This document shows, piece after piece, positions 1 to 64,000 of a DNA stretch of 64,000 nucleotides (position 1 is the first letter of the stretch; each line of letters begins with the position of its first letter). A model generated the notes under the pieces. That model was not told where the DNA came from. It made no database searches and saw nothing but the letters and a program-made list of their open reading frames with translations. Source of the DNA: Myxococcota bacterium (GTDB taxonomy: Bacteria > Myxococcota > XYA12-FULL-58-9 > JALHOP01); NCBI GenBank assembly GCA_041288095.1, contig JBGGMJ010000022.1, positions 21,754 to 85,753 of the forward strand, in the 5' to 3' direction. The position numbers were made by a program, and so were the translations under genes.

Positions 1-977
1 CGACCGCGGGCGAGATGTCGGGCATCCTGCGGCGCCCGTCGCAGAAGGTCGAAAAGCTCGACAAGGTCGAAGTCGAGGTAGAGGAGGAGGAAGAGATCCC
101 CGGCCGCGACTGGAGCATCGTCACCGCCGATCCAGCGAAGGCCGCCGAAGAAGTCGAGCAGGAGATCCAGCGCGACCGCGATAGCCGCAGCACGCGGGGG
201 CGCGGCCGCGACGAGAGCAACACCTCGACCGACCACATCCACAACACCTCGACGCGCCCAGAGCCCGAACGCCGGCCGAGCGGTCGCCACCGCGATGTTT
301 CCGAAGACGACGCGACGCGAGTCACGGGCGTCGAGCCGATGCCGATGGAGAAGGTGAAGAGCTCGACGCGCGGACGCTCGCCATCGCAGACCATCGTGCC
401 GGTGACCGAAACGCGCGGCATCCCGTTGGTCGGCGCGGTCCTCGGCGGTAGCCCGGAGGAGCAGCGTCGCCGCTTGTTGTGGACGCTCACCGCCGCTATC
501 GGGGTGGTGTTGGTGCTGCTCGTCATCGTGCTCGTCAAGCGCGCGACGCCGACGTCGACCGAGGTGCTCCCCGACGAAGACGCGCTCGCCGACATCGCCG
601 AGCGCCCCCGCATCCCACGCGTCACCACGACGCCGCTCGATCAGCCGCAGCAGGCGCCGCAGCCGAGCGCGCCCGATCCGGTCGAGCGCAAGCCGGAAAA
701 GACCGAGGCCGTGGCCTCGCCAGCCAGCCCGTCGCCCGCGTCGGAAGCGGCCGAGCCGCAATACGGTTACTTGAGCGTACGCACGAGCGATGGGCGGCCG
801 GCGACGGTGTTCATCGACAAGAAAGAAGTCGGCCCCGCGCCGATCGTCAAACGCAAGATGCCCTACGGCGAGCACATCGTCCGGGTCGTCGACAAAGCCA
901 ATCGCGCGAAGGTCCTGCAGGTCATCTTGACCTCGAAGCATCGCAAGACGCCGGTCGAGCTCGAAGTCTCGCCGTAA
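1..977 (+). CDS. C-terminal part of a membrane-anchored protein with a PEGA domain (probably a myxobacterial-type Ser/Thr kinase); 5' end outside the window
   Basis: Frame is open to the window edge. Low-complexity linker, single TM helix (LLWTLTAAIGVVLVLLVIVLV), Pro-rich linker and PEGA-like C-terminus (GYLSVRT...ATVFID...GPAP...GEHIVRV). Kinase domain not visible. Confidence 0.65.
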   Translation, partial: TAGEMSGILRRPSQKVEKLDKVEVEVEEEEEIPGRDWSIVTADPAKAAEEVEQEIQRDRDSRSTRGRGRDESNTSTDHIHNTSTRPEPERRPSGRHRDVSEDDATRVTGVEPMPMEKVKSSTRGRSPSQTIVPVTETRGIPLVGAVLGGSPEEQRRRLLWTLTAAIGVVLVLLVIVLVKRATPTSTEVLPDEDALADIAERPRIPRVTTTPLDQPQQAPQPSAPDPVERKPEKTEAVASPASPSPASEAAEPQYGYLSVRTSDGRPATVFIDKKEVGPAPIVKRKMPYGEHIVRVVDKANRAKVLQVILTSKHRKTPVELEVSP

Positions 978-1149
978 CTCCAGTCGCGGCTCATCGGCGG
1001 CCAGTACGCGTGTCCGCTGGTCCGGACAGTTGACCGGTAACAGCGGACGGCTTCAGGCCGCGTAACGCCCTGAAAACAGGGCCTCAACGCGCGGCACAGC
1101 GGATGCATTCAGTAGCCTCGAAGACGTCCAGCGGACACGAGGCAACATC

Positions 1150-1341
1150 ATGCGTCACTTCAAGCTTCCCACTTTGTTCCTCGCTGTGACGCTGGTCGCA
1201 ACGGGCTGTGCAACCACCACGCGGGAGACACCGCGTGGCGCCAAGCTCAAGCAGTACGAACAAACGAGCGCCGCGGTAGAGCGCGCGCATCGCGTACGTG
1301 CCTGGCGCAGCGCCGATGCCTTCGCTCTCGGTGGTGACTGA
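1150..1341 (+). CDS. small lipoprotein (63 aa), hypothetical
   Basis: GAGG RBS upstream; signal peptide ending in lipobox-like VATG-C. Confidence 0.6.
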   Translation: MRHFKLPTLFLAVTLVATGCATTTRETPRGAKLKQYEQTSAAVERAHRVRAWRSADAFALGGD

Positions 1342-1430
1342 GCGCGACTGATCGCGCTCGGCGATGACCCACACAAGCGGTTTCCCCCCGCGCGTCGTCG
1401 CCGAGCAACCCAACCGCCATCCCCATCCCC

Positions 1431-1479
1431 CAAAAACAACAACGCCGGTGGAGACTCTCGCGAGCTCCACCGGCGTTGT
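1431..1479 (-). terminator. probable intrinsic terminator downstream of hup
   Basis: Perfect 15-bp inverted repeat ACAACGCCGGTGGAG (1439-1453) / CTCCACCGGCGTTGT (1465-1479), followed on the minus strand by a T-rich tract. Confidence 0.65.
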
Positions 1480-1545
1480 GTCGATTGGAACTGGGGACAC
1501 ACACCATTTTCCGATGCGGAAAATGGAGTATGTCCCTAGACAATC

Positions 1546-1821
1546 TTAAAGCTTGTCCTTGAAGGCCTTCGCGGCGCGGAAGCCGACGGTCTTCGAGGCC
1601 TTGATCTTGATGGCCTCGCCGGTCTGCGGGTTACGGCCCGGGCGAGCCTTGCGGGTGCGCACGACGAACGTGCCGAAGCCGGGGTACGAGAAGCGCTTGT
1701 CCTTGCGGATGGCGCCAGCGAGGTTCTCGAACACGGTCTCGACCATTTCGGCCGCGAGCTTCTTGGTGACTTCGCCGTTGTGCTTCTCGTACATCTTCTC
1801 GATGAGCTCAGCCTTCGTCAT
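1546..1821 (-). CDS. hup: HU family DNA-binding protein
   Basis: MTKAELI start, GFGTF...RKARPGRNPQTGEAIKIKA...F motif, 91 aa. Confidence 0.95.
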   Translation of the reverse strand: MTKAELIEKMYEKHNGEVTKKLAAEMVETVFENLAGAIRKDKRFSYPGFGTFVVRTRKARPGRNPQTGEAIKIKASKTVGFRAAKAFKDKL

Positions 1822-1993
1822 TGTCTTTTCCTTGGTGTTGCTCGTCTGCTCCGGACTTGAATTTACAGCCTCGGGAGCATGCTACGAGCGAATCTGCCCA
1901 GTGAATTAGCGGGCGGCCCGATCGGGGTCAAGCGAAACCCGCATCCATTCAGGTCGATTTCGCGATCGCGCGAGCGGAGAAATGTGGGTGCGG

Positions 1994-3211
1994 CTACACG
2001 GTCCGCAATAGCAGGCATGACACCTGGTCATGCGCGGCGGCCGGTGTCGAGCCCGGCTCGATCAACGCGAGGCCGTCGACCTCGGCGAGACTCGTCAGAT
2101 CCGCCGACCCCTGGCGCGCGCTCGGCGTTGCCAGGAGCTTGTCGCTATCGCGGACGATTCTCACGCGGACGTAGTTGCGGCGGTCGGTGGCACGGGGCGC
2201 CTTGGCGGTGAGCGTAGCGGTGAGCTTCACCCGCTCGATGTCACGCGCGCCCTGCATGGCGCGCAGGGCGGGGCGCACGAAGAGCTCGAAGGATACGAAC
2301 GACGACACGGGATTTCCGGGGAGCCCGAAAAACGGCGTCGCGCCGATCGAGCCCACGGCGAGCGGCTTGCCCGGCCGCATGGCCACCTTGTGGAAGGTGA
2401 CCTTGCCGCGCTCGGCGAGGACACTCTTTACGTAGTCGTGCTCGCCCACCGAGACACCGCCGCTGGTGAGCACGAGGTCGGCCACCGCCGCCGCTTCCTC
2501 GAGCGCTTTGCCGATGGCTTCCGGCGAATCGCCGACGATGGGCAGCCGCAGGGGCACGCCGCCGGCTTCGCGCACCTGCGCGGCGAGCATCAAGGCGTTG
2601 CCGTTACCCACTTTGGTCGCGGGGCTCGTGAGCAGGGTATCGATTTCGACGAGCTCGTTGCCGGTGGGCAGGATGGCGACGCGTGGCCGGCGCGTGACCG
2701 ACAAGGAAACGCGGCCTTGCGTCGCCGCGACCGCGATGTCGCCGGCGCCGATGATCGTCCCGCGTCGCAACAGCGTCGTGCCCTCGGCGACGTCTTCGCC
2801 GGTATGGCGGACGTTCGCGCCGGTGCCGACCGGCTCGCTGATCAACACGTAGTGCCCGTCTCGCGTCACGTTTTCTTGCATGACGACGGCGTCACAGCCC
2901 TTGGGCAGCGGCGCGCCCGTGAAGATGCGCGCGGCTTCCTTGCGCGTCACCACCATCTCGCCGTCGTCGCCCGCGGCCGACTCGCCGATGACGTCGAGGC
3001 GGACCGGCTCGGCAGCGCTCGCTTGGGCGGTGGAGCGCGAGTGCAGCGCATAGCCGTCCATCGCCGAGTTGGTGAAGCGCGGCACGGGCACGGTGGCGAT
3101 CAGATCCTCGGCCAGCACGCGGCCCAACGCTTCGTCGACGGAGACGAGCTCGGCGCCGAGCGTGCTGATGCCGAGGAGCGCCTTCTTTTGCGCGTCCTCG
3201 ACCGAGATCAT
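1994..3211 (-). CDS. moeA: molybdopterin molybdotransferase MoeA
   Basis: PRFTNSAMDGYA, RIFTGAPLP, TGNEL, SGGVSVG, RPGKP and GLPGNP motifs. Confidence 0.95.
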   Translation of the reverse strand: MISVEDAQKKALLGISTLGAELVSVDEALGRVLAEDLIATVPVPRFTNSAMDGYALHSRSTAQASAAEPVRLDVIGESAAGDDGEMVVTRKEAARIFTGAPLPKGCDAVVMQENVTRDGHYVLISEPVGTGANVRHTGEDVAEGTTLLRRGTIIGAGDIAVAATQGRVSLSVTRRPRVAILPTGNELVEIDTLLTSPATKVGNGNALMLAAQVREAGGVPLRLPIVGDSPEAIGKALEEAAAVADLVLTSGGVSVGEHDYVKSVLAERGKVTFHKVAMRPGKPLAVGSIGATPFFGLPGNPVSSFVSFELFVRPALRAMQGARDIERVKLTATLTAKAPRATDRRNYVRVRIVRDSDKLLATPSARQGSADLTSLAEVDGLALIEPGSTPAAAHDQVSCLLLRTV

Positions 3212-5616
3212 TGAAGCATCGCTTCCGCCACGCGCTGGCCCTGAGCGTTGAAGGCGATACGCTTGTCGTCGGCCTTTTTACCCTTGGCTGCTTTGGCGGT
3301 GTAGATGAAGATCCGGCCGCCGCCCTTGCTCTCGATGCGCGCCGGGATGCCTTCGCGCCGTGCGACGTCCTTCTCGTCGCCCTTGGCCGTGGCGATGAAG
3401 TCTTCGAGCTTCTTGGCGACGATGGCCTCGTCCAGGTCCTTCTGGGCCCGGGTCAACGCGGCAGCGCACTCGCTCTGCAGCTTCTTGCGGTTCACCTGGC
3501 CGAAGGGGCTGCCGATCTCGAGCTTCGGGTCGGCGCCGACGCCACTGGCCAGCGCGTCCGCACGCTCGCCGCACTCCTTCAGACCGCCCATGGCGGTGGA
3601 CAGGAGTTGGACGCGCTGCGCCGCGGTGGGCGCGTTCTTGGCGGCGCTGACGTCCGACTGCGCCTGGGCTGCGCGATCGCGGACCTTCTCGAACTGTGCC
3701 TTCCAGCGCAGCGCGGTGATCGAGGCCTGGAGCTTCTCGCGCTCGGTGGCGCACGCCTTGGTGATTTGGACGGCGTAGAGCTTGCCCAACGGCGTCGTGA
3801 ATTCGGCCTCGGGATCGAAGCCGGGTCGCCGATCGATTTGCGGCAGCGCGCCTTGGCACTGGTTCATGCCGTTGATGGCCGCGTCGGTCGCCGAAAGCTG
3901 GGCCTCGGCGGTGGCGGCGCTGCGCACCGGCGTGATGAAGCGGGCGATGTCCGCGACGACGCTGTCGACCTTCTGCTTCCAGGCGGCGCGGAAGTCGAAG
4001 GTCTTACCCTGCGTGTCGAAGCCGAATTGCGTCTTCTCGTAGATGAAGACACGGCCGCCTTCGACGCTCTCGATGCGTTGCGGGATACCGTTGGCCTTGG
4101 CGACCGCGATCTCGTCGGCCTTGAGGGTGGTCATGAACTGCTCGAGCTCGACGGCGTTGCGGGCCTTCTTGAGCTCATCCTCGGCGGTCTTGGTGTAGTT
4201 GCCGCACTCGTCACGCAGGCGGCCGATCGTCATCGGACCGTCGGCGGTCACGATCGGATACTTCTTGTCTGCTTCCTTCTTGGCGTCGAGCTTGGTCGCT
4301 TGCTCGGCGCAGACGCTGGCGTTGGTCTTGGCCGTCGACCAATGTTCGATCTTCTCCGAGCTCTTCTGCGAGGCCTTGGCCGCGTCGGCGGACTTCTTGG
4401 CGGCGTTGAACGGCTCGCGCAGCGTCTCCGCCGAGCCGCGCCAGATGTACATCGGCCGGTCGCGCGTGAGCTGGTCGCGCTCGCGCGCGCAGCTCTTGGC
4501 GATTTGCGGCGCCGAGACCTGACCGTAAGGCGACTCGAATTGCGCCTTGCCGTCGTAGCCCGGCATCTTGTTGCCGCCCTCGAGCTCGGCGTTGCAAGCA
4601 CCGAGCGCGGTGATCGTCGCGTCCACGGCGGCGGCGACCTCGCCGGCGTTCTTGGCTTGCTGCCGCTTGGCCTCGGCTTGCGCGAGCGAGCCCAGGGCTT
4701 GGGTGATGCGGCCGCGCCAGGCCAGCTTGTCGACCTCGTGCCGGAGGCGCGTGCCGCGCTCGGTGCACTCCTTGCGCGTGTTGGCGACGCTCAAGGTTCC
4801 CAGGGGAGTCGCCACCAGGCGCGGCTCGACGTCTTGATCTTTGCTCTCGAGCGACTGAATCGTCGACAAGCAGGTCGTGAAGGCCTGCGCCGCGGTGCGG
4901 TACAGCGAGGTTTGCTCGTCGGGATTGCCCGTCTTGCCCGCGGCGACGATCGCCTGACGCGCCGATTCGATGCTGGTGCCGAGCGACTGCGACGCGTCGA
5001 TCTGCCATTGGGCGACGCCTTCACGCACCGCGAGCTGGCGCGCCTTCGCGTCGCGGTCGCGGGCGTGCTCGACATAGACCTGGTCGTCGCCGAATTGCTG
5101 TCCGCTAATGCGGACATCGGCGAGCTCCTGCAGCACGGCGCGCATGGCGCCGACATCCTGCACGGTGGGCACGCGGTCGTGGAGCTGCTTCTGCAGGTCG
5201 GTTGCCTTCTGCAGCGCGATGTTGCCGCGCTTGATCAGCTCGTCGATAGCGGCGTTGCGGCGGGCGATGCGATCTTGCTCGACCGCCGTCTCGTAGCGTT
5301 TCTCGCCGGCCACCACGGCCTCGCTGGCGTCCTCGAACTCGGGGTGCGACCGCGTCAGCTCGGTGGCGCGCTGCACCGCGAGCTGGGCCTTGCGCAGGTG
5401 CGATGCCGCTTCGTCGAAGTTTTTCTGAGAGAGCGAGGCGTTGAACTGGCGGAGCTGGCCGTTGATGGCGGCGACGCCCGCGTCTTCGCTCTCTTCGGGC
5501 TCGTCTTTGACGACCTCTTTTTTGGTCTTCGATGGGCCGTGCATGGCGGCGCAGTTGGCTACGGCGACGCTCAAGTGGACGGCAAGCAACGCTTTCAAGA
5601 GTGCTTTCATGGTCAT
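3208..5616 (-). CDS. large hypothetical lipoprotein with five Cys-pair helical repeats
   Basis: Start moved to ATG 5616 (ATGA overlap with def stop; its own stop overlaps the moeA ATG); signal peptide with VAN-C lipobox; internal repeats visible. Confidence 0.8.
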   Translation of the reverse strand: MTMKALLKALLAVHLSVAVANCAAMHGPSKTKKEVVKDEPEESEDAGVAAINGQLRQFNASLSQKNFDEAASHLRKAQLAVQRATELTRSHPEFEDASEAVVAGEKRYETAVEQDRIARRNAAIDELIKRGNIALQKATDLQKQLHDRVPTVQDVGAMRAVLQELADVRISGQQFGDDQVYVEHARDRDAKARQLAVREGVAQWQIDASQSLGTSIESARQAIVAAGKTGNPDEQTSLYRTAAQAFTTCLSTIQSLESKDQDVEPRLVATPLGTLSVANTRKECTERGTRLRHEVDKLAWRGRITQALGSLAQAEAKRQQAKNAGEVAAAVDATITALGACNAELEGGNKMPGYDGKAQFESPYGQVSAPQIAKSCARERDQLTRDRPMYIWRGSAETLREPFNAAKKSADAAKASQKSSEKIEHWSTAKTNASVCAEQATKLDAKKEADKKYPIVTADGPMTIGRLRDECGNYTKTAEDELKKARNAVELEQFMTTLKADEIAVAKANGIPQRIESVEGGRVFIYEKTQFGFDTQGKTFDFRAAWKQKVDSVVADIARFITPVRSAATAEAQLSATDAAINGMNQCQGALPQIDRRPGFDPEAEFTTPLGKLYAVQITKACATEREKLQASITALRWKAQFEKVRDRAAQAQSDVSAAKNAPTAAQRVQLLSTAMGGLKECGERADALASGVGADPKLEIGSPFGQVNRKKLQSECAAALTRAQKDLDEAIVAKKLEDFIATAKGDEKDVARREGIPARIESKGGGRIFIYTAKAAKGKKADDKRIAFNAQGQRVAEAMLQ

Positions 5617-6188
5617 GAACCCCAGCGCGCGACGAGCTCGCGCACCTCGCTGACGAAACGCTCCCTCTCGAAGCGCTCGAAGTGATCCCACGTGCACAGG
5701 CTCTTCGGGTCGACGATACGGTCGACGAACAAGACACCATTCAAATGATCGAGCTCGTGCTGGAAGGTGCCGGCCGAGACGCCGCGTACCTCGAAATCAA
5801 GTTGTCCACCATTGCGGTCAAGGCCGCGGACGCGCACCTCGGCGTGGCGTGGAACGCGGCCGCGCAAATTGGGAATCGAGAGGCACCCTTCGTAGTTCGA
5901 GAAGGTCTCTTGCGAGAGCGGCGTCACCTCGGGGTTCACCACCACCGTGAGCGGATACCGCGGCTTGTAGGGATAGCGCGGGTTGTCGCGCACCTCGACG
6001 GCGAAGACACGGAGCTTCTCGTAGATCTGGGTCGCGGCGATGCCGGCCCCCGACGCGTCACGCATGGTCTCGACGAGATCGTCGATGAAGCCCTGCACCT
6101 CGGGCGAGGCGAGCTCGGACGCGGACAGCGGACGGGCTGTCTCGCGGAGCACCGGGTGTCCGATCTGCGCGATCTTACGTAAGGCCAT
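5613..6188 (-). CDS. def: peptide deformylase
   Basis: GAGIAATQ, EGCLS and QHELDH motifs. Confidence 0.95.
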   Translation of the reverse strand: MALRKIAQIGHPVLRETARPLSASELASPEVQGFIDDLVETMRDASGAGIAATQIYEKLRVFAVEVRDNPRYPYKPRYPLTVVVNPEVTPLSQETFSNYEGCLSIPNLRGRVPRHAEVRVRGLDRNGGQLDFEVRGVSAGTFQHELDHLNGVLFVDRIVDPKSLCTWDHFERFERERFVSEVRELVARWGS

Positions 6189-6207
6189 GTGGTGTTGGAT
6201 GTACCAT

Positions 6208-7278
6208 TCAGCCCATCGTCACACCATGGCCGCGATCGATATGGCCGACATCGAGATCGCCGCCGTTCTGACGGAAGCCGCCCTTGAATGGATGTGATTG
6301 GATGAACATCGGCGTGTCGAGGTCGACGATGTCGATGCCGCCGAAGCCGGCGGCCAAGTGCGCCGAGAAGGTCATGGCGAGGATGCTCTCGACCATGCCG
6401 CCAATCATGAGTGAGAGGCCGTTTTCGCGGGCGGCCTGCATCATGGCCCACGCCTCGGCGATGCCAGACTTCATGGTCTTGATGTTGATGAAGCGCACGC
6501 TGCCTCCGCGTGCCAGCTCGAGCACGTCGGCTGCCCCGCGGGCGGACTCGTCGGCACAGAGCGGAATCGGTGTGAGCCCCGCGAGCTTCTTCCAGTCGTC
6601 GTGAGCCCCGCGGGGCAGAGGCTGCTCGAAGATCTGCAAAGGGATGTGGTGCTTGTCCATGCCGCGGGCGAAGGCTGTGGCTTGTTCGAGGTCGTAGCCG
6701 CTGTTGGCATCGGCGAAGAGCCGGGCGTCGGGGGCGGCTTCGCGGATCGCCAGTATGCGCTTCACGTCTTCTTCAGCGGACACGGCGCCGACCTTCACCT
6801 TGATGGTGGTGATGCCGCGGCCGATGATCGACTTCGCCGAGCGGCGTGCGTGCTCGACGTCACCCGCGGTCACCGTCATGTCGGTGACCAGCTTCGTGCC
6901 GGCGCCGCCAAATTCCTTCCACAGCGGCTTCTTGGCCTTGCGTGCCAGTGCGTCGATGATCGCCATCTCGAGGCCGCAGCGAGCAGCGGGCGCCCCGAGG
7001 TGCTTCTCGCGCAGCATGGTGCCGACGGCGCGCCAATCACCGACCTCGGTGCCGAGGACCAGCGGCTTCATCGCGAGAATGGCGGCGTGGGTCTGCTCTT
7101 GCGTCTCGCCGCTCACCTCGGCGAAGGGCGCCGCCTCACCGAGTCCAACGGTGCCGTCGTCGAGCGTCGCGCGCACCAAGACGTTGCGCGCGACGGTCGG
7201 CGCGCCGGTCGCCACCGCGAACGGTTCGGTCAGCGCCAGGTCCAGGCGCTCGGCGGTCAAGCTCTTGAGGGTGGTCAC
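6208..7278 (-). CDS. dipeptide epimerase (L-Ala-D/L-Glu epimerase family, enolase superfamily)
   Basis: GTG 7278 with GAAGGAG RBS overlapping the amidase stop; GLGEAAP, KVK, DANSG, EQP, DES, INIK and DLD motifs. Confidence 0.9.
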   Translation of the reverse strand: MTTLKSLTAERLDLALTEPFAVATGAPTVARNVLVRATLDDGTVGLGEAAPFAEVSGETQEQTHAAILAMKPLVLGTEVGDWRAVGTMLREKHLGAPAARCGLEMAIIDALARKAKKPLWKEFGGAGTKLVTDMTVTAGDVEHARRSAKSIIGRGITTIKVKVGAVSAEEDVKRILAIREAAPDARLFADANSGYDLEQATAFARGMDKHHIPLQIFEQPLPRGAHDDWKKLAGLTPIPLCADESARGAADVLELARGGSVRFINIKTMKSGIAEAWAMMQAARENGLSLMIGGMVESILAMTFSAHLAAGFGGIDIVDLDTPMFIQSHPFKGGFRQNGGDLDVGHIDRGHGVTMG

Positions 7279-8789
7279 GACTTCTCCTTCGCTCCCGCCC
7301 AGACGCGCGGCAGGGGGCGCTTGCCCGCGGTTGCTCGCTCGGCTTGGCCGGCGAGCGCAAGCAATACTTGCTCGGAGCCGAAGCGGCCCATGATCTGAAC
7401 GCCGATGGGGACCCCCGAGGAGCTCCAGTGCAGTGGCAAGCTCATCGCCGGCAGCCCCGTGGTGTTCCCGATGGGCGTGAAGCCGGCATAGCTCATGAGC
7501 TTTCTGCCGGTCTCGGCGTCGGTTTGACCGAGCGTGAAAGTTCCCGTCCGCCATGGCGGAGAGGAGAGCGTCGGTGTCAAGATGATGTCGTAGCGCTCGA
7601 GTGCCTTGAAGAGGGGTTGCGCAACCTCGTTCAACTTGCTCCACGCCATCCAGTGGTCCGCCGGCGTCAGCTTGGCGTTGATCTTGATGAGCCGGCGAGT
7701 CATGCGCTCGAGTGGCGGCAAGCCTTGGCTTGCGTTGGTCGCCCAGGCGATGGCCGAGAAGACGTTGGGGTCGACCATCACGCGGCGCACCGCGGGCGGC
7801 ACGTTCGACGGAGTCATCGCCTCGAGGGCGGCGCGGATGAAGTAGCCGGTCGCCATCGCCCAGATGGTCGTGAAGTGCGTCGCGAAGGACTCGCCGTCGA
7901 GCTCGTAGCGCGCCTCTTCGACCTCGTGGCCGAGCGCGGAGAAGAGATGCGCGGCGCGATCCACTGCCTCGCAGCACTCGGGATGCGACTCATCGCCGAG
8001 CACGGTGCGGGTTACGAAGCCGATGCGCAGCGGCTTGGGGTCACGGCTCGCGGCGTCGAGGTAAGTGCCGCGTGTCACGGGGGCCTGCCAACGGTCGAAG
8101 GGCCGCGCGCCCGCCAAGATGTCGAGCATGAGTGCGCTATCGCGGACGGTGCGGCTGACCACACCGTGCATGACGAAGCCGTCGGGCGAGTCCCAAGGTT
8201 CTTGAGGCAAGCGGCCCCGTCCTGCCTTCAGGCCCCACAACCCGCACGCCGACGCGGGGATGCGAATCGAGCCGCCGCCGTCCTCGGCATGCGCACATGG
8301 TACGATGCCCGCCGCGACCGCCGCCGCGGATCCACCGCTCGAGCCGCCCGGTGACAACGCGGTGTCCCAAGGATTGTGGGTCGGGCCGTGCAACGCGCCC
8401 TCGGTGCTCGGCAAGAGCCCGAGCTCGCTCATGTTTGTGCGGCCGAGAGTGAGCAGGCCGGCGTCGTCGATGCGGCGCGCGACCTCGTGTGTGCGCTTGG
8501 ACACATTCTCTTTGGCGAGCGTGCAGCCCCAAGATGCACGAAGTCCCGTGCGCTCAAGCGAATCTTTGATTAGAAATGGAGCGCCACGTAGCTTGCCGTC
8601 GGGGAGGGCGTGCAAGAGCAGTTGCCGAGCATGGGTCTCGGTGACCTCTACAACGGCGTTGACGCGCGGGTTTACTTCGTCGATGGCGCGAAACGCCACA
8701 TCGAGGAGGTCCGCGGCGGTCACTTGTCGCTTTTTCAAGAGATCGACAAGTCCGATTGCATCGTGTCGTACGTATTCGTCGAGATTCAC
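7275..8789 (-). CDS. amidase signature family protein
   Basis: IKD, GGSSGGSAAAVAAG and DGGGSIRIPAS motifs; start estimated at GTG 8789. Confidence 0.92.
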   Translation of the reverse strand: MNLDEYVRHDAIGLVDLLKKRQVTAADLLDVAFRAIDEVNPRVNAVVEVTETHARQLLLHALPDGKLRGAPFLIKDSLERTGLRASWGCTLAKENVSKRTHEVARRIDDAGLLTLGRTNMSELGLLPSTEGALHGPTHNPWDTALSPGGSSGGSAAAVAAGIVPCAHAEDGGGSIRIPASACGLWGLKAGRGRLPQEPWDSPDGFVMHGVVSRTVRDSALMLDILAGARPFDRWQAPVTRGTYLDAASRDPKPLRIGFVTRTVLGDESHPECCEAVDRAAHLFSALGHEVEEARYELDGESFATHFTTIWAMATGYFIRAALEAMTPSNVPPAVRRVMVDPNVFSAIAWATNASQGLPPLERMTRRLIKINAKLTPADHWMAWSKLNEVAQPLFKALERYDIILTPTLSSPPWRTGTFTLGQTDAETGRKLMSYAGFTPIGNTTGLPAMSLPLHWSSSGVPIGVQIMGRFGSEQVLLALAGQAERATAGKRPLPRVWAGAKEKS

Positions 8790-8857
8790 TCCGCGGTTCT
8801 TACGACGTCGGTAGCCAAGCTGTACATTGCGAACGCAATCATCATGTGGGGGCATGG

Positions 8858-11287
8858 ATGAAAGCGCGGGAAGTACCTTCAGACTGGCCGACCTGCCTGC
8901 ACACCGTCGTCGAGGTGTGCCTGGCGTCGCGCTTTCCCATGGCCGTCTGGCGGGGCCCCGAGCTCACCGCGATCTACAACGACGCCTACGCATACCTCTT
9001 GGGCTCGCGTCATCCGGCGGCGCTCGGCCGTCCGGCGCCTGAAGGCTGGGGTGAGTGCTGGCGCCACTTCGCGGCGCAAGCCCACGAGGTCACGACCCAG
9101 GGCACCGCTACGTGGAACGAGCGCACCTATATGGCGTTCGAGCGCAACGGTACGCTGGTCGACGTCTGGTTCACCTGGTCGCTGTCGCCAATCCGCGACC
9201 TCGATGGGAACGTCTGTGCCGTGCTTTGCACCATGACGGACGACACGGCGGCCGAGCTCGCCGACCGCGAGCGGGCTCAGGTGGAGCGCGCCGAGGCGGC
9301 GTTGTTCGCGGCGCGCGCGCGCCTCGAGAACATCCTGTCCGCGGCCGAGGTCGGCGCTTGGTCACTCGATTTGCGGACCGGCCGCCTCGACAGCGACCGA
9401 AATGTCGCCGAGTTCCACGGCTTGGCTGAAGCCGAGCTCCGTAATCGCGGACCCTCCGCTTTCGTCGACCGCGTCCATCCCGATGACGCGCCGTTACTCG
9501 AGGCGGCGCTGACGCGGGCGCACGATACCGGGGCGTTCTTCGACCCCATCTATCGTATCGTTCGGCCCGACGGCTCCATCCGTTGGATCGCCAATCGTGG
9601 CCGCGTCATCTCCGACGAGAAGGGCGAGCCCGTCTCCATCGACGGCGTGGCGATCGACATCACCGAGCGCCAGCTCGCGGAGCAGCGCCGCAGGCAGAGC
9701 GAGGAGCGCTTGGCGCTGGCGACCCGCGCCGCCGAGCTCGGCATCATCGAGTGGAATGCGGTTTCGGACGTCTCGCTCTGGGAGAACCCACGCACCTACG
9801 AAATCTTCGGCCGCGACCCGGGCGAGGGGCCGCTCAACCGCCGGCAGGCGCTCGAGGCGGGCATCGTCCATCCCGATGACATCCAGAAGTTCGAGCTCGC
9901 ATTGAAAGCGGCGTCACGCCCCGGCGGGACCTTCAAGCTCACGACGCGAATCAAGCGGCAGAACGACGGCGCGTGGCGCTGGCTCGAGCTCGCCGGCGCA
10001 CTCACCACCACCACCGACGGCAAGCCTCTGAAGCTCGTCGCGGTGATCGCCGACATCACCGATCGCAAGCGCGCCGAGTCCGAGCGCGCGCTCCACCTCG
10101 ACTCGGAGCGCGCCGCCCGGACGGAGGCCGAGCGCGTCAGTCACATGAAAGACGAGTTCCTGGCGACGTTGAGTCACGAGTTGCGCACGCCGCTCAACGC
10201 GATTCTCGGCTGGTCCGAGCTACTCAAGGCGGACGGCTTGGCCGACGCGACGCGCCTCCAGGCCGTCGAGATCATCGATCGCAACGCGAGGGTACAGACT
10301 CGTCTCATCGAGGATCTGCTCGAGATGAGCCGCATCATCTCGGGCAAGGTGCGGCTCGATCTGCAGCCCATCGATCTCGCCGATATCGTGGACGCCGCGG
10401 TAGAGAGCGCGCAGCCCATGGCGAGCACCCGTGGCGTGCGCTTGTCGAAGGTGATCGACGCCGGAGTCGGCAAGATGAGCGGCGACCCGGCGCGCCTGCA
10501 GCAAGTCGTCACCAACCTGCTCTCGAACGCCATCAAGTTTACGCCCGTCGGCGGCAACGTCCGAGTGCAGCTGGCGCAGGGGTCGACCGACATCCGGATC
10601 ATCGTCCGCGATAACGGTAGCGGCATCGCGCCCGACTTCGCGCCGTTCCTCTTCGACCGCTTCGCGCAAGCGGAGCCCAGTCACACGCGTCGCTTCGGCG
10701 GGCTCGGGTTGGGGTTGTCCATCGTCAAGCAGCTCGTGGAAATGCACGGCGGCAACGTCACCGCCGAGAGCGCCGGGCTCGGCAAGGGTTCGACGTTCAC
10801 CGTGAGCTTGCCGCTCGCCAGGGTGACCGCGGGAGCCAATGACGACGTCGACGACGCGGTGCGTGGCTATGCCGCCGATGCGGGGGGCCTCGACATCAAG
10901 CTGCTCACCGGTATCAAGATCCTGGTCGTCGACGATGAGCCGGACGCGCGTGAGCTCATGAAGCGGGTGCTCGAGACGCGCGAGGCCAAAGTGGTTACGG
11001 CCGCGTCCGCGGCGATTGGCCTCGAGCTCGTCGAGCGTTACCGGCCGGACATCGTCCTCTCCGACATCGGCATGCCGGGGATCGATGGATACGACTTCAT
11101 CCGCCAGGTCCGTGCCTTGGGCGTGACGCGTGGCGGCACCGTGCCTGCTATCGCGGTCACCGCGTTCGCGCGCGCCGAAGACAGGGAGCGGGCTCTGCTC
11201 GCCGGGTACCAGTCGCACCTCCCCAAGCCCATGCAGGTGCATCAGCTCGTCGCCGCCATCGCGGCGAGCGTCCCTTGCTCACCGTAG
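8858..11287 (+). CDS. PAS-domain hybrid sensor histidine kinase / response regulator
   Basis: Three PAS/PAC-like units, SHELRTPLN H-box, NLLSNAIKFT, GGLGLGL G-box, C-terminal receiver (VVDDE...SDIGMP...KP). Confidence 0.95.
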   Translation: MKAREVPSDWPTCLHTVVEVCLASRFPMAVWRGPELTAIYNDAYAYLLGSRHPAALGRPAPEGWGECWRHFAAQAHEVTTQGTATWNERTYMAFERNGTLVDVWFTWSLSPIRDLDGNVCAVLCTMTDDTAAELADRERAQVERAEAALFAARARLENILSAAEVGAWSLDLRTGRLDSDRNVAEFHGLAEAELRNRGPSAFVDRVHPDDAPLLEAALTRAHDTGAFFDPIYRIVRPDGSIRWIANRGRVISDEKGEPVSIDGVAIDITERQLAEQRRRQSEERLALATRAAELGIIEWNAVSDVSLWENPRTYEIFGRDPGEGPLNRRQALEAGIVHPDDIQKFELALKAASRPGGTFKLTTRIKRQNDGAWRWLELAGALTTTTDGKPLKLVAVIADITDRKRAESERALHLDSERAARTEAERVSHMKDEFLATLSHELRTPLNAILGWSELLKADGLADATRLQAVEIIDRNARVQTRLIEDLLEMSRIISGKVRLDLQPIDLADIVDAAVESAQPMASTRGVRLSKVIDAGVGKMSGDPARLQQVVTNLLSNAIKFTPVGGNVRVQLAQGSTDIRIIVRDNGSGIAPDFAPFLFDRFAQAEPSHTRRFGGLGLGLSIVKQLVEMHGGNVTAESAGLGKGSTFTVSLPLARVTAGANDDVDDAVRGYAADAGGLDIKLLTGIKILVVDDEPDARELMKRVLETREAKVVTAASAAIGLELVERYRPDIVLSDIGMPGIDGYDFIRQVRALGVTRGGTVPAIAVTAFARAEDRERALLAGYQSHLPKPMQVHQLVAAIAASVPCSP

Positions 11288-11310
11288 ACCTCTCGTGAGA
11301 GGCAATCGGC

Positions 11311-11964
11311 ATGCGGATGCGGCGCACGCCACCGACCTCCGAGCGCGAGCTGATGATCCGCGCCGACGCGCTCGCCGGACACAGTGTCGCCGAGATCGCC
11401 GCCGGCATGGGCTGGCCACTGCCGCCCGATGCTCGTCGCGCCAAGGGGTTCGTCGGTCAGCTCATCGAGGCCACTCTCGGCTCTTCACCCGAGGCCGGGG
11501 AGCTGCCCGACTTTCTGACCTTGGGGATCGAGCTCAAGACCATTCCCCTGGCGCCGGACGGCCGGCCGAGCGAGAGCACCTTCTGTTGCTCCATCGACAT
11601 GGACTCCGTGGACCGCGAGCTCTGGGAAACGTCGCGCCTACGCAAGCGGTTGGCGCGCGTCCTGTGGGTGCCCGTGACCGCGGCCCGTTTCGCGCCACTG
11701 CCCGAACGCCGTCTTGGCAAACCCGTGATCTGGAGCCCGTCCGCTGAAGAAGACACGACGTTGCGCCACGACTGGGAGAGCATCGCCGGCGTCATCGGGG
11801 CCGGGGGCTCGGTGACCGCGCACGTCGGCGCCGCCTTGCAAGCGCGCCCCAAGGCGGCGTCGTCGAAGGTGCGCACACTCGGCCTCGCCGAAGATGGACT
11901 CGTGCGCCGCTTGCCGCTCGGTTTCTACCTGCGCACGTCGTTCACCGCGAGCATCGTCGCTTGA
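11311..11964 (+). CDS. mutH: MutH/Sau3AI family endonuclease
   Basis: KGFVGQLIE...PDF...GIELKTIP, ESTF, RPKAA and GFYLRTSFT match MutH motifs. Confidence 0.85.
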   Translation: MRMRRTPPTSERELMIRADALAGHSVAEIAAGMGWPLPPDARRAKGFVGQLIEATLGSSPEAGELPDFLTLGIELKTIPLAPDGRPSESTFCCSIDMDSVDRELWETSRLRKRLARVLWVPVTAARFAPLPERRLGKPVIWSPSAEEDTTLRHDWESIAGVIGAGGSVTAHVGAALQARPKAASSKVRTLGLAEDGLVRRLPLGFYLRTSFTASIVA

Positions 11965-12821
11965 GCGCCCCGAGCGAACGGGCCATCCGCGTCCCGGGGC
12001 TCACGCTCGCGGCCCGCGAATGGGGGGACTCGAGCGCGCCGCACAAGGTGCTGGCGCTGCACGGTTGGCTCGACAACTGCGCGACGTTCGATGGTCTCGC
12101 GCCTCTGCTGAGCGGCGTGCATCTCATCGCCCTGGACCTGCCCGGGCACGGCCGCTCCGAGCATCGCAGCGCCAACGACACGTATCACTTCATCGATTGG
12201 ATCCCCGAGGTCGTCGCCGCGGCCGATGATCTGGGTTGGCAGCGCTTCACCTTGATGGGCCACTCGATGGGGGCCGCCGTCGCGAGTATCACCGCCGGCA
12301 CGGTGCCCGAGCGAGTGCGCGGCGTCGTGCTCCTCGACGGCATGGCGCCGTTCGCGACAGCGCCCAAGGACGCGCCGGGCACGCTCGCCGCATATATTCG
12401 CCAGCGGACGCGCTTGCTCGAGAAGGAAAGGCCGTTCTACCCGTCGCGCGAAGCGGCGACGGAGCGGCTCCTCAAGGTAGCCAATCTGACACGCGAGGCC
12501 GCTACGACCCTCGTCGGGCGCAACACCATCGAGGCGGCCGAAGGTGTGGTCTGGACCTACGACACCCGCCTGCGCCGTATTTCGCCGATGCGCTTCACTG
12601 ATGAGCACAACCGCGCATTTTTACGCGCCATCACGGCGCCGGTGCTCTTCGTACGGCCGACGGACGGCATTCCCGTCGATGAGACGCTCCTGGCAACCTG
12701 GGTTGGCGACATCGGCAAGCTGACGCGGGCTTCGCCGGTCGGCGGGCACCACGTCCATCTCGAGTACCCGGACCGCGTCGCGCCCATGGTGCAAGATTTC
12801 TTGCAGGGGCTGCCTGAATAG
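11961..12821 (+). CDS. alpha/beta fold hydrolase
   Basis: LHGWLDN, DLPGHG, GHSMG nucleophile elbow, GGHHVH. Confidence 0.92.
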   Translation: MSAPSERAIRVPGLTLAAREWGDSSAPHKVLALHGWLDNCATFDGLAPLLSGVHLIALDLPGHGRSEHRSANDTYHFIDWIPEVVAAADDLGWQRFTLMGHSMGAAVASITAGTVPERVRGVVLLDGMAPFATAPKDAPGTLAAYIRQRTRLLEKERPFYPSREAATERLLKVANLTREAATTLVGRNTIEAAEGVVWTYDTRLRRISPMRFTDEHNRAFLRAITAPVLFVRPTDGIPVDETLLATWVGDIGKLTRASPVGGHHVHLEYPDRVAPMVQDFLQGLPE

Positions 12822-12853
12822 ATCCGGGCGCACGCCCGTCGGATCGATCCCCA

Positions 12854-13690
12854 ATGCGATGGCTCGGTCCCGTGGCGCTAGTCATGTCGTTCGCGAGCCC
12901 GGCCATGGCCGAGCCCCGGGGGCCGCCCACCAGCGTGGGTGACGCCATCATGCGGTCGCTCGGCGGTATCGAGGTCTCGCTATTGCGCGGCGGAGCGGAT
13001 GTCGCTTCGGCAGTGCGCACGGAAGAGGGGAGCGAGCTTACGGTGGCGAGCGGCCGCGCGCGCCAGTCGGGTTATCGGATCTCGACCTACAGCTCGCCGG
13101 GCACGACCGGCTTTCGTCTGACGCCGAACTTCGGCTTTCTCGATCAGCGCATCGACATCAGCGATTTTCGCGAGGATCTGCCGCTCACCGGTAGCGGCAG
13201 CGGTACCGACATCGGAGTCACCTGCGCGACCGCCGAGACCGGCGAGCTCATCGATTGCAACGAGCCCAACACCTACGCGTTGCGCATGCGCAGCGGCTTT
13301 CTCGGCGCCCGCGGCGGTCTCGACATCGTCGGTGGCCGCATCGGTTACGAGTGGTTTCTCTCCGCCGACGTCATCCTCAACGTCGTCGAGTATCGCTATG
13401 TCAACGCGCGCATCGGCCGCTATCGCACCAGCGGCGGTGAATTCGCGGCGCTACAATCCGGCGGTGTCGGTGTCGGCTTTGGCGTTCGCATTCCGCAGCT
13501 TCATGCCGCGACGCGCATCGCCTTCGAGTACATGGGCTATCGCGATTTCGATTATGCCGATCCGCTCGAGTTCAAGGGCCCGGTCGTTTTCAACGAGGAG
13601 AAGGACGTCTACGAGCGGCCGCGCGTCTTCGTGAGCGGCGCCTCACTCACCACCTGGAGCTTCATATGGGCGTTCGCCATTACGTATTAA
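12854..13690 (+). CDS. hypothetical secreted protein, possible outer-membrane beta-barrel
   Basis: Signal peptide (...PAMA-E), amphipathic beta-like stretches, aromatic C-terminus TWSFIWAFAITY. Confidence 0.65.
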   Translation: MRWLGPVALVMSFASPAMAEPRGPPTSVGDAIMRSLGGIEVSLLRGGADVASAVRTEEGSELTVASGRARQSGYRISTYSSPGTTGFRLTPNFGFLDQRIDISDFREDLPLTGSGSGTDIGVTCATAETGELIDCNEPNTYALRMRSGFLGARGGLDIVGGRIGYEWFLSADVILNVVEYRYVNARIGRYRTSGGEFAALQSGGVGVGFGVRIPQLHAATRIAFEYMGYRDFDYADPLEFKGPVVFNEEKDVYERPRVFVSGASLTTWSFIWAFAITY

Positions 13691-14076
13691 TAGCCGCGGT
13701 CGCCGTCGCGAGCTGTGCGGCCGACTTTGGGCCCCCGACGCCTGTCAACATCACCGTCCGCAATCGCAGTCAGTTCGAGCTGCTCGACTTGCGGTTCCAT
13801 CCGAGCCCCGACTGGAGCGAGACCCCGAATCTGCTGCTAGCGCCGCTGGGCGTCGAGGAGGCGCTGCCCGTGGTTTTCGTCAACGGCGACTACGTCACCG
13901 CGATGCGCCGCAAGATCGAGGTCGGTGAGGTCATCGCCATCAGCAGCGCCGAGCCCTTGCCGGACATCGAAGAGGGCGACACGCTCATCGTCTTCGACAT
14001 GTCGTTTCGCATCGAGGCCGCGCCCTACGTGCCGCCGGAGGATACCTCGACGACCACGCTGGGCTCGATGAGATAG
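13666..14076 (+). CDS. hypothetical lipoprotein
   Basis: Hydrophobic leader with VAS-C lipobox; overlaps the upstream gene. Confidence 0.65.
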   Translation: MGVRHYVLIAAVAVASCAADFGPPTPVNITVRNRSQFELLDLRFHPSPDWSETPNLLLAPLGVEEALPVVFVNGDYVTAMRRKIEVGEVIAISSAEPLPDIEEGDTLIVFDMSFRIEAAPYVPPEDTSTTTLGSMR

Positions 14077-14531
14077 CCGTCGTCGCGCGTCTGCAATAGC
14101 GGGCGGAGACCGAGGCGACGAAGCGTCGCCAGCGCGACATAGACTCGCGCGGCTCCCGATTCCGGCGTCGTGCGTTGTCCCGGCCAACCGGCGGCGAAGA
14201 GCTCGTTCAAGGTAGTGGCGCTGCCCGCCGCCCGCTGGTGCCGTTCGATGAGCGCCTTGAAGAGCAGGCGAAGCGGTCCACGGCGCTGCAGCGATACACG
14301 TACCTCGCCTTCGAGCTCGAACCAGCGCAGGTCCGCGTCGATCTTGAGGCGCTTCGATTTCGCGACGCCCTCCGAGGCGAGGAGCGTCTCGAGAGTGTCG
14401 ACGGCTCGGCGCAGTCGCAGGCGATCGTCTTTGGAGAGAGCGCTGCGTTGCTCGGCGATCGCCTCGACCATCGCGAGAGCGTGGTCCAACCGGGAAACAG
14501 GCGTGTGCGCTACCGGTCCATCGTCCGGCAT
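14025..14531 (-). CDS. hypothetical protein with winged-helix-like C-terminal domain
   Basis: AAGGAG RBS; ELFAAGWPG...SGAARVYVALATLRRLGL...RDDGYLI resembles OmpR-type wHTH tails of myxobacterial regulators. Confidence 0.65.
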   Translation of the reverse strand: MPDDGPVAHTPVSRLDHALAMVEAIAEQRSALSKDDRLRLRRAVDTLETLLASEGVAKSKRLKIDADLRWFELEGEVRVSLQRRGPLRLLFKALIERHQRAAGSATTLNELFAAGWPGQRTTPESGAARVYVALATLRRLGLRPLLQTRDDGYLIEPSVVVEVSSGGT

Positions 14532-14707
14532 GGCTTGGCTCCTTCGTTGGCTGGAGTGCCTCGTCGGCGGCCTCGCGGGAGGGCCGATCGGTGCCAGCTG
14601 CGTCAGCGACGGGTGTTACCAAGGGAACGTTCGGCGGGGGTTTTCGGATCTATGCCCTTCCATGAGCCCCGAACGCCCCGAATGCCGGCGTGTCAGGCAC
14701 TACCTCA

Positions 14708-14733
14708 CAACGAATCGGCGCGCACCGCGATGA
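14708..14733 (+). promoter_or_regulatory. candidate sigma-28-like promoter
   Basis: CAAC-N14-CGCGATGA upstream of 14785; same spacing as the other copies, weaker -10. Confidence 0.45.
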
Positions 14734-14784
14734 TGGTCGATGCGCCTCTCTCAGGCGCACCAATCCTACATTCCGGAGATTTCC

Positions 14785-15192
14785 ATGGCGCTGCCTGAAA
14801 CCCAGCCGTTGCGTGCGGGTGTTTCTTCCTCGGGGGCCCTGCAGGGTCCTTCCACTCCCGCGACCCGCTCGTCGGTTGCGCTCGATCTCTCGGCTGGCTT
14901 CACCACGGGTGAGCACGGGAGCGCGCGCCTGTTGCTCCGCGACCGCGACTGGGACCGTCACCGTCACTATGATCGCAACGATCGCTGGCCGGGCCCGCAC
15001 CGTCCCGGTCCTTATCGCCCGTATCCGCCGCCATACTATCCGCCGCGTCCCTATCCGGTTCCGATCCCGATCCCCGGCTACCCCTCGCCGCTGCCGGGCC
15101 CGCTCCCGGGCGAGCGCGCCTGCTATCCCTGGGAAGCCGGGAGCTGGGGCTCGCGCCAAGACGTGTTCGGCCGCTGGTGGTGCCGCTGGTAG
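14785..15192 (+). CDS. Pro/Arg/Tyr-rich small hypothetical protein (135 aa)
   Basis: ATG 14785 with GGAGA RBS; fills the gap between two minus-strand genes; strongly patterned composition. Confidence 0.6.
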   Translation: MALPETQPLRAGVSSSGALQGPSTPATRSSVALDLSAGFTTGEHGSARLLLRDRDWDRHRHYDRNDRWPGPHRPGPYRPYPPPYYPPRPYPVPIPIPGYPSPLPGPLPGERACYPWEAGSWGSRQDVFGRWWCRW

Positions 15193-15229
15193 CAGCGGGT
15201 CTCTCGCTCGCCGCGAGGTTTCCTCGCGG

Positions 15230-15673
15230 CTACGAGTGATCGTCCTCGGCCTGCGGCATGCCGGGGATCTGCGCCAGCTCATGGGCGCGGTCCGCCGCCG
15301 CCTTCTTGCGCATCACCGTGAGGAACTCGCGGATGTAGCGCTCGATCGCCTTCTTGTCCTTGCGCGTGATCTTCACGAACTCGAGACCCATGCCCTGAGC
15401 GAAGGAGCTGCTGTCGTCGCTCTTGGCGGTCGACCAGCGCACGATGCACGTCGCGGTGATCGGTGTTTTTTGCTCGGGCAGGGTGAACGAGACGTCGAAC
15501 TCCGAGCCGCGCGGCATGGGGTTCGGCGTCGCGATGAACACGCCGTTGTTCGAGATGTTGGTGATGCGGCTCTTCAGGAGCACGTCGCGGCCCGGGTAGT
15601 CCGGCGCGATGAATACGCGCGACGGGACCCGGAAGTACCGCGACAGCACCGCGATGGGGATCTCGCCTTTCAC
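15230..15673 (-). CDS. PilZ domain protein (myxobacterial TIGR02266-like)
   Basis: RYFRVP...NISNNGVFI...F.LP...VRW...GMGLEF pattern. Confidence 0.85.
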   Translation of the reverse strand: MKGEIPIAVLSRYFRVPSRVFIAPDYPGRDVLLKSRITNISNNGVFIATPNPMPRGSEFDVSFTLPEQKTPITATCIVRWSTAKSDDSSSFAQGMGLEFVKITRKDKKAIERYIREFLTVMRKKAAADRAHELAQIPGMPQAEDDHS

Positions 15674-15693
15674 GCTTGGGGATCCTAACCGAA

Positions 15694-18312
15694 TCAGGCG
15701 CTGCGCGCAGCACCCTCGTGTTTGGTGAAGTCACGCAGTAACCAGGCACGCAGGCCGTTGGCCTCCCGGGTCGAGAGCTCGGCCTTGAGCCGCATGGCCT
15801 CCAGGGCCTTCTGGAGGGCGCGCTTGGCCTCTTCGACGGGGTGCTTGGTGAAGAAGGCGTCGACGTCTTCCTCGAGATCGGCCGGCAGCGACCCTGTGGA
15901 CTCGACCAAGCGCGCCACCCCCATCGACCCCACACGTGGGCCAATGGCCGACCAGTGCTTCTTCAGGAACTCCCAGGCGCCGCGCTGGGTCGCCTTGCGA
16001 GAGAGCATCGGGGCGATGACCACGCGGAGCTGCTCTTGCGGCACGGTTTCGTCGAGGCACATGGCGAGGACGCGGGCATTGGCCTTCTTGTCCTCGAAAG
16101 CGGACAGAGCGCCGAGGTAGCGTGCCTGCAGGTCGGGCGTGCTGCGGGCTTCCTTGCGCGCGAGATAGACGCGTACGTAGCTGTCGAGCAGGGCGTTGTC
16201 GCCTTTGACGGCCCCCAGCGCGACCAGTGTCCCGGCGAGGTTCGGATCGACGGCGGTCGGATCCTCCATTTCGCGCGCGACGAGCCGAGCCGCCTCGGCG
16301 AGCACCTTCGGGTCACGCCCGAGCTCACCCAGCGCGTAGACGATCGAGGCGCGACGTACGCCCTGTGCCTCGGGCTCGCCGTGGCGCGTCTCCATGCCCA
16401 GCGATTCGAGCTGCGGTGAGAAGAACCAGCGAACGAGCTCGGCGAAGCGCGCTTCCTCCGCCGGTCCGACGAGGTAGCTGTGAATCGAGCTCAAGGCCTT
16501 GGTCATCGAGCGCGTGACGATGTGATCGTTGTCGCCGCGGAAGGCCGAGAGCACGTCGAGGAAGGCGCCGACGTCACTTTCGCCATTGCGTACCAAGGCC
16601 CACTGATCCTCGATGAGCGTCATGCGCTCCGAGGGGGCAAGGTCCGCCACCGCGGTCAGTAGCCGTGCCCGCATTAGGGCATCCATCTGCACGCGATAGA
16701 AACCACCCGCCGAGGCGTTGGCGTGCACCCAGCGCACGCCCGCTGGGAGGTCGACGGTCTCCTCCGTGTTTCGCATCAAGTGGCGGTGCGTCTGGATCCC
16801 GTTTGGTCCGCTGTAGCGGATGACGATGGGAATGGTCCAGACCTGCGCCGTCCCCTTCTTCATCATGCCGGCGTCGGAGAAGAAGCGGCGCTGCTTCAAG
16901 GTGAGCGTCGTCTTGCCGCCGCTGTCCGCCATGCCGGGCGCGGCGCTCACTGTCACCAGCGGAAAGCCTTCTTGCTCGACCCAGCTACGCATGAGCTCGC
17001 CGACCGGCTCACCCGACGCGTCCGCAAGGCAGCGCCACAAGTCCGCGCCAGCAGCGTTCTTGTTCTTGAACTCGGTCTGGTAGGCCTTGATGCCTTTCTG
17101 GAACACGGCGTCGCCCAGGTAGGCCTCGCACATGCGCAGCACGGCGCAGCCCTTCTCGTAGGTAATCACATCGAAGAGCTCGGTCGCCTCGGCCGGCGTC
17201 TTCACCGGCGTGTACACCGGGTGCGTATTCACCAGCGCGTCGGCGGCGAGAGCGCTCTCCTTGGACTCGAGGTAGTCGTCCCACATGCGCCAGGTGGGCT
17301 GCCAGACGTCGACGGCCTTGTAGGCGATCCAGGTGGCGAAGGCCTCGTTGAGCCAGAGGTCGTCCCACCACTTCATGGTGACCAGGTTTCCGAACCACTG
17401 GTGCGCGAGCTCGTGCGCGATGACCTCCGCAATCCGTTTTTGCGACGTCCACGAGGTGGCGCCCGGCTGCATCAGGAGAAGATTCTGGCGGTAGAAGATG
17501 GCGCCGACGTTCTCCATGGCACCGGCGTCGAAGCCCGGAACCGCCACCTGATCGAGCTTCTGGTAGTTGTACTTCTGTCCGAAGTACTTCTCGTACCAAG
17601 GGAGCACCTGGGCGGTGACGTCCTGCGCGAAGTCGGTGAGCTTGCCTTTGCCGGGACCGGCCCAAGCTCGGCACGGGATCTTGGCGACGATGCGTTTCTT
17701 CGAAGCCTCGAGCTTGCCGATGGTGACCGCCACCAAATAGCTCGAGATGATGCGCGTCGCGCCGAAGGCGTGGGTCTCGGCCGGCTTGCCGCTTACGCGG
17801 ACTTTCTTCACGCCCTTGGGTACGCCGTTGGTGATCACCGTCAGGCCGGCGTCGGTGGTCACAGTCCATTGGAACGTGGCTTTGTGCTCCGGCTCGTCGA
17901 AGCAAGGAAAGATGCCGCGCGCGTCGGTCGCTTCGCATTGTGAGACGATGGCGCGTTCGTCACCGTCCTTGGCCAGGTAGAGGCCGTGCATGCTGGGGTT
18001 GAGCTTGCCCTTGAAGCTCGTGGTGATCTCGAACGCGCCCTTCGGCAGCTCTTTGGGGAAGCGCAGCTCGACCGTCTCGCGGTCTTTGCGGAGCTTTGCC
18101 TTACCTTTGATCTTCTTCTTGCCGACGATGGCGACGACGTCACCGACCGTGAGGTCGCGGGCGTGCAGCTCGACCACCTCCGAAGCGACCCGGCTCTTCA
18201 AGCTGATGCGCACGGTGCCGGAGAAGGTCATCTTCTTCGGGGTGGCGAAGAGGTGGATGGCGTAGGCGCGTGGCGTGATATCCTTCGAAAGCCGATAGTC
18301 CGTGGTCGTCAT
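15694..18312 (-). CDS. M1 family aminopeptidase with ERAP1-like C-terminal domain
   Basis: GAMEN, HELAH-x18-E (NEAFA) and YEKG motifs; start estimated at ATG 18312. Confidence 0.95.
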   Translation of the reverse strand: MTTTDYRLSKDITPRAYAIHLFATPKKMTFSGTVRISLKSRVASEVVELHARDLTVGDVVAIVGKKKIKGKAKLRKDRETVELRFPKELPKGAFEITTSFKGKLNPSMHGLYLAKDGDERAIVSQCEATDARGIFPCFDEPEHKATFQWTVTTDAGLTVITNGVPKGVKKVRVSGKPAETHAFGATRIISSYLVAVTIGKLEASKKRIVAKIPCRAWAGPGKGKLTDFAQDVTAQVLPWYEKYFGQKYNYQKLDQVAVPGFDAGAMENVGAIFYRQNLLLMQPGATSWTSQKRIAEVIAHELAHQWFGNLVTMKWWDDLWLNEAFATWIAYKAVDVWQPTWRMWDDYLESKESALAADALVNTHPVYTPVKTPAEATELFDVITYEKGCAVLRMCEAYLGDAVFQKGIKAYQTEFKNKNAAGADLWRCLADASGEPVGELMRSWVEQEGFPLVTVSAAPGMADSGGKTTLTLKQRRFFSDAGMMKKGTAQVWTIPIVIRYSGPNGIQTHRHLMRNTEETVDLPAGVRWVHANASAGGFYRVQMDALMRARLLTAVADLAPSERMTLIEDQWALVRNGESDVGAFLDVLSAFRGDNDHIVTRSMTKALSSIHSYLVGPAEEARFAELVRWFFSPQLESLGMETRHGEPEAQGVRRASIVYALGELGRDPKVLAEAARLVAREMEDPTAVDPNLAGTLVALGAVKGDNALLDSYVRVYLARKEARSTPDLQARYLGALSAFEDKKANARVLAMCLDETVPQEQLRVVIAPMLSRKATQRGAWEFLKKHWSAIGPRVGSMGVARLVESTGSLPADLEEDVDAFFTKHPVEEAKRALQKALEAMRLKAELSTREANGLRAWLLRDFTKHEGAARSA

Positions 18313-18335
18313 GCGGACATGAGGCTTAGCTGCGA

Positions 18336-19052
18336 ATGATCGGTTCACGCAACGCCATACTCTTCGACACACTCGGCGGCGCGTATACCGCCCTGACCGA
18401 GCACGCCCTTTGGGCGAAGCAAAACCAGGAGCTCGCCAAGCACTGGGGTGAGCTCGGGCCGTCGGCGACGGTTCTGGAGCTCGGGCCGGGCACCGGCATC
18501 GGGACATTGGCTCTCGAGAAGCACCTGCCTCCCGGCGCGCGTATCATCGGTGTCGACATCGTTCCGGCCATGGTGGCGCGGGCCAAAAGGCGCCTCGAGA
18601 GGGCGGACCTGCCGGCGACGCGCGTCGAATTCCGCGTTGGTGACGCGACGGCGCTGTCCGAAGTCGCGAGCAACTCCGTGCACGCGGTCGTCGCCAACAG
18701 CTTTCTCTACCTCGTGCCGGAGCCCGCGAAGGTGCTCGCCGAGATCCACCGCGTCCTCGCTCCCGGCGGCCGCGTGGTCTTCATGGAGCCTTGCGCCGAG
18801 GTCGATTGGCTCGCCACCGTGCGCTGTGGGGTGAGTCACGCCGGCGTCGTGGTGCGCGATCCGGTGGCTTCGGGGCAGCTGCTTGCGGCGATGACGGCCT
18901 GGTTCGTGGCGGGTTCGTTCGTTGGTCGGCGTAGCCGGGGCGAGCTCACGCAGCTGTTTCGCGACGCTGGTTTCGACAAGGTCGAATTCAAGCTGACGCT
19001 CTCGGGGTTGGGGCAACACGTCATCGCCCAACGATCGTCCTCGGACTGTTGA
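18336..19052 (+). CDS. class I SAM-dependent methyltransferase
   Basis: VLELGPGTG, GVD, GDA and RVLAPGG motifs. Confidence 0.9.
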   Translation: MIGSRNAILFDTLGGAYTALTEHALWAKQNQELAKHWGELGPSATVLELGPGTGIGTLALEKHLPPGARIIGVDIVPAMVARAKRRLERADLPATRVEFRVGDATALSEVASNSVHAVVANSFLYLVPEPAKVLAEIHRVLAPGGRVVFMEPCAEVDWLATVRCGVSHAGVVVRDPVASGQLLAAMTAWFVAGSFVGRRSRGELTQLFRDAGFDKVEFKLTLSGLGQHVIAQRSSSDC

Positions 19053-19085
19053 CTCTTCCGCCTCGCAGGCGCTCTTAGAACCGGC

Positions 19086-20912
19086 ATGAGCAGTACCCCG
19101 CCGAGCGCGATGGCCCGTTTGTGGCGCGTGGCTCGGGCACATACGCGGCGATGGGCTTGGGGCTTCTTCCTGCTGCTCCTGACCAATGCCTCGGCGATGG
19201 TCATCCCGCAGCTCGTGCGCCGCGCCATCGATGACATCAACGCGTCGTCCGCCGGTCATATCGACGCCGCGAGCTTGCGCAACCTCGCGATCCTCATGGT
19301 GGCGATAGCGCTCGCCGGCGCCGTGGTGCGGAGCCTGTCGCGCATCCACATCTTCTACGCGGCTCGCGACGTCGAGATGGATCTGCGCAACCAGTTCTAC
19401 GCGCACCTCACGCACATGCCTGCGTCCTTTTTCCAGCGCCATCCCACGGGCGACCTGATGAGTCGCGCCACCAACGACCTCACCCAGGTGCGGCTCTACT
19501 TGGGGCCGGGGCTGCTCAATATGGTGAACACCGCTATCGCGTACGCGTCGGCGCTGCCGCTGCTCTTCGCCCTGTCGCCGAAGCTCACCGCCATCACACT
19601 CGCGGTCTATCCGCCCTCGTTCTTCGCGGTGCAGCGGGTGTCGCGCTGGCTCTATCAGCAGAACCTCGCGCAGCAAGCGCAGATGGGCAAGGTCTCGAAC
19701 TTCGTCCAGGAGAGCCTCGCGGGCGCGCACGTGACGCGCGCTTTCGGGCGCGAGCAACATCAGGCGCAGCGCTTCGAGGAGCTCAATGGCGGGCTCTATG
19801 CCATCAACGCCAAGCTCACCAAGGTGCGCGCCGTGCTCTTCCGTCTGGTGACGGCGCTGGGCTCGTTCGGCGTCTTGCTGGCCGTGATGGTCGGGGCGCG
19901 CGACGTCTTGGCTGGTGAGCTGACGGCGGGCGAGCTGGTCGCCGCGGTCGAATACATGGCGCTGCTCTCGTGGCCGACCTTCGCGTTGGGTTGGGTGCTG
20001 TCGATGATCCAGCGGGGCCGCTCGTCGATGGAGCGTATCGACGGCATCCTGCGCGAAGAGCCTACCATCCGCTCCGGCGGACTCGCACCCGAGGTCATCG
20101 AGCCTACGGTCGAGACCCGTGGCCTCACCATCACGCTGGGCGAGCGGCGCGCGCTCGACGCTGTTTCGGTGAACGTCGCCGCCGGCAAGACGCTCGGCGT
20201 GGTTGGCCCGATCGGCAGCGGCAAGACCACGTGGGTGCGCGGCCTCTTGCGCCTCACCGAGGTCGAGCGAGGACAGGTCTTCGTGGGCGGCCACGACGTC
20301 GTCGACCTCGATCTTGGCGCGCTGCGCCGCATGTTCGGTTACGTCTCGCAGACGCACACGCTCTTCTCGAAGACTCTCGCCGAGAACGTCGCCTTCGGTG
20401 ACACCGAGGCCTCCTTGGAGCGCATCATGCGCGCCCTCACCGAGGCCTCGTTCGAGCGCGACCTCGCCGCTTTACCGCAGGGCCTCGACACTCCGGTCGG
20501 GGAGCGCGGCATCATGCTCTCGGGCGGGCAGAAGCAACGGGCCTCCATCGCCAGGGCCTTGCTCATCGACCCGCCGATCCTGGTGTTGGACGATGCATTG
20601 TCGAGCGTCGACACCGAGACCGAACAGCGCATCGTGGGACACCTGCGTCGGGTCCGCGCCGCGCGTACGACCATCATCGTCGCCCATCGTGTCACCGCGG
20701 TGCAGCACGCCGACGAGATCATCGTCCTCGACGCCGGCAAGGTCATCGAGCGCGGAACCCACAAGACCCTGCGCGCCCAGAACGGCGTCTACGCCCGCAT
20801 GGCGCGTCGCCAGGAGCTCGAGCGCGCCGTCGAGGAGGCGAGCCTCGCCGCCGACAACAAGGTGTCTTCGATCGCGGATATCGAGGCTCGTGTCTCCGGA
20901 GGCGCGCGATGA
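19086..20912 (+). CDS. ABC exporter, fused permease/ATPase (heterodimer subunit 1)
   Basis: TM domain plus GPIGSGKT, LSGGQKQR and degenerate Walker B LVLDD. Confidence 0.95.
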   Translation: MSSTPPSAMARLWRVARAHTRRWAWGFFLLLLTNASAMVIPQLVRRAIDDINASSAGHIDAASLRNLAILMVAIALAGAVVRSLSRIHIFYAARDVEMDLRNQFYAHLTHMPASFFQRHPTGDLMSRATNDLTQVRLYLGPGLLNMVNTAIAYASALPLLFALSPKLTAITLAVYPPSFFAVQRVSRWLYQQNLAQQAQMGKVSNFVQESLAGAHVTRAFGREQHQAQRFEELNGGLYAINAKLTKVRAVLFRLVTALGSFGVLLAVMVGARDVLAGELTAGELVAAVEYMALLSWPTFALGWVLSMIQRGRSSMERIDGILREEPTIRSGGLAPEVIEPTVETRGLTITLGERRALDAVSVNVAAGKTLGVVGPIGSGKTTWVRGLLRLTEVERGQVFVGGHDVVDLDLGALRRMFGYVSQTHTLFSKTLAENVAFGDTEASLERIMRALTEASFERDLAALPQGLDTPVGERGIMLSGGQKQRASIARALLIDPPILVLDDALSSVDTETEQRIVGHLRRVRAARTTIIVAHRVTAVQHADEIIVLDAGKVIERGTHKTLRAQNGVYARMARRQELERAVEEASLAADNKVSSIADIEARVSGGAR

Positions 20913-22693
20913 CGTCGATGGCGCTCGAAGGAAACGTCAAAGGCCAGGCCGATTGGAAGATGCTCAAACGCTTGCTCGTGCACGTCATGCGCGACAAGCG
21001 GCTCTTGCTCTTCGCGCTGATCGCCTATCCGCTCGATGCGTTGGCGGCCATTCTGCCACCGTTCCTGGTTCGCCAGATCCTCGATGTGGCAATCCCAAAG
21101 CACGACGCCGACCTACTCATGTGGTTCTGCGGCGCCTACCTCGCGACGCTCTTCCTCGAATACGGCGCCGGCTTCGCCTCGCTCTACGCCATGGGCATCC
21201 TCGGGCAGCGCGGCATGCGGTCGTTGCGGAGTGAGCTCTTCACCCACGTCCAGCGCCTGCCGGCGTCATTCTTCGACCGTAATCCGATCGGGAGGACGCT
21301 CACGCGGCTCACCAACGACGTCGAGTCGCTCTCCGACGTCTTCGCCACAGGCGCCATCACCATCATCGCGGACGTGCTCACCATCTGCGCCGTGGTCGGC
21401 ATGATGTTGTGGCTCGATGTGCGACTCACCTTGCTCGCGTTCCTCGTGGTGCCGCCGTTGGTGCTCATGGCCGGCATCATGCAGCGCTATGCGCGCGTTT
21501 CGTTTCGCGAGGTTCGCAAGCACATCGCCCGCATCAATGCCTATCTCGCCGAGCACATCGCGGGGATGGGGGTCGTGCAAACCTTCCGTCAGGAGGCCCG
21601 CACCGCCAAGGAGTTCGAAGGCCTGTCGTCGGAGTTCCGCGACGCGAACCGTGACGCCATCTTCTACGACGCGGTTCTGTTCGCCGCGGTCGAGGCCATC
21701 GGCACCGCGGCCGTCGCCGTCCTCATCTGGTTCGGCGCCCTCGACATGACCACCGGTATCGTCGGCGCCGGTACGCTGGTCGCGTTCGTCCAGTACATCC
21801 GACGCTTTTTCGTGCCGATCCGCGACCTCTCCACCAAGTACACGGTGCTACAGAGCGCGTTCGCTTCAGCGGAGCGCGTCTTCCAGCTCCTCGACGAGCG
21901 CGTCACCATCGTCAGCGAGACCGACGCCAAGCCGATGGCGAAGCTCAGCCGCGAGGTTGCGCTCGAAGACGTCTGGTTCGCTTATCGCGAGCCCGAGCAA
22001 GACAACGACTGGGTGCTGCGTGGCGTGAGTCTGCATGTGAAGAAGGGCGAGCGCGTCGCCTTGGTCGGCGCCACCGGCTGCGGCAAGACCACGATCTTGA
22101 AGCTCATGACCCGCTTCTACGAGCCGCAGAAGGGCCGGGTCACCGTGGACGGAGTCGACATTCGCGAGCTCGAGCTCACCTCGCTGCGCCGCGCGTTCGC
22201 GGTGGTGCTGCAAGACGTGCACCTCTTCTCCGGCACGGTGATGGAGAACCTGTCCTTTGGAGCGGACGCCACCCCCGAGCAGGTGCATGCCGCGGCCAAG
22301 CTCGTGCAAGCCGACGAGTTCGTCCGCAAGCTCGGGCAAGGTTACGACACCCAGGTCGCCGAGTGGGGCTCGAACTTCTCGGCAGGCGAGCGCCAGCTCC
22401 TGGCGTTTGCGCGCGCCATGGTGGCAAACCCGCAGGTGCTGGTCCTCGACGAGGCGACCAGCAACGTCGACACCGAGACCGAGGCACGCATCGACCACGC
22501 GCTCGACGTGCTGCTCGCGGACCGGACCGCCATCATCGTGGCGCATCGTCTCTCCACTGTGCGTAAGGTCGACCGCATCGTCGTCCTGCAGCGCGGGCAG
22601 ATCGTCGAGGAGGGTAACCACGCCGAGCTCATGCGCAGGGATGGTCTCTACAAGCGCTTGGTCGAGCTGCAATTCGCCGATCAGGCTGGGTGA
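20909..22693 (+). CDS. ABC exporter, fused permease/ATPase (heterodimer subunit 2)
   Basis: TM domain plus GATGCGKT, FSAGERQ and VLDEAT; ATGA overlap with partner. Confidence 0.95.
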   Translation: MTSMALEGNVKGQADWKMLKRLLVHVMRDKRLLLFALIAYPLDALAAILPPFLVRQILDVAIPKHDADLLMWFCGAYLATLFLEYGAGFASLYAMGILGQRGMRSLRSELFTHVQRLPASFFDRNPIGRTLTRLTNDVESLSDVFATGAITIIADVLTICAVVGMMLWLDVRLTLLAFLVVPPLVLMAGIMQRYARVSFREVRKHIARINAYLAEHIAGMGVVQTFRQEARTAKEFEGLSSEFRDANRDAIFYDAVLFAAVEAIGTAAVAVLIWFGALDMTTGIVGAGTLVAFVQYIRRFFVPIRDLSTKYTVLQSAFASAERVFQLLDERVTIVSETDAKPMAKLSREVALEDVWFAYREPEQDNDWVLRGVSLHVKKGERVALVGATGCGKTTILKLMTRFYEPQKGRVTVDGVDIRELELTSLRRAFAVVLQDVHLFSGTVMENLSFGADATPEQVHAAAKLVQADEFVRKLGQGYDTQVAEWGSNFSAGERQLLAFARAMVANPQVLVLDEATSNVDTETEARIDHALDVLLADRTAIIVAHRLSTVRKVDRIVVLQRGQIVEEGNHAELMRRDGLYKRLVELQFADQAG

Positions 22694-22717
22694 CAGTCGC
22701 GCTGACCACCAGCCGTC

Positions 22718-25120
22718 CTAGAGCAGGTGTCGGGCGTCCGCCCAGACGAGCAGTGGCAGCGCCGTTGCCCACAGCTGCGTCGCGTTCCCCGGCCACGAAT
22801 CGTACGGCTCGTTCGGCTTGCCGACGAGACCCTTGGCGACGAGACGTCCGTTATCGAAGCCATAGCCGTAAAGCTCGGAGGTCTGAAGCGGACCGGCGGT
22901 GGCCGCGAGCTTCTTGATGATGCGCACCGTGTCGCGTGCGATGGCGGCTTCCTCTGGCTTGCCCGCGCGCTCGAGCATCTTCGCCTGGTGCGTGAGCGCG
23001 GCGACGCCCAAGGCCTCGAGCCAGGTCCACACCAGTGTTCCGTGATAGCGGCCTGGACCCATCATGTCGTAGAGGCGCGCGTCTCCGGCCAGCGCGGCGT
23101 TGGTAATGAGGATGCCGGCCTCGGTGGCAAGGCCCAAGGGATAGGGGAGGGTGATGAGATCGCAAATCGCGCGCACCGCCTCCGGCCGCGCCTGGCTACC
23201 CAACAGACCAAAGAGACCGTCGGACGACATCACGGGGATGCGGTTGCCCTTGGCGTCGAGTGAGACCGCCGGGAACGTGAGGCCGTCCTTGAAGCGGCCC
23301 GTGAGTGGCGAGCCGTTGATGAAATCGTCGATGTGCACGAACGGCTCGATGGTGCGGCTGCCGAAGAACGCCCGCTCCTCGTCGGTCGCGAGCTCCTTCA
23401 TGAAGAAACGCAACGCCTTGCGCATCTCGTCCTGGGTCATCTTCACGGTGAAAATGTCGCGGGCATGCGCGCGCCAGACCGTCGCGTAGCGCTCGAGATT
23501 GGCGCTCGGCAGGCCCATGAGCTTCGCGAGCGCGGCGCCCTTCTCGAGGGCCGAGGGGACGAGCTCGAGATCGATGCTGCTCGAGAAGACACCGCCGGCT
23601 TCACCCACCTCGGAGTCGCGCCAGCTGCCGACCGGCAGGCCGAGCATGAAGCGGACCATCTTCGTCGGATCGTCGGGGTCCTCGGCGAACCCCTTGGCTT
23701 GACGAGTGATGAAGCCCAGGCTTTTCTTGATGTCATCGGCGTTGCTCGCGACGGCGCGTCTCTCGGCGCCTTGCACCAAGTCCGTGATCGAGGATCGATT
23801 GCGGTCAACGAAGGCCTCGCGGGCCGCGGGGTCGAGCTTGGGATCGAGCAAATGCTCGGAGAGCACCGAGACGAGCATGAAGTCGTCGTCGACCATCTTG
23901 CGGTCACAAATGCGCTCTTCGCAGGTCGTAGGGTCGAGGGTGCCGCCATGCTTCTCGATGTGCTCGAGCCGCTCGTGCACCGCCTGATCGAGCAGCGACT
24001 CCTCGTGGGTCACCTTGCCGTCGGGGCCTAGACGCTCGAGCGCCGCCTGTAGGATGCCTTCGACCACCTTGGGATCGAGCAGCGGACGCAACATCTGCAC
24101 CGTCTGCAAGGTGTCGCGACCGAAGTAGGTGAGGAAGCGCCAGCCGCCGGCGAGCGCCTTCTCCTTGAAGACGAGCGACGAAAGATCTTCGAGGGCCCGT
24201 ACCGCCGCGTTGAGATTGGCGGTCTCTTCGGGCGTCAACAGACCTGCTTTGGCGCGCTCGAGATCGGTCTTGAGAGCTTGGCGGGCGGGACCATTGAGCA
24301 GCTCGAGTGGCGCGTAGGGAGTCAGCGGCGGCACGTCGGTGACGTAGGAGACGTCGATGCGCGGCTTGCCGGCGGCGGTCGCGGTCACGTGGTTGTTCGC
24401 ATTGACGGACAGGGTCGTGCCGGGACCCGCTTCGATGATCATGCGATGGAGATGGTGCGGTGAGCCGTCTGCCTTGCGGCCGACCGACTCGCGCTCGAAG
24501 ACGATGCGGGTCGCTGACTGCTCCACGATGCGCGAGCGAATGGACTTTTCGGGGAGGCCGAGCTTGCCCTGCATCTGCTCGCGGAGCGCCGTGCGATCGT
24601 CGTAGCCGAGGGTCGCGCGGTCGCGATGGGCGCGCGCGCTGTCCAGGAGCGGCGGCTCGAAGGTCACCGCGCCCTTCGCGTTGGCGCAGACACGTACCTT
24701 GGTGCCGGTAAGGCCGCCATCGCGGACGAGGAGGGGATTCGACGCCGAAAGATTCGTGACCCCAGTCTCCGAAGTCCACCACATGCCGCCGGCGATGTTG
24801 TTCGCGGGTTGGACGATGGTGACCATGCGCTTGGCCGCGTGCTTCGGATAGCTCTCGAGGACGATGTGCGCCTGGGTCTCCGGTGAGACGAAGACGAGAT
24901 TTTGCTGCATGCCCTCGCGCTGGCGGTCGCCGAGGTCACGCTGGAACACGCGTCGGGTCGCCCCGAGGTCGGGGAAGGTGACAGGGAGCTTGGCCGGGCC
25001 GCCGGGCTGGTCGAGGTCGCGTACCGAGGGTTTCTGACGCGAGCGCGTCGTACCGCGCTCCTGCGTGGCGTTGGTCGGCGAAGTGCCGGTAACCCCTTGG
25101 AAACGCCTATCGACGCGCAA
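22718..25120 (-). CDS. putative (alpha/alpha)6 glycoside hydrolase (glycogen debranching / amylo-1,6-glucosidase-like) with N-terminal extension
   Basis: AGGWRFLTYFGRDT, HEES, KMVDDD, WRDS, YHGTLVW, SEL and QLW motifs; TTG start with GGGGAAG upstream. Confidence 0.7.
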   Translation of the reverse strand: MRVDRRFQGVTGTSPTNATQERGTTRSRQKPSVRDLDQPGGPAKLPVTFPDLGATRRVFQRDLGDRQREGMQQNLVFVSPETQAHIVLESYPKHAAKRMVTIVQPANNIAGGMWWTSETGVTNLSASNPLLVRDGGLTGTKVRVCANAKGAVTFEPPLLDSARAHRDRATLGYDDRTALREQMQGKLGLPEKSIRSRIVEQSATRIVFERESVGRKADGSPHHLHRMIIEAGPGTTLSVNANNHVTATAAGKPRIDVSYVTDVPPLTPYAPLELLNGPARQALKTDLERAKAGLLTPEETANLNAAVRALEDLSSLVFKEKALAGGWRFLTYFGRDTLQTVQMLRPLLDPKVVEGILQAALERLGPDGKVTHEESLLDQAVHERLEHIEKHGGTLDPTTCEERICDRKMVDDDFMLVSVLSEHLLDPKLDPAAREAFVDRNRSSITDLVQGAERRAVASNADDIKKSLGFITRQAKGFAEDPDDPTKMVRFMLGLPVGSWRDSEVGEAGGVFSSSIDLELVPSALEKGAALAKLMGLPSANLERYATVWRAHARDIFTVKMTQDEMRKALRFFMKELATDEERAFFGSRTIEPFVHIDDFINGSPLTGRFKDGLTFPAVSLDAKGNRIPVMSSDGLFGLLGSQARPEAVRAICDLITLPYPLGLATEAGILITNAALAGDARLYDMMGPGRYHGTLVWTWLEALGVAALTHQAKMLERAGKPEEAAIARDTVRIIKKLAATAGPLQTSELYGYGFDNGRLVAKGLVGKPNEPYDSWPGNATQLWATALPLLVWADARHLL

Positions 25121-25154
25121 AACGGCTTCCCCGCATTGTCGGATTCCCGATGCA

Positions 25155-25181
25155 ATATCGGCAGGCCGATGGGCGGAGTTG
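25155..25181 (-). promoter_or_regulatory. candidate sigma-28-like promoter
   Basis: Minus strand CAAC-N15-GCCGATAT about 35 nt upstream of the TTG at 25120. Confidence 0.65.
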
Positions 25182-25199
25182 CGTAGGAGCTTCCGCCGC

Positions 25200-25862
25200 T
25201 TAGCCCGCCCCCCAGCCCACCCAGGACTCGCCGTCCTCGCCCAGCTCGTTCTTCCAGATCGGCACGTCCGTCTTGATGCGCTCGAGCATGGCTCTGCAGG
25301 CCGCGAAAGCGGACTCGCGGTGCGGGCTCGCGACCGCGATGACCACCGCGACCTCGCCCACGGCTAGTACGCCATAGCGGTGGACGACGTGGATGCGCGC
25401 GTCGGGGAACGAAGCCTCGCAGTCCGCGGCGACGCGATCGAGCTCCCGACTCGCCATCGGCTCGTAGACTTCGTAAGTGATTTGCCTGACAGAACGCCCA
25501 CCTGCGTGGTCGCGGACGGTCCCGAGGAACGTCACCACCGCTCCAGCGGTGGAGCTACGCACCGCGTCGATCGCTCGGCCTATATCGATGGGTGTTTCGA
25601 CGATGCTGCTGCGTGCCGCGCCGCCCGCGACCGGAGGTAGGAGCGCCACCTCGTCGCCTTCGCGGACCGGCTCGTCGAGCTCGACGATGGTGTGATTGCG
25701 GGCCCATCGGACGCTTTTCAAGAGCGGCTCGAGAGCCGGGTGACGCGCCGTCACCGCCGCGACCACCGTGCGGATGGTAGCCGGCGACACTACATTGACA
25801 TCCTCGAGCGCACATCCAGCTTGCATGCGACTTCCCCCGAGGTAAACCACTCGTACCTTCAC
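25200..25862 (-). CDS. moaE: molybdopterin converting factor MoaD-MoaE fusion
   Basis: N-terminal ThiS/MoaD-like part ending GDEVALLPPVAGG, then GAVVTFLGTVR, HRYG, SPHR and IKTDVPIWKNE of MoaE; GTG 25862 with GAGG RBS. Confidence 0.9.
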   Translation of the reverse strand: MKVRVVYLGGSRMQAGCALEDVNVVSPATIRTVVAAVTARHPALEPLLKSVRWARNHTIVELDEPVREGDEVALLPPVAGGAARSSIVETPIDIGRAIDAVRSSTAGAVVTFLGTVRDHAGGRSVRQITYEVYEPMASRELDRVAADCEASFPDARIHVVHRYGVLAVGEVAVVIAVASPHRESAFAACRAMLERIKTDVPIWKNELGEDGESWVGWGAG

Positions 25863-25931
25863 CGATCGCCTCTTTTGGGCCGCTTCTTGCGTGCCCCGTA
25901 CCCCACCGCTTGTTACAGTGTGTGACGCTGC

Positions 25932-28157
25932 ATGGAAGACGCCTTGAACCTGTTGGATGGATTGGACGTCGACATTCCAGACGTCCCCCTCCCGGCAGCG
26001 CGTCCGCAGCAGCAAGCACCCGCGACTAATCCCGAGTTCTTCGGTCCTTATCAACTGATCGAAGAAGTCGGCGCCGGTGGTGTCGCCAAGGTGATGCGCG
26101 CGCGGCACATCCATCCGCGCTACGCCGAGACGACCTTCGCCATCAAGATTCTCCATCCCGAGCTCTCGCGCGATCCGAAGGTCGTGCAGCTCTTCCGGCA
26201 CGAGGCCTACGTGCTGTCGATGCTCAAGCATCCCAACATCGTGCAGACCTTCGAAGGCGGCGTGCAGGACGAAGAGCTGTTCATCGCCATGGAGTACATC
26301 GACGGTCGCGACCTCGAGAACATGCTCACGCGCTGTCAGAAGGCGAAGAGCACGGTCCCGATTCCCGTCGCCATGTACATCATCGGCGAGGTCTTGAAGG
26401 GACTGTCGTACGCGCACGACCTCTGTGACGGCGATGGCAACCGCCTGGCGCTCGTGCATCGCGACATCAACCCCGCGAACGTCTTTCTCTCGTACGACGG
26501 CCGCGTGAAGCTCGGTGACTTCGGCGTCGCGTCGATGACCGCGGGCCGCGCCGAGAAGTCCCGCGAGACAGCGGGCAAGGCGGGCTACTTCGCGCCCGAG
26601 CAGCTCGCCGGTGAGCCCGTCGATCAGCGCGCCGATCTCTTCTCCATGGGCGTCATGATGTACGAGGTCCTGTGCAACGAGCGCCTCTTCGACGGCGATG
26701 ACGCCGAGAAGATCATGCGCTTGAACCGCAAGGCGAAGATCCCGCGCCCCTCGAGAGTGAACCCCGAGATCCCGCAGGGCCTCGAGGACCTCATGCTCAA
26801 GGCGCTCGAGCGCAAGCCCAACGACCGCTTTCCCAATTCGCGCGCCATGTACTTCGCGTTGCGTCCGTTCATCCCCGATCCGTCGGGCATGGCGCTCGCG
26901 GTGGCGGCGATGGTCCGCAAGGTCTTCCTGCGCGAGCACATCCAGGAGCTGCAGCTGCGTGAAGGTCTCGCCGGCGGCGGTAGCGCCTCGCGTGGCTCCG
27001 GCCAGCGTATCGTGGTGCTCTCGGAAGACGAGCGCGCGCACGCCGCCTTCAGCGAGCTCCTGTCGTCGCGTGGTTACCGCGTCGACGTCGCGACGCGCAT
27101 CGAGCAGCTCGCCAGCATGGTGGTCGGCCAGCACGCGCCTAATGTCGTTTTGGCGGACGTGGCGCTGCCGTCGTTCAACGCCGAGCAATTCGTGCGCGCC
27201 CTCGCTCCGGCGCAGCAAACCATCCCGGTCGTCGCGGTGAGCGAGGGGCTCGACACCGCCTGGATCCGCAACGCCGACGCCATCGGCTCGGTCGACCTGT
27301 TGTTCAAGCCGTTCAACATCGAGCGCGTGCTCACCGCGGTTCGCGGCGCCGTGACCGGGGCCGCGCGCGTCGCCATCACCGAACCGGCGGTCACCGAAGC
27401 TCGTCCGGTATCGCGGACGAAAATCCTGGTGATGACGCGCGATAACTCGTTCACGCACATCATCGCGCAGGGCTTCGCCGACCGCGGCTACAGCGTCGAG
27501 ATCGTTTCGAACGGGTCCGAGGCCATCGAGCGCGCCGACCAGACGACCTTCGACGCATTCGTCTACGACGCCTTCCCGCCGTCGCCCGCCGACCGCTTCT
27601 TCGCGTCGCAAGTGCGCGGACGCCCGGGCATGGGGCTCGTGCCGATCCTCTACCTGGTGCCGGCCGAAACGCAGACGCAGATCGTCGGCCTCGACGCTGA
27701 CCGCAGCGCCGTTCGCTTGCGCGGCGACTCGACGGTGGTGCTCGCCGAGACCTTGAATCGCTTGCTCGCCGACACGCGCTTGGGCCGCTCGTTCATCCGC
27801 TACCCGACGACCTTTCCGCTCGAGCTGCGCTACGCCGGACGCGTCTTTGCCGCCGAGGCCATGGACATCTCGCGCGGCGGTCTCATGTTGCGCTGCGAGC
27901 AGATGCCGCCGGTCGGCGAAGAGGTCAGCGTGTCCCTGCGCTTCGACCAGAGCGGTCAGCCCGTCGAGGCCTCGGGCAGGGTCATCCGCGTCGATCTACC
28001 GCGTCACGAAGGCGAGCCGCCGGGCATCGGCGTGTCGTTCGAGCGCTTCGCCGGGCGCGGAGAAGCTCAGCTGATCGCGCACCTGGCCACGCTCGACCGG
28101 AACGCCCAGCAGGTCAAAACCATGATCATGGGTGTGCCAGCGCCAGCCCGGGCGTGA
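25932..28157 (+). CDS. Ser/Thr protein kinase fused to two receiver-like domains and a C-terminal PilZ domain
   Basis: GAGGVAKV, AIK, HRDINPAN, DFG, APE; REC-like (SEDE...ADVALP...KPF); second degenerate REC; PilZ (RSFIRYP...DISRGG...GIGVSF). Confidence 0.88.
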   Translation: MEDALNLLDGLDVDIPDVPLPAARPQQQAPATNPEFFGPYQLIEEVGAGGVAKVMRARHIHPRYAETTFAIKILHPELSRDPKVVQLFRHEAYVLSMLKHPNIVQTFEGGVQDEELFIAMEYIDGRDLENMLTRCQKAKSTVPIPVAMYIIGEVLKGLSYAHDLCDGDGNRLALVHRDINPANVFLSYDGRVKLGDFGVASMTAGRAEKSRETAGKAGYFAPEQLAGEPVDQRADLFSMGVMMYEVLCNERLFDGDDAEKIMRLNRKAKIPRPSRVNPEIPQGLEDLMLKALERKPNDRFPNSRAMYFALRPFIPDPSGMALAVAAMVRKVFLREHIQELQLREGLAGGGSASRGSGQRIVVLSEDERAHAAFSELLSSRGYRVDVATRIEQLASMVVGQHAPNVVLADVALPSFNAEQFVRALAPAQQTIPVVAVSEGLDTAWIRNADAIGSVDLLFKPFNIERVLTAVRGAVTGAARVAITEPAVTEARPVSRTKILVMTRDNSFTHIIAQGFADRGYSVEIVSNGSEAIERADQTTFDAFVYDAFPPSPADRFFASQVRGRPGMGLVPILYLVPAETQTQIVGLDADRSAVRLRGDSTVVLAETLNRLLADTRLGRSFIRYPTTFPLELRYAGRVFAAEAMDISRGGLMLRCEQMPPVGEEVSVSLRFDQSGQPVEASGRVIRVDLPRHEGEPPGIGVSFERFAGRGEAQLIAHLATLDRNAQQVKTMIMGVPAPARA

Positions 28158-28194
28158 TGGCCGTCAGTCACAGGTGCTCCTGAGTCGTTTTCAG

Positions 28195-28220
28195 GAACCC
28201 TCGGCCAAACGCGTCGATAC
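28195..28220 (+). promoter_or_regulatory. candidate sigma-28-like promoter
   Basis: GAAC-N14-GTCGATAC 29 nt upstream of ATG 28250. Confidence 0.5.
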
Positions 28221-28249
28221 ACGCTGCTCACCATCAGGATGGGTGTCTC

Positions 28250-29317
28250 ATGAGCGTGAGCGTAAGCACGGGACGCACGGGTGTGTCCGCGCCGGTCTTG
28301 GCCCTGTTGCCGGTAGCGCGGAACACCGCGGGAAATCAGGTCCTCGTCGCCCAGGCGTTGGCGCGTCGCGGCGTTCTCGATGGGCTCACGCGAGACCAGG
28401 CTCAGGTCGTCGTCGCCTTCACCGCCGAGAAGCTAGGGGCGCAGTTCGACGCCGAGCGCGACTTGAACGGGGGGCGCCTCGCGGAGCACGTCGCCGACAA
28501 GATCGTCGGCAAAGACGAGTTCGAGAAGGCGCAGAAGAAGTCGAATCGTAAGTCGTGGTGGGTCGCCGGCGGTTTCTTCGCGGGGGGCATGCTCGCCTCG
28601 GGCGCGCTGAATATCGGCGTCGACCTGGCCTTCAAGGCCATCAACCAGCCGTGGGCCGCGAGCGTCAACACCGCGCTGTCGCCCGCGCTCTTCGTGGTCA
28701 GCGCCGCGCTGGTCGGCGCCGTAACCGGTCTGTTCGTCGAGAAGCTGACGACGCCGGTCGCCGCCTGGTTCACGCGCCTGTCCTTCAAGGGCAGCCCCAT
28801 CAAGTCGCACCTCGACACCAAGCTGGGCGCGAGCTTGATCGATGCCTACAACGGCGCGAACCAGGTCGACGGTCGCGTCTTCTCGGCGGCGTCGACCCTG
28901 TCCTCGCTCATCGTCAACCTCGAAGGCACGCTTTCGGGCGACGGTGGGGTCCGCTCTCTCATCCGCCAGGCACGCGCCGGTGGTGCCGACAAGAAAGCGC
29001 TCTTGCAAGAAGCTGGTGAGCAGCTCGGCGGCAAGCTCATTCAAACCGAAGTGGCGCACTTCCACCTCGACCCGATGTTCACCGAGATCTTCCGGCTCGT
29101 GCACGCGAGCGTCGGCGGCATCTTCCGCAAGCTCGACCCGGCCGATCAGGACACGATCATCGAATCCGCTCTGGCGTACGTTCGTGAAGCGCGTCCGAAC
29201 GAACCGGATGGTCAGCGACCCGACACCGGCAAGGCCATCGAGACCTACTTCGCGCCGTTTCTCACCCGCTTGGTGAAGGGCGTGCCGAAGCCCACGGGTG
29301 GCGCCAGTGCAAGCTAG
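28250..29317 (+). CDS. hypothetical protein with a hydrophobic helical hairpin
   Basis: 355-aa ORF with typical codon usage; two Gly/Ala-rich hydrophobic segments; no Sec signal. Confidence 0.8.
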   Translation: MSVSVSTGRTGVSAPVLALLPVARNTAGNQVLVAQALARRGVLDGLTRDQAQVVVAFTAEKLGAQFDAERDLNGGRLAEHVADKIVGKDEFEKAQKKSNRKSWWVAGGFFAGGMLASGALNIGVDLAFKAINQPWAASVNTALSPALFVVSAALVGAVTGLFVEKLTTPVAAWFTRLSFKGSPIKSHLDTKLGASLIDAYNGANQVDGRVFSAASTLSSLIVNLEGTLSGDGGVRSLIRQARAGGADKKALLQEAGEQLGGKLIQTEVAHFHLDPMFTEIFRLVHASVGGIFRKLDPADQDTIIESALAYVREARPNEPDGQRPDTGKAIETYFAPFLTRLVKGVPKPTGGASAS

Positions 29318-31049
29318 CCGCGGCAACACCGCCGGGCGCTCTCTGTTCGCCCCGCCGACAGCGAACAATCTCCAGGGCGACGTCGAGGGCTCGATCGCGC
29401 GCGTGGTCGCCAAGCCCAAGGCGAGCCGTGCCCTCTGGGTGTCCGGCGCGGCCTGGTTGGGTGGCGCAGCGGCCGGCGGCGGCTTGAACCTCCTCGTCAG
29501 CAAGTTCTTGCCGACCTACGCCGGCGCCGCGCAGCCGATCATCAACATCAGCACCGACGTCTTGCAGTCGCCCGGCGCTCTCGCGCGCGAGACCATCACC
29601 AATCCGATCAGCGCCTGGATCTACGGCCTCGCGAATTCCGGCGCCGAGACCGCGCCGGCAGTCGAGTTCGGCCAAGCCATCGGTCCGCGTCTCGCCGGCC
29701 AACTCGTCGCCGTCCAGCAGGAGCGCGGCAAGATCGACTCGTGGGTCGTCGGTGAGATGGGCGAGTTCAACATCTACATGCAGTCGGTCGAGGCCGCCGC
29801 CCGTAAGGCCAAGGCCCGGCTCGCTTCCGGTGACATCGACGGCGCGGCGCGTGCCCTCGGCGCCGCCATGTGGTTCGACTGGGGCGTCTGGGGTGAGCTG
29901 AGCCCCGACACCAGCCCGCGCATGTTCGAGCTCATGTTCGCGAACGTCCACTCGCTCTTCAAGCGCGTCGCGCCCGAGGTGCGCATGAAGCTTCGCGAGG
30001 CGGTGAAGGCCGAGGCGCTGCGCTTGAACGGCGGCAAGGACGACGGCTTGGTGGTGTTCACCGAGATCGTCATGGCGGGTATCACGGAGAACGAGAAGCC
30101 GAAGGCGCTGCTCGCGCCCTGGCGCAACGACAAGGGCGCCGCTGGGAAAGTCGGCGAAGGCAAGCACGCGGACCCGGAGGCCTGGGTCTCGGACCTACTC
30201 AAACACTACTTCGACGACTACGTCCGCCAAAACGGATGGAAGAAGGGTCTCGCCGTCGCTCGCCTCCGGGAGAAGCTCACGCGCGCCGTCGTCAAGGACG
30301 TCACCGAGCTCGAAGCCGCGCGCGGCTACCCGGCCTCCGCGGACGACCTCTGGCGGATGACGCTGCACGCCTATCAGAAGTCGTCGGGCGAGGGCCTCGA
30401 GCTGCGCGCCGCGGGCCTCTCCCTCGCGGCCTACATCGTGGTCGGTGTCGCGGCGGCGTTCGGTAGCCAGGCTATCTCCAAGATCTCGCCCGACTGGTCG
30501 AAGGCCGGCATCAACTCCTTCGTGTTCACGATGTTCGGCTACCTGATGTTTTTCGGAAACTTCTTCACCAGCAAGATCTCCGCGCTGGGCTCGACCATCG
30601 GCTACGGCGGCGGCCAGAAGAAGTCGCTCGGCAAGGCCATCGAACGCGAGGTCCGCAATAGCACCCTACGTCTCAAGACCCGTGACGCGCGCGAAGACGT
30701 GATCCACGGCTACTTCACGACGTTCGCCCGCCAGCTCTCCATGCAGGCCAACGAGGTCGCCGCGGCGATCCGTGCCGGTGATCTTGACGACGCAGCCGCG
30801 GCCATCGCCGGCATCACCCTTGCGGGCAACGTCAGCAACCACAACTTCTGGCCCTATCTCGAGATGATGGAGCGTTTCTTCAAGCGCATTGGTCCGTACT
30901 TCGATGGCATGACCACGGCGCAGCGCGACGAGATCGTGACCAAGGCCGCGGAGATCCTGAAGAGTCAGGGCGTCACCGCCGAGCAACTCGAGGGCTACTA
31001 TCGGCCGTTCATGGTCGGGTTGCTGACCGAGAACGTGAAGCTCAGCTGA
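29298..31049 (+). CDS. hypothetical protein containing two copies of the domain found in 28250-29317
   Basis: 583-aa ORF overlapping the upstream gene; internal and inter-gene similarity visible by eye. Confidence 0.8.
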   Translation: MAPVQASRGNTAGRSLFAPPTANNLQGDVEGSIARVVAKPKASRALWVSGAAWLGGAAAGGGLNLLVSKFLPTYAGAAQPIINISTDVLQSPGALARETITNPISAWIYGLANSGAETAPAVEFGQAIGPRLAGQLVAVQQERGKIDSWVVGEMGEFNIYMQSVEAAARKAKARLASGDIDGAARALGAAMWFDWGVWGELSPDTSPRMFELMFANVHSLFKRVAPEVRMKLREAVKAEALRLNGGKDDGLVVFTEIVMAGITENEKPKALLAPWRNDKGAAGKVGEGKHADPEAWVSDLLKHYFDDYVRQNGWKKGLAVARLREKLTRAVVKDVTELEAARGYPASADDLWRMTLHAYQKSSGEGLELRAAGLSLAAYIVVGVAAAFGSQAISKISPDWSKAGINSFVFTMFGYLMFFGNFFTSKISALGSTIGYGGGQKKSLGKAIEREVRNSTLRLKTRDAREDVIHGYFTTFARQLSMQANEVAAAIRAGDLDDAAAAIAGITLAGNVSNHNFWPYLEMMERFFKRIGPYFDGMTTAQRDEIVTKAAEILKSQGVTAEQLEGYYRPFMVGLLTENVKLS

Positions 31050-31107
31050 CGCCGCGGTAGCGCACGACATTGTCGGGTGCCGCGCGCTGCTCTATGGTGC
31101 GCGCCGT

Positions 31108-32586
31108 ATGAAACGACTTCTCGCTTTCGCGCTCGTCCTCGTCGCTGCCTGCAAAGACCGTCCGGCCTCACCCACCGTGGGTGCCGACGCGCCCAAGGTC
31201 GCCGCGGCGGACGCCCAGCCGACACCTCCGCCCGCGCCCGTTTTCGCGGACATCGAAGCTTTCGACGACACCTACGGCATTTACTTCCAGGGCCAGAAGG
31301 TCGGCTGGATGCGCAGCACCTTCACCCAGGACGGTGTGCTCTCGACCGAGCTCTACGCCAAGGTCGGCGGCATGGGGCAGGTCTCCGAGGTTCGCTTCGA
31401 CGAGAAGCGAGCTTACGGGGTCGACAGGCAGCTAGCGCGTATCTCGTTCTCGCAGAGCGCGGCGACCGGAGCCGTGCAAGTGGTCGGCGAGCGCCAGGGT
31501 GAGAAGCTCAAGGTGACCACCACGGCGGGCGGCAAGAGCTCGTCCGAGGAGATCGTCGCCGCCGAGACCATCGACGACGCGCTCGAGCTGCAGAAGCTCG
31601 CCAAGGCGCAGAAGGTTGGGGCGACCGCGACCTCCAAGCGCTACGACCCATCGATCCAGAAGATCGTCACCGCGAATCATGTCACCAGCGGCATCGAGAA
31701 GAAGGCTTTCGGTGGCGTCGAGACCGAGGTCGTGAAGATCGACACCACCTATCCGGACCTCGGCATCGCCGAGAGCGCCTGGGTCGATGCCAAGGGTAAG
31801 ACCCTCGAGTCGCGCATCGGCGGCTTCTTCGTCGCCCGGCTCGAGCCGCCGGAGGAAGCGAAGCGGCTGGACTACAGCCAGGACCTGCTGGTCTCGGCGG
31901 TGGTCGCGGTGCCGAAGCCCATCGAAAAGCAGGCCGAGCTCAAGAAGCTCACTGTCCGTTTCAGCGGTTTCGCGGGTGTCGCCCCACCACCGCAGTCGAA
32001 GCGCCAGGCGCAGACCTGGAGCGGCGAGGACTTGGTCTTGTCGCTGACCAAAGAAGCTCCGCCAAAGCAGCCATGGGCCGCCGACAAGCCGCTGCCGGCC
32101 GAGTCGCCCGCCGACCTCGCGGCCACCGCGTTCGTGCAGAGCACCGATCCCGAAATCATCGCCGCCGCCAAGGCCGCCGTGGGCGACGCCAGCGACGTGT
32201 ACACCGCGACCACGCGTCTCGCGCAGTTCGTCTATTCGTACGTCGAGGACGAGTATGTTCCCGCTTACTCGAACGCTCTCGAAGCCCTGAAATCGCGGCG
32301 CGGCGACTGCACCGAGCACAGCGTCTTGTTCGTGGCGTTGGCGCGGGCGCTCGGCATACCGGCGCGCGTCGCGGTCGGCATCGCCTACTGGCAGCCCGGC
32401 CATGGTTTTGGCTGGCACGCTTGGGCCGAGGTCTTCGCCGGCGGCGCCTGGTACTCGGTCGACCCGACGTGGAATCAACCGATCGCCGACGTCACCCACG
32501 TGAAGCTCGCCGATGGTGGTCCCGCCGAGCAGGCGCGGATCGTCATGTTGCTCGGCCGCCTGCGCGTGCTCGATGTCCGAACCTAA
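31108..32586 (+). CDS. transglutaminase-like domain lipoprotein
   Basis: VAA-C lipobox; GDCTEH, WHAWAEV and VDPTW catalytic triad motifs. Confidence 0.9.
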   Translation: MKRLLAFALVLVAACKDRPASPTVGADAPKVAAADAQPTPPPAPVFADIEAFDDTYGIYFQGQKVGWMRSTFTQDGVLSTELYAKVGGMGQVSEVRFDEKRAYGVDRQLARISFSQSAATGAVQVVGERQGEKLKVTTTAGGKSSSEEIVAAETIDDALELQKLAKAQKVGATATSKRYDPSIQKIVTANHVTSGIEKKAFGGVETEVVKIDTTYPDLGIAESAWVDAKGKTLESRIGGFFVARLEPPEEAKRLDYSQDLLVSAVVAVPKPIEKQAELKKLTVRFSGFAGVAPPPQSKRQAQTWSGEDLVLSLTKEAPPKQPWAADKPLPAESPADLAATAFVQSTDPEIIAAAKAAVGDASDVYTATTRLAQFVYSYVEDEYVPAYSNALEALKSRRGDCTEHSVLFVALARALGIPARVAVGIAYWQPGHGFGWHAWAEVFAGGAWYSVDPTWNQPIADVTHVKLADGGPAEQARIVMLLGRLRVLDVRT

Positions 32587-33733
32587 CGCGCCGCTCGGCG
32601 TCTACGTTCACGTTCCGTATTGCCCCGCGGTTTGTCCGTATTGCGACTTCAACGTCGCGGTGCGCAAGGAGCCGCCGTGGGACGACTTCGTCTCCGCGGT
32701 CCGCAATGAGCTCGCGGAGCGGCGGCCGGGGTTCGACGGCCGGCTGCAATCGATTTATTTTGGCGGCGGCACACCGTCGCTCGCGCCACCCGACACCATC
32801 GCGACGATGATTCGCGCGGTCCGCGATAGCATGCCAGGCGAGCCGCGCGAGGTTACGCTCGAGGCCAATCCCGGCACGGTGACTCGGGCGTCGCTCGAGG
32901 GTTATCGCGCCGCGGGCGTGAGTCGCGTGAGCCTCGGATGGCAGTCGACCCACGACCGTTTGCTCGCTCTCCTGGGCCGCACCCATGACGCCGCCGCCTC
33001 GCGAGCGGCCGCCGTGGCGGTACGTGAGGCGCGCTTCGACGCCATGAGCATCGATCTCATCTTCGGCGTGCCGGGGCAGACCATGGGAGATCTCGAGGTC
33101 GACCTCGACGCCGTGCTCGCCATGAGCCCGGAGCACGTGTCGCTCTATGGTCTCACCTACCACGAGGGCACGCCGTTCTTCCGCGCCCGCGAGCGCGGCA
33201 CCGTAACGCCCGTCGATGAGGCGACCGAAGCCGCGATGTTCACGCGCATCGCCGAGCGCCTCACCTTGGCGGGGTACCGGCACTACGAAGTGTCGAACTT
33301 CGCAAAGCCCGGCCACGAGGCAGTGCACAACGGCAGCTACTGGCAGGGGACGCCGTACCTAGGGTTGGGGCCGGGCGCGCACAGCTTCATGCGGGACGGC
33401 TGGAAGAGTGGGGTGCGCTGGGAAACGGTGAGGAATCCCGAGCGATATCTAGCGACTTTCAAAATAGCACGACCGGTCGGTTTTCTCGCCGACGCCACCA
33501 CGTTCCGCGAGGAGCTCGGAGCGGTGGACCTCGTGCGCGAGCGCATCCTCACGGGGCTGCGGCTCATCGACGGTATCGACCTCGCCGCCGAGCCCTTCGC
33601 CGCTTTCGACCTTGCCGCGGGTGTCGCCGTCGCGGTCGCGCAAGGCCTCGCGCGCCGCGAAGGCTCGCGCCTCGTCCCGACCTTCGCAGGGCGTTTGCAA
33701 GCGGACACGTTGGCCGAGCTGGTAGCACCGTGA
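32573..33733 (+). CDS. hemW: radical SAM family heme chaperone HemW
   Basis: YVHVPYCPAVCPYCDF, YFGGGTPS, EANP, YEVSNF and HN..YW motifs; start ATG 32573. Confidence 0.9.
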   Translation: MSEPNAPLGVYVHVPYCPAVCPYCDFNVAVRKEPPWDDFVSAVRNELAERRPGFDGRLQSIYFGGGTPSLAPPDTIATMIRAVRDSMPGEPREVTLEANPGTVTRASLEGYRAAGVSRVSLGWQSTHDRLLALLGRTHDAAASRAAAVAVREARFDAMSIDLIFGVPGQTMGDLEVDLDAVLAMSPEHVSLYGLTYHEGTPFFRARERGTVTPVDEATEAAMFTRIAERLTLAGYRHYEVSNFAKPGHEAVHNGSYWQGTPYLGLGPGAHSFMRDGWKSGVRWETVRNPERYLATFKIARPVGFLADATTFREELGAVDLVRERILTGLRLIDGIDLAAEPFAAFDLAAGVAVAVAQGLARREGSRLVPTFAGRLQADTLAELVAP

Positions 33734-33749
33734 CATAAGCGGGTCGCCC

Positions 33750-35021
33750 ATGACCGCAAGCACGCCCGGCTCACGCAGCATGCTCCTTGGCGCCTTGATC
33801 GGCGCCGTTACCGGCATCGTCGCGCACCTCCTCTGGAACGGCACCAAGGGCCTCGCCATCGCCGTCGACTACGTGTCGGTCCCGCTCGGCCAGGCGTTTC
33901 TACGCCTGCTCTTCATGCTGGTGATGCCCATCGTCTTCGCGGCGCTGGTCATGGGTGTGTGCGAGCTCGAGCTCGGCTCACTCGCGCGCATCGCCATCAA
34001 GACCATGGTGTACACGCTCGTCGTGTCCTTCATAGCGGTCGTCATCGGGCTCACCGCGGTCAACGTCGTGCAACCTGGTCGCATCGGCTCCTACGACGTC
34101 GGCCAAGGCGCGCAAGCGAGTCCGCAACAGCAGACAGTCGAAAAATCACCCATCGAGCTGATCCTCGCCATCATTCCGGACAACCCGATCAAGGCTGTCG
34201 CGCAAGGCGACATGCTCGCCTGGCTCACGTTCTCGCTCATCTTCGGTATCGGTCTGTCGCTTACCCGTAGCGCCGGCGCGACCTCCCTCAAGACCACCAT
34301 CCAGGGCCTCTACGACGTGCTCATGCGCCTCATCAACATGGTGCTCAAGCTGGGGCCCGTAGGCGTCGGCGCGCTCATGTTCACCACCACCGCGCGCTTG
34401 GGTCCGGGGATCTTGGGCAGCGTCGGTGCCTATGCGGCGACCGTCATTGTTGCCCTCGCCATCCACATGTTCGGCATCTACCCGCTGCTCTTGTGGGTGC
34501 TCGCGCGCAAGAACCCGATCACCTTCTTCAAGCAAGCCAAGGACGCGAGTATCACCGCCTTCTCGACCGCGTCGTCAACCGCGACCTTGCCGACCGCGCT
34601 GCGCGTCGCCGAGGACGAGCTGGCGCTGCCACGCGACGTCAGCCGCTTCGTACTCACCGCCGGCGCCACCATGAACCAGAACGGTTCCGCGCTCTTCGAG
34701 GGTGTCACGGTGCTGTTCCTCGCCCAGGTCTACGGCATCGACATGAGCATCCCGAAGCAGCTCATGGTGCTGCTCATCTGCGTGCTCGCGGGCGTCGGTA
34801 CCGCCGGAGTGCCGGCCGGAACGTTGCCGGTCATCGCCATGATGATGCGCATGCTCGAGATCCCGGCGGAGGGCTTGGGGCTCATCCTCGGCGTCGACCG
34901 CTTGCTCGACATGTGCCGCACCTCGCTCAACGTCACCGGCGACCTGGTTGCGGCGGTTATCGTGGCCAAAGGCGAGGAGAAACCCCCGCCCACCACGGCA
35001 CCCACTCCCTCGCGCATGTGA
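33750..35021 (+). CDS. dicarboxylate/amino acid:cation symporter (DAACS)
   Basis: AFSTASSTATLP, GATMNQNGSAL and DRLLDMCRTSLNVTGD motifs. Confidence 0.95.
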   Translation: MTASTPGSRSMLLGALIGAVTGIVAHLLWNGTKGLAIAVDYVSVPLGQAFLRLLFMLVMPIVFAALVMGVCELELGSLARIAIKTMVYTLVVSFIAVVIGLTAVNVVQPGRIGSYDVGQGAQASPQQQTVEKSPIELILAIIPDNPIKAVAQGDMLAWLTFSLIFGIGLSLTRSAGATSLKTTIQGLYDVLMRLINMVLKLGPVGVGALMFTTTARLGPGILGSVGAYAATVIVALAIHMFGIYPLLLWVLARKNPITFFKQAKDASITAFSTASSTATLPTALRVAEDELALPRDVSRFVLTAGATMNQNGSALFEGVTVLFLAQVYGIDMSIPKQLMVLLICVLAGVGTAGVPAGTLPVIAMMMRMLEIPAEGLGLILGVDRLLDMCRTSLNVTGDLVAAVIVAKGEEKPPPTTAPTPSRM

Positions 35022-35101
35022 GCGCGTACGCGGTGCGTCATTTTTGGCGGCCAAAAGCTTGACTTGCGATCTGTCAGGCCTGGCAGGCATAAACCGCGAC
35101 C

Positions 35102-36595
35102 ATGGGTTTATGGTCGACGAAGAATATTCAGACGCTGCAGAGCGAAGCGGACTCCGAACAAGGCGGCTTGCGCCGGTCGTTGAACGCCGTGAATCTGACC
35201 TTGCTCGGCATCGGCGCCATCATCGGCGCGGGTATCTTCGTGCTCACGGGCACGGCGGCCGCGCAGCACGCGGGCCCAGGCATCGTCTTCTCGTTCATCA
35301 TCGCGGGCTTGGGCTGCCTCTTCGCCGGCCTCTGCTACGCCGAGTTTGCCTCGATGATCCCAATCGCCGGCAGCGCTTACACCTACGGCTACGCGACCCT
35401 CGGTGAGCTCATCGCCTGGATCATAGGCTGGGATCTCATCCTCGAATACCTCTTCGCGGCGTCCACCGTAGCGGTCGGTTGGTCCGGCTACTTCGTGGCG
35501 TTCTTGCGCGACTACCTGGGTATCAACCTGCCGCCGGCGCTCACCAACGCACCACTCGGCATCGGCGCGGGCGACCACATTCCGCACGCCACCGGCGCTA
35601 TCATCAACTTGCCGGCGGTGCTGCTCTGCCTCGTCATCACCGCGCTCCTGGTGGTCGGCATCCGCGAGTCCGCTCGCTTCAACAACATCATCGTCTTCGT
35701 GAAGGTGGCCATCGTCCTCGCGGTCATCATCTGCGGCGCGGCTTACGTGAACGTCGATAACTGGACGCCGTTCATCCCCGAGAACACCGGTACGTTCGGG
35801 GTCTACGGCTGGAGCGGCGTGCTCGCCGGCGCCGGCACCATCTTCTTCGCCTACATCGGCTTCGACGCGGTCAGCACCGCCGCGCAGGAGTGCAAAAACC
35901 CGCAGCGCGATCTGCCCATCGGCATCATCGCCTCGCTCGTCGTTTGCACCGTCCTCTACATCGCCATGGCGCTCGTCATGACCGGCATCGCCCACTACAA
36001 AGAGCTCGACGTGCCGGAGCCGGTCTATGTCGCCATCTCCAAGGCTGGTGAAGGTCTGCACTGGCTCAAGCCCATCGTCAGCTTGGGGGCCATCGCCGGC
36101 TTGTCCTCGGTCGTGCTCGTCATGCTCATGGGCCAGCCGCGCATCTTCTTCGCCATGTCACGCGACGGCTTGTTGCCGCCCGTGTTCTCGAAGGTTCACG
36201 AGAAGTTCCGCACCCCGCACCTCGCGACCATCATCACGGGCACGGTGGCGGCGGTGATCGCCGGTGTCTTCCCGATCGGCCTCTTGGGGCACCTGGTGTC
36301 GATCGGTACGCTGTTCGCGTTCGTCATCGTCTGCGCCGGTATCCTGGTGCTCCGCAAGCGTCGCCCCGACATCACACGGCCATTCAAGACGCCGCTGGTG
36401 CCGCTGGTGCCGATCCTCGGCATCATTTGCTGCCTGGGCCTGATGGCGGGCCTCGGTATCGACACCTGGATCCGGCTCGCGGTCTGGATGGGCATCGGCC
36501 TCGCCATCTACTTCGGCTACGGCAAGCGCAACTCGCGACTGGCCCGCGAAGAGAGCGCGACACCGGGCGGCACAGCGCCACAACGCGCCGTTTAA
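35102..36595 (+). CDS. amino acid permease (APC family)
   Basis: GAIIGAGIF, CYAEFAS, AGSAY and FAYIGFD motifs; many TM helices. Confidence 0.95.
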   Translation: MGLWSTKNIQTLQSEADSEQGGLRRSLNAVNLTLLGIGAIIGAGIFVLTGTAAAQHAGPGIVFSFIIAGLGCLFAGLCYAEFASMIPIAGSAYTYGYATLGELIAWIIGWDLILEYLFAASTVAVGWSGYFVAFLRDYLGINLPPALTNAPLGIGAGDHIPHATGAIINLPAVLLCLVITALLVVGIRESARFNNIIVFVKVAIVLAVIICGAAYVNVDNWTPFIPENTGTFGVYGWSGVLAGAGTIFFAYIGFDAVSTAAQECKNPQRDLPIGIIASLVVCTVLYIAMALVMTGIAHYKELDVPEPVYVAISKAGEGLHWLKPIVSLGAIAGLSSVVLVMLMGQPRIFFAMSRDGLLPPVFSKVHEKFRTPHLATIITGTVAAVIAGVFPIGLLGHLVSIGTLFAFVIVCAGILVLRKRRPDITRPFKTPLVPLVPILGIICCLGLMAGLGIDTWIRLAVWMGIGLAIYFGYGKRNSRLAREESATPGGTAPQRAV

Positions 36596-36607
36596 GCGGA
36601 CACGTCC

Positions 36608-38311
36608 ATGAACATTCGCGCGCTCGGCCTGCTGGCGCTGGTCTTCGCCTCACTCTTTTCGCTGCCCGCCCAGGCTACGCCACGCTGGTGGGAAGGCGCG
36701 GTGATCTACGAGATCTATCCGCGCAGCTTCCAGGACTCGGACGGTGACGGTGTCGGCGACCTGTCCGGGATCATCTCGCGGCTCGACTACCTCAAGACGC
36801 TCGGCGTCGACGCCATCTGGCTCACGCCCATCTACCCGTCACCGCAGGTCGACTTCGGCTACGATGTCGCCGACTACACCAACATCGATCCCCAGTTCGG
36901 GACCCTGAAGGATTTCGACCGCCTGGTGGCCGAGGCCAAGAAGCGCGGCATCCGCGTCCTCATGGACATGGTGCTGAACCACACGTCGGACAAGCACGCG
37001 TGGTTTCTCGAGTCGATGTCCAGCAAGGACAACCCGAAGCGCAACTGGTACGTCTGGAATAGCGGACGAGCAGGCAAGGACGGCAAGCGCTTCCCGCCGA
37101 ACAACTGGCAGAGCCTCTTCGGCCACTCGGCGTGGACGCCGGCGGGCGCGACCTCTGACCTCTACTATCACTTCTTCTACAAGCAGCAGCCCGACCTCAA
37201 CTGGCGCAACCCCGAGGTCGAGAAGGCGATGTTCGACGCGGTTCGGTTCTGGCTCGATCGTGGGGCCGCTGGTTACCGCTTCGACGCCATCGATACCTTG
37301 TTCGAGGTCACCGACCTGCACGACGCCAAGGAAGGCCCGGGCTTGAACGCCTACGGTGACCCGGCGCCCGACTTCACTCTCCAGTCCAAGCAGCCCGAGG
37401 TGCACGATGTCATGCGCCGTCTCCGGGCCCTGGCGGACGGCTATGCGGGTGACCGCTTGTTCCTGGGCGAGGTCTACACCAAGAGCACCTCGGAGCTCGT
37501 GAGCTGGTACGGCGCCAAGAACGACGAGCTGCACTTGACGATGGACATGGAGCTGTTGCCGCTCGACGTCGACGCCGCCAGCTTCCGCAAGGCGCTGGAG
37601 GCCGCGCAGACGCAATTGGGCGGGAACATGCCGCTCTTCGTCACCGACAACCACGATCAGCCGCGCAGCTGGGACCGCTACGGTGACGGTGCCAACAACG
37701 TCGCCATCGCTCGCGCGGTCGCCACCATGCTGCTAGGGACGCGCTCGTCGGTGCTCCTCTATTACGGGCAAGAGATCGGCATGGTCACGACGGCCCCGAC
37801 CCGCGTCGAGGACGTGAAGGACCCGATCGGCATCACCGGCTGGCCCAAGGAGAAGGGGCGCGACGGCGAGCGCACGCCGATGCAGTGGGACGCCACCAAG
37901 AGCTCAGGGTTCACCAAGGGCACGCCCTGGCTGCCCGTGCCGCCGTCCGCCGCCACGGTCAACGTCGAGGCGCAACGCAAGGACCAAGAATCGCTGCTTG
38001 GCTGGTACAAGAAGCTCATCGCCATGCGGCGCACCAACCCCGCCGTCCGCGATGGCGTTACGACCTTTCTCGATCGCGACTCCCAGCACGCGGTCGTCTG
38101 GTTGCGCGCCGCGAAGAACGGAGCGCCCGTGGTCTTCGCGGTGAACTTGAAGGCCGAGCCAGTTACCTTGTCCGTTGCGGCGGACGTTGCCCAGGGTCGC
38201 GTGAAGGGTTTGAAGCCGCTCTTGGTAAGCCACCAGGCCTTGAAATCAGCCACGCCCGATGCGATTTCGCTGCCGCCGTTCGGCGTGTACATCGGCCAAA
38301 TTCAGCGCTAG
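36608..38311 (+). CDS. GH13 alpha-glucosidase / oligo-1,6-glucosidase family, with signal peptide
   Basis: YEIYPRSFQDS, DFGYD, VLNHTS, QPDLNW, YRFDAI, GE, NHD and RTPMQW motifs; leader ending AQA-T. Confidence 0.93.
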   Translation: MNIRALGLLALVFASLFSLPAQATPRWWEGAVIYEIYPRSFQDSDGDGVGDLSGIISRLDYLKTLGVDAIWLTPIYPSPQVDFGYDVADYTNIDPQFGTLKDFDRLVAEAKKRGIRVLMDMVLNHTSDKHAWFLESMSSKDNPKRNWYVWNSGRAGKDGKRFPPNNWQSLFGHSAWTPAGATSDLYYHFFYKQQPDLNWRNPEVEKAMFDAVRFWLDRGAAGYRFDAIDTLFEVTDLHDAKEGPGLNAYGDPAPDFTLQSKQPEVHDVMRRLRALADGYAGDRLFLGEVYTKSTSELVSWYGAKNDELHLTMDMELLPLDVDAASFRKALEAAQTQLGGNMPLFVTDNHDQPRSWDRYGDGANNVAIARAVATMLLGTRSSVLLYYGQEIGMVTTAPTRVEDVKDPIGITGWPKEKGRDGERTPMQWDATKSSGFTKGTPWLPVPPSAATVNVEAQRKDQESLLGWYKKLIAMRRTNPAVRDGVTTFLDRDSQHAVVWLRAAKNGAPVVFAVNLKAEPVTLSVAADVAQGRVKGLKPLLVSHQALKSATPDAISLPPFGVYIGQIQR

Positions 38312-38335
38312 AGAGCGCCCGCAGAGGAGACCGCC

Positions 38336-39496
38336 ATGAGTGAGATTCAAAGCCAGCCCCAGGCCCCGAAGCCGAAGAAGTCCGTCGCCTTGTCCGGTGT
38401 CGTCGCCGGTAACACCGCGCTCTGCACGGTAGGCCGCAGCGGTAACGATCTGCACTATCGCGGCTACGACATCCTCGACGTCGCCGACCGCTGCCAGTTC
38501 GAAGAGGTCGCCTACTTGCTGGTGCACGGCAAGCTGCCGACCAACGCGGAGCTCACCGGCTACAAGGCGAAGCTCAAGGCACTGCGCGGCATTCCCGCAC
38601 AGGTGAAGGCCGCGCTCGAGTCCCTGCCGGCGTCGAGCCATCCCATGGACGTCATGCGCACCGGGGTCTCCGCGCTTGGCTGCTCGCTTCCCGAAAAAGA
38701 CGACCACAACCACGCGGGTGCCCGCGACATCGCCGACCGCTTGATGGCGTCGCTCGGCTCGATGCTCCTCTATTGGTACCACTGGGCTTTCAACGGCCGG
38801 CGCATCGAGGTCGAGACCGACGATGATTCCATCGGTGGACACTTCCTGCACCTGTTGCACGGCACCGCCCCCAAGAAGTCGTGGGTCGACGCCATGCACG
38901 TGTCGCTCGTCCTCTATGCCGAGCACGAGTTCAACGCGTCGACCTTCGCGTCACGCGTCATTGCGGGCACCGGCTCCGACATCTACTCGTGCATCACCGG
39001 CGGCATCGGTGCCTTGCGCGGGCCGAAGCACGGCGGCGCCAACGAAGTCGCCTTCGACATCCAGAAGCGTTACGAGACTCCCGACGAGGCCGAGAAGGAC
39101 ATCGTCGAGCGCGTCGCCCGCAAAGAGGTCGTCATCGGCTTTGGTCACCCCGTCTACACGGTCAGCGACCCGCGTAACAAAGTGATCAAGGAAGTCGCCC
39201 GCCGCCTCTCGAAAGAGGCAGGCAGCACGAAGATGTTCGACATCGCCGAGCGCCTCGAGGCAGTGATGTGGCGCGAGAAGAAGATGTTCCCGAACCTCGA
39301 TTGGTTCAGCGCCGTCAGCTACCACGTCATGGGCGTACCAACGACGTTCTTCACGCCGCTGTTCGTCATCTCGCGCACGAGTGGCTGGAGCGCGCACGTC
39401 ATCGAGCAACGCATCGACGGGAAGATCATCAGGCCGACAGCGAACTACACGGGGCCGGAAGATCGGAAATACGTGCCAATCGAGCAGAGGCAGTAG
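38336..39496 (+). CDS. prpC: 2-methylcitrate synthase
   Basis: KKSVALSG...GNTALCTVG...[32 protein letters not shown] and FPNLDW. Confidence 0.92.
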
Positions 39497-39537
39497 CGCT
39501 TTTTGCCGATTGCCGATCTCCGAGCGGCCATCACCGA

Positions 39538-40806
39538 TCAGCTCTTCGGATCGAGGATCCGCCCCACGAACAGCGCCTCGCCGTTCCTGGTGTCGCGGAT
39601 CACCACCATGAACGGGTGATCGGCGCGGAACTTCACCGGCTCGTCGGTCGGCCGGGCGGCTCCAGCCTCCATCATGACCGCTGTAGCGGCCGCCGCTTCG
39701 GTGCCTTTCTCGTCGACCGCGACGAAGGCCTGGTGCATGACCTTCGAGATGAAGAGCTCGTGGGTGCCGTCCATGCCCGAGAAGTCCGCGTCCGGGTATT
39801 TGAAGGCCCGCTTCATGCCCATGGCCTCGAGCACCTTCGCGAGCTCGAGTGACACCTTGGTCTTGAACGAGGGCATGGCGACATCGACGCGCCGGTGCTC
39901 GAGCCTCGCGAGCCAACCGTCGAAAGCCCCCGCGGCGAAGCGCTTCTCGACCTCGGCAAGCCCATCGCGCGCCGTGGGCAAGACGATGTCCATGGCGAGG
40001 GCGCCCTCACCATAGGGCATTTCGAGCATCAAGCCGTTGTCGATGCGGGCGACGCGAAAGCGGTCGAGCTGGTGCATCATCGGGACCTGCTTCGATCCGT
40101 CGGGAGCATGGAAAGCCTCCGGTCTCGTGGCCTGCGTTTCGAATTGCTTCGACCACTGGCCCTTGAAGTACACGGCGTTGGTGATCACGAGCTTGGTATC
40201 GGCGGGAATGGTGCCCGCGGGGATGAGCTCTTCGATCTTCTTCTCCGTCTGGTCACTCACCCACTTGTTGATGGCGACGCGGCTCGGCTCGACGGCACTC
40301 TTGAAATCGAGGGTCTCGAGCGGTGCGCCGTAGCGGTCCGTCAAGTTCGTCAAGAACGCCTCGTTGAAGGTGCGTCCCTTCTGACCCCAGAGGCGGTTCA
40401 CCACTCGCAAGACGATGCGGCGTCGCTCGAGCTCCGCTTCGGCGTACTTTTGCGTCTGCGGATCGTTCGACTGTGTCGCCCAGCTCGGCATTTGCGGGTC
40501 GGCGAGGGCCTTCCAGTCGGCGCGGAGCTTGGCGATGCCCGCCGCGGGATCGTCGCCCAAGCCGAGCACCTTCTTCATCTCGTCGGCGGTCTCGCCCACG
40601 GCACCGGCCTGCGCCATGGCCATCGCCATGCGGATGCTGGTCGGCGAGTAGAAGAGGTTACCCTTCTTGGTCATGAGCTCGCCGTGCAGGCGCGCGGTGA
40701 AATCGACTTTGTCGGGTGCCGAAGGCAACGCTGCTTTCTCGCGGGGTGCCGCCGAGGCGGTCGAATGGCCGAGCAGCAGCAAGATCGCCGAAAGCAGTCG
40801 TCGCAT
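39538..40806 (-). CDS. serpin family protein, secreted
   Basis: Signal peptide; NLFYSPTSI, INKWVS..T..KI, NAVYFKGQW, EKGTEAAAAT hinge and FRADHPF. Confidence 0.95.
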   Translation of the reverse strand: MRRLLSAILLLLGHSTASAAPREKAALPSAPDKVDFTARLHGELMTKKGNLFYSPTSIRMAMAMAQAGAVGETADEMKKVLGLGDDPAAGIAKLRADWKALADPQMPSWATQSNDPQTQKYAEAELERRRIVLRVVNRLWGQKGRTFNEAFLTNLTDRYGAPLETLDFKSAVEPSRVAINKWVSDQTEKKIEELIPAGTIPADTKLVITNAVYFKGQWSKQFETQATRPEAFHAPDGSKQVPMMHQLDRFRVARIDNGLMLEMPYGEGALAMDIVLPTARDGLAEVEKRFAAGAFDGWLARLEHRRVDVAMPSFKTKVSLELAKVLEAMGMKRAFKYPDADFSGMDGTHELFISKVMHQAFVAVDEKGTEAAAATAVMMEAGAARPTDEPVKFRADHPFMVVIRDTRNGEALFVGRILDPKS

Positions 40807-40895
40807 GCCGCGACGCTACCTCAAGGCATCGGGCCGTTACAGCGTGGCCCGCGTCGCCAGGTGGCACTCTCCGTATGATCGGCTAAAGAGGAGCC

Positions 40896-41555
40896 TTGGC
40901 CAGCGAGTTCCTCACGCGTGACGACGCTTTGCCGCCCGAGACGCTCGTGGCGATGCGAGCCTGGCTGGCCGGGAGCGATCTGGTGGGCGCGAGCCCCTTG
41001 AAGGGCACCTTCCGAGCGAGCCGCGGCTTTGCCATCACCTTTACGCGTGCGGGTATCGGCGAGCTCGAAAGGCGGTTCCCCGCGCTTCGACCTTTCGTCG
41101 ACACCGGCGTGCTGGCGCGCCCATGGCGAGCGCTCCATGGCCCCCTCGGCTGGTTGCGCGAGACCCGCGCCTTCTACCTCAATGTCTTGGTCGTGCCCGC
41201 TGGAGCGAACGTCGCGCGCCATGTCGATGCCACCCTCGGCCCGCGGCTCGGCGCCGCCACCCTGACGCCGCTCGCGGTCAGCGTCCTCTACCTCGACACG
41301 CCGCCGGGTGGCTTCCTGCGCTTGTGGCGGGGCAAGGACCAGGTCGCCGAGCTCGTTCCCAAGCCTGGACGTTTCGTCTGCTTTCGCGGAGACCTCGCGC
41401 ACGAGGTCGCGGTCGTCGAAGGCGAAGGTGAGCGCCTGAGCATCGTCTGCGAACAGTACGGCTGCTCGCGCCGCGAGGCCGCGCGCGTCCCACCCTTCGA
41501 GGTGAATTCGCACGGCCGCTTCGGACGCGTGCTCGAGCGCATCGCCGCCAAGTAG
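40896..41555 (+). CDS. 2OG-Fe(II) oxygenase family protein
   Basis: HVD...H(EV)...R.S pattern; GAGGAG RBS before TTG. Confidence 0.8.
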   Translation: MASEFLTRDDALPPETLVAMRAWLAGSDLVGASPLKGTFRASRGFAITFTRAGIGELERRFPALRPFVDTGVLARPWRALHGPLGWLRETRAFYLNVLVVPAGANVARHVDATLGPRLGAATLTPLAVSVLYLDTPPGGFLRLWRGKDQVAELVPKPGRFVCFRGDLAHEVAVVEGEGERLSIVCEQYGCSRREAARVPPFEVNSHGRFGRVLERIAAK

Positions 41556-41560
41556 CCGAG

Positions 41561-41806
41561 CTATTTCTGGTACTTCGATTTCCACTCGGCGTACGGCATG
41601 CCGTAGATGGTGGCGCGTGCTTCTTCGTCGGGCATGGCGATGCCCTGCGCCTCCGCGGCCTCGCGATACCAGCGTGACAAGCAGTTGCGGCAGAAGCCGG
41701 CGAGATCCATGAGCGCGAGGTTCTGTACGTCGGTGCGCTCGCGCAGGTGCTCGACCAGTCGGCGGAAGGCGGCGGCTTCGAGCTCGGTGCGGGTACGGTC
41801 ATCCAT
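41561..41806 (-). CDS. DUF1244 family protein
   Basis: ELEAAAFRRLVEHLRERTDVQN.LM.LAGFCRNCLSRWY...YGMPY.EWK. Confidence 0.85.
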   Translation of the reverse strand: MDDRTRTELEAAAFRRLVEHLRERTDVQNLALMDLAGFCRNCLSRWYREAAEAQGIAMPDEEARATIYGMPYAEWKSKYQK

Positions 41807-41824
41807 GGTGGGAGTCCTCGCGGG

Positions 41825-42451
41825 TCAAGCGGAGCCCGTCAAGCCCGCGGCCATCGAAACGCGGCGTGTCGCAACACCCGCGAAGGCGCCACCCACGAGG
41901 CGCTCGTCGTGCGTCACGTGAATCAAGGTGAAGCGTCGCGCGTGGTACTGCGCTTCGAGCAAAGTCAGGGCGGCGGCGCGGCTCGCGTCGTCGAGCGAGG
42001 CGAAGGGCTCGTCGAGCAACAAGATGTCGGGCTCGGTGGCCAGGGCACGCGCCAGCGCGACGCGGCTCTGCTCACCGCGCGACAGGGTCGGAGTCCGACG
42101 CCCGAGCAGATGCTCGATGCCGCAGGCGGCCGCTATCGCTGTCGGGTCGAAGGTCTTTTCACGCGCGTATGTGACGTTATCGCGGACGCCCAGGTGCCCG
42201 AAAAGGCCGAGTGATTGAGGCACCCAGGCGCAGCGCCGCTCGTGCGTCGGGACCTTCGCGACATCGACCTCGCGCAAGATGACTCGTCCCGTGTCGACGC
42301 GCCGCAAGCCCACGATGGTTTCGAGGAGCAGGCTCTTGCCGGCACCGGAAGGCCCTGTGAGCAAAATGTGCTCGCCAGCCGCGACCTCGAGGTCGACGGG
42401 CCCGAGGTGGAATTCGCCGGCGGTGACGCGCAGGCCTTCGAGGCGGATCAT
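41825..42451 (-). CDS. ABC importer ATP-binding subunit (molybdate/tungstate type)
   Basis: GPSGAGKS, LSRGE, LLLDEPF and VTHD; start ATG 42451 overlapping the permease stop. Confidence 0.85.
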   Translation of the reverse strand: MIRLEGLRVTAGEFHLGPVDLEVAAGEHILLTGPSGAGKSLLLETIVGLRRVDTGRVILREVDVAKVPTHERRCAWVPQSLGLFGHLGVRDNVTYAREKTFDPTAIAAACGIEHLLGRRTPTLSRGEQSRVALARALATEPDILLLDEPFASLDDASRAAALTLLEAQYHARRFTLIHVTHDERLVGGAFAGVATRRVSMAAGLTGSA

Positions 42452-43230
42452 CGCTCGAGCTCCTGCACGCGGGGTTCGCCACGCGCGAGCCAGCGTAGGG
42501 CCAAGAACACCGCAAGACAGGTGAGCATCAGCAAGCTCGCGGGCGCCAAAGCGGCGCCCATGCCGTGTGAGCTGAAGCGATCCCAGATGAGCACCGGCGC
42601 GGTGCGCGGGTAGTAGGCGAAGACGACGACCGAGCCGAACTCGCTGACGGCTCGCGCCCACGCAAGCACGGCACCGGCGCGGATCTGCGGCCAAGCAAGG
42701 GGCAGCTCGATGGTGAGGAAGCGCCGCCATGGCGGAGCTCCCAGAGTGGCCGCCACGTTCACGGTGCTCATGGGTACCGCGCGGAAGCCCTCGAGCGCGG
42801 CCTTGACCACGAAAGGCGCGGACACCACCAACATGCACAAGACGATGCCGGGCGCGGCGGAGGCGATGGCGACACCGAAGCGACCTTCGAGCGCCGCGCC
42901 GAGCAAACGACCGCGCGCCAACACGAGCAGCAAGCCGATGCCGATGATCGGATGGGGGACGACGACCGGTAGGTCGAGCAATGCCTCGATGGCGCCACGT
43001 CCGCGTACGAGCCGGCGCGCCAACACGTAGCCGGCGGCACCGCCGAGCACCAGCGCGAGCATCGTGGCGATGGCGGCGCAAGCGAGGCTCGTCGCCACCG
43101 CCAAGACCACGTCAGCGTCCGTCGCGGCGGAGAGAACGTCCGCCGGTGAGGCGCCGAAGAGCAGCGCCGCGAGCGGAGTCAAGGTGAGCAGGGCCAGCGT
43201 CGCGGCGAGCAGCAGGAACAAGCGGTTCAC
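42448..43230 (-). CDS. ABC importer permease (ModB/WtpB-like)
   Basis: DLPVVVPHPIIGIGLL and WARAVSEFG motifs; GTG 43230 overlapping the upstream stop. Confidence 0.85.
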   Translation of the reverse strand: MNRLFLLLAATLALLTLTPLAALLFGASPADVLSAATDADVVLAVATSLACAAIATMLALVLGGAAGYVLARRLVRGRGAIEALLDLPVVVPHPIIGIGLLLVLARGRLLGAALEGRFGVAIASAAPGIVLCMLVVSAPFVVKAALEGFRAVPMSTVNVAATLGAPPWRRFLTIELPLAWPQIRAGAVLAWARAVSEFGSVVVFAYYPRTAPVLIWDRFSSHGMGAALAPASLLMLTCLAVFLALRWLARGEPRVQELER

Positions 43231-44078
43231 CGCGTCCCGCTTTCCACCACCGGCTCGTCGAGCATGGTCAGGAAGTGCCGCGCGGCAACACGGCGGCCGG
43301 CGTCCGAGAGAAGAAGGGCGAGGAGGGCGTGGCCTTGCTCCTGGTGCCGGGCGCCGCGGGGTACGGTGGCGGCATAGAAGGTCGTCGTGCTGCCGTCGAT
43401 GCGGGGGTCGAGCGCGGCATAGGCCAAACCGTACTGTTTCGCTTCGCTTTCGTACACGAAGGCGGCGTCGACGTCCCGGGTCTCGAGTGGCGCGATGAGC
43501 TTGGCGACATCGGGTCGCATGAAGCGCTTCTGCAAGCGCGCCGCTACGGTCGCGCCGACCCGTAGGCTCTCGTCGGTGACGAGCGCGTCGTTGTCGCGCA
43601 GAGCCGCGAGCGTACGAGCGCCGACCGGTGCTTGTCCGGGGTCGGCGAAGCCGATGCGTAGGTCGGGTGTGGCGACGACATGCTGCCATGGTTCGTCCGC
43701 GAGGCGCTTGCCGACGTTGCTGTCGCGCGGCGCGGCGACGACCAGCCGGTTGCCGGCGAAACGCGTCAGCCGCTCGGTTGCGCCCGGCATCATGAGCTCG
43801 CGCATCAGGTCCGCATCCGCGGACACGACGAGGTCGGCGGCGCGCCCTTCGACGGTCACCTTACCGCAGGCTGTCCGCGAGCTCGAAAGCTCGACCTCGA
43901 GGTGAAAACCCGGCTGTTGCGACGCGAAGAGCGGCGCCAGGCCTTCGAGCGTCGGGCCCATGGAAGCGGCGGCGAACACCGACACCGCCTCTGACCCGCC
44001 GCGACAACCGCAGAGAAGCACGAGCAATAACAAGACTGCGCGGCGCTGTGCGCTGTGAGGTCGATACCGCGGCCACAT
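43227..44078 (-). CDS. molybdate/tungstate ABC substrate-binding lipoprotein (ModA/WtpA-like)
   Basis: LCG-C lipobox, VFAAASM, ADLVVSAD, GNRLV, DP..APVG and FVYESEA; start uncertain. Confidence 0.8.
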   Translation of the reverse strand: MWPRYRPHSAQRRAVLLLLVLLCGCRGGSEAVSVFAAASMGPTLEGLAPLFASQQPGFHLEVELSSSRTACGKVTVEGRAADLVVSADADLMRELMMPGATERLTRFAGNRLVVAAPRDSNVGKRLADEPWQHVVATPDLRIGFADPGQAPVGARTLAALRDNDALVTDESLRVGATVAARLQKRFMRPDVAKLIAPLETRDVDAAFVYESEAKQYGLAYAALDPRIDGSTTTFYAATVPRGARHQEQGHALLALLLSDAGRRVAARHFLTMLDEPVVESGTR

Positions 44079-44125
44079 GGTACCCGGCACCATCGTGAAG
44101 ATCGCCGAAGCGATCAAGCCCGTCA

Positions 44126-47100
44126 CTACGGACAAACCCCGAGCACGTCCGCTCCAGCGTCCGCCCCATCGAGTATCCGCGTCGCGCCGTCGATGTCGCG
44201 GATGTCAGCGATGCCAAGCTCGGCGGCCGTGATGTGGGTGACGCGTCCGGCTTGCGGTCCCAGCGGATCACCATGGATTGCGTCCGAACAAAACAGTGGC
44301 GGCTCCGGATAGTTGCCTTCGGCCGTCCCGGGAAACAATGCGTTGATGCCGCTCTCGTCGAGCGAGTCGTAGCTCTGCGGCGGTAGCACGTCGTCGTTCG
44401 ACGGGTCTTCGAAGCGCACCATGAGCGCCGAGAGGCTGCTCGGATTCTCGACGCCGTACACGTTATCCACCAAAGCGGTCACACCGAGCTCGGCGCCGGT
44501 GTTGGCATGCTCGACCACCAAAGGTGCCGCCCTGACGTCGCCGCCCCCGAAGCTTTGGTCGAAGACACCGAAGCCGTTCGCGAGCAGCAACAGCGGGTCG
44601 GCGTGGGCGACGTGCATCAAGTAGAAGCCGGTCGCGAAGGCTTGGTCGCAGCTCGACGCCGTACAACTCGCGACCCGCACGTTGTTGAAGGCGATGGTGG
44701 CGGCGGTGGTGAAGGCGAGGACACCGACGTTGGCGGCGCTCTGCTTCAAGTTGATGACGTTGTCGTCGATGACGGTGACCTTGTCGGCGGCTTGCGCGGT
44801 CGCGGTGTACTTGCCCGAGAGGCGCACGCCGACCGCCAGCGTGCTGGGTGCATCCACCGTCACGATGTTGCGCGCGACTCGGAGGCCGAGGGAGCCGAAC
44901 GTGGAGGCCCGCCGCGAACCGTCCTGGACGCCGATGAGTCGCACCGCCGAGCTCGGCGTTGCGTCTTCGACCCGAACCACGGAGTCGGCGAGGGTGACGT
45001 CACGCGTGAGCAGGGTGACGACGCCGGCCATGGTGGGGACGGGCTCGTTTTCGCTGGTGCCTAGCTGGCAAGCGACCGTGGTGCTGCTGATCTGAGCGGT
45101 GTCGGTACCGAACAAACCGATACAGGCGCGCAGTGGCACCTCTCCGACGTTGTTCACGGAGAGCACACCGGAGTAGCTGGCGTTGCTCACGCTGAGTAGC
45201 GTCGATCCGTAGCTGCCGCCTCCAGGAGCAGTCGCGATGTCATCGTTCGCGAGGTTCATCTGCCCGTCGATCAACGCCCCGGCGATCCACGCGGCGGCGA
45301 GATCGGCCATGCTCACCGAGCCGCCCGTGATGGCGACGCCCGTGGTGCGCATGAGACGCACACCCGCGATGCGGGCGACGGTCCAGCCGTTCACCGGCCG
45401 GACACCGGGCGCGGGCACGACGGTCACCATCACGTTGGTGACCTCGGCACGACGCGAGTCGCGCAGGACGACGCCCGCCGCTTCGCCCACGAAGTGGGTA
45501 CCCACCCTGACCGCGATGACGGCGTTGGCGAGCGATGCTCGGTACGAGCCGAGGCCGACGAGCGCGTTGGTGACGTCTGGCTGAGGTGTCTCGTAGCCGT
45601 CGCTCCAACCGGCGGCGAACGAGGCCGGCGCACCAGCGTTCGCGGACACCGTGACGTCGATGTTCAAGCCGTCGCAGCTCATGCCCGCGACGTCGTTGAC
45701 CGAGTTGCCGAGGTCCATGGTGAGCAGCCCGTAGGCCTGGCGGGCCGAAACAGTGAGCGTCGAGCGTTGGCTCACGCTGGGAGCGAGGAAAGCCACATGA
45801 CCCGTCCCAAGCGCCGCGACGCCGACGGCGAGGCGCGCTTTGGAGACGTTGATGGTGGTGCCGACGAGGGTCAGGCTCCCCGACGAGCCGCAGGTGGTGC
45901 CCGCCTCCGGTATGCAGCCGCCGAGGTCGAGGGTGCTGGCGTTGCCATCGGTGATCCCGAACGCAAGAGAGTCGGGGGCGCGTGCAAGGTCTGCGGTCTC
46001 GGCGTCGCTCCTCGCAATGATGGTCGAGCCCTGGATGCGGACGTCACCGGCGCGCAAGAGGCGGACACCCGTCACCGCGTGCGCACCTTCATTGATGGTC
46101 GTCCCCGACAGCACCGCGTTCATGCCGTTGAGCAGCGTCACGCCCACCGAAGCAAAGCCGGTGAGGGCGCCGCGGATGGATACGGCGTTGGTCGTAAGCA
46201 GCGGCCTGACATTGCCGTCGCCGCCGTTCGCGCGGACGCTATAGTAGACAGCACCGGCCGCCCCGGTGTTCACGGCGGAGCCAGTGCTCGGGCTGACGCC
46301 CAGATCCACGTTGGTGAGCGTGAGATTCGTCGCTGTCGCATCCACGAGCACGCATTCGCCGAGGCAGGGCACGACGCGGTAGACCGCGAGGTTTGCGAGC
46401 GTGACGGTGTCGCTCGGCGATGGCGCGGCGACCGCCACGCGTGGGTCGCTCCCCTGGCCGAGGGGCGCCGCCAAGGCGATCTCGCTACGCGCGGCCGGGG
46501 CTGGCGTCCCCCAGCTGATGGAGCCACGGGTATAGCCGCCGCGCACGGTGATGCTGCGGTCGATGAGCAGATCGCCGTCGAGCTGCTGCACGCCGACGGT
46601 CGCGAGACTCGCCTCGGCGAGCTGATAGTCCGCCGCCGCGAGCAAGGCGGCGCGCAGGTTGCAGAAGGGTAGCTCGGGCGTGCCTTGCGCGGCGTCGCTC
46701 GCCGCATCGTAGGTCGCTGCGCAGGGGGGCGCCGTGGAGACGTAGGCGCCGACGTCGCGGATGACGAGCCGCGCCGACGCCGAGCCCTCGCCGGTTCCGT
46801 CACTCACGGTGAGCGTGACCCCGCATTCGCCGCCGGCCGTGAGGTTGGATAGACGCAATTCGACCGCGTCGGTCGCGCCGACGACGCTGCCGGCACAGTC
46901 CGCTCCGACGGACCACGCATAGGTAAGCGGATCGAGATCCGCATCGACGGAGTCGGCCGCGCTGATGAGGACGGTGGTGCGCGCGCCGACACGCAGGTTG
47001 CCTTCACCATCGACACCGCGGATACGCGCGATTGGCGCCTCATTCGCGAGGCAAGCGTCGTCCTCGCAGGTATCACCCGCCTGAAAGCTGCAAGCAGTGG

Positions 47101-47143
47101 CCACCGCGCAAGCCACTGCGATCAGGCAACGCATGATCCGCAC
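44126..47143 (-). CDS. large lipoprotein with PKD/Ig-like N-terminus and probable parallel beta-helix
   Basis: ATA-C lipobox; APIA...DSVDADLDPLTYAWS; GTPELPFCNLRAAL; long Gly/Ala/Val/Thr beta-repeat region; DIDG.TR...DAGAD C-terminus. Confidence 0.7.
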   Translation of the reverse strand: MRIMRCLIAVACAVATACSFQAGDTCEDDACLANEAPIARIRGVDGEGNLRVGARTTVLISAADSVDADLDPLTYAWSVGADCAGSVVGATDAVELRLSNLTAGGECGVTLTVSDGTGEGSASARLVIRDVGAYVSTAPPCAATYDAASDAAQGTPELPFCNLRAALLAAADYQLAEASLATVGVQQLDGDLLIDRSITVRGGYTRGSISWGTPAPAARSEIALAAPLGQGSDPRVAVAAPSPSDTVTLANLAVYRVVPCLGECVLVDATATNLTLTNVDLGVSPSTGSAVNTGAAGAVYYSVRANGGDGNVRPLLTTNAVSIRGALTGFASVGVTLLNGMNAVLSGTTINEGAHAVTGVRLLRAGDVRIQGSTIIARSDAETADLARAPDSLAFGITDGNASTLDLGGCIPEAGTTCGSSGSLTLVGTTINVSKARLAVGVAALGTGHVAFLAPSVSQRSTLTVSARQAYGLLTMDLGNSVNDVAGMSCDGLNIDVTVSANAGAPASFAAGWSDGYETPQPDVTNALVGLGSYRASLANAVIAVRVGTHFVGEAAGVVLRDSRRAEVTNVMVTVVPAPGVRPVNGWTVARIAGVRLMRTTGVAITGGSVSMADLAAAWIAGALIDGQMNLANDDIATAPGGGSYGSTLLSVSNASYSGVLSVNNVGEVPLRACIGLFGTDTAQISSTTVACQLGTSENEPVPTMAGVVTLLTRDVTLADSVVRVEDATPSSAVRLIGVQDGSRRASTFGSLGLRVARNIVTVDAPSTLAVGVRLSGKYTATAQAADKVTVIDDNVINLKQSAANVGVLAFTTAATIAFNNVRVASCTASSCDQAFATGFYLMHVAHADPLLLLANGFGVFDQSFGGGDVRAAPLVVEHANTGAELGVTALVDNVYGVENPSSLSALMVRFEDPSNDDVLPPQSYDSLDESGINALFPGTAEGNYPEPPLFCSDAIHGDPLGPQAGRVTHITAAELGIADIRDIDGATRILDGADAGADVLGVCP

Positions 47144-47231
47144 TCATGAAACGGTGCCCGACCAGGGGCGCGTTCGCCACCCGCACACGGCAGCCCTTGG
47201 GCCCCGTGTGGGTGAACATCGCACGCCGGGG

Positions 47232-48692
47232 TTACGCGGCGTCCTTCTTCTCGCGGTGGATGCGTGGCTTGAGGCTGCCCGCGAGGACGATGCGCTTGAT
47301 GCTGGCATCGTCAGGCACCGAGTGCACCAAGTCACGGAAGATCTTTTCGAAGATCGACGTGAGACCGCGGCCGCCCGTACCGCGCGCCATGCCGAGCTTC
47401 GCGAGCTCCTTGACGGCGCCCGGCTTGATCTCGAGCTCGACGCCTTCGAGCGCGAAGGTACCCTTGTATTGCTTGGCGAGCGCGTTGCGTGGCTCCGTGA
47501 TGATCTTCGCGAAATCGTCGAGGCTGAGGGGCATGAGGCCGGCGATCGCAGGGAAGCGTCCAACGAGCTCGCGCATCATGCCGAAGCGAACCAAGTCCAC
47601 CGGTTCGATGGATGAGTAGACCTCGCGCGCATCGACCTTGTTGCGCTCTTCGGCCGACTTGGGCTCACCACCGAAGCCAATCGAGGGTTTTGCGTCGACG
47701 TCTTCGGCTTGCTTGCGGGCCTTCCAGATGTCCTCGATGCCCGAGAAGGCACCGCCGGCGATGAACAAGACGTTGGTCGTGTCGAACTTGATGAACTCGC
47801 CATTGGGATGCTTGCGGCCGCCTCCCGGTGGCACGTTGAAGACACCGCCTTCGACCATCTTGAGCAGCATCTGCTGCACGCCGGCGCCGGAGACGTCGCG
47901 GGTGATCGAGGCGCTCTCGCCTTCGGGCTTACGCTTCTTGTCGAACTCGTCGATGAAGAGGATGCCGCGCTGGGCTTTCTCGACGTCGTTGTCCGCCGCG
48001 GCGATCAGCTTCAGGAGCATGCCTTCGACGTCTTCGCCGACGTAGCCGGCTTCGGTGTACGAGTTGGCGTCCACGATGTCGAAGGGCACGTCGAGGAGCT
48101 TCGCGATGCTGCGCGCGATGAGCGTCTTGCCGACACCGGTCGGGCCGATGAGGAGGATGTTCGCCTTCTCGAGGATGTCGTCGGGTACCGGCACGCCGCG
48201 CGCCTTGCAGTCATCGATCTGCGCGGTGCGCTTCAAGTGCTGATAGACCGCGTTCGCGACCACCTTCTTCGCGAGCGCCTGTCCCCAGACGTACTGGTCG
48301 AGGTGCTTGACGATCTGCGACGGCGTCGGGATGTCGGCGAGCAGCGGGTTGCGCGAGATCGGCAACGGTTGGATCGAGGCGACCTGGCCGGCGAGCAGAG
48401 GGTGGAGCACCATGCCGTTGAAGCGGCTGGCGTCAGCGCCCGCTTTAGCGTTCAGCTCTTCGACGGCGCTCAGGGTCTTGAGGAAGGTCTCGGGTCCGTG
48501 GGCGTGAACCGCGCCGCGAACCGCATCCAATGCGTCCTTGAAGGCTTCGACGTTGGGGTGGCCTTCGGCGCCCTTCAACACGGTCTCGAGCTCGGTTTGG
48601 TTCGCCGGCGCCTTTTCGGGGACCAACGAGCCCTTTCTGAGGGCGAGGTACGCTTCACTACCAACAAGAGGAAGAATGCCAAAACTGCTCAA
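47232..48692 (-). CDS. clpX: ClpX-like AAA+ ATPase lacking the C4 zinc-binding domain, with a novel N-terminal domain
   Basis: LDQYVWGQ, GPTGVGKT, GYVGEDVE, IDEFDK, RDVSG.GVQQ.LLK, RKHP and IGF loop; TTG 48692 with GGAGG RBS; no CxxC pairs in the N-terminus. Confidence 0.9.
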   Translation of the reverse strand: MSSFGILPLVGSEAYLALRKGSLVPEKAPANQTELETVLKGAEGHPNVEAFKDALDAVRGAVHAHGPETFLKTLSAVEELNAKAGADASRFNGMVLHPLLAGQVASIQPLPISRNPLLADIPTPSQIVKHLDQYVWGQALAKKVVANAVYQHLKRTAQIDDCKARGVPVPDDILEKANILLIGPTGVGKTLIARSIAKLLDVPFDIVDANSYTEAGYVGEDVEGMLLKLIAAADNDVEKAQRGILFIDEFDKKRKPEGESASITRDVSGAGVQQMLLKMVEGGVFNVPPGGGRKHPNGEFIKFDTTNVLFIAGGAFSGIEDIWKARKQAEDVDAKPSIGFGGEPKSAEERNKVDAREVYSSIEPVDLVRFGMMRELVGRFPAIAGLMPLSLDDFAKIITEPRNALAKQYKGTFALEGVELEIKPGAVKELAKLGMARGTGGRGLTSIFEKIFRDLVHSVPDDASIKRIVLAGSLKPRIHREKKDAA

Positions 48693-48728
48693 AACAGCCT
48701 CCAAATCGCTGCCATGTCGTCAGTTTTC

Positions 48729-48754
48729 CTATCGGCACGATTTTTCGGAGGTTG
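48729..48754 (-). promoter_or_regulatory. candidate sigma-28-like promoter for the clpX-like gene
   Basis: Minus strand CAAC-N14-GCCGATAG. Confidence 0.7.
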
Positions 48755-48794
48755 TGTGCTGGACCCAAGATTTATTGATCTGATGGCACTTCAT

Positions 48795-48820
48795 CAATCA
48801 ACACCGTCGCGACCCGATCG
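48795..48820 (+). promoter_or_regulatory. candidate sigma-28-like promoter
   Basis: CAAT-N14-CCCGATCG upstream of 48880. Confidence 0.45.
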
Positions 48821-48879
48821 GAAGGGCGGGGGCGGGTCGGTGGGGCGCGCCGGTGGGATTCCGTGGTATGCCTTTTCAT

Positions 48880-50226
48880 ATGACGGTATCGCGTGTTCCC
48901 CCGGGGCAGCCGGGGGCGGCCTCGTCGACGCGGGAATCCACGCCCACCCGGGAGCATCCGGCCGGGCCCGCCATGCAAACCGGCAATGTCGAGGCTGGCT
49001 CGAAGGCCGGCACTCTGAGCTTGCCGGGTGGCAAGACCGTCCTGATGTGCGTGGTCGATGCCGATGGCGCGCCGACCGTTCATCGCGCCGGCGCCGAGTC
49101 GGAGTCCGCTGTGGCGGGCGATGCCGGTCTCAAGACCTTCAAGGTCGCCGACATTCTGCGGCCGGGCTTGCCGCTCACGCCCTACGGCATGCACACCTTC
49201 GACGCCCTCCATGGTCCGATATCGCCCGCGGCGACCACGGCGCTCCACGTGCTGCACGCGACGCTCGCGGGGGCACTCCCGGGCGCTGTTTCCCAGGACC
49301 TGACCCATCGCAACCGCTTGGCCGCCGCGGTCTACACGCTGGCGCGGCAATACGCCGCGCTGGCCAAGGCCATCAACTTCGAGAGTGCTTCGTCCGCCGC
49401 ACGGGCTCGGGCCCTGGTGGTCGAGGCGGCGCAGGTTCTCGACGCGCTCGGCTCGCAGCTCTCCCGTAACTCGATGTTCGCCCTGCTCGACACGGCACAA
49501 TACGCCGTCTTGTCCGCCATGGCGAACAGACCATCCGTCGTCACGAAAGCAGTCGAGACGCTCGTCGACCTGACCGCGACGCGGTTCTCGCAGACCGCCG
49601 GCTGGCTCGGCGGAGCGCGAGGCGAAAGCTGGGAGAGCCAGGAGCGCACGCGTGCCTACGAGAACTTCAACGGGCCGCTCCACTTCGTGAGCGCCTACCG
49701 GCGCAATCAACACTATCCCTTCGACGAGCTGCCGCTCGGGGCGCTTGCGTTTCTCGGTACCGAGGCGGGTCCGACCCTGAAACAGGGCATCGTCGACTTC
49801 GTCCTCAAGGCCGACAAGGGTCTCGGGCTGCTCATCGAGCTGCACGCAGCGCGCTTCATCTCGGGAAAACCCGCGGGCGAGGCAAAACCGCCGATGGGAG
49901 CTCAGGGTGACCTGGAGCGCCTGCTCGTCGGCTTGGCGCACTTCAAGCGCGACGACAGCACCGGCTATTCGGCGGCGCGCGCCTTCGCGCAGACCGCGGC
50001 GATCTACGATGCGGTACTCGAGAAGGCGGAGTCACCCGCGATGCATCGCCTGGTCACCGACTGCGCCCTGACCGCTCTCGACCTGTATGCCCATGGCAAG
50101 GTCCGCTCGGCCGAAGCCGACGAGGCAGCGCGGGAGCTCGTCGCGCGCCTGAGAAGGCGCGGCCCCGATGAGATCACGAACGCGCGTATCGGCCGGCTCC
50201 TTACCGCGCGCGCTCAGGCCCGCTAA
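48880..50226 (+). CDS. hypothetical protein, low-complexity N-terminus and helical body
   Basis: Long ORF with typical codon usage; start uncertain (48853/48868/48880). Confidence 0.75.
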   Translation: MTVSRVPPGQPGAASSTRESTPTREHPAGPAMQTGNVEAGSKAGTLSLPGGKTVLMCVVDADGAPTVHRAGAESESAVAGDAGLKTFKVADILRPGLPLTPYGMHTFDALHGPISPAATTALHVLHATLAGALPGAVSQDLTHRNRLAAAVYTLARQYAALAKAINFESASSAARARALVVEAAQVLDALGSQLSRNSMFALLDTAQYAVLSAMANRPSVVTKAVETLVDLTATRFSQTAGWLGGARGESWESQERTRAYENFNGPLHFVSAYRRNQHYPFDELPLGALAFLGTEAGPTLKQGIVDFVLKADKGLGLLIELHAARFISGKPAGEAKPPMGAQGDLERLLVGLAHFKRDDSTGYSAARAFAQTAAIYDAVLEKAESPAMHRLVTDCALTALDLYAHGKVRSAEADEAARELVARLRRRGPDEITNARIGRLLTARAQAR

Positions 50227-50565
50227 CTACTTTTTCTTGGTGACCTTGGCGCGGCGCTTCGCGGGCGCAGCCGCCATTTGATCGCAGGCGCAGAACGCCA
50301 TCAGCTCCCGCATGGCGTGGCTCTCGAGCGTCACGAACTTGTGCTGGCCTTCCTGCTCGCAGCGGATGAGGCCGGCGTTGGTCAGGACCTTCCAGTGGTG
50401 GCTGAGCAACGCGATGCTGATGCCGAGCCGGTCGGCGAGCTCCGTGCCGCACATGGCCCCGTTCTGAGCGAGCAAGTTGATGATCTGCACTCGGTTCGGC
50501 TCACCGAGTGCCTTGAACATCTTGGCTCGCCGGGCGTGGCGGGTTTTGTCATCGGGCGCGTTCAT
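50227..50565 (-). CDS. ArsR/SmtB family transcriptional regulator
   Basis: FKALGEPNRVQII.LL...CGTEL...LSHH.KVL..AGLI; GGGAGG RBS before ATG 50565. Confidence 0.9.
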   Translation of the reverse strand: MNAPDDKTRHARRAKMFKALGEPNRVQIINLLAQNGAMCGTELADRLGISIALLSHHWKVLTNAGLIRCEQEGQHKFVTLESHAMRELMAFCACDQMAAAPAKRRAKVTKKK

Positions 50566-50611
50566 GACCTCCCGAATATAGACATGAAAGCACCCCGAGC
50601 ACACCCCATCG

Positions 50612-50647
50612 ACTCAAATGGTCAAATACATGCTTGACTGTTTGAGT
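50612..50647. promoter_or_regulatory. inverted repeat, candidate ArsR operator overlapping a TTGACT -35 box
   Basis: ACTCAAATGGTCAA-N8-TTGACTGTTTGAGT (12/14 matching arms) between the divergent regulator and efflux genes. Confidence 0.65.
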
Positions 50648-50668
50648 TGCCTTACCCATCTTCGGGGC

Positions 50669-51784
50669 ATGCGTTACCCCCTCCTCGCAGCCCTTGGCAT
50701 CCTACTCCTGCAAGCTTGCAACGCCGCCGAAGCCGGTGCCGGCGGAGCGTCGGCGCCACCACCGACTCCGGTGAGCGCTGCCACGCCTCTCGTCGAAGAC
50801 GCCGTCGAATGGAGCGAATTCACCGGCCACACCGAAGCCGTCGCCACGGTCGAGCTGCGGGCGCGAGTCTCCGGCTATCTGACGCGCGTTGGCTTCGTGG
50901 AAGGCGACGTGGTCGAGAAGGGCGCGTTGCTCTACGCCCTCGACGCCCGGCCATACGAGGCAGACCTCGCGCGCGCCGAAGGTGAGCTCGCTCGCGCCGG
51001 TGCCAATGTCAGCTTCGCCGAGCGCGAGGTGGGGAGAGCGGAGCGTCTCATCGCGGCGCAAGCAATCGCCGAGCGTGAGCGCGACAGCACCCAGAGCACG
51101 CTCGATCGCGAGCGCGCGGCCACCAAGGTTGCCCAGGCCGCGGTGGCCTCCGCGCGTCTCAACATCGAGTACTCGCGCCTGGTCGCGCCGATCCGCGGGC
51201 GCATCGGCCGCACCTCGGTGACGCCGGGTAACCTCGTGCAAGCCAACGGCGCCGAGCCCCTCACGACCATCGTGAGCATCGACCCGATCTACGTGTATGT
51301 CGACGTCGACGAAGCGCGAGCGTTGCGGCTGTCCACCGAAGGCGCGAGCGCCAAGGTGTGGGTCGGCGTCGCCGACGAGGGCGGCTATCCACACGAAGGC
51401 ACGCTCGACTGGATCGACAACCATGCCCAAGCCGGATCTGGCACGGTGCGGGCCCGCGCCGTCATCGCCAATCCGGACGGCAAGCTGCGGCCGGGGATGT
51501 TCGCCCGACTGCGGTTGCCACGAGATAGGATCGAGCGAGCGGTCTTGGTCGATGACCGTGCTGTCGGCACCGACCAAGATCGCAAGTTCGTCTACGTCAT
51601 CGAGGGAGACAAGGTCGCCTATCGCGCGGTCGATCTCGGCGGGAAGTTCGAGGGCCTGCGCATTGTGCGCGACGGCCTCACTGCTTCCGACCGTGTCGTC
51701 GTCAGCGGACTGCAGCGCGTGCGCCCGGGCATGACGGTGGCCGCGCGTGACGTCGCCATGAAGGAAGAAGGTAGTGCCCAATGA
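50669..51784 (+). CDS. RND efflux periplasmic adaptor (MFP), MexE-like
   Basis: LQA-C lipobox, ELRARVSGY, APIRGRIG, LRPGMFAR and GTDQDRKFV. Confidence 0.93.
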   Translation: MRYPLLAALGILLLQACNAAEAGAGGASAPPPTPVSAATPLVEDAVEWSEFTGHTEAVATVELRARVSGYLTRVGFVEGDVVEKGALLYALDARPYEADLARAEGELARAGANVSFAEREVGRAERLIAAQAIAERERDSTQSTLDRERAATKVAQAAVASARLNIEYSRLVAPIRGRIGRTSVTPGNLVQANGAEPLTTIVSIDPIYVYVDVDEARALRLSTEGASAKVWVGVADEGGYPHEGTLDWIDNHAQAGSGTVRARAVIANPDGKLRPGMFARLRLPRDRIERAVLVDDRAVGTDQDRKFVYVIEGDKVAYRAVDLGGKFEGLRIVRDGLTASDRVVVSGLQRVRPGMTVAARDVAMKEEGSAQ

Positions 51785-54700
51785 GAATCGCGCGCTTTTT
51801 CATCGATCGCCCGGTCTTCGCCGCGGTCATCTCGATCATCATCTTCGTCGCTGGTGCAATCTCGGTCTTCCAGCTGCCGATCTCGGAGTATCCCGAGGTC
51901 GTGCCGCCCACGGTGGTCGTGCGCGCCATGTATCCCGGCGCCAACCCCAAGGTAATCGCCGAGACCGTGGCGGCGCCGCTCGAGCAAGAGATCAACGGCG
52001 TCGAGAACATGCTGTACATGAGCAGCGAGTCGACGAGCGACGGCGCCATGACGCTCACCGTGACGTTTCGTATCGGCACCAACCTCGACACGGCGCAGGT
52101 GCAGGTGCAGAACCGCGTCGCGCAAGCGCAGGTGCGCTTGCCGGAGGACGTTCGACGCTTTGGCGTGACGACGCGCAAGAGCACTCCCGACCTCACCATG
52201 GTCGTGCACATCGTCTCGCCCGACGGGCGTTACGACGAGACCTATCTGCGCAACTACGCGGCGCTGCAGATCAAGGACACCCTCGCGCGCATCCCAGGCA
52301 TGGGCGAGGTGCAGCTCTTCGGCTCGGGCGATTACGCCATGCGCATCTGGCTCGATCCGCGAAAGCTCGCCGCCAAGAACCTGACCGCGAGCGACGTCGT
52401 CGCGGCGCTGCGTGAGCAGAATGTCCAGGTCGCGGCCGGCACGCTGGCTCAGCAACCAGCACCCAACGGCGAGAGCTTCCAGCTCGCCATCAACACGCGC
52501 GGCCGCCTCACCACCGAGAGCGAGTTCGCCGATGTGATCATCAAGGCCAGCGAGAGCGAGGGCACCGTGCGGGTCGCCGACGTCGCCCGCGTCCAGCTCG
52601 GCGCCGATCAATATGCGCTGCGGGCGCTCCTCAACAATCAGGCGGCCGTCGCCATCCCCATTTTCCAGACGCCGGGGTCGAATGCGCTCGAGCTCTCCAA
52701 CCAGGTGCGCGCCAGCATGGAAGAGCTGTCGAAGTCCTTCCCCGACGGCGTCGCCTACCGTATCGCCTACGACCCAACGCGCTTCGTGCGCGCGTCAATC
52801 GAAGAGGTCGTGCGTACGTTGTTCGAGGCCCTGGCGCTCGTCGTCCTCGTGGTCCTGATCTTCCTGCAGACCTGGCGCGCTTCGATCATCCCCATCGCCG
52901 CGGTGCCGGTCTCGCTCGTCGGGACCTTCGCCGTGATGCAGCTACTCGGCTTCTCGATCAACGCGCTCTCGCTCTTCGGCTTGGTGCTCGCCATCGGCAT
53001 CGTCGTCGACGACGCCATCGTCGTGGTGGAGAACGTCGAGCGCAACATCGAGGCCGGCTTGTCGCCCATCGAAGCCACGCGCAAGGCGATGGACGAAGTG
53101 AGCGGCCCCATTATCGCCATCGCCCTCGTGCTTTGCGCCGTCTTCCTGCCGATCGCCTTCATCAGTGGGCTCACCGGCCAGTTCTACCGGCAGTTCGCTC
53201 TCACCATCGCCATCTCGACGGTGATCTCGGCGTTCAATTCGCTCACCCTGAGCCCGGCGCTGGCGGCGAAGCTGCTCCTCGCGCATGACGCGCCGAAGGA
53301 CCGTCTGTCGCGCGGCATCGATAAGCTCTTCGGCTGGTTCTTCCGGCCGTTCAACCGCTTCTTCGCGGCGGCCTCAAACCGCTACGTCGGTGCGGTGCGC
53401 ACGCTACTGCGCCGCTCGTCTCTCGCGCTCGTGGTCTACGGAGGCCTGCTCGCGCTTACGTACGTGGGCTTCGACAAGGTGCCGACCGGCTTCGTGCCGG
53501 GTCAGGATAAGCAGTATCTCGTCGCGTTCGCGCAGCTGCCCGACGCGTCGTCGCTATCGCGGACGGACGAAGTCATTCGCCGCATGGGTGACATCGCCAA
53601 GGAGACGCCGGGCGTCGCCGACACCATCGCTTTCCCCGGTCTTTCGATCGCCGGCTTCACCAACAGTCCGAGCGCCGGCATCGTCTTCGTCGGCCTGACG
53701 TCCTTCGAGGAGCGGCGCGCGCCCGAGCTATCGGGCAACGCCATCGCGGCCACCTTGAACCAGAAGTTCGGCGCCATCGACGAAGCCTTCGTCGCCATCT
53801 TCCCTCCGCCTCCGGTTCAGGGGCTCGGCACCACCGGCGGCTTCAAGCTCTACATCGAGGACCGCGGTGACGCCGGGCTCGAGGCGCTCTACGAGGCGAC
53901 CCAGGGCTTCGTTGGCGCCGGCCGTCAGGCCCCCGAGCTCGCCGGTCTGTTCTCGGGCTACCAGGTGAACGTGCCGCAGCTCTACGCCGACGTCGACCGG
54001 GCCAAGGCGAAGACCGCTGGGGTGCCGCTCACCAACGTGTTCGAGACCATGCAGGCGAATCTGGGCTCGCTCTACGTCAACGACTTCAACCGTTTCGGCC
54101 GCACCTTCCGCGTGACGGTTCAAGCGGACCAGGGCTTCAGAGAGCGACCCGAGGACATCACGGCCTTGAAGACGCGCAACCTCGCGGGTGAGATGGTGCC
54201 GCTGGGCACGTTGGTGACGGTGCGGCCGGCGCACGGTCCGGACCGCGTATCGCACTACAACGGTTATCCCGCCGCCGAGGTGAACGGCTCCGCCGCTCCC
54301 GGTTACAGCTCGGGGCAAGCGCTCGCTTCGGTTACGCGCATCGCGGCGAATACGCTGCCGATCGGCACCAAGTTCGAGTGGACCGATCTCACGTACCAGC
54401 AGATCATGGCCGGCAACACGGCGGCGCTCATCTTCCCGCTCTGCGTCTTGCTCGTGTTCTTGGTGCTCGCCGCGCAATACGAGAGCTGGTCGCTACCGCT
54501 CACCGTCATTCTCATCGTGCCGATGTGTTTGCTCGCGGCGATCACCGGGGTCTGGCTCGACGGTGGTGACAACAATCTCTTCACCCAGATTGGCCTGTTC
54601 GTGCTCGTCGGACTCGCCTGCAAGAACGCCATCCTCATCGTCGAGTTCGCGCGCGACGAGCAGAAGAAAGGGGTCAACGCGTTTCACGCGGTGCTCGAGG

Positions 54701-55008
54701 CTTGCCGTTTGCGCTTGCGACCCATCCTCATGACGTCGATCGCGTTCATCATGGGCGTCTGGCCGCTGGTGGCCTCACACGGCGCCGGCTCCGAGATGCG
54801 CCACGCCATGGGTGTCGCCGTCTTCGCCGGCATGATCGGCGTGACATTTTTCGGATTGTTGCTCACGCCCGTCTTCTACGGCGTCATCCGCCGCTTGGTG
54901 GACAAGCGCGAGCGGGCGGCCTTCAAGCCCGTCCTCTATCGCGTACCGGAGGACGGTGTCGCCAGTAATGACGACGGCCGTCCAGCGGGTTTTTTCACGG
55001 CAGGCTAG
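51781..55008 (+). CDS. RND efflux permease (HAE1, MexF/OqxB-like)
   Basis: FFIDRPVFA, GIVVDDAIVVVENVER, KNAILIVEFA and RLRPILMTS. Confidence 0.96.
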   Translation: MRIARFFIDRPVFAAVISIIIFVAGAISVFQLPISEYPEVVPPTVVVRAMYPGANPKVIAETVAAPLEQEINGVENMLYMSSESTSDGAMTLTVTFRIGTNLDTAQVQVQNRVAQAQVRLPEDVRRFGVTTRKSTPDLTMVVHIVSPDGRYDETYLRNYAALQIKDTLARIPGMGEVQLFGSGDYAMRIWLDPRKLAAKNLTASDVVAALREQNVQVAAGTLAQQPAPNGESFQLAINTRGRLTTESEFADVIIKASESEGTVRVADVARVQLGADQYALRALLNNQAAVAIPIFQTPGSNALELSNQVRASMEELSKSFPDGVAYRIAYDPTRFVRASIEEVVRTLFEALALVVLVVLIFLQTWRASIIPIAAVPVSLVGTFAVMQLLGFSINALSLFGLVLAIGIVVDDAIVVVENVERNIEAGLSPIEATRKAMDEVSGPIIAIALVLCAVFLPIAFISGLTGQFYRQFALTIAISTVISAFNSLTLSPALAAKLLLAHDAPKDRLSRGIDKLFGWFFRPFNRFFAAASNRYVGAVRTLLRRSSLALVVYGGLLALTYVGFDKVPTGFVPGQDKQYLVAFAQLPDASSLSRTDEVIRRMGDIAKETPGVADTIAFPGLSIAGFTNSPSAGIVFVGLTSFEERRAPELSGNAIAATLNQKFGAIDEAFVAIFPPPPVQGLGTTGGFKLYIEDRGDAGLEALYEATQGFVGAGRQAPELAGLFSGYQVNVPQLYADVDRAKAKTAGVPLTNVFETMQANLGSLYVNDFNRFGRTFRVTVQADQGFRERPEDITALKTRNLAGEMVPLGTLVTVRPAHGPDRVSHYNGYPAAEVNGSAAPGYSSGQALASVTRIAANTLPIGTKFEWTDLTYQQIMAGNTAALIFPLCVLLVFLVLAAQYESWSLPLTVILIVPMCLLAAITGVWLDGGDNNLFTQIGLFVLVGLACKNAILIVEFARDEQKKGVNAFHAVLEACRLRLRPILMTSIAFIMGVWPLVASHGAGSEMRHAMGVAVFAGMIGVTFFGLLLTPVFYGVIRRLVDKRERAAFKPVLYRVPEDGVASNDDGRPAGFFTAG

Positions 55009-55553
55009 CTGCGGCGCTTCTGGTCGCGTCGCTGGTGCTCCATGAACACCTGCCACACGTGTTTCACTTCGCTCGCGCCCTCGACGTTGTCGTCGGCCAT
55101 GCCCAGGCGCTCGACCTCCGCTTCATGCGGGTCGGTGCCGGAGATGAAGACGTGACCCTTGCGCATCTCGGCTTCGATGGCGCCGACTTTGCGGACCACT
55201 TGCTCGGGTGCCGTGAGGGCGCCGAGTTGGCCGGCTTGGGCGTGGGCGATGTCCGCTTGAGCGACCTGCTGCGACTTCGTCGCGCGGGGCTCCTTGGCGC
55301 TCGCCATGGCGTGATGCCAATGGTGAGTGTCGTTCGCTAGCTGTTGCGCCTTGACCAGGGCCTCTTCGCGGTTGTCGTTCTTGACGGTCGCGTCTTGGCG
55401 TCGCGAGGCATTTTGGTCGGTGTTCTTCCAGGCATCGTACTGCTGAATCTCTACCAGCCATTCGTCGTTCAGCGTTGCATGCATGTGTCGGGTCTCCTGG
55501 ACCTGAACACGGCGTTGGGCACGCAAGCCGTCGATTGATATATCGGAATCCAT
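55005..55553 (-). CDS. hypothetical protein (182 aa, hydrophilic)
   Basis: Strong AAGGAG RBS; fills the intergenic gap; no recognisable domain. Confidence 0.7.
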   Translation of the reverse strand: MDSDISIDGLRAQRRVQVQETRHMHATLNDEWLVEIQQYDAWKNTDQNASRRQDATVKNDNREEALVKAQQLANDTHHWHHAMASAKEPRATKSQQVAQADIAHAQAGQLGALTAPEQVVRKVGAIEAEMRKGHVFISGTDPHEAEVERLGMADDNVEGASEVKHVWQVFMEHQRRDQKRRS

Positions 55554-55636
55554 AGCTCCTTATCCTTGAGTGCCCGCTATCGAGCGGGCGTTCTGCAAAT
55601 ACACACCCGACATTCGCATCGAGCGTTACGACCGGC

Positions 55637-55662
55637 TTATCGGGTGCGCCAGCGGATCGTTG
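55637..55662 (-). promoter_or_regulatory. candidate sigma-28-like promoter
   Basis: Minus strand CAAC-N14-CCCGATAA. Confidence 0.7.
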
Positions 55663-55740
55663 CGCCTCGATCTGTGACAATTTCGCGCAAAGAAAAACCC
55701 CCGCCAGACCGCATAATTACGGCCCCGGCGTAGAGTCAGA

Positions 55741-55767
55741 AGACACGCGGACGCGAGCGCACGATAA
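55741..55767 (+). promoter_or_regulatory. weaker candidate sigma-28-like promoter
   Basis: AGAC-N15-CACGATAA 28 nt upstream of ATG 55796; good -10, poor -35. Confidence 0.4.
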
Positions 55768-55795
55768 CGCGTCGGCCGGGGAAAGGTGTGTCCTG

Positions 55796-57511
55796 ATGAG
55801 GATTGGCGACGGCAACAGGCCGGCCAGCGTCGGTGCGAGCGGTAGCCAAGTGGCCGGAAACGGCGCCCAGAGCGTGCCCGCACAGGCGATTTCCGACCCC
55901 CGGCCGGCCCCACGCTTCGTGAGCGAGCCGCGAACGACCAGCGGTGCCCGGCGTGTGACGCTCCCAACCGCGACCCTGCCCGCCGACAGCTACGCCATCC
56001 CCGCGCAGCTCTTTCGCGAGATGGCGCCGCTCTATCGCGCCTCGAAAGAAGAGGGTGCTATTCGCGACTATGCGCGGAGCCTCGCGCGCACCGCCAACAT
56101 CGAGCTCTGGGCCGGGAAGCTCGAGATTCGCGGGCCCGACCGCGCCGGCAACATTGCTATCAAGGTGCCCGGCACTGGCCGATTCGCCAAAGCGGACAGG
56201 CCGGTCGTGGCTCTGCAAGCGCACATGGACATGGTGCTCGCCGCCGACGCCGTGCCCCCCGGCGGCGACCTCAAGGCTTACTTCAAGGCGAACCCGGTCA
56301 AGTTGACCGAGGTCGACGGCGTGCTGCGATCGACGGAGCCACGCACGAGCATCGGCGCCGATGATGCGATCGGCGTCGGTCTGGCCCTGCGGTACGTCAT
56401 GGATCCACGCATCGAGCACCCGCCGCTCGATATCTTGCTGACCACCAGCGAAGAGCAGGGTCTCACCGGGGCCCGTGAGCTCGAGCACGAGGCGATGGGC
56501 TTCGCACCCGACGTGCTGGTGTCGCTCGACGCCCTGGACAAGAAGAACGAAGGCTTACTCACCGTCGGCTCGCTCGGCGGCCGTTCCAACGTCTTCACCG
56601 GGTCCGTGGCGACGACACCCGTGGGGTGGACCGAGCGTGCCGTCGAAGTGGTCGCGACCGGTCTCACCGGCGGGCACTCCGGCACCGAAATTCATCTACC
56701 ACGTGGCAACGGTGTGGTCTGGGCGGCCGAGCTGCTCAAGGCGGCGCGCGCCGTGGCCCCGGCTCTGCGCTTGTCCACGATGGCGGTCGGCGACGCGCTC
56801 AACAAGATCCCGGCGAGCGGCAAGGTCGTGATCGTTGGTCCGATGAGCGCTCCTTTTTCGGAGGTCCGTGCCGCGGTGGAGAAGCGCTTCAAGGAGCTCT
56901 GCGACGCCTCGGGCGAAAAGAACGCCGTCATGACCGCGCAGCAGGTCAAAAAGCCCGAGACGGCCATGACCGTCGAAGCGACCGAGCAGCTCACCAGCGC
57001 CATCCTGGCGACGCCGAACGGGGTGATTCACCGCGCCGATCCGAACGGCCCCGAGCTCCCTAATGGTGTTCGCACCTCGTCGAACCTCGCCCGCTTCTTG
57101 CTCGCCGACGGCAAGCTCGAGCTTGGCGTCATGAGCCGCTCCTTCGACGGTCCCGAGCTTCAGGCGACCGCGCGGCGCATCGCCGACAGCTTGAGCAGGG
57201 GCTTCGCGGCGTCGCCGCAGCTCACATCGTCTGGTTACGATCCCTGGCTCGAAGACACGCGCGGGGCGTTGGTGACGCGAGTCCTCAACGAGGCACGCAT
57301 CGACGGCAAGCCGGCGTTCACCCGGGTCGGCTTCGGCAACTTCGGCATCGAGACCAACATCTGGCGTGGCATCTTCCCGAGCTTGCCGATGCTGGCCATC
57401 GGCGCCGACACCGACGGCGAGCACTCGTCGCGTGAGCAAGTCTCGCTGGCGTCGATCGCCATGACCGCCAAGCGCTTGGACGCGTTGCTACAGGTGCTCG
57501 CCTCGCCGTAG
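55796..57511 (+). CDS. pepD: M20 family PepD-like dipeptidase with N-terminal extension
   Basis: LQAHMDMV, GADDAIG, SEEQG, SLD, GGHSG, TSSNL, GIET and HSSRE motifs; about 65 extra low-complexity N-terminal residues. Confidence 0.8.
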   Translation: MRIGDGNRPASVGASGSQVAGNGAQSVPAQAISDPRPAPRFVSEPRTTSGARRVTLPTATLPADSYAIPAQLFREMAPLYRASKEEGAIRDYARSLARTANIELWAGKLEIRGPDRAGNIAIKVPGTGRFAKADRPVVALQAHMDMVLAADAVPPGGDLKAYFKANPVKLTEVDGVLRSTEPRTSIGADDAIGVGLALRYVMDPRIEHPPLDILLTTSEEQGLTGARELEHEAMGFAPDVLVSLDALDKKNEGLLTVGSLGGRSNVFTGSVATTPVGWTERAVEVVATGLTGGHSGTEIHLPRGNGVVWAAELLKAARAVAPALRLSTMAVGDALNKIPASGKVVIVGPMSAPFSEVRAAVEKRFKELCDASGEKNAVMTAQQVKKPETAMTVEATEQLTSAILATPNGVIHRADPNGPELPNGVRTSSNLARFLLADGKLELGVMSRSFDGPELQATARRIADSLSRGFAASPQLTSSGYDPWLEDTRGALVTRVLNEARIDGKPAFTRVGFGNFGIETNIWRGIFPSLPMLAIGADTDGEHSSREQVSLASIAMTAKRLDALLQVLASP

Positions 57512-58312
57512 AGCGGCGATGTAGTGCTGGAAGGTGAGGGCGGTGTTTTTCGCGCGCGCTTCACCGTACGCTCGATTCAGCTCACGCTTGGCGGTGAAGC
57601 CTTGGTGAGCGCGCGGCCGCGTTGTCGGCGATAGCGGAATCATCGGCAACATGGTCAAGATGAGGCCGTAGTGCTCGTCGTAACGCGCGGCGGGGTCGGC
57701 TGTGTGGCTCATGGAGCCGTCGACGACGCGGTACTCCGACAATGCCTCGCCGACTACGGGCAGTGGTCCCAAGCGATCGATGAGCTGGAGATTGGCGACG
57801 ACGTCCTCGGCGAGGTCGATGCCGTCGACGCGGGTGATGGCGCAATCACGACGCACCAGAGGTGTCAGGGGCGTCGCGCTCTCGAACAGCCCATCCAGGT
57901 CGACCAGCGTCTGGCCGCCGAGGGCCGTGTAAAGCAGGGAGTCGTCGCGGTCGTCGATGACATCGACGGCATCGAACGCGGCGCCGTGGTGGCGTGCGAG
58001 CGGCAGCAAGCGCGCGATCTTCTCGGGACGCATCACGTCATCGGCATCGAAATGTGTCACCAGCTCGCCGTGCGTGCCGCGGAGGCCGAGATTGCGGGCC
58101 CGGTGGCAGCCGCTTCCGTTCTTGCCGGTGGAGAGTTGCCGCAAGCGCGGGTCGGTGATGCTCCGCTCCGACAGCAGCGCGACATAGTCACGGCCATCGT
58201 CGGAGACGATGATGACCTCGAGGTCGCGATGGGTCTGTGCGAGCGCGCTGCGCACTGCTCTCGCGATGGTGGGCTCGGCGTTGAACGCCGGGATGACGAT
58301 CGACACCAACAT
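57488..58312 (-). CDS. GT2 family glycosyltransferase
   Basis: VSIVIPAFN, SDDG, ARNLG, DADD and ED motifs. Confidence 0.9.
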   Translation of the reverse strand: MLVSIVIPAFNAEPTIARAVRSALAQTHRDLEVIIVSDDGRDYVALLSERSITDPRLRQLSTGKNGSGCHRARNLGLRGTHGELVTHFDADDVMRPEKIARLLPLARHHGAAFDAVDVIDDRDDSLLYTALGGQTLVDLDGLFESATPLTPLVRRDCAITRVDGIDLAEDVVANLQLIDRLGPLPVVGEALSEYRVVDGSMSHTADPAARYDEHYGLILTMLPMIPLSPTTRPRAHQGFTAKRELNRAYGEARAKNTALTFQHYIAALRRGEHL

Positions 58313-59055
58313 CAGGGGCGGATCGCCGCGTAGGGTCGCAAAGCGCCGTTGATCTTGATGAGGCTGATGAGCACCGGCGAGCCGCCGATCTTGAACGTCT
58401 CGCGTGTCCCCTTCTTCATCGCCACCGCGAGGTGTTGATAGGCCTCGAGGCTCACGAAGAACGTCTTGTCGTCGGGCAAGGGCGATACCGCGGCCTTGGC
58501 GAGCATCGCGCGCAACGCTTCGGCATCACGTTTTCGTAGGGCGTCGGCCTTGACCATGGGGAAGAGGCGCTCCGTTTCAGCGTACGACTCCGCCAGCTGC
58601 TCCACGTACCCGTCGACATCTTTCGCGACGAGCATGGCGTGCAGCTCTCTCACCTTGGCGCGATAGGTAATCTCGGCCTCGTAGTCGAGCGCCGCTCCAA
58701 GCCGCCACAGTGGCTCACGCAACGACTGGGGCACCGTGAAGACCGCGCCGCCTCGCTTCAGGGTGGCGATGACCTGACCATCGTCCTTTTCCCAGCTTCG
58801 CGAGTCATTGCGACCGACCACCAGCATGACGCGGGCCATGAGCTTCGGCGCCTTCTTCTTGGCATCGAGCGGCTCGATGAAGACGTGATTCGCGCCGGGG
58901 ACCACGTAGTGCTCGATGGGGACGCGCTTGGCCGTAGGTTCTTCCACGCGCACACCGTTGACGACCAGGCGCACGGGCCCGTCGTACTCGACGGCCAGCA
59001 CGTACGTCTCGAACGTCGCCGGCGCGGCGATCAGCAATGCGAGCGCGAAAACCAC
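58312..59055 (-). CDS. hypothetical protein, probably secreted
   Basis: Short hydrophobic leader; abuts the GT2 gene. Confidence 0.6.
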   Translation of the reverse strand: MVFALALLIAAPATFETYVLAVEYDGPVRLVVNGVRVEEPTAKRVPIEHYVVPGANHVFIEPLDAKKKAPKLMARVMLVVGRNDSRSWEKDDGQVIATLKRGGAVFTVPQSLREPLWRLGAALDYEAEITYRAKVRELHAMLVAKDVDGYVEQLAESYAETERLFPMVKADALRKRDAEALRAMLAKAAVSPLPDDKTFFVSLEAYQHLAVAMKKGTRETFKIGGSPVLISLIKINGALRPYAAIRP

Positions 59056-59061
59056 GATGCG

Positions 59062-59499
59062 TCAGGGCTCGTCGCCGTGGCAGACCATCTTCTTCACGTC
59101 GTCTTTTACCCACTTGTTCTTGGTGAGGTCGACGTGCCACGACTCGCTGGGCTTCCATTCGGGAAGCTCGCCGATGGCCGCTTTGGCGTGCGCAAGCACC
59201 GCGTGGTTCATGAGCAGCGCGTCGCCCGTCGTGCCTTTGACGACGCAGGTCGCGCCGTCGAAGAACCAGGTTTGGTTCGCGATTGGGGCGGTCACTTGCA
59301 CGCGGTGCACTTCGTTCCACGCGGCGTCGGCGTTCGTCCGCCGCCAGAAGACGAGCGAGCGCTGACCGGCGCACTCGAGCACCGCCACCTTGGTGTTTTC
59401 GTAGCCGATGTCACCGTTCGGGCTGAAGCGCGCGTGGGCGTCGCGCAGCTCGCGGCAATCGGGAGCGAAAAGAACCAGCATTGCTACGACGTATCCCAT
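59062..59499 (-). CDS. hypothetical protein, probably secreted, four Cys
   Basis: GGAG RBS; short hydrophobic leader. Confidence 0.6.
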   Translation of the reverse strand: MGYVVAMLVLFAPDCRELRDAHARFSPNGDIGYENTKVAVLECAGQRSLVFWRRTNADAAWNEVHRVQVTAPIANQTWFFDGATCVVKGTTGDALLMNHAVLAHAKAAIGELPEWKPSESWHVDLTKNKWVKDDVKKMVCHGDEP

Positions 59500-59571
59500 G
59501 GGACAATCTCCGTCCGCTTGCCCCTACCAACTCTGTTGGCGCAAAACCACCCCGGGGAACGGAGTCAGACC

Positions 59572-60441
59572 ATGGCACTTTATCTGGGCGTTGATGCGGG
59601 CGGCAGTCACTGTCGGGCGCGGCTCACCGACGAATCGGGCAAGGTGTTGGGGACCGGCACGTCGGGCCCGGCCAACACGCGCATGGGTATCGAGCCGCTC
59701 CACGCGCGCCTCCTCGAGACCTGCGCGCAGGCGACCACCACGGCGAACCTCGCCGCTGGCGACATCGCCAAGGTGCACGTCGGCATGGGCATCGCCGGCA
59801 TCAATCGCATGGGCGCGAAAGCGAAGCTCCGGGCGCTGCCGTTTCCCTTCGCGAGCCTGTCGCTCACCAGCGACGCCGTCATCGCGAACCTGGGCGCTCA
59901 TCTAGGAGCCGATGGCGCGACGCTCATTCTCGGCACGGGTAGCGTCGGCATCATCAAGCTCGGTGAGGACAGCATCAGCATCGGCGGCTACGGCTTCCCC
60001 ATCTCCGACGAGGGGAGCGGCGCCGCGCTCGGGTTGTCGGCGATCCGTCATGCTCTCCGCGCGCTCGACGGGCGCAGCCGCTCGACGCCTCTCAGCCAGG
60101 AAGTAACGCGCCAGTTCGATCACGTCACCGCCCGCATGGTCGCTTGGATGGACGAAGCGACGCCCGCCGACTACGCGACCTTCGCGCCGCTGGTCATGGA
60201 CTACGCCGAAAACGGGGATGAGATCGCCCGCTCGATCGTCAGCGAGGCCGCGGGCCACGTCGAGCGCTTCATCGAGACCATCTACGCGCGCGGCGCCACG
60301 CGCTTGTCTCTCGCTGGGGGCCTCTCGTCGCGGATGAGGCCGTGGCTGCGGGCGCGTATCGTCGACAAGCTCTCGCCGCCCTTGGGTGACCCCTTGGACG
60401 GCGCTTTGCTTCTCGCGGGCCGGCCGGCACCGATGGCCTAG
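59572..60441 (+). CDS. nagK: BadF/BadG family N-acetylglucosamine kinase
   Basis: GVDAGGSHCR, GPAN, GIAG, LGTGS and GGYGFPISDEGSGA; GGAG RBS; nag gene context. Confidence 0.85.
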   Translation: MALYLGVDAGGSHCRARLTDESGKVLGTGTSGPANTRMGIEPLHARLLETCAQATTTANLAAGDIAKVHVGMGIAGINRMGAKAKLRALPFPFASLSLTSDAVIANLGAHLGADGATLILGTGSVGIIKLGEDSISIGGYGFPISDEGSGAALGLSAIRHALRALDGRSRSTPLSQEVTRQFDHVTARMVAWMDEATPADYATFAPLVMDYAENGDEIARSIVSEAAGHVERFIETIYARGATRLSLAGGLSSRMRPWLRARIVDKLSPPLGDPLDGALLLAGRPAPMA

Positions 60442-60447
60442 GTCGGC

Positions 60448-61584
60448 TTAGCGGACACCGTCGATCCAGGTGGCGGTGACCTGCTGCTCGTCGTCGAGAT
60501 GGACGAGGTCTGCCTTGCGCCCGGGCGCGATGATACCGCGCGTATCGCCGATGCCGAGCAGCGTCGCGGGTGTCGCGCTTGCCATGCGTGAAGCGACCGC
60601 GAGGTCGACGCCCATCATCGTGACCGCGTTGCGCACCGCCCCGGCCATGTCGAGGTGCGAGCCTGCGAGCTGACCTTCGGGCCCACGCAAGGCGCCGTCC
60701 GCGACGGTGATGGTCTGGCCGAAGAGCGAGAAGCGCGTGAGGCTCGAGCCGACGGAGGACATGGCGTCGGTGACCAGCATGAGGCCACTGGGCCCGCGTG
60801 TCCGTAGCGCAACGCGTAGGCTCGCCGGCGCGACGTGATGACCGTCCGCGATGATGCCGGAGATGCAGGTGGCGCTCTCGAGCGCTGCTCCGACGACACC
60901 GGGGGACCGACTCTCGAGCTGCGTCATGGCGTTGAAGAGATGCGTGACGCCGCGCAGGCCCTCCGCGAAAGCGGCCTGCATCTGCTCGTAGGTCGCGAGC
61001 GTATGGCCGGCGGCCACGATGACGCCGCGCTCCACCAAGGCGGTGATGAGCCCGGCATCGCAGAGCTCGGGGGCGAGGGTCACCAGCGTCTTGCCCCGCC
61101 TCGACGACGCGAGCAGATCAACGGCGTCGGGATCCAGTCGGCGAAACTTCGCGGCGTCGTGAATGCCGCGCTTCTGCGCGTTCAAAAACGGGCCTTCGAG
61201 GTGAATGCCGAGCACGCCGGGTACCTTGGCCTCGATGGCGGCGTCGACGGCCGCGATGGCCTGGGCGACCTTGTCGAGATCGTCGCTGATTAGCGTCGGC
61301 AAAAGGCCGGTCGTGCCGAAGCGACGGTGCGCCGCGGCGATGGCCCGTACTCCGTCCACGGTGGGGGCGTCGTTCAAGAGCACGCCGCCGCCGCCGTTGA
61401 CCTGCGTGTCGATGAACCCCGGCAACAACGTGCCGCCAGCGAGGACATGGCGAGCCGTGCCCGCGGGCACCTGCGTGGTCGGGAGTACCGCGTCGATGCG
61501 GTCGGCATCGAGGATGAGCGCGTGGTCGTCTTTCCACGCACCGCCCGCAAGAATGCGGGCACCGACGAGAGCCGTGCGTGTCAT
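60448..61584 (-). CDS. nagA: N-acetylglucosamine-6-phosphate deacetylase
   Basis: PGFIDTQVNGGGG, HLEGPF, TLAPE, AGHT, THLFNAM, DGHH and VTDAM. Confidence 0.95.
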   Translation of the reverse strand: MTRTALVGARILAGGAWKDDHALILDADRIDAVLPTTQVPAGTARHVLAGGTLLPGFIDTQVNGGGGVLLNDAPTVDGVRAIAAAHRRFGTTGLLPTLISDDLDKVAQAIAAVDAAIEAKVPGVLGIHLEGPFLNAQKRGIHDAAKFRRLDPDAVDLLASSRRGKTLVTLAPELCDAGLITALVERGVIVAAGHTLATYEQMQAAFAEGLRGVTHLFNAMTQLESRSPGVVGAALESATCISGIIADGHHVAPASLRVALRTRGPSGLMLVTDAMSSVGSSLTRFSLFGQTITVADGALRGPEGQLAGSHLDMAGAVRNAVTMMGVDLAVASRMASATPATLLGIGDTRGIIAPGRKADLVHLDDEQQVTATWIDGVR

Positions 61585-62621
61585 CGCGTCTGTGTCACCT
61601 TGGCCAGATGCGGCGGGTTGTCGGGGTCGTAGCCACGCTTGACCGCTAAAGCGTTCACCATGCGGTAGAAGCTCTGCACCATGACCATGGGGACGAGGGC
61701 GGGATGCAGACCAACCTTCAGGGGCAAGCGAACGGCGCCGCGCGCCCCAACACCCGCGATGGCGACGCGGGCTCCGCGTTCGAGGAACTTGGCGATGAGG
61801 GCCTCGGCGCCGAGGCTGGCCGCGTCGTGCGGCGGGAGCACCAGGAGCGGGAAGCCATCCTTGATGAGCGCCATGGGACCGTGCGCCACTTCGGCCAAGC
61901 TGAACGACTCGCCATGCAAGCCACAGGTCTCCTTGAGCTTCAACGCGGCTTCCTGGGCGACTGCATAGGTCAGGCCACGGCCGAGGACGTACATGCTCTG
62001 AGCCCGCTCGAGGAGGGGCAGCGCCGCCGACCAATCGGCGTTCCAGGCATCGATGAGCGCCTCGTCGAGCCCGGGGAGCGCGGCGCCCAGCTCTCGGTCG
62101 TCCGCCCACTCGGACACGAGGTGTGCGATGGCGCACAAGGTGCCGATGTAGCTCTTGGTGGCGGCGACGCTGGTCTCGGGGCCGGCGTGCACGGGCAAGA
62201 CCACATCCGCGAGCTCGGCCAGCGGGCTGTCGACGTTGTTGGTGACGGCGATGACCAGAGCTCCCGCCGCTTTGACCGCTGTCGCGGACATGAGCAGATC
62301 GGGGCTGCGTCCGGACTGCGAGATGACGATGAACGGCGCGCCGCGGACGTCGAGCGGTGGATCGCCGTACACCGAGATGATCGACGGCGCTTGCGAGACG
62401 GTGGGAATGCGCAAGCGCGTCTCGAAGAGATACTTCGCGAAGGTGGCCGCGTGGTCGGAGCTGCCGCGGGCGCAGGTAAAGATGATCGGCGCCTTGGTGC
62501 TCTTCAAGCGCTTCGCCGTGTCTTGCATGAGAGCGGCGTTGGCGGCGAGCTGAGCACGCACCACCGCCGCGCCTTCGCCCGCTTCGGCGAACATGCGGGT
62601 GTCTTCGGGAGCGAGGCTCAC
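61581..62621 (-). CDS. SIS-domain glucosamine-6-phosphate deaminase (NagB-II type)
   Basis: ARGSSDHAA, SQSGRSPD, AGPETSVAATKSY, EAALKLKET, HGP and PPHLAKVT. Confidence 0.9.
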   Translation of the reverse strand: MSLAPEDTRMFAEAGEGAAVVRAQLAANAALMQDTAKRLKSTKAPIIFTCARGSSDHAATFAKYLFETRLRIPTVSQAPSIISVYGDPPLDVRGAPFIVISQSGRSPDLLMSATAVKAAGALVIAVTNNVDSPLAELADVVLPVHAGPETSVAATKSYIGTLCAIAHLVSEWADDRELGAALPGLDEALIDAWNADWSAALPLLERAQSMYVLGRGLTYAVAQEAALKLKETCGLHGESFSLAEVAHGPMALIKDGFPLLVLPPHDAASLGAEALIAKFLERGARVAIAGVGARGAVRLPLKVGLHPALVPMVMVQSFYRMVNALAVKRGYDPDNPPHLAKVTQTR

Positions 62622-63502
62622 TTCAAGGTCTCGATGGCGCGCCGTAAGTTGTCGCCGTTTTCGGCGAGCGCCTTGCCCGCTTGGGCGGGCTCGATGCCCA
62701 TGGCGATGAGCACCGCTTTCTTGATGTTGCCCGCCGCCGCCTTCACCGCGGCCGTTGCGCTGCCTGCGTCACAGCCGGTCAGTGTCGCCACCATTCCTTC
62801 GGCCCGCGCCTGGAGCTTCGCGTTGGAGATGATCATGTCGACCATCAGCCCGCGGTAGACGCGGCCGCAGCGTAGCATCGTGCCCGTCGACAACAGGTTC
62901 AGGATCGCTTTCTGCGCGGTGCCTGCCTTCATGCGTGTCGAGCCGGCGATGACCTCGCTGCCGGTGACGGCGACGATGGGATACTCGGCGGCCGTGGCGA
63001 GCGGCGTGTCGCGGTTGTTGGCGATGGCGATGGTGAGCGCCCCGGCTTTGCGTGCTTCGGTGATAGCGCCGATGGTGAAGCGCGTGCGGCCGCTGGCGGC
63101 GACTCCGATGACCACGTCGTCCGCGGTGAGCGACAACGCGGCGACCTCTCGGCGCGCCGCATCCGTGTCGTCCTCGGCGCCTTCCACGCTCTTCATGAGC
63201 GCCGGCATACCGCCCGCGATGACGTACGCGGTGCGCTCGTCGGGCCAGCCGAAGGTCGGGCCCAGCTCGACACCGTCCTGGACGGCCAGGCGACCGGAGG
63301 TACCGGCGCCGCAGTAGACGAGGCGCCCTCCGCGCAGCAATCTCTGCGCGGCGGCGTCACAAGCGGCGGCGATCCGTGGCTCCTCGCCTTTGATGGCGGC
63401 GACGGCGGACTCCTGCCCCTCGAGCATCGCCTCGACCGCTTGGACAGTCGGCCAGATGTCGATGTCGACGTAACGCGGATCGACGGTCTCAGTGCTGGAC
63501 AT
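62618..63502 (-). CDS. murQ: N-acetylmuramic acid 6-phosphate etherase
   Basis: GAGTSGRLA, EL.PTFG, EGAED, AASGRT, EVIAGSTRMKAGTAQK and SNAKL; start ATG 63502. Confidence 0.93.
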   Translation of the reverse strand: MSSTETVDPRYVDIDIWPTVQAVEAMLEGQESAVAAIKGEEPRIAAACDAAAQRLLRGGRLVYCGAGTSGRLAVQDGVELGPTFGWPDERTAYVIAGGMPALMKSVEGAEDDTDAARREVAALSLTADDVVIGVAASGRTRFTIGAITEARKAGALTIAIANNRDTPLATAAEYPIVAVTGSEVIAGSTRMKAGTAQKAILNLLSTGTMLRCGRVYRGLMVDMIISNAKLQARAEGMVATLTGCDAGSATAAVKAAAGNIKKAVLIAMGIEPAQAGKALAENGDNLRRAIETLK

Positions 63503-64000
63503 CGGGCCCCTTCTCAACCACGCAGACGAGGAAGGCGACAAGTGTGCCGGCACAAAGCTGCCAAGGGAAGGCAACCCGGCTCCACAGCTGCAGCCCCAGC
63601 ACCACGAGGAAGCCGGCCGCGAGCGCCAGGACCACCGAGCGGTTCGAGCCCCGGTCGGTGAAGACGGCGGTGAAATACACGCCCAAGAGGCCCGCGTACG
63701 CGAAGGCCATGACGCCGAGGACCAGCTCGAGGATGGGCACGTTCGCGTAGCGCTGCCAGTAGAACGACAGCACCGCGACCACGAACATCGCGAGGCCCAT
63801 CAGCGCCATGCCGACGCGGCCGGCGAAGACGAAATGTTTCTCCGCGCGCTGCTTGTGGTGGTGGACACACCACGGCCTGTAGAAATCCTCGACCAGCACC
63901 GACGACATGGCGTTCATCGCCGAGTTGGTGGTGGCTATGGCGGCCGCGATGACGCCGGTGGTCGCGAGCCCGCGCAGGCCGGGTGGGATGCGCGTCAGGA
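63489..64000 (-). CDS. sodium:solute symporter, C-terminal part (5' end outside the window)
   Basis: P.GLRGL...GVIAAAIATTNSAMNAMSSV..EDFY pattern and TM helices; sugar-utilisation context. Confidence 0.8.
   Translation of the reverse strand, partial: LTRIPPGLRGLATTGVIAAAIATTNSAMNAMSSVLVEDFYRPWCVHHHKQRAEKHFVFAGRVGMALMGLAMFVVAVLSFYWQRYANVPILELVLGVMAFAYAGLLGVYFTAVFTDRGSNRSVVLALAAGFLVVLGLQLWSRVAFPWQLCAGTLVAFLVCVVEKGPDVQH

Follow-up and report, generated by a model that had tools for sequence, protein, structure and literature searches.

Within the 64,000-nt stretch of DNA analysed here (hereafter, the window), which derives from an uncultured myxobacterium, five genes or gene groups are preceded by a bipartite, promoter-like site (Table 1). 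A preliminary description of the window had named seven such sites, and all seven strings are present where it had placed them and on the strands it gave. We retained five of them, i.e., those at 25154(-), 55636(-), 48728(-), 14705(+), and 28192(+), and dropped two that score low and are unconserved: the site at 48795(+) scores below 9 bits and lies where G002 and G001 show deletion or divergence, and the site at 55738(+) scores 9.8 bits.

Table 1. Coordinates and properties of the sites and genes considered, within the window (plain positions) and outside it (contig and position)
Feature	Position	Strand	Details
Site ACGCAAC-N15-GCCGATAT	25154..25184	-	23.4 bits; spacing class 17
800-aa gene downstream of site 25154	22718..25120	-	0 Pfam families at 1e-5
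Site GCGCAAC-N14-CCCGATAA	55636..55665	-	20.9 bits
182-aa gene downstream of site 55636	55005..55553	-	from ORF list; without known family
Site ACACAAC-N14-GCCGATAG	48728..48757	-	17.5 bits
AAA+ ATPase gene (AAA_2/AAA; earlier label clpX-like)	47232..48626	-	PF07724, 4.7e-24
Site TCACAAC-N14-CGCGATGA, weaker -10	14705..14734	+	14.4 bits
135-aa gene downstream of site 14705	14785..15192	+	conserved GGAG-ATG at 14785
Site CAGGAAC-N14-GTCGATAC	28192..28221	+	14.0 bits
Co-directional genes: 344/355 aa and 580 aa (no family), transglutaminase-core protein	28250..32586	+	
Unsupported site CAAT-N14-CCCGATCG	48795..48820	+	below 9-bit listing cut-off
Weak site AGAC-N15-CACGATAA, ahead of 571-aa pepD-like gene	55738..55768	+	
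Additional PWM match GGGGAAC-N14-GCCGATAC	41052..41081	-	16.0 bits
sig2, 294 aa, FliA/WhiG relative	G000:C92:35188-36072	-	
p159, 159-aa protein adjoining sig2, candidate anti-sigma	C92:36185-36664		
p138, TPR protein	C92:36795-37211		generic TPR repeats (Pfam)
Motif site heading sctJ operon	C92:24292-24321		18.4 bits
Motif site heading p185 cluster	C92:38059-38088		17.6 bits
Motif site heading sctV	C31:5775-5805		18.5 bits

To assess conservation, we aligned the window with three same-genus relatives (G001, G002, and G003) of the source genome G000, the DNA of which is 66-88% identical in the window. The strongest site in the window, that at 25154, lies 34 nt ahead of the start of the 800-aa gene, and its boxes are kept in 2 of 4 aligned genomes (G000 and G002, not G001 and G003). 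Both boxes of the site at 55636 are kept, with a varying spacer, in all three alignable genomes (G000, G001, and G002), and the site at 48728 is likewise kept in 3 of 3 (G000 to G002), the boxes of G001 and G002 being identical; for these two sites, no stretch of G003 could be aligned. At 14705, both boxes are kept in 4 of 4 genus genomes with diverged spacers, and the site at 28192 is kept in 2 of 3 aligned genomes (G000 and G002). The 800-aa gene had been labeled glycoside hydrolase-like, a label that its lack of Pfam matches does not sustain. The choice of 55553 over 55484 as the start of the 182-aa gene agrees with a conserved GGAG and ATG in the alignment; the shorter, 55484-start call matched no Pfam family, nor did the 135-aa gene in a call from 14740. 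Among the intergenic regions described as free of the motif, those at hup, arsR/RND, the permease, and the nag genes indeed hold no match of at least 12 bits, whereas the serpin gene has a match 270 nt ahead of it (41052-41081), within a 2OG-oxygenase gene; as it is unconserved in G001 to G003, this match is probably due to chance.

Genome-wide, 119 + 48 sites yielded the consensus cGCAAC-N14-GCCGATAA, in which cGCAAC occupies positions -35 to -30 and is followed by 14 or 15 bases and by GCCGATAA at -15 to -8; across the 119 sites the -10 consensus is eight bases long, G(64)C(69)-CGATA-A(62). Consistent with the earlier expectation of enrichment upstream of genes, a position weight matrix (PWM) retrieved 363 gene-facing upstream sites at ≥13 bits versus ~11 expected, and 336 upstream matches at ≥14 bits versus 6.65 expected under a first-order Markov model, the PWM having been built from the same genome on which matches were then counted and the gene calls being those of our own simple caller. 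The enrichment is specific to spacing and strand. More specifically, gene-facing upstream sequence (398,612 nt) contains AAC-N16-CGATA 149 times and sense coding sequence (5.44 Mb) 28 times, and spacing is strict (N16, 149; N17, 63; neighboring N15 and N20, 5 and 4, respectively). A co-oriented gene start lies within 300 nt of 379 of the 416 non-coding matches of ≥14 bits (91%), at a median distance of 41 nt. On this sequence evidence, the motif is a real promoter type ahead of ~350-400 genes of this organism, so that the dispersed regulon proposed earlier stands, at ~350-400 units rather than seven.

Because bipartite sites can belong to dimeric regulators, we also weighed whether the motif might be a transcription-factor binding site or a dispersed repeat instead of a sigma promoter. 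However, its halves are unlike each other, it is directional and faces genes at short range, only two adjacent spacings are allowed, its -10 half is that of sigma-28, and its flanks and spacer carry no information content, which argues against a repeat element. We therefore regard this reading as extremely unlikely.

An upstream motif match of ≥12 bits is lacking for all 51 tRNA/tmRNA calls, many of which are preceded, as judged by eye, by TTGAC-N17-TAnnnn; this argues that the promoters marked by the motif serve an alternative sigma factor. Many promoters of ECF (group 4) sigma factors combine AAC in the -35 element with CG in the -10 element at a distance of 16-17 nt, a geometry resembled by the AAC-N16-CG of the motif, and the genome has 36 Sigma70_r2 matches and ~30 sigma genes of ECF size. 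An ECF promoter is nonetheless very unlikely: the -10 element is the eight-base, sigma-28-like GCCGATAA rather than a short CGTC-type box; ECF sigma factors are typically autoregulated, yet none of the 31 callable sigma genes has a site of ≥13 bits within 400 nt upstream; and, as detailed below, the motif follows the distribution of a different sigma gene, sig2, among genomes and occurs in the cluster of that gene.

The sigma-28 promoter of P. aeruginosa, as given in PMC12784957, comprises TCTAAAG (-36 to -30) and GCCGATAA (-15 to -8). The -10 element of our motif is identical to the latter, and its -35 element, CGCAAC, keeps the sigma-28 register and has three of six bases in common (C-35, A-32, and A-31). 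The motif has no TAAA(G)-type -35 element, which is a criterion of the sigma-28 promoter class, and the canonical pattern TAAA-N15-GCCGATA has 0 occurrences in the genome.

As the preliminary description had anticipated, the genome encodes FliA/WhiG-like sigma factors, two in number, which score 164-166 bits on TIGR02479, below its cut-off of 189.6. For one of them, sig2, which is encoded outside the window, FliA_WhiG (TIGR02479) is the best NCBIfam match (positions 1-223 of 224), although its 163.7 bits are likewise below this curated cut-off. A profile search of the PDB returned WhiG (6pfv, 4.8e-35), E. coli FliA (6pmi, 1.4e-34), and the Aquifex protein 1rp3 (4e-32), and the profile aligns end to end with the WhiG and FliA chains. 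sig2 is built like a group 3 factor, with domains 2, 3, and 4 (Pfam r2 and r4) but neither region 1.1 nor the NCR, and has an extra low-complexity N-terminal tail of ~70 aa; it retains the segment of region 2 with which FliA and WhiG bind the -10 element. In contrast, the region 4.2 recognition helix reads LSKSWTSRLH in sig2 versus VGESRVSQLH in FliA; aligned with ESRVSQLH of E. coli FliA, KSWTSRLH keeps the first Ser and replaces Arg by Trp and Gln by Arg. The helix thus appears to differ from FliA at base-reading positions, the residues that read the -35 element being S224 and Q228 in P. aeruginosa, as judged through the E. coli FliA alignment. This change in the helix would explain the changed -35 element, in keeping with the shifted -35 preference suggested previously.

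The altered helix is a nearly constant feature of the subfamily: of 80 homolog loci with identities as low as 40%, 79 have SKSW[TAS]SR (by regular expression and reading of the C-termini), the sole deviation being SKSWTCR in L127. The subfamily is Myxococcota-wide and is represented in M. xanthus by MXAN_2437, which lies inside the needleless T3SS* cluster mxan_2434-2464 and carries the annotation of a sigma-70 family factor; its 837 nt (supplement of PMC9548883) equal the length of the homolog in the complete genome G111 (278 aa). SigF was rejected as the identity of sig2, since SigF is MXAN_0785, another sigma factor (same supplement), and bioRxiv 2021.11.28.470282 mentions FliA for E. coli only. 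Immediately ahead of the sig2 gene itself the motif is absent, which gives no indication of autoregulation; the sites closest to the gene are ~1.8-2.0 kb away on its upstream side, and the intervening stretch includes intergenic gaps of 112-174 nt.

We compared the occurrence of sig2 and of the motif across genomes. A sig2 ortholog (63-99% identical) is present in 19 of the 21 same-genus or same-order genomes searched, and sig2-bearing genomes have 1-143 strict motif matches versus 1-9 for a reversed control, the lowest counts being those of G007 (1; 65% complete, 1.9 Mb) and G012 (8). An apparent exception is G005, with 60 matches, in which a contig end truncates sig2. In family f21, none of the 45 genomes has a sig2 homolog, and motif matches number 0-2 per genome; some genomes of family f10 without a sig2 homolog have 10-18 strict matches versus 2-4 in the control. 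The exact pattern occurs 8-19 times in Myxococcaceae-type genomes of 9-13 Mb versus 87 times in 5.85 Mb here. Around 80 sigma loci, 101 motif matches lie on the sigma strand versus 12 on the other. Furthermore, an MXAN_2434-like gene lies two genes upstream of sig2, and in 37 of 44 loci from across Myxococcota the 330 nt ahead of this gene hold a site of ≥14 bits (antisense control, 0 of 44); these include 19 of the 19 loci in which sig2 identity is below 50%. The corresponding gene in our genome is p185, a homolog of which groups with MXAN_2434 in one 90%-identity cluster, and the 7 of 44 p185 promoters that score <14 bits all belong to the window's own order.

Another sigma-28-family paralog could read the motif in place of sig2, either a canonical FliA/WhiG member or sig1 (C127:21744-22571), which scores 166 bits on TIGR02479. 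FliA/WhiG members above the cut-off (215-237 bits) occur in G001, G005, and G016; none was found in the 90%-complete G000, where one may lie in the unassembled 10%, and motif counts are highest in genomes that carry sig1 as well as sig2 (91-143 in the genus, 60 in G005). However, G004, G010 (100% complete), and G015 have 19-42 strict matches versus 2-4 in the control, with no FliA-like match other than sig2 at 1e-35; sig1 was not found in these three genomes or in G009. G016, which lacks sig2 and its neighbor, has a canonical FliA/WhiG member yet only 12 matches versus 5 in the control. Moreover, region 4.2 of sig1 (GVTDSRVCQLH) is FliA-like, so that a TAAA-type -35 element would be expected of its promoters, a pattern absent from the genome. 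Thus, we consider a reader other than sig2 within this family unlikely.

The genes under this promoter are not otherwise unrelated, as had been thought: it also heads the type III secretion system (T3SS) operons and sig2's own gene cluster, with sites before the sctJ operon, the p185 cluster, and sctV. The sigma gene of G111 is flanked by the TPR gene and sctJ, and the T3SS cluster there has five motif sites (16.5-24.1 bits) within a 21-kb stretch. A PDB profile search with p185 returned nothing meaningful, and Pfam searches on 28 p185 homologs matched T3SS_needle_F in two (best E, 0.021) and HrpA_pilin in one (E, 0.0027), which we take as hints only. For p138, the best NCBIfam match is TIGR02552 (1.8e-9, positions 4-120 of 136), the family of SycD/LcrH class II chaperones, at 37.4 bits against a cut-off of 104.8.

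The product of the gene adjoining sig2, p159, matched no Pfam family, including FlgM (PF04316), no NCBIfam family, and no PDB sequence at an E value of 10. In an Atlas look-up it had no named neighbor at ≥0.9, the nearest being the YopR/PscH cluster at 0.77, a range often reached by chance. Modeling nevertheless suggests that p159 binds sig2: the ESMFold2 complex of sig2 residues 66-294 with p159 scored 0.70 (runs 0.70, 0.64, and 0.85) versus 0.00 for the best of three controls; among solved complexes, 116 of 157 attained a score of 0.70, and among mismatched pairs, 2 of 215. Runs agreed on at least 34% of contacts, and the pLDDT of the partner was at least 58. The predicted interface involves residues 154-202, 226-233, and 285-293 of sig2 and 70-155 of p159, such that p159, with a disordered N-terminal half, would contact sigma domains 3 and 4. 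From this model, we infer that p159 may be a FlgM-like anti-sigma factor.

The predicted products of the regulon are mostly orphans with few cysteines and few signal peptides, and many of them are therefore candidate secretion substrates. Paralogs are no more frequent among the 405 regulon heads than in three background samples (55 versus 64-66), so that the regulon does not consist of a few expanded families. An N-terminal signature, M-[ST]-[RKN]-I-[DGNS], was tried and rejected as only weak (strict matches in 2 of 405 regulon proteins versus 2 of 2,079; [RK]I[DGNS] within the first 10 residues in 12 of 405 versus 23 of 2,079). A search of the 90%-complete genome for flagellin (PF00669) returned none, in agreement with the non-flagellar regulon proposed earlier.

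Taken together, the motif is probably the promoter of an alternative sigma factor of the sigma-28 family; as judged from sequence comparisons, it is most likely read by sig2, a sigma factor of flagellar type that appears to have become part of a predator's needleless T3SS. Region 2 of sig2 would bind the sigma-28 -10 element, and the altered region 4.2 helix would read the CGCAAC -35 element, placing the T3SS operons, the sigma factor's own cluster, and ~350-400 dispersed units, five of them in the window, under one promoter. More tentatively, and with the odds rather against it, the needleless T3SS may have kept the secretion-coupled checkpoint of the flagellum in altered form. The MXAN_2437-family sigma factor would be held by its FlgM-like partner p159 (the MXAN_2436 position); the T3SS machine would export p159, and the sigma factor so released would fire promoters of the GCAAC-N14-GCCGATAA type. 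The regulon of this uncultured lineage would have grown to ~400 units, and its mostly orphan, cysteine-poor, and signal-peptide-less products would be the cargo of the machine.

The motif may thus point to the cargo of the needleless T3SS, the T3SS* of predatory myxobacteria being required for prey lysis. The accessible parts of PMC12075869, PMC10849154, and PMC11804543 name no regulator or effector of T3SS*, and a cluster-encoded sigma factor with a sharp promoter is a candidate master regulator. Within the openly searchable literature, we found no published description of this sigma factor or promoter and no papers on MXAN_2435, MXAN_2436, or MXAN_2437; MXAN_2434 appeared only as the end of a range, in three papers. 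The promoter also provides a sequence-based criterion for listing candidate cargo genes in any genome of the Myxococcota, yielding hundreds of genes here and ~8-19 exact matches in Myxococcaceae-type genomes; if the checkpoint reading is true, it would be a direct list of T3SS* predation effectors, including those of M. xanthus. With regard to the origin of injectisomes from flagella, the secretin-less T3SS lineage to which sig2's cluster belongs is the earliest-branching non-flagellar one according to Abby and Rocha 2012 (PMC3459982), and a sigma-28/anti-sigma pair would still operate in that lineage. Among sigma factors, sig2 would be a natural case of changed -35 specificity accompanying changed region 4.2 residues with -10 reading unchanged.

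The M. xanthus T3SS* (mxan_2434-2464) has the same gene order of p185, TPR gene, small ORF, sigma gene, and sctJ, whereas here 11 kb separate the sigma cluster from the sctJ operon, and a different contig carries sctV. The system resembles FliA/FlgM in its -10 element and -35/-10 register, in the alignment of sig2 with FliA over all three domains, and in the position of the sig2 gene beside a type III export machine, with a small neighbor modeled as a sigma binder. It differs in that the -35 element is CGCAAC rather than TCTAAAG and the helix SKSWTSR rather than ESRVSQ, that sig2 falls below the family cut-off, that no flagellin was found and the machine is the non-flagellar myxobacterial T3SS*, and that ~350-400 promoters of mostly orphan genes are involved, p159 having no FlgM Pfam match. 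WhiG of Streptomyces retains the canonical sigma-28 promoter. Like sig2, for which it is the best solved-structure match, WhiG with its partner RsiG is a case of a sigma-28-family factor co-opted in a non-flagellated bacterium (see PMC13595943 and PMC8325347). WhiG differs in having a c-di-GMP-armed anti-sigma factor, a small regulon, and no known link to a secretion system. HrpL, with its hrp box, and BtrS/BtrA of Bordetella are systems of alternative sigma factors dedicated to injectisome regulons, and in Bordetella a secreted antagonist couples sigma activity to secretion. With these, sig2 would share the arrangement of a cluster-encoded alternative sigma factor with one promoter on secretion genes and scattered effector genes; HrpL and BtrS, however, are ECF (group 4) sigma factors with GGAAC-type boxes, whereas the sigma factor here belongs to group 3 and is sigma-28-like.

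The assembly containing the window at C22:21754-85753 (GCA_041288095.1, here G000; 5.85 Mb, 212 contigs, 66% G+C, 90% completeness) was annotated with a simple codon-bias caller, yielding 5010 genes with approximate start codons and 2921 upstream regions of at least 40 nt (398.6 kb in all). Genome-wide, the two half-sites of the motif co-occur at only two adjacent spacings, mostly upstream of genes that they face. More specifically, AAC-N16-CGATA was counted upstream 149 times in sense and 65 times in antisense orientation (the latter count including divergent regions entered twice), and within coding sequence 28 times in sense and 32 times in antisense; other upstream sense counts were 63 for N17, 5 for N15, and 4 for N20. 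The form first described, CAAC-N14-nnCGATA, occurs upstream 120 times, versus once for N13. The consensus, cGCAAC-N14(15)-GCCGATAA, was built on 119 + 48 sites, whose spacer and flanks are information-free. Using a two-block position weight matrix trained in four rounds (ending at 399 upstream regions), we detected 363, 336, and 270 upstream sense sites of at least 13, 14, and 16 bits, respectively, versus 11.0, 6.65, and 2.45 expected under a first-order Markov model, so that the enrichment before genes anticipated in the preliminary description is marked. At ≥14 bits, site density was 492 per Mb-strand in noncoding versus 14 in coding DNA, and 379 of 416 noncoding matches lay within 300 nt of a co-oriented gene start (median distance, 41 nt).

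In the window itself, all seven strings cited in the preliminary description are present at the positions reported there. Score and sister-species conservation together support five of these sites, but not those at 48795(+) and 55738(+). Alignments with sister species also showed that motif sites turn over within the genus, and, for the two genes originally proposed to start at 14785 and 55553, favored those start codons over the calls of our own gene caller. Separately, the window encodes a 741-aa protein in which Ser/Thr kinase, receiver, and PilZ domains are fused, with a separate 147-aa PilZ protein nearby.

The -10 half of the motif is the sigma-28 -10. The Pseudomonas aeruginosa sigma-28 open complex (PMC12784957) has GCCGATAA at -15 to -8 and TCTAAAG at -36 to -30; in that numbering, CGCAAC occupies -35 to -30, i.e., an identical register with 3 of 6 bases common to both, which agrees with the earlier proposal of sigma-28 geometry with an altered -35. 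Reading the motif as an ECF sigma promoter is disfavored by the length of the -10 box (eight bases) and by the finding that 0 of 31 callable sigma genes have a site of ≥13 bits within 400 nt upstream. No motif match of ≥12 bits precedes any of the 51 tRNA and tmRNA genes predicted in G000, and inspection by eye revealed TTGAC-N17-TAnnnn in many of these upstream stretches. As tRNA genes thus have a conventional housekeeping promoter and lack the motif, the motif is the signal of an alternative sigma. The last -10 position of these housekeeping promoters is weak (e.g., TATGAC, TACAGA, and TAGACG).

G000 contains 36 Sigma70_r2 matches, and the fliA/whiG-family gene sought since the preliminary description is represented by two proteins near the FliA/WhiG model, sig1 and sig2, both under its cut-off of 189.6 bits. 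A canonical third member, over the cut-off at 215 to 237 bits, occurs in G001, G005, and G016, whereas the search of G000 (90% complete) did not find one; these three carriers are close relatives that may be without flagella. The supplement of PMC9548883 lists MXAN_2437 of Myxococcus xanthus, the homolog of sig2, as a sigma-70 family factor (837 nt) and assigns SigF to another gene, MXAN_0785. SigF (S-motility), separate from the MXAN_2437 sigma, might be the counterpart of the canonical member.

We compared the occurrence of sig2 and of the motif in 40 relatives, 21 of them from the same genus or order. Orthologs of sig2 (63-99% identity) were present in 19 of these 21 genomes, 16 of which had strict-pattern counts of 17-143 (reversed control, 1-9); counts were low despite sig2 in G007 (1 match; 65% complete, 1.9 Mb) and G012 (8 versus 2 in the control). 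The apparent absence of sig2 from G005 (60 matches) is not an exception, because a contig there (C83) starts inside the sig2 gene, directly after homologs of its neighbors p159 and p138. G016 (same order, family f6) is without sig2 and p138 and has 12 matches versus 5 in the control, i.e., near background; its family mates have 12-40, most of them 20-40. G016 looks like a natural loss of sig2 and its TPR neighbor. In G004, G010 (100% complete), and G015, sig2 is the sole FliA-like match at 1e-35, and motif counts are 37, 19, and 42, respectively; no sig1 was found in these genomes or in G009. Region 4.2 of sig1 is FliA-like. Across the phylum sample of 301 genomes, of which the unpublished G173 entered only the tallies, 183 have a sig2 homolog at 1e-40. 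Family f21 has none in 45 genomes and 0-2 strict matches per genome, and homologs of 50-63% identity mostly go with 15-53 matches, with fewer in G063 (10 versus 9 in the control), G047 (8 versus 0), G051 (7 versus 4), and family f23 (6-9). Family f17 (genomes of 9-13 Mb, homologs of 42-50% identity) has 0-22 matches and, counter to the trend, some f10 genomes without a sig2 homolog have 10-18 versus 2-4 in the control. Because related genomes are non-independent, we regard this co-occurrence as a descriptive pattern rather than a test.

A profile from 14 sig2 orthologs (alignment A1), searched against solved structures, best matched WhiG (6pfv, 4.8e-35) and Escherichia coli FliA (6pmi, 1.4e-34), followed by another FliA (9wsm) and Aquifex FliA (1rp3), with SigF and SigA chains far behind. 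The region 2 segment of sig2, FMTFAYYRIRGAIYDGLR, agrees with the FliA segment F.TYA..RIRGAM.DELR. In region 4.2, the helix of sig2 is LSKSWTSRLH and that of E. coli FliA is VGESRVSQLH. PMC12784957 reports base-specific -35 contacts by a Ser and a Gln in this helix (P. aeruginosa S224 and Q228); by position, assuming that the P. aeruginosa numbering carries over, sig2 has an invariant Arg in place of the FliA Gln, and the adjoining Arg is replaced by Trp. A regular-expression search and reading of the C-termini showed that SKSW[TAS]SR is kept in 79 of 80 fetched sig2-homolog loci, down to 40% identity, the single departure (L127) being SKSWTCR.

The gene for sig2 is the last of a conserved co-directional cluster, p111-p185-p138-p159-sig2. 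The TPR protein p138 has the SycD/LcrH type III chaperone family as its best NCBIfam match (37.4 bits, below cut-off), p185 contains a hydrophobic segment and is strongly conserved at its C-terminus, and p159 combines a variable, low-complexity N-terminal half with a conserved C-terminal half. On the same contig, 11 kb away, lies a non-flagellar type III cluster encoding SctJ, FliG-like, SctL, SctN, YscO-like, FliK-like, FliM/N, FliO, FliP, FliQ, and FliR proteins; the SctV gene is on a separate contig. No flagellin was found in G000 (90% complete), and the motif instead heads this type III cluster, in line with the non-flagellar regulon originally envisaged.

Coordinates of the sigma genes, motif sites, and other features
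Feature	Location	Strand	Remarks
sig2	G000:C92:35188-36072	-	294 aa; 163.7 bits on FliA/WhiG model
sig1	G000:C127:21744-22571	+	275 aa; 166.1 bits on FliA/WhiG model
p185	G000:C92:37386-37943	-	MXAN_2434 family; homologs in L065-L144
Motif site before p185	G000:C92:38059-38088		17.6 bits
Motif site heading type III cluster	G000:C92:24292-24321		18.4 bits
Motif site before SctV	G000:C31		18.5 bits
Gene before sctJ, G000	G000:C92:23691-24143	-	150 aa
Gene before sctJ, G111	L231:13858-14433	+	MXAN_2438 position
Canonical FliA/WhiG member	G001:C2:523490-524125		
Canonical FliA/WhiG member	G005:C48:33774-34400		
Canonical FliA/WhiG member	G016:C289:3219-3854		
Kinase/receiver/PilZ fusion	window 25932-28157	+	
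PilZ protein	window 15230-15673	-	

Beside the sig2 homolog, p185 is kept in 46 and p138 in 54 of the 80 loci. In 37 of the 44 loci usable for this comparison, p185 has a site of ≥14 bits no more than 330 nt upstream (antisense strand, 0 of 44), including 19 of 19 loci in which the sigma is <50% identical (titled Myxococcaceae, Archangium, and similar). The complete genome G111 carries the genes in the order p185, TPR, small ORF, sigma, SctJ, ... SctU, ... SctV, with coding-strand sites of 24.1, 16.5, 22.1, 18.9, and 20.2 bits. Its p185 homolog and MXAN_2434 of M. xanthus DK1622 group together in one cluster at 90% identity, and PMC12075869 gives mxan_2434-2464 as the cluster of the "needleless" myxobacterial type III secretion system (T3SS*).

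The p185/MXAN_2434 family, encoded by the first gene of the T3SS* cluster, has a strongly conserved end that reads ...SNxxKxxHDTxKNxIxN[VI]R. This C-terminus is reminiscent of needle and rod proteins; of 28 members, 2 match T3SS_needle_F (best E, 0.021) and 1 matches HrpA_pilin, and one Atlas neighbor cluster has PF09392 in 11% of its members. On these weak sequence likenesses, the designation "needleless" may merit reexamination. The gene before sctJ in G111 has a weak match to the inner-rod family T3SS_basalb_I (E, 0.0053, below cut-off); its positional equivalent in G000, directly behind the motif heading the cluster, has no family match.

Sites of ≥14 bits precede 405 first genes on 135 of the 212 contigs, and 350 of these genes have no paralog within the set. 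Sites of ≥12 bits precede 498 distinct first genes; of the 60 with the highest scores, 46 lack a Pfam family at 1e-4, compared with 14 of 49 window genes at 1e-5 (4 of these 14 being motif-headed) and 14 of 59 genes of contig C92 at 1e-3, the thresholds thus differing slightly among sets. Relative to 2079 other genes heading upstream regions of ≥60 nt, and judged by custom crude heuristics, regulon products less often have signal-peptide-like N-termini (4.7% versus 19.7%; Fisher, 4e-16) and contain less cysteine (0.66% versus 1.15%; Mann-Whitney, 6e-12), likewise among cytoplasmic-looking proteins; 28% versus 16% of proteins of ≥150 aa are cysteine-free. Over residues 2-30, Pro (1.5x) and Ser and Gln (1.27x) are overrepresented and Phe, Tyr, Leu, Glu, and Lys underrepresented, N-terminal figures that miscalled starts could skew. 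Type III substrates are typically cysteine-poor, have few signal peptides, and show a similar N-terminal composition bias. Not all regulon products are cargo, since the named members of the top-60 sample include glutathione peroxidase, hydrolases, a protein kinase, a serpin-like protein, and a homoserine dehydrogenase fusion.

Outside its type III cluster, G111 has six exact-pattern sites, each before a gene with 0-1 cysteines in the automatically selected ORF (for L238, this is probably not the true ORF, which likely lies in another frame and is outside the tally). None of the six genes has a characterized family; one protein has two DUFs and another two sub-threshold matches. Five of them (L233-L238, with L237 differing) start in an M-S/T-R/N-I-D/N/G-like manner (MSRIDGG, MSRIDSR, MTRINSF, MSNRIG, and MNPIGKF), and the p159 family (alignment A3) begins with MTRIGGG or MTKIGDG. 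Judging from sequence, this common signature, which is weak in G000, could be an export signal. Exact-pattern matches number 87 in the 5.85 Mb of G000 versus 8-19 in the 9-13 Mb of four complete f17 genomes, i.e., regulon size is very unequal among lineages.

Structural modeling supports binding of sig2 by p159, the candidate anti-sigma. The modeled complex of sig2(66-294) with p159 scored 0.70 (best of three controls, 0.00), a value attained for 116 of the 157 solved complexes and for 2 of the 215 mismatched pairs used as reference, although this calibration applies only roughly to a model made with custom alignments. Runs shared at least 34% of contacts, partner pLDDT was at least 58, and the predicted interface joins sigma domains 3 and 4 to the conserved half of p159. 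As solved sigma-28/FlgM complexes exist, part of the score may reflect likeness to them.

Most likely, sig2-RNA polymerase would recognize GCCGATAA in the FliA manner and CGCAAC via its altered region 4.2, and would direct transcription of the secretion machinery, of its own cluster, and of many lineage-specific genes. Until its release, sig2 would be held by p159; as with FlgM, export may be what frees it. The literature searched, subscription papers lying outside it, contained no description of a sigma-28-like subfamily with its own -35, a tie to the basal needleless type III system, and a regulon of hundreds of promoters. This combination of a distinct -35, that tie, and hundreds of promoters thus appears new in print; the general kinds, sigma-28 promoters and secretion-dedicated sigmas, are already known.

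Follow-up and report, generated by a model that had tools for sequence, protein, structure and literature searches.

The window analyzed here, a 64,000-nucleotide stretch of a Myxococcota genome, contains a set of genes whose products open with polar, low-complexity leaders, and a preliminary description read these products as a candidate repertoire of type III-exported effectors, made partly from repurposed housekeeping enzymes and placed under sigma-28 control. [quoted passage not shown]

A genome-wide promoter motif also precedes the type III secretion operon

The motif CGCAAC-N15/16-GCCGATA(A) has 138 exact sites in the genome, compared with 0 to 12 for seven respaced or scrambled controls; the spacer is 15 nt at 95 of the sites and 16 nt at 43, and a coding ORF starts no more than 350 nt away from 124 of them (median, 30 nt). 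A matrix scan of the genome gave 248 matches with scores of 15 or higher, against 9 in a reversed-genome null, and three congeneric genomes carry 119 to 177 exact sites each, against 3 to 11 for a backwards control. We conclude that the motif defines a genome-wide regulon of roughly 150 to 250 genes, the T3SS machine included. Its members are scattered without clustering (36 of 156 genes have another member within 5 kb, where 32.5 would be expected), and for 124 of the 156 regulon proteins the genome holds no paralogue outside the regulon. Within the window, GCCGATA alone is barely enriched, with 10 occurrences where 5.35 would be expected, a count that 4 of 100 shuffles also reach. The word GGCGGGGGTTTT, which recurs ahead of two genes, was discarded for lack of enrichment (5.05 matches expected, 6 found), and a search for direct repeats within the window returned chance families only.

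No export machinery lies in the window, and the preliminary description proposed a search of the genome; this located sctV, sctR, sctU, and an operon that comprises sctJ, -L, -N, -O, -Q, -R, -S, and -T. On the minus strand, the operon reads in the order weakly SctI-like (E = 0.008), SctJ, FliG-like, SctL, SctN, SctO, FliK-like, SctQ, FliO, SctR, SctS, and SctT, and a motif site with a score of 18.2 lies 111 nt upstream of its first gene. This site is kept in five other genomes, with both boxes retained and the spacers diverged (scores of 18.7 to 19.5 in G001, G002, and G003, 14.5 in G011, and 13.2 in G005), which places the apparatus under the same promoter as the regulon. Another site (score, 22.9) is found immediately 3' of an LcrH/SycD-like chaperone gene that adjoins sctU, ahead of the gene that follows. 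The motif is absent ahead of sctU, sctV, and both FliA-like sigma genes described below. The presence of a T3SS was rejected as the cause of motif abundance across relatives, because FHIPEP occurs in 39 of 41 genomes while motif counts range from control level to 177.

Scored with the matrix derived from the genome-wide sites, only three promoters in the window stand out, those of an 800-aa gene (25.5), a ClpX-like gene (21.1), and a 182-aa gene (22.6). Scores are low ahead of a 355-aa gene (6.6) and a 135-aa ORF (4.4) and negative for the 583-aa, 448-aa, and PepD-like genes; we count three sure regulon members in the window and, probably, one more operon. The earlier statement that every gene downstream of the motif lacks a Sec signal, and that most begin with a leader, was too wide in its "every gene"; of the eight proteins named there, only three have the strong motif. 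A GH13 amylase (36608) and a 1005-aa PKD protein (47143) have Sec-type signals and lack the motif.

A FliA paralogue is the likely sigma factor of the regulon

Over the 138 sites, the -10 consensus is (G)CCGATA(A/C), which fits the sigma-28 (FliA) -10 box GCCGATAA, and the -35 box is CGCAAC, not the sigma-28 box TAAA(G). The genome contains two FliA/WhiG-like sigma genes, with modest scores of 166 and 164 bits for this family, which is the best match of each; both fall short of the curated FliA cutoff of 189.6. Directly 3' of one of them is a FlgM homologue, with a modest 31.2 bits against a cutoff of 25; the other lies 11 to 12 kb from the type III operon, and one FliA-like sigma gene is syntenic with that operon in G000 and G001. 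A predicted complex of the sigma factor and the FlgM-like protein reached 0.65, compared with 0.01 for the best of three controls, and is read as a likeness only, a similar complex having already been solved. Of solved complexes, 51 of 78 pass the mark applied to such models, as do 2 of 108 mismatched pairs; here, agreement between runs extends to at least 43% of contacts, and the pLDDT of the partner is at least 53. The sigma gene adjoining sctV encodes RpoH and was ruled out as the sigma factor of the regulon.

Flagellin and rod genes were searched for in the genome and not found, and contig C79 is continuous where flagellar genes occupy 13.6 kb and 23.8 kb in G002: the flagellar clusters have been lost from this genome and the T3SS kept. 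In all three congeners, the flagellin promoter, TAAAGGTTT/TCAAGGTTT (AGGTTCT in G003)-N11-(G/A)CGATGAC, is of the canonical sigma-28 form and unlike the regulon motif, and the regulon matrix scores below 5 ahead of flagellin in G001, G002, G003, G005, and G011. The congeners also retain a separate, true FliA (214 to 215 bits). We infer that the regulon is likely read by a FliA paralogue and not by the flagellar FliA. The suggestion of sigma-28 control thus survives as to the type of motif and the presence of FliA paralogues, but not as to the flagellar factor itself, given the different flagellin promoter of the congeners.

Regulon proteins have polar N termini with few signal sequences

The N termini of 156 regulon proteins were compared with those of about 3,200 to 3,700 others. 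Ser, Thr, and Pro together account for 25.1% of residues 2 to 31 in the regulon and 18.0 to 19.6% in the background (P of 2e-11 or smaller), hydrophobic residues account for 23.4% against 28.5 to 29.1%, and signal-like segments are found in 4.5% of regulon proteins against 16 to 22% of the background. The genome-wide test proposed in the preliminary description thus gave a positive result: motif-bearing genes are enriched for polar N termini lacking signals. Ordinary signals are present in about 7 of the 156 proteins and a Tat-like motif in one, which means that the regulon cannot consist of T3SS cargo alone. No common peptide motif was found in the regulon leaders beyond their Ala/Pro/Thr composition; a PGLP-like motif occurs in 5 of the 156 regulon proteins and 52 of 3,713 others. 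The bias could stem from the many orphans in the regulon, orphan proteins being often disordered.

Each of the seven leader peptides listed in the preliminary description opens an ORF in the window, and a signal-like hydrophobic N terminus is absent from all seven proteins as well as from the ClpX-like protein. The leaders look translated, as had been supposed: their starts are conserved in congeners, and third-position GC in five of them is of coding type (0.81 to 0.84, against 0.60 to 0.67 immediately upstream in the same frame). For the GH3/BglX enzyme of the regulon, a hydrophobic N-terminal segment is present in 94 of 112 distant homologues, and the four close ones begin with roughly 100 aa of polar leader. 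In two regulon glycosidase families, that of this enzyme and that of the 800-aa protein, a polar leader has thus taken the place of the Sec signal of distant homologues.

The strongest effector candidate of the window is an 800-aa glycosidase-like protein

The 800-aa glycoside hydrolase-like gene (22718 to 25120, minus strand) has a TTG start, and the promoter-like site TACGCAAC-N16-CCGATA (25156 to 25185, minus strand) lies 35 nt 5' of it. In G002 the site is at the same place (score, 25.7) and the TTG start is retained; in G003 the start is an ATG one codon upstream. The predicted structure has a pLDDT of 84, with residues 1 to 42 below 50 and hence disordered; after this leader come a β-sandwich N-domain and then an (α/α)6 barrel. 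A Foldseek search with the model identified GH63 YgjK (4e-10), amylo-1,6-glucosidase (1.6e-9), and GH116, with E values from 4e-10 to 1e-6 and low TM-scores of 0.3 to 0.5. On this modeled fold, the protein would be a candidate glycosidase of the clan GH-G/L type (GH63, GH133, and GH116-like). It had no match in Pfam, and querying the PDB by sequence with this protein or the 583-aa protein yielded nothing usable. In an alignment of 13 homologues, four shorter, distant ones (680 to 695 aa) have Sec- or lipoprotein-type N termini, as judged by eye, and the M-RVG-R polar leader of the 800-aa clade occupies their place. Of the window's proteins, we rank this one first as a candidate effector.

The remaining genes are weaker candidates or lie outside the regulon

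The 355-aa protein (28250 to 29317, plus strand) is encoded by the first gene of a two-gene module and consists, by sequence and hydropathy, of a polar leader, a glycine-rich hydrophobic hairpin, and a helical domain; a weak motif-like site, GGAAC-N15-TCGATAC (28191 to 28223, plus strand), lies 5' of the gene. The second gene (29298 to 31049, plus strand; GTG start) encodes the 583-aa protein, which alignment identifies as a tandem duplicate of the 355-aa module. Three paralogous pairs are present in the genome, with a strong motif score of 24.9 at the pair on C16 and a score of 15.4 at the pair on C212. The 583-aa protein has only 24 matches with E of 0.001 or lower among 1.84 billion representatives, and its model is all helical and of low confidence (pLDDT, 59). 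Foldseek with this low-confidence model gave no match at E of 0.001 or lower, and a VIA search gave generic helical-hairpin matches to residues 364 to 437 (Z of 9.4 or lower), which are below the meaningful level for helical proteins and were set aside. A T3SS translocator pair (SctE/SctB) would be encoded by two neighboring hydrophobic-hairpin genes alongside a class II TPR chaperone gene; hairpin genes are adjacent here, no chaperone gene adjoins the window pair, and the low-confidence model has no fold match. A casual rather than systematic look for an effector chaperone adjoining the window genes turned up nothing obvious.

The 182-aa protein (55005 to 55553, minus strand) is a polar, helix-prone orphan with a pI of 6.1; AAGGAG, a strong ribosome-binding site, precedes its ATG, and the promoter-like site GGCGCAAC-N15-CCGATAA (55638 to 55666, minus strand) lies 84 nt 5' of the gene. 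Pfam and NCBIfam gave no match for this protein or for the 135-aa ORF. Compared with the 800-aa protein, this 182-aa orphan and the 355/583-aa membrane-hairpin pair are the weaker cargo candidates. The 135-aa ORF (14785 to 15192, plus strand), rich in Pro, Tyr, and Arg, has ambiguous codon-position GC values of 0.70, 0.66, and 0.77, and by its sequence is doubtful as a gene.

The ClpX paralogue (47232 to 48704, minus strand; 490 aa) scored 413.7 bits against NF003745 (cutoff, 359) and aligned with positions 57 to 395 of the 418 in the model. A promoter-like site, CACACAAC-N15-CCGATA (48730 to 48758, minus strand), lies 25 nt 5' of the gene and is kept in G002 (score, 20.8). Alignment places both the GYVG pore loop and the ClpP-docking IGF loop in the protein. 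Its match begins at model position 57 to 62, compared with 5 to 7 for the canonical copies, and a different domain of about 120 aa stands in place of the zinc-finger domain, with no polar leader; an Atlas look-up of this N-domain gave no usable match. A second ClpX paralogue lacking the zinc finger is encoded on C149, with a weaker motif score of 13.8, and two separate, full-length canonical copies are present on C38 and C77, which answers a check that the preliminary description had proposed. Without a leader and with the IGF loop, the protein fits the role of a cytoplasmic partner better than that of cargo; it is more likely a co-regulated cytoplasmic unfoldase.

Divergent from this gene is that of a 448-aa orphan (48880 to 50226, plus strand), which has an 88-aa polar leader and no motif, the best score ahead of it being -5.1. 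A homologue was found in 1 of 40 relatives, where residues 1 to 41 are conserved and 42 to 88 are missing; the MTVSRV start is conserved in G002. The PepD-like M20 peptidase paralogue (55796 to 57511, plus strand) is extended at its N terminus by about 70 aa and reached 196.3 bits against TIGR01893 (aminoacyl-histidine dipeptidase), below the cutoff of 343.75, the match beginning at residue 71. In-frame GTG codons at 19, 27, 42, and 54 are possible true starts. The gene was not found in any of the three congeners and has one paralogue, on C210; with a best motif score of -2.8, it falls outside the regulon by promoter. ClpX-, PepD-, and glycosidase-like enzymes had all been recognized correctly in the preliminary description, but the N-terminal addition ascribed to them does not apply to the ClpX-like protein, in which one domain replaces another.

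Export through the T3SS compared with other readings

Directly established are the motif and its connection with the T3SS genes, the sigma and anti-sigma genes, the bias at the N termini, and the signal replacement in two enzyme families. From them we infer, at about even confidence, a FliA-paralogue regulon shared with the T3SS, a large share of whose products is exported via disordered N termini. One of the two FliA (sigma-28) paralogues would read the CGCAAC-N15/16-GCCGATA(A) promoter, and many regulon products would enter the T3SS by their disordered N termini and act outside the cell. The exported products would be mostly lineage-specific proteins and some hydrolases, with N termini rich in Ser, Thr, Pro, and Ala and without a Sec signal. 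Foremost among the window cargo would be the 800-aa glycosidase-like protein, followed by the weaker 182-aa protein and 355/583-aa pair; the ClpX-like ATPase would act as a co-regulated unfoldase in the cytoplasm, and the PepD-like and 448-aa genes would lie outside the regulon. The original reading of an effector repertoire is supported in part, by the T3SS, the leaders, and the co-regulation, but must give up the PepD-like and 448-aa proteins, which lack the motif, and the ClpX-like protein, which lacks a leader. A more specific scheme, which is tentative and rather unlikely in its entirety, is that a sigma-28/FlgM switch left over from the lost flagellum gates predator-style secretion: the T3SS, when active, would export the FlgM-like anti-sigma factor, and the freed FliA paralogue would induce further machines and more than 100 fast-evolving effectors, including Sec-retargeted glycosidases and, as translocators or pore formers, four paralogous hairpin pairs.

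It is possible, though on the whole somewhat unlikely, that the regulon serves a lifestyle without type III export. The FliA paralogue would then be a global regulator of attack, starvation, or development, with the T3SS as one target; most products would be cytoplasmic or use other routes, and the polar N termini would reflect the disorder of young proteins. A large, scattered gene set would suit such a regulator, as would members that include a Ser/Thr kinase, a homoserine dehydrogenase, a glutathione peroxidase, and the cytoplasmic-type ClpX paralogue, the Sec or Tat signals of some members, and the finding that, among the 22 leader-bearing regulon proteins for which paralogues exist, only 3 have a signal-bearing one. 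There is also a precedent in Bdellovibrio, for which the cited passages of one study give TTAAG-N16-CCGATA at 92 of 140 attack-phase promoters (PMC3627812). However, two families that normally bear signals have exchanged the Sec signal for a conserved polar leader, which goes beyond mere signal loss; the depletion of signal-like N termini is stronger than a general program predicts; and one motif site lies immediately 3' of a translocator-type chaperone gene.

The leaders could instead address another apparatus co-regulated with the T3SS, such as the tip of a Tad/Kil-type pilus, a contractile injection system, or vesicles. Disordered N-terminal packing signals are known from contractile injection systems. 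The needle-less T3SS of Myxococcus xanthus works with the Kil pilus, and its effectors are postulated, in the cited parts of two articles (PMC12075869, PMC12428579). Such an address seems improbable to us, no secretion machine other than the T3SS having been seen under the motif. If the sigma factor were of ECF type, with AAC in its -35 box and a CG-rich -10 box, and not a sigma-28 relative, CGCAAC would find its place, since it is similar to ECF -35 boxes and the overall form, GCAAC-N17-GAT, is reminiscent of SigD promoters of actinobacteria. We think this very improbable: the -10 box GCCGATA(A) is that of sigma-28, both over the 138 sites and in the cited passages on Bdellovibrio (PMC3627812), and of the two FliA-like sigma factors, neither of which has flagellar work, one has a FlgM-like partner and one is syntenic with the T3SS operon. 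That the leaders are artifacts, their start codons having been assigned too far 5' in so GC-rich a genome, has long open upstream frames in its favor, in window DNA of 66% GC, along with the GTG alternatives of the PepD-like gene and the dubious 135-aa ORF. We give this hardly any credence, because promoter sites lie just 25 to 84 nt 5' of the starts in the three motif genes, starts are conserved in congeners, the leaders have coding-type third-position GC, and independently called homologues retain them.

Relation to known systems

With the FliA/FlgM class III regulon of E. coli and Salmonella, the present regulon shares the GCCGATAA -10 box and a FliA-family sigma factor with an adjacent FlgM-family gene, and it would share the logic by which sigma-28 drives genes whose products leave by a type III gate. 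It differs in its -35 box (CGCAAC, not TAAA(G)), in driving nonflagellar genes, and in the loss of the flagellar genes. In the flagellar hierarchy, the basal-body and ATPase operon belongs to class II; here, the motif drives that operon as well. The attack-phase FliA regulon of Bdellovibrio bacteriovorus likewise combines a sigma-28-type motif with a very large, mostly nonflagellar gene set; as described in the cited passages, that set includes proteases and many uncharacterized genes, and the flagellar FliA is the proposed regulator (PMC3627812). Bdellovibrio, however, is flagellate and involves no nonflagellar T3SS. In the present genome, the motif, which has a -35 box of its own, is likely read by a paralogue, and the regulon takes in the T3SS operon.

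Closest in machinery is the needle-less T3SS* of M. xanthus, also a nonflagellar Myxococcota system with FliO, FliM/N-like, and FliG-like parts (PMC12248157), attributed to Thiery et al. 2022 where it is cited in PMC10849154, PMC12428579, and PMC12075869. Unlike in that system, an SycD/LcrH-like chaperone gene adjoins sctU here and a promoter ties the machine to candidate cargo, in an uncultured organism. In the cited parts of reviews and a 2025 primary paper, effectors of the myxobacterial needle-less T3SS are only "potential" or hypothetical (PMC12075869, PMC12428579). A literature search, covering article texts, found no sigma-28-type regulon or FlgM partner for a myxobacterial T3SS. Should the switch with an exported FlgM-like protein be true, it would give a myxobacterial T3SS its first effector repertoire and its first regulatory logic.

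The promoter common to the machine and about 150 to 250 genes yields a concrete list of candidate cargo that can be ranked, a candidate regulator pair in the FliA paralogue and the FlgM-like protein, and a simple means of checking cultured relatives for this logic. Beyond that, it points to the recruitment of a sigma-28 paralogue to nonflagellar secretion, in a naturally occurring example of a flagellum lost and a T3SS retained.

A promoter-like motif recurs throughout the genome

The preliminary description proposed that positions 14785-57511 encode type III-exported effectors with polar, signal-less N-termini (leaders), and the seven leader peptides that it placed in the window (GC content, 64-70%) were all found at the positions claimed. 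Family searches showed that the other genes of this span are mostly ordinary and unrelated among themselves. They include genes for aminopeptidase N, a methyltransferase, two ABC exporters, a kinase-receiver-PilZ protein, a transglutaminase, a HemN-like radical-SAM enzyme, two transporters, a GH13 amylase with a plain Sec signal, citrate synthase, a serpin, a 2OG oxygenase, an ABC importer, a PKD protein with a lipoprotein-like signal, ArsR, and an RND pump. The 43-kb span is therefore no island, and the candidate-effector finding depends wholly on the motif.

In the window, (A/G)CAAC-N15/16-CCGATA is present upstream of the genes for an 800-aa glycosidase-like protein, a ClpX-like protein, and a 182-aa protein. 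Across the source assembly (5.85 Mb in 212 contigs, 90% complete), the exact motif occurs at 138 sites, versus 0 to 12 for seven controls with altered spacers or scrambled boxes. The consensus widens to CGCAAC and GCCGATA(A/C), with a spacer of 15 at 95 sites and 16 at 43, and a coding-type ORF starts no more than 350 nt behind 124 of the 138 sites (median distance, 30 nt). A two-block matrix gave 248 sites scoring at least 15, versus 9 in the reversed genome. Each of three congeners (G001, G002, and G003) carries 119 to 177 exact sites, versus 3 to 11 for a backwards control; other families of the same order have 25 to 80, and in many genomes of the phylum the count is at control level.

Only three promoters in the window have high matrix scores (25.5, 21.1, and 22.6), and G002 conserves two of them, those of the ClpX-like and the 800-aa gene. 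The promoter of a 355-aa gene scores 6.6, and those of a 583-aa gene, a PepD-like gene, and a 448-aa gene score below 0; the last two had been counted among the genes downstream of the motif, but neither has one. A further motif-like site (score 17.6, unusual spacer of 14) lies at 31000-31022 on the minus strand, antisense within the end of the 583-aa gene, and may be a chance match or an antisense promoter.

The motif precedes type III secretion genes

A search of the genome for type III export genes, a check suggested at the outset, was positive: sctV, sctR, and sctU each occur once in the source genome (G000). A minus-strand operon on contig C92 encodes, in order, a weak SctI-like protein, SctJ, a FliG-like protein, two unknowns, SctL, SctN, further unknowns, a DUF4781/RelA-SpoT-like protein, an HD protein, SctO, GNAT, a FliK-like protein, Kup, SctQ (FliM plus FliN), FliO, SctR, SctS, and SctT. 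A motif site scoring 18.2 stands 111 nt upstream of its first gene. Both boxes are found at the same operon position in the three congeners (scores, 18.7 to 19.5), with diverged spacers, and weaker forms occur there in two other families of the order (14.5 in G011 and 13.2 in G005). On C41:2102-5144, the gene behind sctU encodes a 170-aa unknown; next come a TPR protein gene and a gene of unknown product reaching the contig end. The TPR protein has the LcrH/SycD translocator chaperone as its best family (76 bits, under the cutoff of 104.8), and directly behind its gene is a motif site scoring 22.9, which precedes the contig-cut gene. We consider the regulon, that is, the genes behind the motif, and its tie to the type III secretion genes well supported.

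The T3SS* of Myxococcus is described, in the portions consulted of reviews and a 2025 paper, without secretin, needle, or translocon, and its effectors are there termed potential or hypothetical (PMC10849154, PMC12428579, PMC12075869); a translocator chaperone-like gene beside sctU was for that reason unexpected. FliO in a myxobacterial nonflagellar T3SS has already been published, according to the text consulted (PMC12248157). The C92 operon is broken up by non-T3SS genes (C92:6713-13679), for the Kup potassium transporter, the GNAT acetyltransferase, the HD-domain protein, and the DUF4781 protein, which has 779 aa and a weak RelA/SpoT-like region. sctV is separate from the main operon and adjoins genes for a PP2C phosphatase and an RpoH-type sigma factor (C31:3248-8564).

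Sigma-28 relatives and loss of the flagellum

The −10 box of the motif is that of sigma-28. Two G000 genes have FliA/WhiG as their best family, at 166 and 164 bits, both under the curated threshold of 189.6. One, on C127, is directly followed by a gene for an 80-aa FlgM homologue (31.2 bits; cutoff, 25); the other is 11 kb away from the T3SS operon in G000, and in G001 the distance is 12 kb. In a complex model of the C127 pair, the C terminus of the FlgM-like protein sits on sigma region 4, with a score of 0.65 versus 0.01 for the best of three controls; the mark set for this score was attained by 51 of 78 solved complexes versus 2 of 108 mismatched pairs. Contact agreement between runs was at least 43%, and the partner pLDDT was at least 53. 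Since a similar complex has already been solved, the model speaks for likeness, not for binding. No sigma-28-type regulon or FlgM partner for a myxobacterial T3SS was found in the literature searched (supplements excluded). The closest regulatory precedent is the attack-phase FliA motif of Bdellovibrio, present, according to the part of the report consulted, at 92 of 140 promoters (PMC3627812).

Neither flagellin nor rod proteins were found in G000. That it is simply nonflagellate was an account dropped once the congeners showed flagellar genes: each has 5 or 6 rod/hook genes, a flagellin (145 to 149 bits), a second FHIPEP protein, a stronger FlgM, and, within the flagellar cluster, a true FliA (214 to 215 bits). 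The flagellar genes are genuinely missing from G000, not merely unassembled, because C79 (21491-36094) runs colinear with G002 (C2:110000-162000) over 52 kb save for two cleanly deleted blocks, of 13.6 and 23.8 kb, which are the flagellar genes. A small island between the two deletions is retained and bears a motif-driven 111-aa gene. The congener flagellin promoters, at the loci of G001, G002, and G003, read TAAAGGTTT/TCAAGGTTT (AGGTTCT in G003)-N11-(G/A)CGATGAC, the canonical sigma-28 form, and score below 5 with the motif matrix. Given this promoter and the true FliA, the sigma-28 relatives in the genus are three in number, and it uses two separate classes of sigma-28-type promoter.

Regulon proteins have polar N termini

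Residues 2 to 31 of the regulon proteins (156 genes; site score of at least 15, ORF of at least 80 aa) were compared with those of about 3,200 to 3,700 other ORFs under three start rules. The enrichment anticipated for motif genes was borne out genome-wide: Ser, Thr, and Pro make up 25.1% in the regulon versus 18.0 to 19.6% in the background (P of 2e-11 or smaller), hydrophobic residues make up 23.4% versus 28.5 to 29.1%, and a signal-like hydrophobic stretch occurs in 4.5% versus 16 to 22%. Many members are strain or genus specific. The 60 top-scoring members have few Pfam families, chiefly single hydrolases: alpha/beta hydrolases (three), subtilases (two), GH3, peptidase M64, trypsin, PHB depolymerase, adenosine deaminase, and amine oxidase. 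Among ten long members inspected individually, five have no family, a tenth has a sub-threshold TrkA_N match alone, and in the GH3, M64, Kelch/PD40, and serpin-like members the family part starts behind 70 to 230 polar residues. The serpin-like protein (C134:41728-43230) is partial, with a 70-aa polar leader; a complete serpin gene in the window (39538-40806, minus strand) has no motif.

Some leaders stand where relatives have a signal. An alignment of the 800-aa protein covered 13 of the 37 homologues found; by eye, four of five shorter, distant homologues (680 to 695 aa) start with a Sec or lipoprotein-type signal, in place of which the clade of the 800-aa protein has a poorly conserved polar leader of ~55 residues with an M-RVG-R start. 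For the regulon GH3/BglX protein, among distant homologues starting with M, 94 of 112 show a hydrophobic stretch within their first 40 residues, and a polar leader of ~100 residues opens the four close ones. Paralogue counts within the genome speak against signal replacement as a general rule: only 3 of the 22 leader-bearing regulon proteins that have paralogues have a signal-bearing one, and several leaders are additions onto cytoplasmic-type proteins.

Candidates in the window

The exported-effector proposal holds in outline, type III export of the regulon proteins being a plausible prediction, and fails in several particulars. The 800-aa protein, present in two of five genomes queried, is the best predicted cargo candidate in the window: the motif precedes its gene, the start is conserved, the leader is disordered (residues 1 to 42 in the structure model), and the signal has been replaced. 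The 182-aa gene is preceded by the motif and by a strong ribosome-binding site, with no further clue. The zinc finger is missing from the ClpX-like protein, which retains the pore and IGF loops, and we read this protein as cytoplasmic; a second zinc-finger-less paralogue in the genome has a weaker motif.

The 355-aa and 583-aa proteins are helical and hairpin bearing and have no known fold. Paralogues of the two occur as three further pairs in the genome, of which the pair on C16 has a motif score of 24.9 and that on C212 one of 15.4, and the 583-aa family has 24 matches among 1.84 billion representatives; calling the 355/583-aa pair translocator-like is no more than a guess. No counterpart of the PepD-like protein, a divergent M20 paralogue, was found in the congeners, and the 448-aa orphan was found in 1 of 40 relatives. 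A 135-aa ORF is doubtful as a gene.

Just upstream of the 355/583-aa pair lies a gene for a Ser/Thr kinase fused to receiver and PilZ domains (25932-28157, plus strand), and a stand-alone PilZ gene (15230-15730, minus strand) adjoins the 135-aa ORF. A MutH-family endonuclease gene at 11311-11964 on the plus strand (PF02976, 1.2e-25) is unexpected for a myxobacterium.

Follow-up and report, generated by a model that had tools for sequence, protein, structure and literature searches.

Most of the specificity of ClpXP is generally attributed to the zinc-binding domain of ClpX and to adaptors, and in canonical ClpX (models TIGR00382 and NF003745; structures solved for E. coli, N. meningitidis and others) this domain docks adaptors and some substrates. 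A ClpX without the N-domain has been described in M. xanthus, ClpX3 (MXAN_2743), which is also reported to have no RKH motif. According to the same article, its gene is dispensable but required for growth at 36 °C, its expression rises in stationary phase, and N-domain swaps between the ClpX paralogues of M. xanthus change phenotypes (PMC11423568). Our literature search found no description of another ClpX with an alternative N-domain.

We analysed a clpX-like gene in a window of 64,000 nucleotides (the whole stretch of DNA under study), located on contig C22 of a Myxococcota metagenome-assembled genome of 5.85 Mb, 212 contigs and ~90% completeness. The gene has its closest described counterpart in clpX3, which in M. 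xanthus stands beside clpP1-clpX1 and clpX2; it resembles clpX3 in being an isolated accessory copy whose product has no cysteine-bearing N-domain, as far as the article describes ClpX3 (PMC11423568). Compared with ClpX3 as described there, the clpX-like protein differs in carrying a 120-residue N-terminal extension and an intact RKH motif (PMC11423568). An earlier annotation made from the DNA alone, hereafter the sequence-only reading, had taken the arrangement to be unprecedented; this view has to be given up in light of the N-domain-less ClpX3 described in that article (PMC11423568) and of further zinc-finger-less ClpX-like genes in the phylum and in the same genome.

The open reading frame spans 47232..48704 on the minus strand. 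We take the gene to be 47232..48692 (-), because the three full-length relatives begin with MSS or MSV at the aligned position of the TTG at 48692, because neither this TTG nor the GGAGG at 48698-48702 varies among the three genomes with the gene, and because the earlier TTG at 48704 is CTG in one of them, G001. On the same grounds, the start at 48692 given in the sequence-only reading was the better choice. All copies have an open frame and conserved translation signals, and the neighbouring genes share the third-position GC of 0.85. When the three genomes are compared in pairs, the N-terminal bundle has a dN/dS of 0.24-0.33, the linker one of 0.14-0.19 and the AAA+ part one of 0.18-0.31; these values are rough because dS, at 0.6-2.2, is near saturation. 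Since the orthologues share the same TTG and dN/dS is 0.14-0.33, the alignments indicate that the N-terminal part is real, constrained coding sequence. By the same comparisons, the gene is kept by purifying selection in one genus. An eight-codon upstream reading frame (ATG...TGA; 48689-48715, minus strand), whose stop overlaps the TTG start, is present in the window and in G001; it is probably non-functional, since its start is ACG in G002. The features of the locus are collected in Table 1.

Table 1. Features of the clpX-like locus, in window coordinates.
Feature	Position	Strand	Basis and remarks
clpX-like CDS	47232..48692	-	486 aa + stop, TTG start; open reading frame, ClpX equivalog models above cut-off, start by orthologues and Shine-Dalgarno box
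GGAGG Shine-Dalgarno box	48698..48702	-	5 nt before the TTG start; invariant in 3 genomes
Four-helix bundle (predicted), residues 9-88	48429..48668	-	AF2 models; dN/dS 0.24-0.33
Linker, residues 89-120	48333..48428	-	Low predicted order; sequence conserved; dN/dS 0.14-0.19
ClpX AAA+ module, large and small domains, residues 121-486	47235..48332	-	Aligns to solved ClpX; pLDDT mostly 86-97
Walker A, GPTGVGKT	48123..48146	-	Translation; K189 invariant
Pore-1 loop, GYVG	48036..48047	-	Translation and alignment to solved ClpX
Walker B, ILFIDE	47946..47963	-	Translation; D248, E249 invariant
RKH loop	47808..47816	-	Translation and alignment to solved ClpX
IGF loop tripeptide (ClpP-docking element of canonical ClpX)	47673..47681	-	Translation; G339, F340 invariant
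Conserved upstream block (GTGCCA.CAGATCAATAAAT, CACAAC, TCGTGCCGATAGG), probable promoter or operator	48729..48789	-	3-genome alignment
Downstream lipoprotein gene, 1005 aa predicted, weak PKD match	44126..47143	-	88 nt away; syntenic neighbour, putative partner only

The clpX-like protein exceeds both ClpX cut-offs, with 413.7 bits on NF003745 (cut-off 359) and 401.5 bits on TIGR00382 (cut-off 370.75). The matches cover no more than positions 57-395 and 62-402 of the respective profiles, and the zinc-finger part is therefore missing. Its Pfam matches are AAA_2, AAA and ClpB_D2-small; zf-C4_ClpX gave no Pfam match at E<=0.1, and no CxxC pair precedes Walker A. The absence of the CxxC...CxxC N-domain remarked upon in the sequence-only reading is borne out by the lack of a zf-C4_ClpX match and by profile positions 1-56, which remain unmatched. 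HslU, the sister AAA+ family, has the N-terminal half of the module in common with the clpX-like protein, which lacks the I-domain and stays below the cut-off of the HslU model TIGR00390 (174.9 bits vs 362.45); the genome encodes its own HslU on C146.

The AAA+ module aligns with solved ClpX chains over their residues ~63 to ~400 (E 1e-100) without large gaps, placing GYVGED, DEFDK, GGRKHP and SIGFGG opposite their counterparts. By translation, and in the numbering of the 486-aa protein, the motifs are GPTGVGKT (183-190), GYVG (216-219), DEFDK (248-252), RKH (293-295), IGF (338-340), GRFP (378-381) and GGRGL (440-444). In an alignment of 34 sequences, comprising the clpX-like protein, four near relatives and 29 zinc-finger-bearing canonical ClpX, residues K189, Y217, D248, E249, R293, G339, F340, R379 and R442 are invariant, and the catalytic set is complete, with the Walker A lysine, the Walker B DE, the arginine finger and the sensor-2 arginine. 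Translation, alignment to solved chains and invariance thus agree with the intact Walker A/B, GYVG, RKH and IGF elements that had been read from the DNA. In summary, the protein has the whole AAA+ module in common with canonical ClpX (45-53% identity over ~124-477); it differs in having a bundle and linker in place of the C4 zinc domain, in lying outside a tig-clpP-clpX-lon cluster, in short stretches inserted ahead of Walker A and near the IGF loop, in a much faster evolution, and in a probable branching outside the canonical clade.

AF2 modelling of residues 1-120, a check proposed in the sequence-only reading, predicted a four-helix bundle followed by an unstructured linker, with helices at residues 9-20, 32-43, 48-65 and 67-91. 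Modelled alone (3 sequences), the N-terminal region had four helices over residues 9-91 with a pLDDT of ~81-88, and residues 88-120 were disordered. The full-length model (34 sequences; mean pLDDT 81) contained the same bundle at residues 10-88 with a pLDDT of 80-91, together with a confident AAA+ module and a linker of low confidence, mostly with a pLDDT <50, in which one short helix was placed. The orthologues keep the linker motif HPLLAGQVAxIQPL...RNPLLA. A new N-terminus does replace the zinc domain, as had been proposed, but what had been described as a ~120-aa domain is predicted to be a helical bundle of ~80 aa with a linker of ~32 aa. Prediction of a two-copy complex of residues 1-95 gave a score of 0.01 against a mark of 0.42, which is to be read neither as support for self-association of the bundle nor as an argument against it.

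A profile HMM of the three N-domains, searched against 1.84 billion cluster representatives, gave two matches at E<=0.001, namely the family's own representative P0003 and the repeat protein P0122. The latter, of 2399 aa, matches profile positions 1-30 in seven stretches that add up to 50.9 bits; its recurring motif LPxGGxGSLEYVWLxSDTLVPN resembles N-domain residues ~7-30, and it is the sole outside match. We take P0122 to be probably a chance match through a short motif. Foldseek against the PDB returned 0 matches for the bundle at E<=0.001, the best Z among 48,161 chains in VIA-align was 5.6, which is below the tool's own noise level for helical bundles, and the ESM Atlas held no usable match by features, with all structure rows at TM < 0.5. 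As the profile, Foldseek, VIA-align and ESM Atlas searches yielded no recognisable relative or ligand site, a role of the bundle in selection is proposed by analogy only. Within the genome, tblastn of the N-domain found the clpX-like gene itself and no second copy; comparison by hhalign with the N-termini of 11 further ClpX-type proteins stayed at probabilities <= 2.6%, and BLASTP against the N-terminus of the ClpX-like protein on C149 gave no match.

Turning to the other Clp genes, ClpX1 is encoded on C38 between clpP and lon, downstream of tig, while the second canonical clpX, encoding ClpX2, is on C77 and a second clpP on C62. None of tig, clpP, clpX1 and lon is on C22, in keeping with the sequence-only reading, which had noted the lack of tig, clpP and lon nearby. 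The same reading had proposed a search for a second, canonical clpX: two zinc-finger-bearing copies were found, one of them in tig-clpP-clpX-lon, and the clpX-like gene is not the only clpX of the genome. With two ClpP and two canonical ClpX at hand, a clpX-like gene is surplus to housekeeping needs. ClpX1 and ClpX2 carry CxxC...CxxC, and the other three ClpX-type proteins do not.

The two remaining zinc-finger-less genes are on C149 (~28751-30190; L004 1165-2604, plus strand) and on C186 (L005 1423-2583, minus strand). They share with the C22 gene a ClpX-like AAA+ core, an IGF-type tripeptide, the absence of CxxC pairs and a location away from clpP; they differ from it in scoring below the ClpX cut-off, in having no RKH and in N-termini unrelated to its own. 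The C149 protein (479 aa, 290 bits) has a SIGFGG loop and its own N-terminus of ~125 aa, for which no genome but its own gave a match beyond weak ones in G005 and G007; the distance to a lon gene is ~4 kb. In the C186 protein (386 aa, 169 bits) the motifs read TGYIG and RIGFG; it belongs to a very divergent clade that is almost unchanged in G001 and G002 and also occurs in other genomes of the order and phylum. Four lon genes exceed the Lon equivalog cut-off (C38, C64, C100 and C149); with two clpP and five ClpX-type genes, this makes an unusually large set of ATP-dependent protease genes for one genome.

Full-length relatives of the clpX-like protein are few. Of 8000 candidates scored out of 5.8 billion proteins, P0002, P0003 and P0004 alone aligned over the full length (72-73% identity by BLASTP); P0005 is the window's own protein truncated by a contig end. 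The motor is also present in P0006 (453 aa, 50% identity), whose N-terminus is different and rich in proline and alanine. Among the matches listed, the other rows carry the zinc-finger Pfam family, with the exception of P0106. P0002, P0004 and P0006 are proteins of G001, G002 and G003. In 41 genomes of the genus, order and phylum, its own included, full-length matches occurred only in G000, G001 and G002, and G003, which belongs to the same genus and is 84% complete, has the P0006 form instead. By sequence comparison, the full-length orthologues are thus limited to two genomes of the same genus and one metagenome protein. The N-terminus is confined to one genus, which does not fit a housekeeping form general among relatives, the possibility raised in the sequence-only reading.

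The order serpin, 2OG oxygenase, modA, lipoprotein, clpX-like gene is kept in G001 and G002. In the window, the lipoprotein gene is followed by genes for a ModA-like binding protein, a 2OG oxygenase and a serpin, and the far side holds a 457-aa protein, an ArsR regulator and an RND efflux pair. The serpin (39538-40806, minus strand) is a full-length bacterial one (Pfam Serpin, E 1e-104), with 79-85% identity in G001 and G002. The 457-aa protein is encoded at 48853-50226 on the plus strand, in a reading frame that points away from the clpX-like gene, and matches neither a Pfam nor a PADLOC family; G002 has a copy of 59% identity, and the 19 kb of G001 that were compared contained none. In G003, the reading frames surrounding P0006 look by eye like guaB and guaA. 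We considered a defence system and a mobile element and rejected both: the clpX-like protein and its two neighbours have no PADLOC family match beyond weak generic AAA+ hits (IetA at 33 bits and lower), and the GC profile is flat at 0.66-0.67, equal to the surroundings.

We also carried out the phylogeny suggested in the sequence-only reading. In a tree of 55 AAA+ rows, the four orthologues and P0006 form one clade (SH-aLRT 97-98), which lies outside the clade of all 38 canonical ClpX (SH-aLRT 86). The other zinc-finger-less lineages sit on long branches, and the tree supports no particular order between them and the orthologue clade; the clade is not joined to L069/L070, short forms without the zinc finger from other genomes of the phylum. 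End branches within the orthologue clade measure 0.06-0.15 vs 0-0.02 for ClpX1 of the same genomes, about ten times longer within one genus, and some properties of the clpX-like protein may therefore have drifted. In an AU test on 43 rows, from which 12 long-branch rows had been dropped, grouping with the ClpX1 and ClpX2 of Myxococcota was not rejected (p 0.172). On the tree position and this p value, the gene may have arisen by duplication inside the phylum followed by acceleration, or by transfer.

We consider it rather probable that the gene encodes an accessory, ClpP-docking AAA+ unfoldase of the ClpX family, with its own selection of substrates or adaptor, working beside the two canonical ClpX. 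As suggested by its motifs, the protein would form an ATP-driven hexamer that grips polypeptides through the GYVG and RKH pore loops, and its IGF loops would dock it on one of the cell's two ClpP, into which unfolded substrates would be fed. In place of the zinc-binding domain stands a lineage-private bundle of four predicted helices, held on the conserved linker as a tether, and this bundle may pick its own adaptor or a distinct and probably small group of substrates. From a private helical bundle in the place of the zinc domain we infer a different set of substrates or adaptors. The sequence-only reading had described the gene as a paralogue with altered substrate selection; the paralogue is supported by the two canonical clpX and by an N-terminus restricted to one genus, while the altered selection is to be read as an expectation.

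The IGF tripeptide alone is not proof of ClpP binding, and canonical ClpX itself takes apart the MuA complex. A less probable explanation is a chaperone or remodeller that works independently of ClpP on a particular complex, with an IGF loop that is retained but unused. It would agree with a gene that no clpP adjoins, with a fast-evolving clade that the 55-row tree puts outside canonical ClpX, and with an IGF-loop region that is 6-8 residues longer than in solved ClpX. On the other hand, the IGF and its flanking glycines are present in all four orthologues, with MGF in P0006, G339 and F340 are invariant when compared with canonical ClpX, and two ClpP are available in the cell. These observations speak against a ClpP-independent role, which we regard as unlikely.

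The region upstream of the gene is conserved over ~110 nt in the three genomes, and the block at 48729..48789 is, by this conservation, a probable promoter or operator. Its GCCGATAG box (48729-48736) is invariant in the three genomes and resembles the sigma-28 -10 box. The sequence-only reading had assigned the gene its own sigma-28-like promoter. This assignment is not supported: 15 nt upstream of GCCGATAG stands ACAA, not TAAA, and no protein of the genome reaches the cut-off of the FliA model TIGR02479 (best 166.4 vs 189.6). A sigma-70 consensus scan gave 0 sites. Four sequencing runs with DNA of this genome are listed, from three soil or cave metagenome studies, two of the four runs with small shares, and none of the listed runs is an RNA run.

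On the downstream side, the clpX-like gene could be co-transcribed and functionally coupled with the gene of the 1005-aa lipoprotein, for example in controlling its precursor or a regulator. Both genes are on the same strand with a gap of 80-88 nt, their adjacency is kept in G001 and G002, and the gap contains no minus-strand terminator-like site and no significant RNA fold (z -0.31). However, G003 has the lipoprotein-modA pair without a clpX-like gene at the syntenic place, the conserved 3' part of the gap could be the lipoprotein gene's own promoter, and the lipoprotein is exported while ClpX is cytoplasmic. We hold coupling to be quite improbable. Each of the three other genomes of the genus has an orthologue of the lipoprotein (53-71% identity), and G001 and G002 also have a paralogue of 36-37% identity.

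Still somewhat less probable is a redundant duplicate in drift, whose N-terminal region would have no role of its own. The narrow distribution, with four sequences in one genus, would be expected of such a duplicate, as would the contrast between orthologues that are only 72-75% identical and a ClpX1 that is nearly identical across the same genomes. Against drift, dN/dS is well <1 for bundle, linker and AAA+ part alike, no catalytic motif is damaged, and the open frame and the translation signals are conserved in all copies. Finally, an exported effector that docks on a foreign ClpP, as the sequence-only reading had imagined and for which only the intact IGF loop speaks, is very improbable, as we see by eye no signal peptide, genes for secretion systems or toxin immunity are absent from the nine neighbours scanned, the protein matches no family of defence proteins or effectors, and the base composition (0.66-0.67 GC) is that of the surroundings.

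The gene may also stand for something broader, although we consider this doubtful: an undescribed class of Clp unfoldase in which a ClpX motor has had its zinc finger swapped for a helical bundle, either de novo or diverged beyond tracing, that recruits a private set of adaptors or substrates to ClpP, as one of up to five ClpX-type motors in this one myxobacterial genome, each with a different head. Its value is limited for now, the organism being an uncultured soil myxobacterium and the family consisting of four known members. If true, the lineage would be a natural experiment in the re-targeting of ClpXP by N-domain swapping. A ClpX under selection that keeps all its motor and ClpP-docking elements under another head would show that the motor can be re-aimed by domain exchange, and its N-domain would offer a compact, orthogonal recognition module. 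For the biology of the group, the gene adds to the picture of myxobacteria as organisms with several ClpX and Lon paralogues for development and stress.
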